The notes: generated by a model not told the origin, from the letters alone. A DNA stretch of 29,378 bases from Candidatus Bathyarchaeota archaeon (GCA_963775685.1 CAVZJV010000010.1:1-29378), one strand, 5' to 3'. Shown: positions 1 through 29,378, counted from the first letter of the stretch. Made by a program: numbers and translations.

Positions 1-41
1 TCGTCGATGGCGGGACCCTTGCGGTCTGACATGGAGACAAG

Positions 42-750
42 GTGAACGTTAACGTCAAGAACGGCATTCTCAGCGGCGTCAAGGTACCTGGATGTCGCCC
101 ACGCGTATTCAGCAGCGTTGTCCGCGGCCTTGCTCGCGGACCTGGGCGCCGAAGTGCTCTGTATCGAACATCCCTCCGGTTGCCCTGTGCGCCAGACGAC
201 GCCCAAGAGTCACCGGTCAGGCGCTGTGGTGGAAGAACATGGGGCGCGGCAAGCGGTGCATCACGCTGAATCTCGGCAGTCCAAAGGGCCGGGAGTTGTT
301 CCTCGAACTGGCGCCGAAGTTCGACCTCATCGTTGAAAACTTTCGGCCCGGCACGCTCGAGCGGTGGAAGATCGGTCCTGCTGAGCTCGAAGCCGCGGGC
401 GCAAACTTGTCACTGCTGCGCATTAGCGGGTACGGGCAGACCGGACCCAAGAAGGACCGCCCAGGTTTCGGAACCACCGCGGAAGCGTTCAGCGGCTTTG
501 CGCACTTGAACGGCTTTCCCGACGGCCCGCCGGTTTTTCCTTCCATCGCGCTGGCGGACGGCGTGGCAGCCACGTTCGGAGCCTTTGGGTTGATGGCGTC
601 GATGAACAACCGGCTGCGAACCGGAAGGAAAGGTGTCGACGTGGTCGACGTGGCTCTTTTGAAGCGTTGTTCCGCTTGAGCCCCGTCCAGGTGATGGCTT
701 ATGACCAGTTGGGCCTCGATCTTCTGCGGCCAGGCAATTCCCTGGGCGCG
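42..750 (+). CDS. CaiB/BaiF (class III) CoA-transferase, N-terminal part; frameshifted and cut off at a probable chimeric junction; bacterial-type high GC
   Basis: Joined frames read GILSGVKV.D...AALLADLGAEVLCIEHP...WWKNMGRGKRCITLNL...DLIVENFRPGTLERW...ISGYGQTGP...RPGF, the class III CoA-transferase motifs. Indels near 87, 208 and 662. Confidence 0.9.
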
Positions 751-858
751 CTCGGCCTAAGCACTTTGGGCAGACTCGGCGACATCAGAGGCAAGCCCAC
801 CGCGGAAGATTTGATGAAACTTAAAAAAGATGCAGAGCAAATCGCCAAGAGCCTCTAA
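751..858 (+). CDS. C-terminal fragment of an archaeal protein, possibly flavodoxin-like; 5' part missing
   Basis: LGRLGDIRGKPTAEDLMKLKKDAEQIAKSL resembles a flavodoxin-family C-terminal helix. Composition turns AT-richer here. Confidence 0.45.
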   Translation, partial: LGLSTLGRLGDIRGKPTAEDLMKLKKDAEQIAKSL

Positions 859-863
859 ACACG

Positions 864-1151
864 GTGATTGTTGTGGTTAAGTCTGTTGAGTTGCCTTTGA
901 GGGTTTTTGAAGATTTACTTAAAGTCTCTGAGGAATTGTCAATGATGGCAAAAAAGCCCATTTCAACCTCCATGGCTATAGATTTGCTGATGGAAATTTA
1001 CCGTGCCCACCTCAACAACCCCTGCGCCTTGGATGCTTTTAGTCTGCAACTCAAAAGCCTAAACATCATGTCTCCAGAGGAATTCGACAAATATTGGGAT
1101 GAACCGACAAAAACGGTAACAGCAAAGACCAAAGTAAAAACCAAAAAATGA
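864..1151 (+). CDS. Hypothetical protein
   Basis: Clean 95-aa ORF starting 5 nt after the upstream stop, with a Lys-rich tail and a T-rich tract downstream. Confidence 0.75.
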   Translation: MIVVVKSVELPLRVFEDLLKVSEELSMMAKKPISTSMAIDLLMEIYRAHLNNPCALDAFSLQLKSLNIMSPEEFDKYWDEPTKTVTAKTKVKTKK

Positions 1152-1500
1152 TAGTTGCGTTAGATTTAGTTTGGGTTAAGCTTTTTTGTTTTGTGTGGTC
1201 TGCTTATTTGTTTTTGTTTGATTGTTGCAACCGGTGTGCAAAATTCAGGTGCAACAACAACTTCTCCCAGGGGCTTTTCTGACCAATGTTTTAGAAAAAC
1301 CAAATCTTGTTTAGCTTTCTGGCCTGCCCTCAAAATCTTTCATTTTTGATTTAACATGTTTAGCGGCTTCGAAAACAACTGTACTACATACCATTAATTG
1401 TTCCAGCAAAACCACCACCAGGATTCAAAACACCAAAACAATTTACAGCCAAAGCCACCGAAAGCTCTAAATGCCCTTATCACCGTGTTTTTCCAGAATC

Positions 1501-1575
1501 GGGCCGGTAGATCAGCCTGGTATGATCGCCGCGTTCGCAACGCGGAAGCCGCGGGTTCAAATCCCGCCCGGTCCA
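1501..1575 (+). tRNA. tRNA-Ala (anticodon CGC), no intron, CCA not encoded
   Basis: Acceptor stem GGGCCGG/CCGGTCC with the G3:U70 Ala determinant. Anticodon arm CCGCG-TTCGCAA-CGCGG (CGC at 1536-1538). T-arm GCGGG-TTCAAAT-CCCGC. Discriminator A1575. Confidence 0.98.
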
Positions 1576-1579
1576 TAAA

Positions 1580-1620
1580 GTGGTCTGAACCCTAAACGGT
1601 TCAACTCCCAGCGGTCCACT
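1580..1620 (+). repeat. Degenerate palindrome plus tRNA 3'-end-like unit directly after the tRNA
   Basis: GTGGTCTGAACCC-TAAA-CGGTTCAACTCCCAGCGGTCCACT aligns with GTGGTTTGAACCC-AATT-GGGTTCAAATCCCGCCCGGTCCACT at 17244-17285. Confidence 0.85.
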
Positions 1621-1640
1621 ACCTTTTGGTTTGGGAAATA

Positions 1641-2003
1641 TTACTTCTGAGGACGTTCGCGTTTGGCCTTGCGATTTAATGTTTTAATCGGCTCTAAGAT
1701 GCATGCTGAGTATGATCCTGGCACAATCAATTCCATGAACTCGGCGCGCAAAGCCTTTTCTTCAGGTATCTCGCTAAACCCGCTCTCCCAACCGTCAATA
1801 TTAGCTAAACTTTTAAAACCCCACAAGGCGGTGAATCCGCCGACGGAACCACCGTATTTGTGTCTGAGAACCCGCAGAGACGTTACACCCCTAAAGAGGA
1901 TTGGCTTCCTCTTCATCAAGGCAACTAGCTTTTTGCCCCACTCGTTATGCTCATCTAGTTTGTCAGGATTAACAACGTATGTTCTAGAGAGATAAACAGT
2001 CAT
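1641..2003 (-). CDS. Hypothetical protein, NIPSNAP-like dimeric alpha/beta barrel
   Basis: TYVVNPDKLDEH...W.FKSLA pattern, with a GGGGTG RBS upstream. It is the only gene between two tRNA-like repeats. Confidence 0.7.
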   Translation of the reverse strand: MTVYLSRTYVVNPDKLDEHNEWGKKLVALMKRKPILFRGVTSLRVLRHKYGGSVGGFTALWGFKSLANIDGWESGFSEIPEEKALRAEFMELIVPGSYSACILEPIKTLNRKAKRERPQK

Positions 2004-2058
2004 AACTGCACCCCAAAATATAAAATACTCAGAAGATTAAAAAAATTCCGCATAACAC

Positions 2059-2080
2059 GTTCAAATCCCAGCATCCCACT
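2059..2080 (+). repeat. Degenerate tRNA 3'-end-like fragment
   Basis: GTTCAAATCCCAGCATCCCACT, a T-loop plus acceptor-like sequence. Confidence 0.7.
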
Positions 2081-2254
2081 CTCAAATTAATTTCTCTAAA
2101 AAAGGTGGGTGAATAGTACAGAGATAGCGCGAGCTAAAGGATTTAATTTACCCCCACTATCCAGAATAAGTGAAATCAATAAGGAGTGCGCGATAGAAGT
2201 ATGAAAAACACTTCCCCCTTAAAGCCTCTGAATTAGAAGTTAATCGAACAGACG

Positions 2255-3027
2255 CTAAGCAAACCTGTTTTTAATACTATCTTTCAATCGGATTTTTGGG
2301 TTTTTGGTAACTTCTTTGACAAGATCGTTAAGATGAGCCAATTCATAATTCTTGCGTACCTTATTATAGAATTCTTGCTCTTGCGACGAGAGACCTTCTT
2401 AGCAATATAATTCATTTTACCTAGCCAGATGGATTCGGTGACGAAAGATTGAATTTCATTAATTAGAGGTAGGGGATCATAATCTAAAAAGGGCTCTATT
2501 GAAACGCTTGTTTTGTACCCGTTATTAAATGCCAACTTTAGTGAACTAATCCTTTCCGTAAAATTAGGTGCATTGGGTTCCCAAAATTTAAGCAATTGAT
2601 CTTCTTTTGAGGTTATAGTAAACCTGAATTGGATTTGGTTTTTGAAGCAATAAAAGCGATCGATTATTTCTTGAATTACCTTTATTCTAGGTTTGGTAGT
2701 TATCAGGACATCGTTATTAGCATTCAAGAGATTTTCTAGAACCTTAAAGCAAGCGCCTTTATACGGATCAAAATCGAAAATGTCATGGGTGCTTGGAAAC
2801 ATTATTCTACCTGATTTTTTGAGGTAGCTTTTATTTACCGAATTATCGTTAACTGACATTATCGCCCAGTTATTATCGGTAATCCTGTTAAACCTACGTG
2901 CCATCACTTTTGCGTAACAATAGCGGCAATCATTGTAGCAACCCTTGATACAATTAACGTTAGAGTCTGCCCACTCTTTTGTTCCTGTGGTTATCTTTAT
3001 TTTTTCATGTTTTTCCAACGATTGCAT
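2255..3027 (-). CDS. Radical SAM protein, DUF5131/SplB-like; frameshift near 2397
   Basis: GCYNDCRYCYA (CxxxCxxC), MFPSTHD, LITTKP, WEPNAP and SIEPFL motifs. The shifted frame continues ...NPKIRLKDSIKNRFA to TAG at 2255-2257. Confidence 0.85.
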
Positions 3028-3031
3028 AATT

Positions 3032-3411
3032 TCACTCTTGAGGCGTAAGAGGAATTAGAGGTTGAGGTGGGTTTATTTTAAGATTTTTAACAATTGTTGG
3101 CCAATTCAACCAGTAGCGTCTGTAACGCTGTGTTGACCAAGCATGCGGAACTCTTAACTCTTTGATATACCCTTTTGACCTCAACCAGACAAGGGTTTGG
3201 GAAATTTTGGGAACATCTCTTTCAAGCTCTCTGAAGTCAGGACATAGCACGTCGCAGACACCTCCTTCATGCTCAACAATAATCCTCCACAACATTTTCC
3301 ACTCCAGAGCTCTTCTATCATGTCCGGATGAAGAGTACCTATAACAATTGTTCCAATGGGATTAGCTGGTTCAGATGGCTCTTTTTCCCTCATAGCTTTT
3401 AACCAAGACAT
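3032..3411 (-). CDS. Hypothetical protein, possibly winged-helix; frameshift near 3297
   Basis: ORFs 3181-3411 and 3032-3295 join with one indel. ISQTLVWLRSKGYIKE...RRYWL is wHTH-like. It ends 4 nt before the radical SAM start. Confidence 0.6.
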
Positions 3412-3558
3412 ACAAAAATCAAATCCACTATTCTTCTAAATTCGTTCTTATCTTGCTAAAATAATGGACTCAAAACTAGATAATTAAGAATTGCCCATTG
3501 ATGAAAAAGACAAAGTTTTTGATTTACTGATTACGAGAACTAACTACTTTGCCTGTTT

Positions 3559-3787
3559 CTAAGTATCCACGCAATTTCGTAGGTGTGTTATTCTAGAATG
3601 GACAAATTCTTGTTCTGCAAGGGCTTTTTGTATTAGGTCTTGGATGGCTAGAGTTCATGTTGCCCTTAAAATATGGTTTTACTATCTTTTCGGTAAACTC
3701 TGTGAACAAAGAGGCTGGAACGTTATGAAATGTTAAGTCCATGAGGAACCCATTTTCCATTATTGCGTTCGCTGTTCTTTTTTTCAT
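3559..3787 (-). CDS. Small hypothetical protein, RHH-like; frameshift near 3650
   Basis: MDLTFHNVPASLFTEFTEKIVKPYFKGNMN joins AIQDLIQKALAEQEFVHSRITHLRNCVDT*. Confidence 0.65.
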
Positions 3788-3961
3788 GTTTACCAGTTAT
3801 TTCTAAGACAATGTGACCTTAAATAGTTTATGAAGTATTATGATTTATTAGTGGCGTTGAGGGAACGAACTCTGGAACTTGATAGTTGTATTACTTGTAG
3901 AAGAACCTGTCAGTGCTATTTCTTCTTAGAAGAACTTCTTCCAAATTCGATTTTTGAGGTT

Positions 3962-4111
3962 TTATTTAATTGATACTTTTGTGGTGGAGCGCTTACTTTT
4001 TCTTCAATTTCAGGTTGACAATCCCTGTAAAGCGGCATATCGAAGTTCTCATTTGAAATTTTGAATTCACCATTAGTTATGGTCTGCTTGCACTCTGCAA
4101 TAGTAGCCCAT
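3962..4111 (-). pseudogene. Decayed small zinc-finger-like gene
   Basis: MGYYCR-(indel)-CKQTITNGEFKISNENFDMPLYRDCQ gives CxxC...xxxC, with Tyr at the expected third Cys. Confidence 0.4.
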
Positions 4112-4330
4112 ATCTGTCAAGCATACTTGTAAGTATTTTAGCTTTAGGAAGTCAGGCATACCATATGCGAATGCAGATACTATCTCTTATCAGAGTGACC
4201 CATTCCAGGCACTGTTTGATCTTGGTTTGTTCCGTTTACGTGTTCGCTCATGGCTTTCAACGGCTCTTTCTGTTGCTTTAAAAGATGTTCTAGATTTAAG
4301 GTTAACGGTAAATAGGCAACAAAAAAGAGA

Positions 4331-4346
4331 CTTTTTACACAGTCTG
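4331..4346. mobile_element. Orphan IS1182-like terminal inverted repeat abutting a palindrome centre
   Basis: CTTTTTACACAGTCTG is similar to the MITE end GTTTTCACACAGCCTG (4563-4578) and is followed directly by AATTGGGTTCAAAC. Confidence 0.6.
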
Positions 4347-4371
4347 AATTGGGTTCAAACCCCGCACAGTC
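4347..4371 (+). repeat. Degenerate copy of the palindrome right half plus tRNA-Ala 3' end
   Basis: AATTGGGTTCAAACCCCGCACAGTC vs AATTGGGTTCAAATCCCGCCCGGTC (17257-17281): 3 mismatches in 25. Confidence 0.8.
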
Positions 4372-4449
4372 TGTTCTGCACAAAAAAACAGTCAACTGTA
4401 ACTATTTCGTTAGCCGCTGTGTTGCCCGAAGTAGGTTCTGAACCCATTT

Positions 4450-4578
4450 GAGCGTGTGTGAAAACCAATTTCAATTTCAAAAATTGCTAAGTTTATGTCA
4501 ATATGGTGGGGATTGATGATATGTTTTCGTATATAAGGAGCAATTTCTAAAACTAAATTCGAGTTTTCACACAGCCTG
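4450..4578. mobile_element. 129-bp MITE with IS1182-like ends and a 4-bp target-site duplication (ATTT)
   Basis: Ends GAGCGTGTGTGAAAAC and GTTTTCACACAGCCTG, with a perfect 11-bp inverted core at 4455-4465 and 4563-4573. ATTT at 4446-4449 and 4579-4582. Removing it restores TGAACCC-ATTT-GGGTC. Confidence 0.75.
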
Positions 4579-4582
4579 ATTT

Positions 4583-4607
4583 GGGTCTGAGACCCAGCAA
4601 CCCCATT
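4583..4607 (+). repeat. Palindrome right arm plus degenerate tRNA 3'-end-like sequence
   Basis: GGGTCTGAGACCCAGCAACCCCATT resembles CCCAGCATCCCACT in the 2059 copy. Its left arm GGTTCTGAACCC is at 4434-4445. Confidence 0.6.
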
Positions 4608-4695
4608 TTGTCCACTTCCTGACTGTTTCTTGCTCTTATTCAGAGGCTCTCTTGCAGTTTTAGTGTGAACAAAAAGGAAAGGAATTTCTCTCTAT

Positions 4696-5250
4696 TCAAG
4701 TTCTCGTGGCCAGTTCTTTTGCATAGTTTCGAATTGCACTCCAGTCTCTTGTGTCGTAGATTCCGTTTGTTTCCTTAAACCCTGCCGCCACCAATTGTTG
4801 TTTGACTATTGGCTTAGTCTTTCCTGCCCACCACGGCCATTTATTAAAGTCATAGACGCCGCCAAACAAGCCTAAAGCAACAGGTTGCAGGTTGTACTTT
4901 GCCGCTTTATCTTGAAGATACTTCTTTTTGCCCCTTTCAATTTCTTCAGGTTTTCCCTCATGCTCAGCTATTGCTTGTGCGCCCGAAGAAACAAAGAGTG
5001 CCACCTTCTTTGTCGCCAGCTCTTTCTGGAATTTCTTCAAAAAGTCTTCCGGTTCACCAGTCCACTTGTCGATTTGGATTCCGCTTCCAATAATAACAAG
5101 ATTGTATTGCGATATGTCTTTGACTTTTTCTTCTTTAGCGTTGACCACTTGGACTTCAATTCCTTCTTTTCTCAGTATAGCAGCGATTTCTTCAGATGTA
5201 CTGGCTGTTGCTCCGTACCTTGTACCATAAACGATCAAAGATTTTTTCAT
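4696..5250 (-). CDS. Flavodoxin domain protein (Flavodoxin_5/HemG-like)
   Basis: LIVYGTRYGATASTSEEIA FMN loop, YNLVIIGSGI, VALFVSSG, FGG and DTRDWSAIRNYA. Confidence 0.92.
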   Translation of the reverse strand: MKKSLIVYGTRYGATASTSEEIAAILRKEGIEVQVVNAKEEKVKDISQYNLVIIGSGIQIDKWTGEPEDFLKKFQKELATKKVALFVSSGAQAIAEHEGKPEEIERGKKKYLQDKAAKYNLQPVALGLFGGVYDFNKWPWWAGKTKPIVKQQLVAAGFKETNGIYDTRDWSAIRNYAKELATRT

Positions 5251-5681
5251 TAGCTACCACCTTCATTCTTTGCAGTTCTGAAATTGAAAATTACTGCGAC
5301 TAACCCGGCTGCGAATCCGAATAGTGGCGGAACAATGCCTCCACCGACAAGAAGCATTACAATTGAAAGCAGAACAAGAACTAAACCGCTGTATTTGCTT
5401 GAAATGAATTTGGCAGCCCAAACTGCAAGCAAGACTCCGACGATTATTGTCAATATGCCAGTTACCAGAAAGTTCGGAATAATACTCATCGCAGGTTCAC
5501 CACCTAATGCTGTCAAGCTGGGCCAAGCTTGAAACACAATGCTATTTGGAGCTACATTGCCTTGAAGCATTTCGCCTTGTCCATGAGATGCACCGCTTAG
5601 TCCTGTGAAAACGCCAAGGGCTATGGCTGCAATCTTAAGTTTATTCATGCTTTCACCTCCAGCAATCTTAAGTTTATTCAT
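5250..5681 (-). CDS. Integral membrane protein (~4 TM); alternative in-frame start at 5648
   Basis: Hydrophobic segments and HGQGEMLQGN...GGEPAMSIIPN. Overlaps both neighbouring genes at start/stop. Confidence 0.85.
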   Translation of the reverse strand: MNKLKIAGGESMNKLKIAAIALGVFTGLSGASHGQGEMLQGNVAPNSIVFQAWPSLTALGGEPAMSIIPNFLVTGILTIIVGVLLAVWAAKFISSKYSGLVLVLLSIVMLLVGGGIVPPLFGFAAGLVAVIFNFRTAKNEGGS

Positions 5682-5694
5682 GCTTTCACCTCCA
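5629..5694. repeat. Perfect 2 x 33-bp tandem duplication spanning the RBS and start codon
   Basis: GCAATCTTAAGTTTATTCATGCTTTCACCTCCA at 5629-5661 and 5662-5694. Confidence 0.97.
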
Positions 5695-5937
5695 TTTGCT
5701 TTTGTTGAGATGTTTTCGTGATGTCCTCCTCTCTAAGGTCCAAACGAAGAACACCGTTTTTTCCAACAACCTCCAAAACAACCCCTTCCGCAAACGTCGC
5801 TCGCAATAGTTCACCTATTGATCCCTCGATAAGGACGCTTTCGCTGGAACCGTCGGTAAGAGTGATGTTCTTCAGGTTTATTTTCGACTTAAGCTCAACA
5901 GAGAAAACCCGTCTTTATTGCATGTCTTTGTTTCCAT
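5678..5937 (-). CDS. Small beta-rich hypothetical protein, paralogue of 8528-8791; frameshift near 5910; absent from the ORF track
   Basis: METKTCNK..FSVELKSKINLKNITLTDGSSESVLIEGSIGELLRATFAEGVVLEVVGKNGVLRLDL aligns with FSIELTSKNHLKNVT...VLVEGTIGELVAATFAEDEILEVTGKKGVLRINL. Confidence 0.85.
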
Positions 5938-5974
5938 TTTAACTGCCTCACTTTATTGAGAGGGCGGCAATTGT

Positions 5975-5989
5975 GATTAGTTTTATTTG
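5975..5989 (-). promoter_or_regulatory. Conserved promoter/operator element of module 1
   Basis: GATTAGTTTTATTTG matches 8826-8840 at 14/15 in the equivalent position. It reads AAATAAAA (TATA-like) on the minus strand. Confidence 0.6.
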
Positions 5990-6046
5990 ATGCGGATGCT
6001 TAGAAGTAAGTAACGGAGCTAAGAATTTAGCAGCGGTGATTAAAAA

Positions 6047-6792
6047 ATGGAGAATGAAACGGGCATAGAGAAGTTGTTTTTTGAGCTTGCAAGCGAAAGT
6101 AGACTCAGTATATTGCGTACGCTGCAGATTGAAAATCTCAAAATGCAGGAAATTGCACGCAGGTTGGATTTAACTGCGACAGAAGCGTTTAGACAATTGG
6201 AACGATTAAGCGCTGCTTTGCTCGTTCAGAGGCAACCTGATGGCTCATTTGCCATAGCTGAGTACGGCAAGATCGTGTTGCAGCTCTCTTCTTCCTTAGA
6301 ATTTGTCTCTAACCACAAGGATTACTTCTCGACACATGACGTAATGCGGCTTCCTGTCCAATTCGTGAATAGATTAGGCGAGCTTTCGCGATCGAAATTG
6401 GTGATGGACACCATTGAGAACCTAAACTTTGCTGAACAGGCGTTCATAGAAGCAGAGCAGTTTGGGTGGGGAATGGCAGAAGGCACTATTCCTGAACACA
6501 TGATTCCATTAATGGATGAACGAATCCGAAAAGGAGTAAATTTCAAGTTTCTCATTCCTGAAAATCGTCTTTCTGCAAACGTAAGTCCAACCTCAGTAGT
6601 AAAGAATCTTGAAGGAAGAGGTCTCTCTGATATTCCAGCTATAATTGTTTTAACTGAAAAAGTGGCAGCTATATGCTTTCGACAAGTTGGAGGAAGAGTT
6701 GATTATGCCGGCTTTTTCGGAGTTGATCAAGTGTTCATAACTGGGTTAAGGACTTGTTTCTTTACTACTGGGAAAAAGGAAAGCGAGCTTGA
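6047..6792 (+). CDS. Winged-HTH transcriptional regulator (ArsR-like HTH plus DUF1724-like domain); frameshift near 6736
   Basis: [14 protein letters not shown]...MQEIARRLDLTATEAFRQLERL. The shifted frame ends [17 protein letters not shown], like the paralogue's [16 protein letters not shown]. Confidence 0.88.
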
Positions 6793-6893
6793 CGCACATA
6801 AGGGTCTTCCCCGTACTTGAACCCATTTTGTTCTTGCCTGAGTACACATGTACAGGGGCGATAACCGTTGGACTCGCCAAATTCGCTTTGTTT

Positions 6894-7340
6894 TTAGAGT
6901 TTAGCTATTTCTCTGGCCCGTTTCTTTGCTGCAGCTAACTCTTCTGCATCTGGGTGCCCCCGCTTAACAAACCCCAAGCCCCCGCCAAAACAGCTAAAAT
7001 GATTATTGAGCATTCGTTGACCATTAGCATCTAAAGCGCCCCCTTTTGTGTCGATGACGTTTTTTTCAGCGACGTTTTTGCCCCAGCCAAAGCAAGTCAT
7101 GAATAACGCAAATTGCTTCTTACCATTTAGACGCATTGTTTGAAGATAGCTAAGAAGATCCTGGTGTGGTTGCCCCTTGTATATGCCTGTGCCAATGAAC
7201 ACTGTATCATAATCATCGATGCTAACGGCAGAAGAATCGGAGGTTATCTGAAGGCATGGACAGTTAAGTTCTGATGCAATTGCTTCTGCAACTTTTTTGG
7301 TGTTGCAGCTTCGCGTTGAATATACCACTCCAGGTTTCAC
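6894..7340 (-). CDS. Flavodoxin domain protein (appears fused to the upstream gene in ORF 6894-8108)
   Basis: VVYSTRSCNTKKVAEAIA, YDTVFIGTGIY and GHPDAEEL motifs. It has its own GGAGG RBS (7350-7354) and a GTG at 7340. Confidence 0.8.
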   Translation of the reverse strand: MKPGVVYSTRSCNTKKVAEAIASELNCPCLQITSDSSAVSIDDYDTVFIGTGIYKGQPHQDLLSYLQTMRLNGKKQFALFMTCFGWGKNVAEKNVIDTKGGALDANGQRMLNNHFSCFGGGLGFVKRGHPDAEELAAAKKRAREIAKL

Positions 7341-7344
7341 TTTT

Positions 7345-8108
7345 TCACGCCTCCAAGTTGGCGTTTTTATCTGTGTCAGCGTTTCCACTTTTGGCTGGCT
7401 TCGGCTTATCTGAAGAAGCCGTCTACCAACCATCAGCGTCCAAACCATCATAAGCAAACCATTGATTGTCCAAATCGCAAGACCTAAACTAGACCCAAAC
7501 AACCCAAACACGTTAGCCACAATCCCCACGATGGCTACGGGTTTACTGAATGTTTTGTTTCTCAGCATAACAATGGATACTATTATGCCCGCCAACGAAC
7601 CGAGGACAAACGTCATAATCATTCCTGTTCCCTGTTCGGTAACCATGACTGCTTGCCCCGCCGCCAAAAGCATGGACTTCTGCACTTCTGAAGTGGCAAT
7701 AGCATATTGATTGCTGAGGTTAAGCATAGCAAAGGCGTTGTTGGAAGCAAAGTAGATGGTTGTGCCTATGAAGTAAAGTGCGGTGCCAATCGCCATGAGC
7801 GATTCGCTTGTCCGCCGGAGCAGAAAATATAACCCCATGAACATCAACACGCCCAGAGGGAAGAAGAGGGTCTCGAATATACCCAGGTTTGCAAGCCCCA
7901 GGAGAGGATTAGTTTGCAGAAGCGTGAACCATCTTATTACGCTTGATGGTATGGACGTTAGACCAGACCCGCCGCTGGCTTCAATAGCAACTTCGATTAA
8001 GCTGAAAACTACGATAAGAATTGCTGCAACGCCTCCAATCTTGCATAGGCTTTTCCATCGTGAGTCTACAGTTGTATCATTTAATTTAGATTTGAGTAGC
8101 ATTGTCAT
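7345..8108 (-). CDS. DUF4386-like multi-pass membrane protein
   Basis: WKSLCKIGGVAA, WFTLLQTNPLLGL, FAMLNLSNQYA and LLAAGQA, with ~6 TM segments. Probable true end ...NLEA* (TGA 7345-7347) in a shifted frame. Confidence 0.75.
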
Positions 8109-8114
8109 TGTTTT

Positions 8115-8531
8115 TCATCTCGCCTTTGGAGTTGCTTTTTGATGTTGAGCCGATTGTCTGACTGACCATGCAAAGTATGCCAATGCAATAGATGCTATCA
8201 CGACCAATCCTTCTAGAATCGAATAGCCCAATGGAGCAATTTCTGGCTGCATCAAGTGTGTTTGGTCAGCAATAACTTGAAGAATGTTGAGAATAGCTGC
8301 AAAGACCCCAAGTCCGCCGCCAATGTTTTTGCATTTATAAATCATTGGAATCGTCGCAATTTCAACAATTAATATGATTAGGAAAAATACCAACCAGCAA
8401 GATGAAACGTCAGTTTGTGGGCGAGGTTCAAAGCCAATCGGAGAAGGAACCTCGAGAACAGTCAGTATAAGAATTACAATGATAGTGGCAACCACTGCTC
8501 TTCTTGCAGAAGATAATGTTAATGCCTTCAT
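8115..8531 (-). CDS. Small integral membrane protein (~4 TM)
   Basis: Four hydrophobic stretches; ATGA overlap with the upstream gene. Confidence 0.8.
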   Translation of the reverse strand: MKALTLSSARRAVVATIIVILILTVLEVPSPIGFEPRPQTDVSSCWLVFFLIILIVEIATIPMIYKCKNIGGGLGVFAAILNILQVIADQTHLMQPEIAPLGYSILEGLVVIASIALAYFAWSVRQSAQHQKATPKAR

Positions 8532-8791
8532 TGGTTTTTCCCCTTCGATTGGTTGTCTTCAATGTTTTTTTGTATGTCAGTTTGGGCCAGATTTATTCTT
8601 AGAACACCCTTTTTCCCCGTGACTTCTAGGATTTCGTCTTCAGCAAAAGTCGCCGCTACCAATTCGCCGATGGTTCCTTCAACAAGCACATTGTCGTAGG
8701 AGCCGTTGGCTGAGGTGACGTTCTTTAGGTGATTTTTTGAAGTGAGCTCAATGGAGAAGAAGCGTTCCTTGGTTTGATTGTTATTTTCCAT
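8528..8791 (-). CDS. Small beta-rich hypothetical protein, paralogue of 5678-5937
   Basis: Clear paralogy to the module 1 gene; GAGG RBS. Confidence 0.85.
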   Translation of the reverse strand: MENNNQTKERFFSIELTSKNHLKNVTSANGSYDNVLVEGTIGELVAATFAEDEILEVTGKKGVLRINLAQTDIQKNIEDNQSKGKNQ

Positions 8792-8825
8792 ATTTTTTCC
8801 TCAAAAAGGTATAGGTGAGAATGCA

Positions 8826-8840
8826 GATTACTTTTATTTG
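8826..8840 (-). promoter_or_regulatory. Conserved promoter/operator element of module 2
   Basis: GATTACTTTTATTTG matches 5975-5989 at 14/15. Confidence 0.6.
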
Positions 8841-8895
8841 CGTTCGATGTGCAACAATATACAGCGTTGTAAACTGGTTAGCATTGGTGATGAAG

Positions 8896-9639
8896 TTGGA
8901 GAACCAAGAAGGAATTGAGAAACTATACTTTGAGCTTGCAAGCGAAAGCAGATTTGCCATCCTTCGAGAGTTAAACAGAAAAAATGGCAAGATGAAAGAA
9001 ATCGCAGGCCAACTAAACTTAACCACTACTGAAACATTTAGGCAACTGCAACGTTTAAACGAAGCTTTATTTGTGGTGAAACAACCTGACGGCGGCTACA
9101 CCATCACAGAGTACGGCAGATTCGTGCTGCAACTTTCCACTTCCTTTGAATTCCTCTACAAGCATAGGCAATACTTTTCCACCCATGACTTTCGACGGCT
9201 GCCATACCAATTTCAGAATAGAATAGGTGAGCTTTCTTCAGCATCCCTGGGAACCGACACAATGGAAAACATCAATTTAGCCGAACGCATCACGCGGGAA
9301 GCAGAACAGTACATGTGGGGCGGAGGAATGGAGCAGTCGCTAAACATCAGCTCAATCCTTATGGAAAGCATCCCTAAAGGAGTGAAATACAAGTTCCTTT
9401 TTCCCCAACGGTTTATTAATCCCAGACCATTGCCGCCCAAGATGGCAGGCGCTATTGAGTGGAGAAGCTTTGAGGACTTGCCAGTAAACATTGTATTAAC
9501 TGAGAAAGAGGCAGGTATTAGTTTTTGTCTGGTGGAGGGAAAAGCGGATTATGTGGGTTTTGCAGGGAAAGATCCGGTGTTTTTGGGCTGGGTTAAAGAC
9601 TTATTTTGCTATTATTGGGAAAAAGGAAAACGCTTATAG
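8896..9639 (+). CDS. Winged-HTH transcriptional regulator, paralogue of 6047-6792; start TTG 8896 or ATG 8890
   Basis: [22 protein letters not shown]...YFSTHD...NRIGELS, with a GGTGA RBS. Confidence 0.9.
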
Positions 9640-10359
9640 ACTGATGGCTCCTGGACCACAGTATTCTGTTAATTTTACCCAGAAAACTTGGATATCTTCT
9701 ATGGTAAGGAAGGTCTGACCATACTCAATATTTTTTACTGCCGTCATATCTGTTTCTGAGAATGCTTTGATGCAGAAATATGCTGCTGGAAATCCCGCCA
9801 TCATGCCTTGATGCCAGAAATTCTCGCGCACACCTTCCGACATTTTGGCGTTTGGTCTATTGTATCCGTAGAACGGCATCGAGAGATCTTTAAAGAATTG
9901 TGCACGGTCAGCAACGACGTTTGCGCGTAATTGGTCAAAAACTTGTATTGGTAACCCTCCAGGATTATCATCTGTTTTAACCATTAAAGGTGAAACCGAG
10001 CCAATAAGTACAATTTTTGCCAATCTTTTGGTTCCATGGCGACCTATGTATCTTGTAACTTCGCCCCCTCCAGTTGAATGCCCAACCAGAATTACATTTT
10101 TTAAGTCAAGCTTTTCTATGAACTCACTAAGATCGTCTGCATAAGTGTCCATGTCATTTCCGTTCCAAGGTTGACTTGAGCGTCCGTGCCCTCGTCGGTC
10201 ATGTGCAATACAGCGGTAACCTTTAGGCACCAGATAGAACATTTGATCTTCAAACGCATCTCCATTTAGAGGCCAACCATGACTGAAAACAACTGGTTGT
10301 CCTTTGCCCCAATCTTTATAATAAATCTTCGTTCCATCTTTGGTAATAATATTAGGCAT
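9634..10359 (-). pseudogene. cpo: Non-heme chloroperoxidase (alpha/beta hydrolase), C-terminally truncated near 9740
   Basis: [37 protein letters not shown] and AFSETD. Similarity then stops in all frames, so the catalytic Asp and His region is missing. Confidence 0.88.
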
Positions 10360-10815
10360 TTCAATAAACTTCTATTCCAACAAAGGAGCATGAATATTTT
10401 AGCTTTTGTGACTTCGGATCAACTACAACAACAAAACTTTGAAAAACCCAAATAAAAAACACCCCCCTAACCACAGTTCTAAGACAAAAAAAGTCAAAAT
10501 CCAACTCCCAACCTACACCCCAGCCTACTACAAGAAATCAAAAACTACATAGAAGAAACAGCAAAACAATATAACAAACCTAACATGCATTACTATCGCA
10601 ATATCAATTGTTACAATACTTATCTTTAAGGTCGTCTGAAGCTCCCACTCGGGCTTATGCAAAGCCACTCCACCGGTTAATTTCCGTTTCCAAAGCTATT
10701 CTATGGAATTCAGGTATTCGATTACTGCACGAAAATGATTTAGATATAGATTAATATTTTTAACTTGTTTAATCTCGATGGGATTATGTTGGAATAGTCT
10801 TTAAAGATGTGATTT

Positions 10816-11182
10816 ATGATGGATTGGATAGATGAATGGATATCTGTTGGCAGTTTATTAGATTCAGAGAATGTTGATGAACTTAAAGAAGACAATATTG
10901 ACATCATAATAGATGCCTAGGGTATTATTTGACCGTCATGGGCTCGGATATACTCCTATTATTGAAAAGGTTCTAAAGGTAGGAGAAGTTTTAACTTGTA
11001 TCTCAAATATGAAAGTCAAAGTTCTAATTCATTGTCTGTGGGGGATAGATAGAACACCTTTCGTAGCTATGGTATATGTAGCTAGAAAGTATAATAAAAA
11101 AAGCACGGATGCTTATGCATATGTAAAGGAAAAACATCCTTGAACCGTCTATCATTGGGATTGGATTAAAATGTTAAAGTGA
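10816..11182 (+). pseudogene. Dual-specificity/protein-tyrosine phosphatase family gene; frameshift near 10918 and in-frame TGA at 11141
   Basis: MDWIDEWISVGS...IDIIIDA joins RVLF...VLIHCLWGIDRT (HCxxGxxR)...AYAYVKEKHP*TVYHWDW. Confidence 0.8.
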
Positions 11183-11398
11183 TAAATATGAGTGAAGAGC
11201 GCGCCAGTTAGTTGCCAAATTCAGATTTTGATAGACTTTATTAGGTTTCATGAGTTAGAGGACAGTTTTGGTTTTCGCATCTGTCTTTTACAAGTTTGCA
11301 GTAACCACCTTTCCCGTATCTGCACGCCTTTTTGCGCTGCCCTGCAAAAAAATTTTACACTGGAAAAAAGTGGAGACCTGAAATTTTCCGCAGATTCA

Positions 11399-11725
11399 TT
11401 ATGTGTTATGGGTTAGCGCTACAATCAGCCCAATTATTGCGCCAAGTAAAACCAGCAAGCCGCCCAGTCCACCGCCGATAAGTCCCACAATTATCAGCAC
11501 TATAGCCCACACAAGAGTAGTAACGCTTCTTGCACCAACGATCGCTATGACACCGCAGATTAACATTACAATTCCACTGTACCCAAAAGAGTAGACACTC
11601 CAATAGAAGAATGAGGGGCCTCCGAATCCTATTGATAATAAACTCAGCAACCCAAAGATTACCAGCAGAATGCCACCGACAAGCGCTAAGACATAAGCCA
11701 CTTGCCCTATAGAAGTTCGAGCCAT
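11399..11725 (-). CDS. Small Gly-rich membrane protein
   Basis: Three to four TM segments with GGGLGGLLVLLGAIIGLI; GGAGGAG RBS. Confidence 0.85.
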   Translation of the reverse strand: MARTSIGQVAYVLALVGGILLVIFGLLSLLSIGFGGPSFFYWSVYSFGYSGIVMLICGVIAIVGARSVTTLVWAIVLIIVGLIGGGLGGLLVLLGAIIGLIVALTHNT

Positions 11726-12087
11726 TTGATCCGTTCTCCTCCTGCCTGGATACTATTTCGGCAGGTAGCACTTATAAAATTTTTTAGGTTTATCTTTGCC
11801 TTTAGTTTCATGATGAACAAGTAACGCCTCAGCTTTAACTTCAGGCTCCACGATGGCAACTGCAGCTGCCACATCAACAACAGATAATTCAGCAGAAGCA
11901 TCTATTCTTTCGAGAAAATCAAGATTCAAACGCTGCATCTCCTCAGAAGAGAGCTCAACTACCTCACCTGGAAAAAACTCAACGTTTTAGACGAATAGGC
12001 AAAAACGTTTTCCACCCATATTTAAGAAAATAATCGTAGAAAACTTGAAATTAAATAACCACATTAATACTTTAGTTGGAGAATAAA

Positions 12088-12402
12088 ATGATTAACTGTG
12101 AAAGTTGTGGAGCTGACCTGTCTGAAGGGGCCAAATTCTGTTCAAATTGTGGGGCTCCCGTAGGCATAAAAGAAGAGTTTACAGTCCGCTCAGAGGATCT
12201 TGTAGCGAAAATCAAGGAACTGATTCATGAGGGAGACGTATCAAGAATCATCGTGAAAGACGAGAACAGCAAGATCCTTTTAGAAATACCAGTTTGGGCT
12301 GGCATTGTAGGAACAATATTAGCTCCTTGGCTGGCAGCTTTAGGCGCAATAGCAGCTTTAGCAACAAGATGCACCATCACAGTTATTAGGCAAAAAAGCT
12401 AG
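12088..12402 (+). CDS. Zinc-ribbon plus DUF4342 domain protein
   Basis: CESCG...AKFCSNCG followed by LVAKIKELIHEGDVSRIIVK...LLEIPV...APWLAALGAIAAL. GGAG RBS before ATG 12088. Confidence 0.88.
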   Translation: MINCESCGADLSEGAKFCSNCGAPVGIKEEFTVRSEDLVAKIKELIHEGDVSRIIVKDENSKILLEIPVWAGIVGTILAPWLAALGAIAALATRCTITVIRQKS

Positions 12403-12539
12403 CTAAAACAAAGCCTTTGAAAGATTACAGAAACGATGAAGACCTATTTTTATCCTCAATTGGGCAAATCTGAACCTTAAGGCCTTAAACTCAAATTGAT
12501 AAATGAGAGCTCCAAAACTGTTAGTGAAGATGATTAAGT

Positions 12540-12937
12540 ATGAAAGGATATTCAACATCAATCGAAGAAGAGACGAGAAAAAACTCTGATTTTAGAAGAG
12601 TGCTTTACACAGGCAAGTATAGCCAGCTTGTTTTGATGAACCTCAAACCCATGGAAGGAATAGGCTTGGAAACCCACACAGAAACAGACCAGTTCTTCAG
12701 ATTTGAGGAAGGCGAAGGCAAAGTTTCATTGACGGGATCGAGCACACAGTCAAAGACGGCGACGCAATAATAGTGCCTGCGGGAGCGCAGCATAACGTTG
12801 TCAACACCTCCAAAAACTTGGAGCTCAAACTCTATACAATCTATTCACCCCCAGAGCATCAAGACAAGGTCGTCCGCCACACCAAAGCAGAAGCCGAAAC
12901 TTCGCCGGAAGATTACGACGGCAAACCTACGGAGTAG
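12540..12937 (+). CDS. Cupin domain protein; frameshift near 12726
   Basis: NSDFRRVLYTGKYSQLVLM...IGLETH...DQFFRFEEGEG joins IDG...DGDAIIVPAGAQHNVVNT...LKLYTIYSPPEH...DGKPTE*. Confidence 0.9.
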
Positions 12938-13159
12938 CAGGCGCCAAATTTCTTCTTTCTTCTTTAAGTTCCTCCTTGTTTATTTTATTTTGGAAAAATA
13001 ATTAAGTTACTATGTCTTCTGCTTGTTGATTTCCTGAGTTTTGTTTCTAACCAACAAAGATTGGATTTTTGAAATAAGAGTGACTTTGTTGTCGCTTTGT
13101 TACAGTCACATATACTTAAGAAAGCTTGAACCCGCTAATAGATTGTTAAGGTGTAAGTC

Positions 13160-13348
13160 ATGCGCAAAAAAGAAACACAGCAACCTTCCCACACGCTTGG
13201 AGCGGCGTCATCTCAAGAGATACCAATTAGTGGAATAGAGCCAAGCCAGATTCCTTGTCCAGACTGCGGCAAAACCTTCAAGACCCATTCAGAAATGGAG
13301 AGACACAGAGATACAACGCACCACGAAACAAAAGGACACGAGGAATAA
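13160..13348 (+). CDS. Small C2H2-type zinc finger protein
   Basis: CPDCGKTFKTHSEMERHRDTTH; AAGGTG RBS. Confidence 0.8.
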   Translation: MRKKETQQPSHTLGAASSQEIPISGIEPSQIPCPDCGKTFKTHSEMERHRDTTHHETKGHEE

Positions 13349-13602
13349 CCACTAGTTAAAAAACAACATGGACCAACGACTATGCATTTATTGACATAAA
13401 AGTGAGTAGAAAAACCCCTCCCCACAGTTTGAAAAGAGCTTTTCGAAAACAAGCCATATGCCCCTCTCCTTAAATATAGAATCAACTTGAAATGAACCAA
13501 TTGATAGCTCTTCTGAATTGCGTGAACTACTTTTATTAAATACTTAAACTCCAAAATATGATCAATTAGACAAACTTATATGCGAATCATAATAATATTC
13601 GA

Positions 13603-13869
13603 TTATGCAGAGTGAAATTCAAGGCGAACTATTGCAGGCAAAAAAGGAAGCTTAAAAGATGCATTTTGCTGAAGGTCACTCAAAGAAGCCAAAATTCGGT
13701 AAACTTCTGCACGTGCGATTTTTGAAACCTTGGAAATTGTAACCGCAGGCGCTGATTTCTGTTGTACAAGGGTTAGATATACCTTGGCTTGGTTTGATGT
13801 AAGTCCAACCTCTATTAAACCAGACATTAAACCTTGGCCCATTTTTCCTTTCCCCCAAAACCTACTCAT
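13603..13869 (-). pseudogene. Truncated TrmB-family regulator (HTH only)
   Basis: LIEVGLTSNQAKVYLTL...ISKVSKIARAEVYRILASL, then similarity is lost. Confidence 0.75.
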
Positions 13870-14068
13870 AACTTATAGTTCTTAAGGTTTATCGTACTCA
13901 GAGTTGAACCAAATTTTCTATTCTACAATAGTTCAGATCAATTAATCATCCTATGGGTGCATTTGTGAGGATATTCCGTCCTCGCTAGTTGTTAAATTAA
14001 AAATGAATTATACTCTGTAAACCATACACAGTGATGTGTATTAAAATAAAAGAAAGGAAAAAAACAAA

Positions 14069-16744
14069 ATGAAAATACTAAAAAATAAAGTAACAACTAT
14101 GGCAATAATTATACTCTTCCTTCTTTCAATGTCAGTTTCAATAACACTAACGCAAATCACTAGTGCACATACACCTCCATATCAGATTCCTACATACGCC
14201 TTCCTAAGCATCTCTCCAAATCTTGTAGGCGTAGGCCAAACGATTAATGTAAACATGTGGATAAACTTCGTTCCTCCGACAGCAGGCACTTTGTTCGGTG
14301 ACAGATGGCAAAACTTCAAAGTTGATGTCATAAAACCTGATGGAACCAACGAAACACTTGGACCCTTCAGCTCAGATGACGCGGGCTCAAAACATACAAC
14401 ATACTCTCCTAGTACCCCCGGCAATTACACTTTTGTTTTCTACTTCCCAGGGCAAACAATAGCAGGAGCCAATCCACCTCCAGGAGGATTTTCTTCTTCT
14501 GTAGCAGCAACCATCGGTGACTACTATCAACCAAGCACGAGCGACCCCGTGACTATAACTGTGCAAGACGCACCAGTACCTGGTTATCCATCTAATCCAC
14601 TTCCGACACAATATTGGGAGCGACCTATAAACTCTATGAACACTGATTGGTATCAATTAGGCGGAAACTGGCTTGGACTCAAATCGAATTTCGGTGGTTC
14701 AACTGGACAATACAATGTCGCTTCAAACTTCAACCCTTATTCACAAGCACCAAACACAGCACACGTATTATGGACAAAACCCGTGGCTGAAGGCGGAATG
14801 ATGGGCGGTGAATTCGGAGGCACCGAACAAAGCAGCTACTACGCAACCTCACAATACGAAAACAAATTCAGTCCGGTAATCATTAACGGGATACTCTATT
14901 ATACTTTCTATCCAGGTTCTTCCACCAGTCCTGCTGGAACAGTTGCCGTTGACTTGCGCACGGGAAAAACACTTTGGACATCTGACCTTATGCGAACATT
15001 ACCCGATTCAAGACTTCCACAGAGCACATCCTCAGAAGGACCCACAACTGTTCTGAAATGCGGTCAAATCCTGAACTATGTAACGCCAAACCAATTCGGG
15101 GGTTTAACATATCTCTGGACAACTGGAACTCCAGTTGAAGTCGCCAAAGCGACCAATATCCGTTCAGGATCAACAACTTGGAATATGTTTGACGCTTTGA
15201 CTGGAAACTATATTCTAAGCTTAGTTAACGGAACAGCAGTAGGCGGCTTAGGCGGTTCAGCACTAACTGAAGATGAAGGTGGTAACTTGATAGGCTACTA
15301 CGTAACCTCAAGCAGACTTTACCAATGGAATTCAACATGGGCAATAATAAACTATTGCAATGCAACTGGCTTTAATACTAACCTATGGGCGTGGAGACCA
15401 CCACAAGGTGCCATAATACCCTTCGACTATGGAGTACAATGGTCCGTGACTATTCCTACAACAATCACCCAAAACGGAGTTACTGGAACAATCAGCCCAG
15501 CAATGACTATAAGCACCGGAGTTAGCCAAATCGTAGACGGAGTAGTAATAATAAATAACGTCGGCAACGGTGCATGGCAACCTGGCTGGACAGCCGAAGC
15601 AGGATTCAGTGCAACAGACGGAGCTTTGCTATATTTAAAGAATCAAACCCAGTCACCTTGGACAAGCATCTTACCTGGAGCCGCCGGCAATGGAGTGTAC
15701 ACTGAATACACAAGAGAATCACAATCATGGAGCGGATACAGCTTAACGACAGGCCAGAAAGTTTGGGGCCCAATAAAACCCGTTGAAGACTCATGGTCTT
15801 TCTATGACTGGTGGAGTTCAATTGCGGCCTACGGAAACCTATACGTCTGGACTTTAGGAGGACACGTATACGCTCTGAACATTACCACAGGTGTTGTCCA
15901 ATGGATATGGCAAACTCAATCAAGCGGTTACGAGACTACTTACGGAAACTGGCCAATATGGGTCTTTAACGACGGAGTAATGGGCGATGGCAAACTCTAC
16001 GTGTGTGGCGGACATGAATATAATCCACCCGTCTTCAAAGGCGCTAAACTCTATTGTCTCAACGCAACCACTGGAACAGAAATTTTCGAGACCTTAGGCT
16101 TTGACGTTGGAGGTCCCCCAGCTATCGCAGACGGACAATTGGTAGTTAAAAATTCCTATGACAACCAAATATACGCATATGGTGTGGGACCGAGTAAAAT
16201 AACTGTTAATGCTCCAAACGCTGCCGTTACAACAACAGGTCCTTTCACAATAACCGGTAGAGTCACAGACATTTCAGCAGGAGCTTCCCAATCCGCAGTT
16301 GCAGCTAACTTCCCCAATGGATTACCAGTTGTATCTGATGACAGCATGTCACAATTCATGGAAGCCGTATACCAGCAACAATCAATGCCTAATAATATCA
16401 CCGGAGTTCCAGTGGCTTTAAGTGTTCTCGATTCAAACGGTAACTACAGAACAATCGGTACTGCAACAACCAACGCCCTAGGAGACTTTAGTTTTGCATG
16501 GACACCAGATATACCTGGTGACTTTACAGTATATGCTACCTTCGCAGGAACACAATCCTACTATGGATCTACAGCGTCAACCGGTATGCATGCAGGCGTA
16601 CCTGCAGCAACACCAGCACCGACTCAAGCGCCAATACAATCAATGGCTGACCAATACTTCCTTCCATCAGTTGCAGCGATAATTGTTGTTATCATAATTG
16701 GATTCGCAGTGCTTGCATTGTTGATGCTCAGAAAAAAGCCATAA
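14069..16744 (+). CDS. Secreted, membrane-anchored PQQ-type beta-propeller cell-surface protein
   Basis: Signal peptide; repeated AVDLRTGKTLW, ALNITTGVVQW and CLNATTGTEIF blades; Ig-like domains; Pro/Thr linker; C-terminal TM plus RKKP. Confidence 0.9.
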   Translation: MKILKNKVTTMAIIILFLLSMSVSITLTQITSAHTPPYQIPTYAFLSISPNLVGVGQTINVNMWINFVPPTAGTLFGDRWQNFKVDVIKPDGTNETLGPFSSDDAGSKHTTYSPSTPGNYTFVFYFPGQTIAGANPPPGGFSSSVAATIGDYYQPSTSDPVTITVQDAPVPGYPSNPLPTQYWERPINSMNTDWYQLGGNWLGLKSNFGGSTGQYNVASNFNPYSQAPNTAHVLWTKPVAEGGMMGGEFGGTEQSSYYATSQYENKFSPVIINGILYYTFYPGSSTSPAGTVAVDLRTGKTLWTSDLMRTLPDSRLPQSTSSEGPTTVLKCGQILNYVTPNQFGGLTYLWTTGTPVEVAKATNIRSGSTTWNMFDALTGNYILSLVNGTAVGGLGGSALTEDEGGNLIGYYVTSSRLYQWNSTWAIINYCNATGFNTNLWAWRPPQGAIIPFDYGVQWSVTIPTTITQNGVTGTISPAMTISTGVSQIVDGVVIINNVGNGAWQPGWTAEAGFSATDGALLYLKNQTQSPWTSILPGAAGNGVYTEYTRESQSWSGYSLTTGQKVWGPIKPVEDSWSFYDWWSSIAAYGNLYVWTLGGHVYALNITTGVVQWIWQTQSSGYETTYGNWPIWVFNDGVMGDGKLYVCGGHEYNPPVFKGAKLYCLNATTGTEIFETLGFDVGGPPAIADGQLVVKNSYDNQIYAYGVGPSKITVNAPNAAVTTTGPFTITGRVTDISAGASQSAVAANFPNGLPVVSDDSMSQFMEAVYQQQSMPNNITGVPVALSVLDSNGNYRTIGTATTNALGDFSFAWTPDIPGDFTVYATFAGTQSYYGSTASTGMHAGVPAATPAPTQAPIQSMADQYFLPSVAAIIVVIIIGFAVLALLMLRKKP

Positions 16745-16766
16745 GATGAAAAACACAATGAAAACA

Positions 16767-16791
16767 ATTTTCCTCCCTTTTTTAGTTTTTT
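16767..16791 (+). terminator. Pyrimidine/oligo-T tract, putative archaeal terminator
   Basis: TTTTCCTCCCTTTTTAGTTTTTT-type tract about 25 nt after the stop codon. Confidence 0.5.
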
Positions 16792-17243
16792 GGAAAATTA
16801 AGTTGGGGCTGAGTAGGCTCTAGATAAAATTTAACTGTTGAAGCTGCAATCAAAAGAGGTTTTGCATTTCCTCTTTTCTCCTATTTCGGTTCCAGAGCCT
16901 CAGCTAGCCCAGAACCCAAGGCTACTATAAATCAGCTTTCATACATTCCGCTTGCTTAGTCCCAGCGTCCACAATAATTATTCCGATTAAAGTTACACCA
17001 AAATTTTTCGGTTTCCGAACCCATTTGGGGCTGCAACTCGGCGGACTTATTCTCTTTTTGGTTAAATGCGGGCGAGGTTTCAGATCATAGTTCAACTCGT
17101 CAAATAGCATCGTTCAAAGAATTTAGGTGTAGGGACTCATACCCGTTTGGGGTTAAGTCCGGTACGACTTATCCTTGTTGCAAAAAAGTTTGTTTAAGTG
17201 ATATTTTCAGGCTATTCAAATTAATTTTACTCTTTTAGTCATT

Positions 17244-17285
17244 GTGGTTTGAACCCAATTGGGTTCAAATCCCGCCCGGTCCACT
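17244..17285 (+). repeat. attR-like site: perfect 22-bp palindrome overlapping a 23-bp copy of the tRNA-Ala 3' end
   Basis: TTTGAACCCAATTGGGTTCAAA (17248-17269) is self-complementary, and 17261-17283 is identical to 1553-1575. Confidence 0.93.
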
Positions 17286-17607
17286 TAGCAACATTTTTGA
17301 TTTTCAAATGTTCAAGTTCGTCATTGTTTTCAGAATTTAACCCTTGTAATTTGGTTATTGCAGATTTCAATTTGTTAGATCCTTTTTTAGCGTTCTATCG
17401 GCATAGACGAAGAAGCATTGAAAAAGTATAACCCGTAAAAGAGCTACAGTTTAGGAATTGTGTCAGGGTTTTATACTCACAAGAACGTCTGATTTGAAGA
17501 TATGATACCCGATTAATCAAATAGTCGAGCTATCAAATTGGAAAAAAAGGTTATACCGCAAAGAAATTGAGTGCGTGCTACTTTAATGGTTTGTCAAAAC
17601 TCGGTTT

Positions 17608-18426
17608 TTACGGTTCGACCCCGACTTTACCGCCGTTCACTTCGATTAGGTTGGCGATTTCTTTTGAGGCTTTCTGCAGTTTCTCTTCTGGGTTCGGGTC
17701 GTTGGTTCGCATGGTCATATGAAGCTCGGTGAAGGGTTTGCTTTCCGTCCCCATCGCCGGATGCGACTTAATGTAGACGCCTTTGTTGGCAGCCATAATC
17801 TGGCCAATCAGTGGCGCCAATGCTGATTCTATTATGCCTTGCGCAAAGAGGCTTTTTTGGCAAAACACACATTCGCCTACTGCCTGCTTAATCAGGGGTG
17901 CAATTGACTCTGTGAAAATTGCCTCCATCTCAGCAGGGACACCCGGCAGAACAAGCAACAATGCGTCATCCATTTGTGTCCTCAGGCCAGGTGCTGTTCC
18001 GAGGGGGTTGGTTAGAGGCTGTGTTTCTTCTGGGAAGGAGGCCATTTTCATTCTGGGAGGTGTAAGCTCGATGTCTGTTGGCCACCCACGTTTTTTGGCG
18101 TATTCGATGCAGCGCTGCTTAACTATTTCCATCGCAGAGGGGTTCACTTCCAGTTTGCGTCCAAGCGCAACTGCGACGCCATGCAGGGTCATATCGTCAA
18201 AGGTTGGTCCAAGTCCACCTGTGGTGATTATAAAGTTGGGTTTGCGTGCTTTAGCTTCGTTTAAGGCGGCTGCGATTTCCCCTATGTTGTCTTGGATTAC
18301 GGTTATGCGTCGAACATTTGCGCCTAAGTTGGTGGCTTGTGTAGCGAGCCAATGTGCGTTTGTATTCATTATTTTGCCTATCAAAAGCTCGTTGCCTATG
18401 CATATGATTTCAACGTTAACCGTCAT
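17608..18426 (-). CDS. cinA: CinA-like molybdopterin-binding domain protein without a PncC domain
   Basis: EIICIGNELLIG...NTNA, TTGGLGPTFDDMT, NPLGTAPG and LPGVPAEM. Confidence 0.92.
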   Translation of the reverse strand: MTVNVEIICIGNELLIGKIMNTNAHWLATQATNLGANVRRITVIQDNIGEIAAALNEAKARKPNFIITTGGLGPTFDDMTLHGVAVALGRKLEVNPSAMEIVKQRCIEYAKKRGWPTDIELTPPRMKMASFPEETQPLTNPLGTAPGLRTQMDDALLLVLPGVPAEMEAIFTESIAPLIKQAVGECVFCQKSLFAQGIIESALAPLIGQIMAANKGVYIKSHPAMGTESKPFTELHMTMRTNDPNPEEKLQKASKEIANLIEVNGGKVGVEP

Positions 18427-18500
18427 GCAGCTGCCTCTTGTTATATGATAGGGATGAGGGTTCTTTTAAGCCGTTTGCGCCTACCCAAGATTATCCTTGC

Positions 18501-18734
18501 TTGATAGTCATTTCTATTACAATAGAAGATGGTTGGCAGGTAGCGCTAAGGGGAGAAACTCCAAGTAATAAAATTAAGTTCCAGAGCGGAAAAAACGGTG
18601 TCGCAAACGCTCGAATGCAGAACGAAGAGCCTAAAATCGGCGAATTTAGACTATTGATTCTGTCTTCATTAGCAGGTGTACTGTTAGGTTTTGCCAAATC
18701 TGGTTTTTTAATACTGGTACTCAAACTTTTTTAA
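18501..18734 (+). CDS. Possible small membrane-anchored protein; start uncertain
   Basis: Open frame with a hydrophobic C-terminus filling the intergenic gap. Confidence 0.35.
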   Translation: MIVISITIEDGWQVALRGETPSNKIKFQSGKNGVANARMQNEEPKIGEFRLLILSSLAGVLLGFAKSGFLILVLKLF

Positions 18735-18768
18735 TATCAGAATAGCTTACCCCTATAGGCGAGTACTT

Positions 18769-19110
18769 TTGCTTTTTGGACACAAAAATAAACCCCAAAT
18801 GGAACTCCAAGTAGACTTAGGCGATTTGCAAAACGAAAAAGGAAACCTAACAAGCTTTCTGCAACTACATCTCAAAGTTTCAGTTTCTCAAATTGAGGAC
18901 AAGTTGAGTATAAATTCAGAAAAGGTATCGGCGCAAGAACTGCAACATGTAGTGAACAAGTTTGTTTACCACCGAGACCTAAACAACACACACTGGGTCT
19001 CCGTTGAAGGTGCAACCGTAAAAATAAACAGATTTAAAGTCCTCGAGAAAAAAGAGAAACACGATAAAGAGCCGCCTCACCAAACTGCTGCACAAAGCTG
19101 GGGCCTATAA
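18769..19110 (+). CDS. Divergent eL22 (L22e)-like protein
   Basis: VDL...LTSFLQ...K...LSINSEKVS...LQHVVNKFVYHRDL...WVSV follows the eL22 pattern; size is compatible. Confidence 0.6.
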   Translation: MLFGHKNKPQMELQVDLGDLQNEKGNLTSFLQLHLKVSVSQIEDKLSINSEKVSAQELQHVVNKFVYHRDLNNTHWVSVEGATVKINRFKVLEKKEKHDKEPPHQTAAQSWGL

Positions 19111-19230
19111 AAAAGCAGCGTTAAATCACCATTTCTTTTACAGGTTCCAGCTGCAAAACTGTGCTTTTCGCAGGGGATCCGCAAGAACACGCACTATCGA
19201 AAAGGAATGTAGGATTGAACTATTGAGTTT

Positions 19231-19953
19231 TTATTTCCTTCTCTTAGAGAGAATAAGCACTGCAACAACACCTATCAAACCGACGACAACTCCGACTGTT
19301 GTGATAGGTAACTCTGGAACAGAAGGTGAAGGATTTATCGTTGAACCGAAAATGTTAGTCTCAATAACAGTGTAAGAAATTGTTGTTATAACGGGTTGAG
19401 GTTGTGCTTGAGTTGTTGTTTGAGTGTTTGATTCTAGTAACATTCCTGAAGCTTTGTCATAAACGTAAGTTAGAGTAGTGTTATAATCTGGCGTGGAGAG
19501 TGAAGCATCAAGAATGTTCACTGTTCGGCTAACACCCAAGTAAGTTCGGGTCTCAGTTCTATTGACGACATAAGTGTTAGGCGGAGGTACTGAGTCTCCT
19601 TGGTTCAAGTTGGCAGCTATGATTGGACCTTGTGTACTTGGAACACCGTCTTCATTTCCCGTTTCAATGTTCCAAACTGATACGGTGCCATTTCCAGCGA
19701 TAGCTGTTCCGTTCTTGTATTGACTCGTCGAAAGCAAAGTAACATCCTTTCCAGAGACATCCGTAACCTGGAGTTTTAGCCAGTCATAATCGTTGAAAGA
19801 CTCAACTCCTTGACCTACCCCAACAAAATTACCATATTTTACATATTGACCTGTCTCAACGCCTGGATTGTACGTTACAGCTAAAACAGGAAGTACGAAC
19901 GCTGCCAAAAGGGCAGCAGATAAAAGAGCTGTTAAGAATTTTAATTTTGACAA
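19231..19953 (-). CDS. Secreted protein with a PEF-CTERM-like C-terminal sorting signal
   Basis: Signal peptide, YDKASGMLLE motif, and PSPSVPELP plus TM plus KRRK. TTG 19953 follows GGAG; the ORF is open from 19968. Confidence 0.85.
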   Translation of the reverse strand: MSKLKFLTALLSAALLAAFVLPVLAVTYNPGVETGQYVKYGNFVGVGQGVESFNDYDWLKLQVTDVSGKDVTLLSTSQYKNGTAIAGNGTVSVWNIETGNEDGVPSTQGPIIAANLNQGDSVPPPNTYVVNRTETRTYLGVSRTVNILDASLSTPDYNTTLTYVYDKASGMLLESNTQTTTQAQPQPVITTISYTVIETNIFGSTINPSPSVPELPITTVGVVVGLIGVVAVLILSKRRK

Positions 19954-20117
19954 AATAATAATCTCCAATTATACGTTATTTGCTTTAGTTTTAAACCGTT
20001 CTCTTTGCTCCACAATTAGGACAAAATGTTGCTGTCTGCTGAAAGAGGGTTCCGCAGTATTTGCAAGGAATCATAACAACTTCACGAACAACTTTTCGAG
20101 TGACTTCCCTTCTATCA

Positions 20118-20500
20118 CTACTTGATCCGCAACCACATCCAAAACCAAACGAAAACATCTTTTTCTCCTAAGTGAAGGTTTTGACATTTCTTGTCGTTGA
20201 CTGAGCTGTTCTATTAATACCTCTCGAACCATATCGCAGGCTTGGCTGATCTTTGGGCTGGCAACTCGATAGTATACAGAGAGCCTTCTTTTCTTGTTTT
20301 AACTACTTGTCTCTGTCTCATTATTGCTAAGTGTTGGGAACCGTTGGATTGGCTTGCGCCAAGTTTTTCGGTGAGTTGGTTTACAGTTTTCTCACTATCT
20401 TTTAAGGAATGATGATAGCAATTCTTAGCGGGTGCGCTATTGTTTTTGAAATTTCTGCCTGTAATTCGTATATTGACATGTCAAAAGGTGGTTTCGGCAT
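20118..20500 (-). CDS. ArsR/SmtB-family regulator with several frameshifts; absent from the ORF track
   Basis: Joined frames read MPKPPFDMSIYELQAEISKTIAHPLRIAII.SLKDSEKTVNQLTEKLGASQSN.SQHLAIMRQRQVVKT.KEG...YYRVASPKISQACDMVREVL. Confidence 0.85.
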
Positions 20501-20605
20501 TTCGGTTCCCTGCTTAGTTGAATATTCGGAAATGGTTTTCATCTATTAGGGTTTTCTATTATTCTAAATTGGAGATTTACAAAAAAGAAAGGGATTGAGT
20601 TTTTC

Positions 20606-21436
20606 TCAGCTTACCTGCTGTTCTTGGACGAACGTTCCATGCCATGTATGGACCCAAACTTGTCCAGTGTAGCCGTTGATGCTTAGCATGCCATAGGTTG
20701 TCCCGCCATTAAGCACTTCGATAGTATAGTAGCCGTAGAATGTAGTTACGTCGCCTGTCGTTGCGCCGCTTACGTAGGTGTTTAGGTATTGCTGTGCATT
20801 AGCAGTTGCTTGCGTCGAAGTCACTGTCATGGTTGTGGTTGGGGTTCCAAAGATTCCGCCCAAGATTCCGCCGCGCATCATGCCGTATTTGGTGTTCCAC
20901 ATCATGTTGGGTCCCATTTCGGGGTAGATGCTGCCCGTGTACTTGTTGATTAAGAGTTCAAAGGCTCCATTGCCATTCTTCTCGTTAACTTGGATGTAGA
21001 AGTTCGCTGAGTATTCTTCAACTTGCTTAACTGCTAAGTTAGGGTTGCCTATCGAGGACACATAGTTTTGTGCTATTGTTACTGCATTGGTAATGGTTAG
21101 GGGTGTTCCAGTATTTGCGTAGGGTACTGTGTATCCATAACCTCCCATCATTCCGCCAAAGCCTTGGCCGTTGCCTAATTGACTCATCATCCCGCCTCCG
21201 AACATCATCGGGTAAACTGGCTGATAATACTGGGTTGAAGGTGTTGTTGGGATAGTTGCCCCAGTTGAGTAAGGTGGATTGTTGTTTCCATAGCCGTAGC
21301 CATAGCCTCCTCCCATCATTCCTCCGTAGCCTCCGTAACCGCCGCCCATCATGGCCGCGGCAAACGCGGATGAAGCTAACAGTGCAAACACTATCGCTGC
21401 AACACTGACGAATGTTAATATTTTCCAGTTTTTCAC
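20606..21436 (-). CDS. Secreted Met/Gly-rich protein with PepSY-like domains
   Basis: Signal peptide, repeated GGMMGG, GAFELLINKYTG.IYPEMGPNMMWNTKYGMM, FYGYYT and GMLSINGYTGQVWVHTWHG. Confidence 0.85.
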   Translation of the reverse strand: MKNWKILTFVSVAAIVFALLASSAFAAAMMGGGYGGYGGMMGGGYGYGYGNNNPPYSTGATIPTTPSTQYYQPVYPMMFGGGMMSQLGNGQGFGGMMGGYGYTVPYANTGTPLTITNAVTIAQNYVSSIGNPNLAVKQVEEYSANFYIQVNEKNGNGAFELLINKYTGSIYPEMGPNMMWNTKYGMMRGGILGGIFGTPTTTMTVTSTQATANAQQYLNTYVSGATTGDVTTFYGYYTIEVLNGGTTYGMLSINGYTGQVWVHTWHGTFVQEQQVS

Positions 21437-21494
21437 TTAATTTCACTTTTTTCTTTTACTGATAATATGGTATTCGAATGATATGATGGTTGGC

Positions 21495-21525
21495 TGAAAC
21501 AGTCGTGAAACAGTTTTGAAACGCT
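21495..21525. promoter_or_regulatory. Three phased direct repeats with an 11-bp period
   Basis: TGAAACAGT at 21495, TGAAACAGT at 21506 and TGAAACGCT at 21517, 60-90 nt upstream of the Met/Gly-rich gene. Confidence 0.65.
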
Positions 21526-21649
21526 TTTGTAAGGCTGAGTTAACATCCTTCTTAGTTTCGGGTTCAACCTTAAACCATCACACATATTATGATATTCTAA
21601 TATTAAGAATAACGGGCTTATAGGTCTTTCTCACGTAATTCTAAAATAC

Positions 21650-21900
21650 CATGGAAAACCATCCTTGCGAAGTCAAGGTTTCATGTGTAAACACCCAGTA
21701 AGTATACCCCTTTCTAATGGTGTCTTAGAGAAATAGATAAAGAAATTCAAAACAAAAAGATCAAGAAGCGAATATGCTTTGTCACTGAAGGGCAAAACAG
21801 AACTGCGGTTAGATGAAAGAAACATCGTAAAATTCTTTGAAACAGCAACCGAAGAAGAACTGGCAAAGTCTCTTGATCTGGTATCGCTCAATTGCCATTT
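21650..21900 (+). pseudogene. Remnant of a possible wHTH gene
   Basis: IKKFKTKRSRSEYALSLKGKTELRL wing-like motif, with stops upstream. Confidence 0.3.
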
Positions 21901-21991
21901 TGGATTAAATTCTAATAACGCCCCAACTGTGGATGGGCAACTTAATTAAAAAGAGATTTTTCAAGAAATGAGAATTTCTTTGAGGTATTTT

Positions 21992-22168
21992 TTAGAGAGG
22001 TATTGGGTCGCAGAGGTTTTCTGCTTTTGCGGCTACACGTCCACAGTGTTTGCACAAATACTTGGCATCTTTCACTAAGGCTTTGTACTCTTCGAGGGAT
22101 GTTGTTTTATTGGAAACTTTAAAGCATAGATGTTTTTCGTGACCTGGATGTTTTTCATAAAACGCCAT
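21992..22168 (-). CDS. 58-aa Cys/His putative metal-binding protein; below the ORF-track cutoff
   Basis: MAFYEKHPGHEKHLC...AKYLCKHCGRVAAKAENLCDPIPL; GGTGGTGA RBS; oligo-T tract downstream. Confidence 0.85.
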   Translation of the reverse strand: MAFYEKHPGHEKHLCFKVSNKTTSLEEYKALVKDAKYLCKHCGRVAAKAENLCDPIPL

Positions 22169-22470
22169 TGTAATTCACCACCTTCAAAAGGTCTTTAAGC
22201 TAATTCTATTGGTCAAGTTTAAAAACTTATTCTGGGTTTACACTTGGGTTCCGATTTTTTAGAAACAGCAGAAATCATTTTTTACGATCTACTTACAAAA
22301 AATTGAACTGCTCCGTTAAATCCATAGTCGTTTTGAAGCTGTGTCCTTTTCTTAATAGTGCACGTTTTTTCACCAAAGACTCAGCCCCAAGTTCGGGGAT
22401 GAACCCAGTTAAGACTTAGCCTATTTTAATTTCGAATGCCGCAAGTTAGGTCAAAGCACAACGAGACATG

Positions 22471-22516
22471 TGTATAAGTGTTTATAAGCTTAAATACATA
22501 CACTTATAAGTGTGTA
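22471..22516. promoter_or_regulatory. Operator-like palindrome and TATAAG repeats
   Basis: Perfect palindrome ACACTTATAAGTGT at 22500-22513, plus TATAAGTGT at 22473 and TATAAGCT at 22483. Confidence 0.55.
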
Positions 22517-22643
22517 GACACATATATATTAATGTAAATAAGCAAGCCAACTTGAACTGAGCATAACAAAAAATAAAAACAAGACACGAAAGACATCGAC
22601 ACGCTTATTACGAAAACACGAAAGAACAATAAAGTGACTGAAA

Positions 22644-22781
22644 TTGGGTCGTATCAACGTTGATATTTCAGACGAATTAGAAAAAAAACTAAGACTGAAA
22701 ACGGTAGAAAAATTCGGAGGCAAAAAAGGCGACTTATCCCGAGCTGTCCAAGAAGCAGTAATAACATGCAAAAATCAATAG
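22644..22781 (+). CDS. Ribbon-helix-helix (CopG-like) protein, 45 aa; not in the ORF track
   Basis: MGRINVDISDELEKKLRLKTVEKFGGKKGDLSRAVQEAV, a typical archaeal RHH pattern. Confidence 0.82.
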   Translation: MGRINVDISDELEKKLRLKTVEKFGGKKGDLSRAVQEAVITCKNQ

Positions 22782-23031
22782 AGAATGAAGTCGCCACTCC
22801 TCAACTCCTAATAACTAAATTATTAAGAATGCCCTGGCAATAGGCGCAGGGAGCCAGTTAGCCTAATCACGCATAAAAAATATGTTTATGGGCAATCTAA
22901 CTGAGCCCTTCCTTTTAGAATAGTAATACCAAGCATATAGTGGTGCTTTTAGTCGATTTACGATGGGCAAGAAAAGTTTAAGCCAAAATCCTTGCGAAAC
23001 AAAAAAGTTTATGATTAATAAGGTGGAAATT

Positions 23032-23193
23032 ATGGTAAACAAAAAAGCAGGAAAATTAGAAATTGTCTTTATTGATAATGGAGGAAAATGGTACCCTCTC
23101 GATGAAGTAGACCGTGAAGATTTAGCCGAAGGTTTAGAAAAACTTTCCAAAGAAGTCGCCAATCGACTTCAACTATTAAAAGAACAAAGGTAG
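23032..23193 (+). CDS. Small hypothetical protein
   Basis: AAGGTGG RBS before ATG 23032; amphipathic C-terminal helix. Confidence 0.6.
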   Translation: MVNKKAGKLEIVFIDNGGKWYPLDEVDREDLAEGLEKLSKEVANRLQLLKEQR

Positions 23194-23266
23194 GAGCTTT
23201 CTGGTTTTCAGTGTCTTTGAAGCTTAAATATCCCTTAGCCCTATCCTGTTAGTGGAGAATATTTTT

Positions 23267-23576
23267 ATGGCCAGTTTTAATGTGTCTTTACCTGCAAATT
23301 GGGAAGAATTTGTAAAAGGTTTAGCTTACGACCATAACATTGACGTTAGTAAGGTCGTTGGTGGATTGTGCGACTGGGTTTTTCTAGCCCCGAATACAAA
23401 ATGCAGTTTGAAGTTTGGCTGGGTACGGTTTATCCGCCGAAAGGTCAAGCCGAAGATAGAGCAAAAGCTAAAGGAGAACAAGCGAGTATGCACGAAGAGT
23501 ACCAGCAAGATGAAGCTGAAAAGAAGAAGCCCACGAGGACCGAGACTACAGTGAAGACAGAGATCTTAAGCCTTAA
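23267..23576 (+). CDS. RHH-like protein with an acidic tail; frameshifts near 23383 and 23521
   Basis: MASFNVSLPANWEEFVKGLA...VSKVVGGLCDW joins SPEYKMQFEVWL...QQDEAE and then EEAHEDRDYSEDRDLKP*. GGAG RBS. Confidence 0.6.
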
Positions 23577-23762
23577 CACGCAAAAGTCAACAAATGCAAT
23601 ATTCCTTAACAACTTTTTTCTTTTAGAAACTGGAAACTGAGATGAAAGAAGCAAAGAACGAACGAGAACGTAAAGGCTGACAAAATAGCATTCTGTTAGA
23701 GAAATGATAAAGTAATAAGATACTTCGCCTTAGAAATATACAACTCACAATGGAGTAATTTT

Positions 23763-23960
23763 ATGCCTACAACAATTGGTTTAATATTCAGAAAAATCGT
23801 CAAAGACTTGAAGGCCAAAGACGAAAATCCAAATAGTTACCTAAATAATCCAAACAGCGACTTCTACAATGCCAATTATGATATCAACAATCCATGTAAC
23901 GACATCAACAACCAAAATAGCGGAATCAACAATTCATCAAATAATAAATTCAACAAGTAA
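23763..23960 (+). CDS. Small Asn-rich repeat protein
   Basis: GGAG RBS; LNNP, DINNP, DINNQ and GINNS repeats. Confidence 0.6.
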   Translation: MPTTIGLIFRKIVKDLKAKDENPNSYLNNPNSDFYNANYDINNPCNDINNQNSGINNSSNNKFNK

Positions 23961-24182
23961 CTACGAAGAAACGCTTTGAGAGAGCTCATTCACATGTATC
24001 TGTCAAATTATCTGTCAAAAGAACAAGCGGAAAAACTTGTTACAGAGTATATTCCATGACTCCCTTATGTCTTTTAAGTCTTCAATAGCTCAATGCGCTT
24101 TTGGGTAATTTCGAAACTGAAGCAATCGGGAAATACCTGATTTAGTTTGAAGAGTAGAAGCTAGACCAAAAAAAGCTTAAAA

Positions 24183-24656
24183 TCAAAGCCCTAATTCTTT
24201 TGCTCGTTGCTCTATCTCCTGCATTGTTCTCGATTGTTCCCCACAATTTTTTAAACTATTTTCTAATATTTTTTGATCCACGGGGTAGAGGGTTCTAATT
24301 ATTTCGTCTTGAAGAGGCAACCATTTATCAAGTTTGACTCCAAATTTTGCTTCAATATAGCGTCTTTCTTTTGGAAAGATTTCTTCGTGCCCTTCCGGTG
24401 TGTTCAATCTATAGACTTCGTGGAAAACAAGTTCGTAGAATGCCATTCTATCTTGGCATCTTGTTAAGTGGATAATTTGGTTAGACCAGTTATCGCCCCA
24501 AGCATATCCCCCAGTAGGATACTTGAATTCATTTTTCCACTCGGGACTTAGAGGTTCAAAAACCTCAAACGTAACAGGTTTATGTTTAAAATACCTCTTT
24601 TTGATATGCTCAGTTACTTCAACAATAATCTTATTCTCTTCATTGTTTGGTTTCAA
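24183..24656 (-). CDS. Hypothetical protein with a degenerate zincin-like motif
   Basis: GGYAW...IIHL...FYELVFHEVYRL...GH...F; GGAAGGGA RBS. Confidence 0.65.
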   Translation of the reverse strand: MKPNNEENKIIVEVTEHIKKRYFKHKPVTFEVFEPLSPEWKNEFKYPTGGYAWGDNWSNQIIHLTRCQDRMAFYELVFHEVYRLNTPEGHEEIFPKERRYIEAKFGVKLDKWLPLQDEIIRTLYPVDQKILENSLKNCGEQSRTMQEIEQRAKELGL

Positions 24657-24794
24657 AATTGTTCCCTTCCTTAGTTTATCTTTTAGACATTTTTTAAGCC
24701 GCTTAATCTTTTATTTGCTTATCTATATTTGCCATCTCTTAGCGAACGCTCAAAGGAAACTCAAGTCTATTTTCTTTCCTTATTAGAAGCGCGT

Positions 24795-25019
24795 TTACTT
24801 GTAGATTTTTTGCCTGTCAATAGTTTCGTTTGTGACTTTGATTTTTCCTAAACTACCATTGTGTGCGCTCAACTCAAATTTCAACGTATTTTCCATGTAA
24901 AAGTCTCTGAATTGATTTCCACATTTTTTGCACTTATACATCTTGACTTGGAATCGCCCGAAGTTCCATTCTTTATCAGGTCCTTGCGTATGTGTTGAGC
25001 AATTTGGGCATTTTGGCAT
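24795..25019 (-). CDS. Zinc-ribbon protein with a Cren7-like signature
   Basis: MPKCPNC...PDKEWNFGRFQVKMYKCKKCGNQFR. Confidence 0.75.
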   Translation of the reverse strand: MPKCPNCSTHTQGPDKEWNFGRFQVKMYKCKKCGNQFRDFYMENTLKFELSAHNGSLGKIKVTNETIDRQKIYK

Positions 25020-25165
25020 GACTTTCAACCACACTAGACTAAAGGAAAAAGGCGAATATATACCCATTCAAGCGATAGTTCTAAGCCACAATTTGAAAGT
25101 TCGAATATTCTGCGAATCAAAAAAAAGTTCCCAGTAACAATGGAGGCTGCATTTTTGGCAAGTTT

Positions 25166-25400
25166 TTATTTTTTTCCAATCAAAATCCGCAAAGGCTCCA
25201 CACCTTCAAACGCAACCCCGACAGCCCCTGTAAAGTAGAATTGTTTCAGAACCGCCTTCTCATGTGCAAGATTATGGTCTGGGCTTGGTCTTTTCCAAAA
25301 AGGACACACCTTACAGCGGAGGCTACAGTTGTATGTCAATTTGTGCCCGCAGAAAAAAGGAACTTTTACGCCGAACAAATTTGAGATAAAGTCACGATAG
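25166..25400 (-). pseudogene. 5' fragment of a radical SAM gene (PTO1314-like)
   Basis: PFFCGHKLTYNCSLRCKVCPFW...AFEGVEPL, which stops after ~75 codons. Confidence 0.75.
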
Positions 25401-25676
25401 ATTCTAAGCTCTTACCAAAAGGCTCTATATACTCCCGAACTGTTTTTTCTGCAACGTAATAATTAGAAACCAGTTCTCAACTCCAAAATCCGCAAAGCCA
25501 ATAAATAATCAAATAGCAAAAACTGATACTTCTCTTTTCGTTAAAATCATACAATTAATGGTTTGCTTAGGTCTTTATTGCTATACTTTTTCAGTGTCAA
25601 TTTCAAGCCTCGTTTTTAGTGGGGTGTACCAAAAGATTATATTACTTTCCCCAAACAATTTCTAACGGGTAGGCTC

Positions 25677-25895
25677 TTGGATAGATTACAAGCTGTGGCT
25701 TTGCTAAAAGAGTTAGTGGACAACAATTTAGTTGAACCTTCTTATGTGTCAATGTTTCAAGTAAAGCCTAACAGTTTCCAGATTCAAATAAAATGCGATT
25801 ACAACAAGATAGAGATAGAGGCACATGCAAAGAAACATGCCTTAACCATTACAGAAGATAAAGACCGAAAATACTTGTTGATTTTCAAGCCTTAG
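25677..25895 (+). CDS. Small hypothetical protein
   Basis: Clean 72-aa ORF with a GGTAGG RBS and a T-tract after the stop. Confidence 0.75.
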   Translation: MDRLQAVALLKELVDNNLVEPSYVSMFQVKPNSFQIQIKCDYNKIEIEAHAKKHALTITEDKDRKYLLIFKP

Positions 25896-26325
25896 TCGTC
25901 TTTTTTACGATGGCGGAAAAAGGTATTTAAGATTAAAAGTTGGCAAGTAGGATTAGCTTGGTCCGACTCATCCTCAAATCTTTTTACAGGTAAATTTGGG
26001 TTGGGATCCCCCTCATGAAACGTTTTTTAAGGTGATATTTAAGGTTATTTTGCCAAAATAAGCATAGTTATGGATTATTTGGCGATTCCTCTGAAACGGG
26101 CAAAAGTTAAAGATTAATTTTTACCGTAAAAAACGGGCTTTACAACTGATTGAGTTAGAGTCGGCGTTTTGGACCCCCGCTTGGGTTTGACTGTGTCAAA
26201 AAGAAAGAAGGTGGAGTATTGTATCTAATAAGATGTGCCTCTTATCAAATTTAGATTTAAATACCTGGATTCATCCCAGAGATAATCAAGAATCAGGATA
26301 ACCAATCTGTCACAGTGATGTCTAA

Positions 26326-27246
26326 TTGATTGACACAGAAAACCTAACAAAAAAATTCGGGGACTTAATAGCTGTGGACAGTATTACCCTGCACGTCAAT
26401 GAGGGCGAAATTTTAGGCTTTCTAGGCCCCAACGGAGCGGGCAAGACTACTACCGTGAGGATGCTCTGTTGCCTGATCTCAAAGACGAGCGGAGAAGCCA
26501 GAATAGGCGATTATGATGTCAGCAACGAGGCAGATTCTCTGAAAATAAGAGAGCTCATCGGATTGGTTCCCGACAACGTGGGCCTTTACGATGACTTGAG
26601 CGCCTACGACAACCTGGACTTTTATGGGAAGCTATATGATTGCACAGAAACGCAGAGGAAAGAGAATATTGAGCGCTTTCTCAAGTTGCTTGGGCTCTGG
26701 GAGAAGAAGGGCGTCGCAGCTGGATCTTTCTCCAAAGGGATGAAGCAAAAACTCTCGATAGCACGCGCCCTCATCCATGACCCTCAGATATTGTTCATGG
26801 ATGAGCCAACGGCGAACCTCGACCCAGAATCTTCAAAGACTGTGCGGGATTTCATCCTCGAGCTCAAGAAAGAGAAGAAAACCATCTTCCTGAACACGCA
26901 CAACCTTGACGAGGTGCATAGGATTTGCGATAGGATTGCAATACTGAACACTAGGCTTATGGCAATTGGCACTTCACAAGAACTTGAGAAATCCATTCAA
27001 GGAAGAAAGACGTTAATTCAGCTAGAGCAAGTAGGCGACGCGATACTATCTGCTTTAAGAAAGCTACCACTTCGGAACTTAGTCGTCGAAGGCAACAAAC
27101 TAGCCATCGATGTGACAAATCCCGAAAAAGAGAATGTAGCTATCTTGGACACGATATTCCGAGCCGGCGGTCACGTTCAATCCGTCACCATTGTAGGCTC
27201 AACATTGGAGGATACCTATCTTAAGCTCGTGAGGCAAACCAAATGA
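26326..27246 (+). CDS. ABC-2 type transporter ATP-binding protein
   Basis: Walker A GPNGAGKTT, signature FSKGMKQK, Walker B LFMDEPT and H-loop NTH. Confidence 0.96.
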   Translation: MIDTENLTKKFGDLIAVDSITLHVNEGEILGFLGPNGAGKTTTVRMLCCLISKTSGEARIGDYDVSNEADSLKIRELIGLVPDNVGLYDDLSAYDNLDFYGKLYDCTETQRKENIERFLKLLGLWEKKGVAAGSFSKGMKQKLSIARALIHDPQILFMDEPTANLDPESSKTVRDFILELKKEKKTIFLNTHNLDEVHRICDRIAILNTRLMAIGTSQELEKSIQGRKTLIQLEQVGDAILSALRKLPLRNLVVEGNKLAIDVTNPEKENVAILDTIFRAGGHVQSVTIVGSTLEDTYLKLVRQTK

Positions 27247-27989
27247 GACTCAAAAGATCATGGATCATCGCCTCGAAGGACTTCAAGATATTCTTAAAGA
27301 AGAAAAGCATTATCTATTCAATTATCGTTGTCCCACTCATTGTCTCAATTCTTTTTCCGATTGTGATAGTGCTTGCAGGGCATAGTAATGGTGGAAACGG
27401 AATTCCAGCGCCGGAACTCACGATACTGCTGCCTACATTTTCTTTCTTCTACCTCATCCTCGCAGGTCTTATTCCAACAACTATTGCCTCCTACAGCCTG
27501 GTCGGAGAGAAAGTCGAAAAGAGCCTTGAGCCGCTCTTGGTCACTCCCACGACCGATAGCGAAATCTTGCTCGGAAAGGGAATCGCAGCGTTTCTTCCGC
27601 CCATAGGCGCTATCTTAGGAAGCGCTGCAATCTTTATGTTTCTTTTGGACTTGGTGACACGTGGCACATTGGGCTACTATTTTTTCCCTAACTGGAATGC
27701 AGCCATTGTACTTTTTCTTATGGTTCCTTTGGCGGTCGTAATGAGTGTCGAGTGGAACGTCATTGTCTCGGCCAGGGTGAGCGATGTGCGCATTGCGCAA
27801 CAGATTGGAATTTTCTTGATTCTCCCCTTCGGGGGGATCTATGTCGCCGGTGAACTTGGTTTAATACAGCTCAGCAGCACCATCACCCTCCTCCTCATCA
27901 CTGCTATTATTTTGGTGGTTGATGCGTGTCTGCTTTACGTCGCCAAGGCAACTTTCCAAAGGGAGGAAATATTGACGAAATGGAAGTAG
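27243..27989 (+). CDS. ABC-2 type transporter permease
   Basis: SLVGEKVEKSLEPLLVTP...EILLGK, six TM segments, ATGA overlap with the ATPase gene. Confidence 0.95.
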   Translation: MRLKRSWIIASKDFKIFLKKKSIIYSIIVVPLIVSILFPIVIVLAGHSNGGNGIPAPELTILLPTFSFFYLILAGLIPTTIASYSLVGEKVEKSLEPLLVTPTTDSEILLGKGIAAFLPPIGAILGSAAIFMFLLDLVTRGTLGYYFFPNWNAAIVLFLMVPLAVVMSVEWNVIVSARVSDVRIAQQIGIFLILPFGGIYVAGELGLIQLSSTITLLLITAIILVVDACLLYVAKATFQREEILTKWK

Positions 27990-28003
27990 TGGGGTAGAAA
28001 AAT

Positions 28004-28210
28004 ATGGATAGTGTGAAATTACGACTTATCTTAATGGGCTGCATACTTACCGTGATAGGTGTTATCCTGATTATAGCAAGGGGTCTCTCAGCACCTTTGG
28101 TTGGAATACTCGTAATAGGAATATTATTAGCCACAGTTGGAGTTGTTTGGAAGCCGCGGAAAAAAGAAAACAACGTCCAAAGTGACAGCATTCAATCAGA
28201 TTTACGATAG
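28004..28210 (+). CDS. Small two-TM membrane protein in the ABC operon
   Basis: Two hydrophobic helices and a basic tail; starts 14 nt after the permease. Confidence 0.75.
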   Translation: MDSVKLRLILMGCILTVIGVILIIARGLSAPLVGILVIGILLATVGVVWKPRKKENNVQSDSIQSDLR

Positions 28211-28400
28211 GATTCATACCCGTTTGCAGATTAGTCGAACCTGGTAGGTCCATTGAGCTAAAAGTTCATGGCTCATAATTTGAACATAGGTATCCAGTCG
28301 CTCAATCTGCTAGGCGATTTTGAAAGATGGATATTTTTATTGCTTACAAAAGATCTAAGAATTATTAAGGCTTTAAGTGTTGTAACGCTTTTATTCTATC

Positions 28401-29291
28401 ATGAAAAAGCGTCTGCAGACAATTTTGTTCTTCCTTTGGCTTGACCTGAAGAGAATTATGTTCAGAACAAAATTTTACGCAGAAGTTGATGTAACGGACA
28501 ATTGTAACCTTAGATGCAAACACTGTTATCATTTTAACGGTAAAGAAGACCTTAAAACACAAGAGCTGCATATTTCTGTTTGGAAAAAAAGATTTACCGA
28601 GCTCTACAAATCTGGAATTAGAGCAGTCTTATTGGTGGGCGGTGAACCAGCACTCAGGACGGACGTTTTGATGCTCGCTGATAAAATATTCCCACTAGTC
28701 TACGTTATAACAAATGGAACTATTAGAATACCTGAAAAATTTAATCACAGATTATTCGTTTCTTTAGATGGGTTATCAAAAACAAACGACGCAATCCGAG
28801 GGTATGACGTTTTTTCTAAAGTTATGAAAAACTATTCGGAAGATAAACGCGTAATTATTAATATGACTCTTACAAAAAGCAACTATAGTGAGCTGGAAGA
28901 TATCACACGAATTGCGGAAAAAAACGGGTTTGAAGGTGTAGTTTGCAATATTTGTGCGGGTGGAACCGATCGCGGTTCATCCATGGTTATAAGTAAAAAA
29001 GAAAGAGGCGCTCTGATAGAAGAAATGAAGAGAGTCAAGGCTTTATCCCATAGGTGTTTTCTAATGACAGATGCGATGATAAAATGGTATGAATTTCCGG
29101 ATCATCGAGACTTCTGTCCATGGGGAGATGGGGCTCTTCATTTAGACGTTTCATGGAACAAAAGAAGATGCTTCGGGAATAATCCTGACTGTTCAAATTG
29201 CGGTTGTCTTGCAGGGTCTTTTCAATCTCCCCTAAAAATGATGAGGAGTCTTAGAAAAATGATGCAGATAGTGTATGTCCATGGGAATTAG
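28401..29291 (+). CDS. Radical SAM protein with a Cys-rich C-terminal region
   Basis: CNLRCKHC, GGEPALR, ITNGT, VSLDG, and C-terminal FCPW...RCFGNNPDCSNCGC. Confidence 0.92.
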   Translation: MKKRLQTILFFLWLDLKRIMFRTKFYAEVDVTDNCNLRCKHCYHFNGKEDLKTQELHISVWKKRFTELYKSGIRAVLLVGGEPALRTDVLMLADKIFPLVYVITNGTIRIPEKFNHRLFVSLDGLSKTNDAIRGYDVFSKVMKNYSEDKRVIINMTLTKSNYSELEDITRIAEKNGFEGVVCNICAGGTDRGSSMVISKKERGALIEEMKRVKALSHRCFLMTDAMIKWYEFPDHRDFCPWGDGALHLDVSWNKRRCFGNNPDCSNCGCLAGSFQSPLKMMRSLRKMMQIVYVHGN

Positions 29292-29378
29292 GCGCGGTTG
29301 AATTGAAGAATGGTTTTGAAACGCTAAATAATATTGTTAAAAGTAGTGAGAATTTTGGATCCTGGGCATCTACTCAGG

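Follow-up and report, generated by a model that had tools for sequence, protein, structure and literature searches.

Previously, islands that are flanked by att sites and lack recombination genes have been described as CIMEs; they are known from streptococcal ICEs, are thought to be moved by the integrase of a related element, and grow by tandem accretion. IMEX elements are integrase-less DNA that exploits Xer at dif. TLC-phi is described as an example of the IMEX type (PMC9226527), and dif itself is defined as two 11-nt inverted arms and a 6-nt spacer (PMC8371274). The terms CIME and accretion-mobilization come from the bacterial literature (PMC6323972, PMC5704250). In archaea, elements are known to form arrays by repeated use of a single tRNA site (PMC6563490), and the "suicidal" integrases of SSV type are described as being split on integration (PMC7253208). 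Furthermore, IS1272, a member of the IS1182 family, has been published to target stem-loops (PMC5678879).

The present study examines an island behind tRNA-Ala(CGC) in a 29,378-nt stretch of Candidatus Bathyarchaeota archaeon DNA, referred to here in full as the window (Table 1). A repeat search showed that the 23 nt at 1553-1575, the 3′ end of this tRNA, recur exactly (23/23) at 17261-17283, and the two tRNA-end copies enclose 15.7 kb. The insert is thus bounded by directly repeated tRNA 3′ ends, as in tRNA-integrating elements. So is a second island, that of genome G101 (11 kb), which shares both ends, has a 24/24 core repeat, and carries other cargo. At U5, the arm that precedes the tRNA end repeats the T-arm in inverted form. 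This unit holds a perfect 22-nt palindrome with no second copy in the 3.06-Mb genome, and as single-stranded DNA U5 has a predicted fold of -10.1 kcal/mol (z -3.19; 2 of 200 shuffles were equally good). It can also be read as 11-6-11 (TGGTTTGAACC / CAATTG / GGTTCAAATCC, with 9 of 11 arm positions symmetric), which is the geometry of dif. The left end opens with TAAAGT; the arm GGTCTGAACCC comes next, and 5 nt of spacer separate it from a right half that resembles a T-arm and has a tail like that of tRNA-Pro(GGG). The U1 arm matches that of U5 at 12 of 13 positions, and the exact arm pattern has two copies genome-wide, both inside the window. The order of core, TAAxGY, and G(G/T)TCTGAACCC is present in all six junctions of the U1 type, after a tRNA in the window, L033, L040, and L043, and after an R-unit core in L037 and L041. 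U1 and U5 form the conserved left and right ends of an integrative element specific to the genus.

Table 1. Features of the window (positions counted from its first letter).
Feature	Position	Strand	Evidence or description
tRNA-Ala(CGC)	1501-1575	+	ARAGORN; Rfam RF00005, 63.3 bits; last 23 nt (1553-1575) are the putative attL core copy
U1, conserved left end of element	1576-1620 (U1 proper 1580-1620)	+	nhmmer E 1e-8
120-aa ORF between U1 and U2	1641-2003	-	no family match
U2, armless tRNA-Pro-like 3′-end fragment	2058-2080	+	~18/23 positions like U1 right half
Radical-SAM-like protein, cargo	2284-3027	-	DUF5131/SPL
Segment common to C14 twin locus	3314-4259	.	blastn 95.7% and 91.4%
U3, outer end of truncated IS1182-family element	4332-4373	+	TTTTTACACAGTCTG, AATT, T-arm-like arm
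U4, MITE-bearing palindromic unit	4433-4607	+	129-nt IS1182-derived MITE 4450-4578 at center; ATTT each side
Cargo block without recombinase	4696-16744	mixed	Pfam and tblastn
Degenerate unit	17010-17050	+	arm ..CCGAACCC, spacer ATTT, GGGG.. right half
Unit of other type	17128-17175	+	GGGACTCATACCC, GTTT, GGGGTTAAGTCC...
U5, right end of element and putative attR	17244-17285	+	arm GTGGTTTGAACCC, AATT, tRNA 3′ end with 23-nt core 17261-17283; nhmmer 5e-15
Right breakpoint of 13-kb deletion in C14 twin	17316-17324	.	GTTCG..CAT shared with 4242-4251

Across the genus, 26 of the 101 genomes contained the arm-plus-T-arm pattern, with 38 matches in all (reversed control, 0); of the 286 genomes from elsewhere in the class, 2 contained it. 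The first-pass annotation, which had suggested such a scan of relatives, is borne out in that the site is real and conserved, is tied to tRNA 3′ ends, and keeps one orientation; it recurs in relatives next to differing cargo. Thirty of the 38 units have alanine-type right ends; the flanks on their element side are conserved and fall into two main kinds, beyond which the cargo differs. Four of the units lie directly 3′ of the tRNA, many right-end units are on contigs other than that of the tRNA, and in G014, a single contig, the unit lies ~325 kb from the tRNA. The site is under constraint: in the 30 alanine-type units, ATCCC, the 5 nt past the searched pattern, had 0 changes in 150 positions against 61 in 330 (18.5%) for the acceptor tail (Fisher 3e-11, a value that counts related genomes as independent). 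The spacers of the 38 units come in 20 variants. Since the search pattern demanded an intact arm, the sample cannot measure constraint on the arm itself. The two islands with both ends on a single contig have tails with 0 of 11 changes against the 18.5% average, and these undecayed tails therefore point to recent exchange via the tRNA core.

No recombinase lies nearby, as had been noted earlier. PF00589 and PF16795 had zero matches on the window contig, tblastn with 17 integrases of the same genome as queries found no match in the window, and a Pfam scan of 16 island ORFs returned neither a recombinase nor Cas1. In the G101 island, Pfam on 10 ORFs found no integrase, the three PF00589 matches of that genome all being on another contig; nor was an integrase found in the islands of G116 and G109 and on six further contigs. 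Thus, the window and G101 islands have intact att sites on both sides, no recombination genes, and no integrase within the element. The cargo between the units is varied, multi-gene, and carried on both strands. Products of the large block include flavodoxin-domain proteins, two paralogous winged-helix regulators, an alpha/beta hydrolase, a DUF4342 protein, a TrmB-like regulator, and an 891-aa beta-propeller surface protein, and the protein at 2284-3027 has a weak NCBIfam match, far under the cutoff, to "radical SAM mobile pair protein B."

We lean, with confidence somewhat better than even, toward site-specific integration in the tRNA core by integrase-less E-type elements that were probably moved in trans and then eroded. 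Positions 1576-17260 would be what erosion has left of one or several of these genus-specific "E-type" integrative elements, inserted into the tRNA-Ala(CGC) 3′ end by recombination within the 23-nt T-arm/acceptor core, with the tRNA as attL and U5 as attR. The palindrome would be part of the site by which the element itself attaches. Once circular, the element would have the arm GGTYTGAACCC, an inverted T-arm copy, on both sides of the core, and arm, variable 6-nt spacer, and T-arm together make up an 11-6-11 site like those that tyrosine recombinases bind. The elements, whose cargo is host-like, would rely on a recombinase from elsewhere in the cell; supply in trans is suggested because they carry none. 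In separate later events, an IS1182-family element and its MITEs homed into the 4-nt center of such palindromes (U3 and U4), and ordinary deletions then reshaped the island. Exchange probably took place in the tRNA core and not at the palindrome center, since the repeats consist of the tRNA core and the spacers of the end units are unequal (TAAAC versus AATTG in the window, GTTTC versus AATTG in G101).

Several observations count against this reading. The arm lies outside the identity block with the tRNA, which leaves its role in a core crossover without explanation, and the window contig is a strain variant inside a metagenome bin. The first 750 nt of the contig are compositionally foreign. 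The placement of many right-end units away from the tRNA contig, the mixed combinations of unit flanks and halves, and the armless attR of the integrase elements at this tRNA, described below, also weigh against it. When empty sites were sought, the sequence 3′ of the tRNA differed in all 30 relatives examined, the flank gene of the closest species stood inverted at 6 kb from the tRNA, and the direct joint of 1575 to 17284 was not seen in the relatives' contigs examined. One integrase type occupies tRNA-Ala(CGC) in 6 of 30 loci of relatives. A trans-acting enzyme, as proposed in the first-pass annotation, is a reasonable inference for an island without integrase, but this core-sharing integrase (at least 54% identity) is found together with units in two genomes only, out of 26 that bear units and 10 that hold the integrase. 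A helper element of the same att specificity was not found in the same host, the window genome having an integrase stump only.

The claimed units are of several kinds and do not form the single family of five or more copies envisioned earlier. Seven units were accepted (1580, 2058, 4347, 4433-4607, 17010, 17128, and 17244), all on the + strand, as is the tRNA. The arm pattern (up to one mismatch) matched six times in the window against 0.82 expected, and the T-arm pattern (up to two mismatches) nine times against 2.59 expected; 0 of 100 shuffles reached either count. In both U1 and U2, the right half is tRNA-like, as had been stated, but resembles the 3′ end of tRNA-Pro(GGG) and not that of tRNA-Ala, and U2 has neither arm nor fold in the folding test. 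The weak arm seen before at 17017-17030 belongs to a genuine unit (17010-17050) whose fold is without significance in the same test, but the neighboring unit at 17128-17175 had been missed; the G109 orthologue of the latter holds a full IS1182 copy at its center. A further arm, at 6817-6833 between two paralogous modules, was rejected as a unit: it overlaps the stop codon of ORF 6047-6820, its fold is weak (z -1.27), the end of the paralogous gene has no counterpart, and it is probably a chance match. From 4.7 to 17.0 kb, that is, over 12 kb, no unit holds up. Units lie at both element ends and at IS insertion points, and do not punctuate the gene blocks.

U3 is the end of an IS1182-family element, and U4 carries a miniature copy of the same IS. 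U4 is split by a MITE, as reported; this MITE is derived from IS1182, lies between copies of ATTT, and recurs, as do relatives of it, elsewhere in the genome. The segment 3314-4259 ends in an N-terminal transposase stump of this family (- strand, start codon near 4250), whose N-terminus matches 486-aa transposases at C14:453613-455073 and C14:467194-468654; sister MITEs lie at C14:477196-477326 and around C5:144884. Family assignment was scored on the G109 copy (NF033551, 357.2 bits versus a cutoff of 270; Pfam DUF772 and DDE_Tnp_1_6), the window itself having the N-terminal stump only. The 15-nt terminal repeat TTTTCACACAGTCTG, with up to two mismatches, is found at both ends of three full copies and at the MITE ends. 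All three full copies and the two MITEs of this genome with both ends tabulated are flanked by inverted arms and show 4-nt repeats (CATT/CATT, for example), and no duplication is visible outside the arms at these tabulated copies. The palindromic site is a favored landing place for one insertion sequence.

An alternative, which we regard as unlikely, is that the units themselves recombine, a trans-acting enzyme exchanging at or near the unit center and stacking cassettes behind tRNAs in the loosely integron-like manner proposed in the first-pass annotation. Left flanks and unit right halves do occur in several mixed combinations, which would also fit exchange inside the unit: the R1-type flank is found beside both alanine and CATAGG tails, and the tRNA-side flank beside tails of Pro-like and of CAYAGAG type. 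Conserved arms and T-arm around a hypervariable spacer, short unit arrays at element ends in several genomes, and the pair of like right halves around the single gene 1641-2003 point the same way. However, both two-ended islands repeat the tRNA core while the spacers of their end units differ, the 12 kb between units hold varied two-stranded cargo, U3 and U4 are IS ends, and U2 is armless. U2 is moreover absent from G102, although that genome has U1 and part of the 1641-2003 gene (91% identity to the window left end over 389 nt). Nor do units coincide with strain breakpoints, as had been expected. Compared with its twin on contig C14 (95-98% identity), the window contig has two to three of four breakpoints off the units and off the tRNA core. 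The 13-kb indel joint is a short string common to both sides, its right breakpoint is not at a unit because it lies 31 nt past U5, and one replacement has its right end inside a gene. The island is not integron-like.

It is likewise unlikely that the arm is a functionless passenger from one ancestral attP and the island an ordinary decayed integrase element, the seeming conservation reflecting recent common descent and the search pattern. The pattern did force an intact arm, the relatives are not independent samples, and integrase genes decay at this tRNA (a stump in C14, stop codons in G016, a 1.3-kb remnant in G022). Against this, the invariance of ATCCC beside a changing tail was not forced by the pattern, and both perfect-core islands lack an integrase. 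Furthermore, the attR is armless in all five integrase elements at tRNA-Ala(CGC) (G016, G068, G046, G065, and G022); the units are thus not the attR of integrase elements intact in relatives, an outcome that the first-pass annotation had allowed for.

Exploitation of Xer, in which a host XerA-type enzyme or a foreign Xer-like integrase would cut a dif-like 11-6-11 site at the spacer edge beside the T-arm, is the least probable of these accounts. U5 shares with dif the two 11-nt inverted repeats, the 6-nt spacer, and a geometry suited to the spacer-end cleavage described there (PMC8371274), identity with the tRNA begins either exactly at the spacer's right edge or one base within it, the elements lack an integrase, and the relatives' integrase at this tRNA is Xer-like (XerA model, 103.8 bits, under the cutoff of 220); but a profile search with the unit detected no other site with two arms in this genome, so that the chromosome's own dif, if any, is unlike the unit, the spacers are unlike the tRNA sequence at the equivalent place, and units occur in 26 of 101 genomes only, where Xer would be expected to be universal. 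A casposon was rejected, as the arms are direct and not inverted repeats and Pfam matched no Cas1 among the 16 ORFs.

Integration in the tRNA core by integrase-less elements, the reading we favor, can be set beside the described systems as follows. Integron attC sites are likewise imperfect palindromes between cargo with an enzyme encoded elsewhere, whereas here there is no integron integrase, attI, promoter, or series of single-ORF attC cassettes, the contig lacks a tyrosine recombinase, and units lie only at element ends. Splitting of an SSV-type integrase would account for an island beside a tRNA without an intact integrase (PMC7253208); here, however, reading the sequence by eye found no open frame across U5 or U1, and PF16795 is unmatched on the contig. 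IMEX elements share the integrase-less DNA and the palindromic 11-6-11 site, but the present target is a tRNA end and not dif, and the core repeats are long. CIMEs resemble the island in being att-flanked and free of recombination genes; the host here is archaeal, and the one core-sharing integrase type does not co-occur with units. Archaeal tRNA-integrase islands and arrays have tRNA 3′-end integration, a tRNA-end direct repeat, and site re-use in common with it (PMC6563490), whereas here the integrase is missing and an inverted T-arm copy stands beside the core at both ends. Finally, the IS1182-family element behaves like IS1272 in inserting into inverted-repeat structures and not a fixed sequence (PMC5678879). 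For IS1272, the stem-loop is described as replaced without duplication (PMC5678879), whereas here the arms are kept and the 4-nt loop stands on both sides, an outcome that the study of IS1272 draws only as an alternative pathway (PMC5678879).

The contig C10, taken entire as the window, belongs to a 3.06-Mb genome bin of 14 contigs in which the archaeal small-subunit rRNA model finds full-length matches. The only tRNA gene of the window, tRNA-Ala(CGC), has an exact second copy of its last 23 nt far downstream, and directly left of this copy lie the arm GTGGTTTGAACCC and AATT. In this right-end unit (U5), arm, AATT and T-arm make up a perfect 22-nt palindrome, which is unique in the genome and, as single-stranded DNA, has a stable predicted fold (-10.1 kcal/mol, z -3.19). 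The unit beside the tRNA (U1) begins four bases past the tRNA end with an arm matching that of U5 at 12/13 positions; a 5-nt spacer separates this arm from a T-arm-like sequence. Across the window, the arm pattern has 6 matches (0.82 expected) and the T-arm pattern 9 (2.59 expected), and 0/100 shuffles reached either number. Therefore, the central observation of the first-pass annotation, a unit composed of a palindrome and a tRNA 3′ end, stands: the exact core repeat, the U5 palindrome and the enrichment over shuffles all show it to be real.

Coordinates of the features discussed (positions on C10 unless another contig is named)
Feature	Position	Remark
tRNA-Ala(CGC) gene (attL)	1501-1575	
Core copies bounding the island	1553-1575; 17261-17283	
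U1	1580-1620	
U2	2058-2080	
U3	4332-4373	claimed copy, 4347-4371
U4	4433-4607	
U5 (attR)	17244-17285	
Match to IS upstream region and first codons	4209-4358	486-aa transposase genes C14:453613-455073 and C14:467194-468654
N-terminal stump of transposase gene, with outer IS end	4332-4346 (outer end)	sole remains of that IS in the window
Miniature IS derivative, 129 nt	4450-4578	sisters on C14 and C5
Claimed weak arm	6817-6833	
Unit without IS	17128-17175	
Sequence 81% like the left part of a unit (17133-17159)	28210-28236	intergenic, outside the island
Paralogous winged-helix regulator genes	6047-6820; 8815-9639	
33-nt tandem duplication	5629-5694	start of ORF 5250-5681
G+C-rich contig end	1-750	
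Twin locus	C14:145563-157622	
Stretch missing from twin locus	~4248 to ~17321	junction string at 4242-4251 and 17316-17324
Replaced stretch after tRNA	1576-3313	C14 146379-147493
Gene block inverted in G022	17603-18480	G022:C5 (L109)
tRNA-Ala 3′-end fragment	C14:466829-466852	no palindromic arm; 300 nt from an IS1182 copy
tRNA-Ala 3′-end fragment	C14:1803208-1803251	degenerate full unit
Primase-like gene	G109:C5 (L093) ~12906-13928, - strand	

Not every copy assigned to this unit belongs to one family. U3 and U4 turned out to be parts of an IS1182-family insertion sequence (IS), and U2 keeps a tRNA-Pro-like tail but has neither arm nor fold. The weak arm claimed further downstream shares bases with a stop codon and has a weak fold; the end of the paralogous gene lacks it. 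Within the island, the two winged-helix paralogues (64% identical over 771 nt) each adjoin flavodoxin-domain genes, as a duplicated module. Another ORF starts with an exact tandem duplication, one copy of which is lacking in one metagenome contig. Both tRNA-Ala 3′-end fragments on C14 lie far from any tRNA-Ala gene.

The unit recurs within the genus. The pattern GGTYTGAACCC, 4-5 nt, GGTTCAA gave 38 exact matches in 26/101 genus genomes, the reversed pattern used as control gave 0, and beyond the genus 2/286 genomes of the class carried it. With up to two mismatches, 53/101 genus genomes had matches and more unit types emerged, many rows being opposite-strand readings of the same palindromes. 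We inspected the flanks of all 38 exact units. Four come straight after a complete tRNA-Ala(CGC), as TAAxGY plus arm, with right halves that are non-alanine (two Pro-like, two of CAYAGAG type). Thirty are right ends, where a conserved left flank (two kinds predominate) precedes arm, spacer, alanine tRNA end and then unrelated sequence; as in the window, one or two units of other types lie ~75-100 nt upstream of right-end units. The left arm is nearly constant regardless of the right half. Thus, the flank survey reveals an element with two conserved ends and variable cargo. Furthermore, in two cases TAATGY plus arm comes next after a right-end unit, an arrangement that would be expected of a circular form or of tandem elements. 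Among viral contigs, the pattern had just two matches, neither of which has a tRNA or related flanks.

For two islands, namely that of the window and an 11-kb island in the relative G101, a single contig includes both ends. Each is bounded by repeats of the tRNA core (23/23 and 24/24 nt, respectively), has different spacers in its two end units and shows undecayed acceptor tails, as against a mean change of 18.5% in the 30 alanine-type units. Undecayed tails and core repeats fit a recent integration via the tRNA core, like that of ordinary tRNA-targeting elements. An exchange at the palindrome centre does not fit the core repeats and differing spacers of these islands. The window island is best read as one member, or several stacked members, of an integrase-less element family that would integrate via the tRNA core and own a conserved palindromic attachment site. 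An IS1182-family element homing to such palindromes would later have struck it, and deletions would finally have trimmed it.

The five bases past the searched pattern (ATCCC) were changed at 0/150 sites in the 30 alanine-type units and the next eleven, the acceptor tail, at 61/330, counts for which the arm is intact by design of the pattern and in which related genomes cannot be treated as independent. Among the 38 units, the spacer occurs in 20 variants, and the four bases preceding the arm are TTGT in 25/38. Judged from these counts, selection appears to maintain the palindromic part of the site, with the tRNA-derived tail drifting. The alternative of a dif-like site, on which a recombinase encoded elsewhere would act, fits less well than integration via the tRNA core; it draws on the conserved part of the unit, which can be read as an 11-nt arm on each side of a variable 6-nt spacer, tRNA identity starting at the right edge of this spacer or one base within it. 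The unit as a passive scar likewise fits less well. Integron-like cassette accretion, which the first-pass annotation had favoured, is not supported, since core repeats bound the islands, end-unit spacers differ and breakpoints lie mostly off the units. A casposon was rejected because the arms are direct and not inverted repeats, a split SSV-type integrase because PF16795 has no match on the contig and, by eye, no frame is open across U5, and REP-like abundance because the genome holds 1 strict palindrome of the unit type vs 3 for the control and 6 matches to ACCCnTTTGGGK vs 8.

A copy of the IS from a relative reached 357 bits against the NCBIfam model for IS1182, whose cutoff is 270. All tabulated copies (3 full, 2 miniature) share a layout of inner end, four bases and T-arm-like arm. 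The arms on either side of each copy are mutually inverted, and their sequence varies among copies. The four bases are repeated at the two ends (CATT/CATT, ATTT/ATTT, others imperfect), and outside the arms no duplication is visible in these copies. The simplest reading is that the IS would insert into the 4-nt centre of palindromes already present. This is supported by a unit that is empty in the window vs occupied by a full IS copy in the G109 orthologue, by an empty unit in G016 of a type that is IS-occupied in the window, and by stem-loop structures reported as targets of IS1272, a member of the same family, in the available part of that source (PMC5678879). In one contig (depth 2.3) from the sequencing run X3, an IS end and AATT are joined to the T-arm, which hints weakly at an alanine-type unit with an IS in its centre.

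C10 and its twin locus on C14 are variants of each other at 95-98% identity, the C14 locus lacking most of the island. The missing stretch is joined at GTTCG..CAT, a short string common to its two edges that lies ~96 nt before U3 and 31 nt after U5; the loss is an ordinary deletion and took attR with it. A second difference follows the tRNA: its left edge lies exactly at the tRNA core end, and its right edge cuts a 149-aa ORF intact in C14. The proposed coincidence of units with breakpoints is thus not borne out, as 1/4 C10-C14 breakpoints lies at an attachment site, namely the tRNA core. The bin contains two strains or a large duplication, and its two small-subunit rRNA copies are on C14 and C13. 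The first ~750 nt of the window (62-64% G+C vs 33-52% in the following 2 kb and 41.5% for the contig) encode a CoA-transferase fragment, have no match in the twin locus and may be foreign DNA or the end of a chimeric contig.

In G022, the closest species, tRNA-Ala(CGC) is followed by a 1.3-kb remnant of the element with the Xer-like integrase (see below), and the far flank gene lies ~5 kb beyond it, inverted. The block of genes downstream of the tRNA there has its orientation to the tRNA reversed, which would fit an inversion between attachment-site copies. Homologues of the far flank gene in 19 relatives have no tRNA within 1.5 kb. Contigs of four (X1-X4) out of five runs, all with shares of at most 0.09, contained neither a 1575-17284 joint nor a circular junction, where lacking coverage proves nothing.

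No PF00589 or PF16795 match occurs on C10, the rest of the genome having 20 and 4, respectively. By tblastn, 17 integrases of this genome found nothing in the islands of the window, G101, G116 and G109, or beside other right-end units save one decayed integrase in G016, 800 nt past a unit and part of a separate element. The three tyrosine-recombinase matches of G101 are all on a contig other than the island's. A 290-aa Xer-like integrase lies directly after tRNA-Ala(CGC) in 6/30 relatives, in elements of 5.5-7.6 kb whose attR is armless in 5/5 cases, and its stump remains in the twin locus. Sharing the core, this integrase might in principle work on arm-bearing elements; nothing here supports this, and it was rejected as helper for want of co-occurrence, just 2/10 genomes holding it (at least 54% identity) bearing units. 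The only large integrase of G101 (403 aa) has homologues of at least 60% identity solely in G116 and G109, and all three genomes bear units. It was rejected as helper, being missing from the window's genome (E 1e-40) and having no unit nearby, with holders that may be close kin. Adjoining tRNA-Ala in G109 is the gene of a primase-like protein of 340 aa, with the small-subunit primase domain and a portion of the large-subunit domain. It suggests that an element of plasmid or viral origin is stacked at this site too.

Islands linked to tRNA genes and devoid of an integrase are usually dismissed as dead remnants. In the window and G101 islands, which come from two species, the core repeats have not decayed and both conserved ends are shared; this points to trans-mobilised islands as a living system in an uncultured archaeal genus. 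A wider proposal, which we offer tentatively and consider rather unlikely, is that integrase-less islands across the genus own a conserved dif-like 11-6-11 site with the T-arm of tRNA-Ala(CGC) or tRNA-Pro(GGG) as its right arm, that a recombinase encoded elsewhere (host Xer-like or the integrase of another element) inserts them at the tRNA end and lets them pile up, and that an IS1182-family element has specialised for the site loops. If the islands do form a living, trans-mobilised system, the defined DNA site (arm, 6-nt spacer, T-arm) would be a handle for finding the enzyme, and the movement of host-like metabolic and surface genes in this group would be explained.

We found no account in the literature of an inverted T-arm beside a tRNA-end attachment site, the coverage being too broad and thin to call it unpublished. 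In geometry the unit resembles dif sites, for which the available part of a review describes an 11-6-11 arrangement with cleavage at the spacer ends (PMC8371274). The IS1182-family result would represent a natural case of hairpin-loop-directed insertion with the stem kept. In the portion of the IS1272 literature at hand (PMC5678879), stem-keeping insertion into a hairpin loop figures so far as a hypothetical pathway only, whereas the IS described here keeps the stem.
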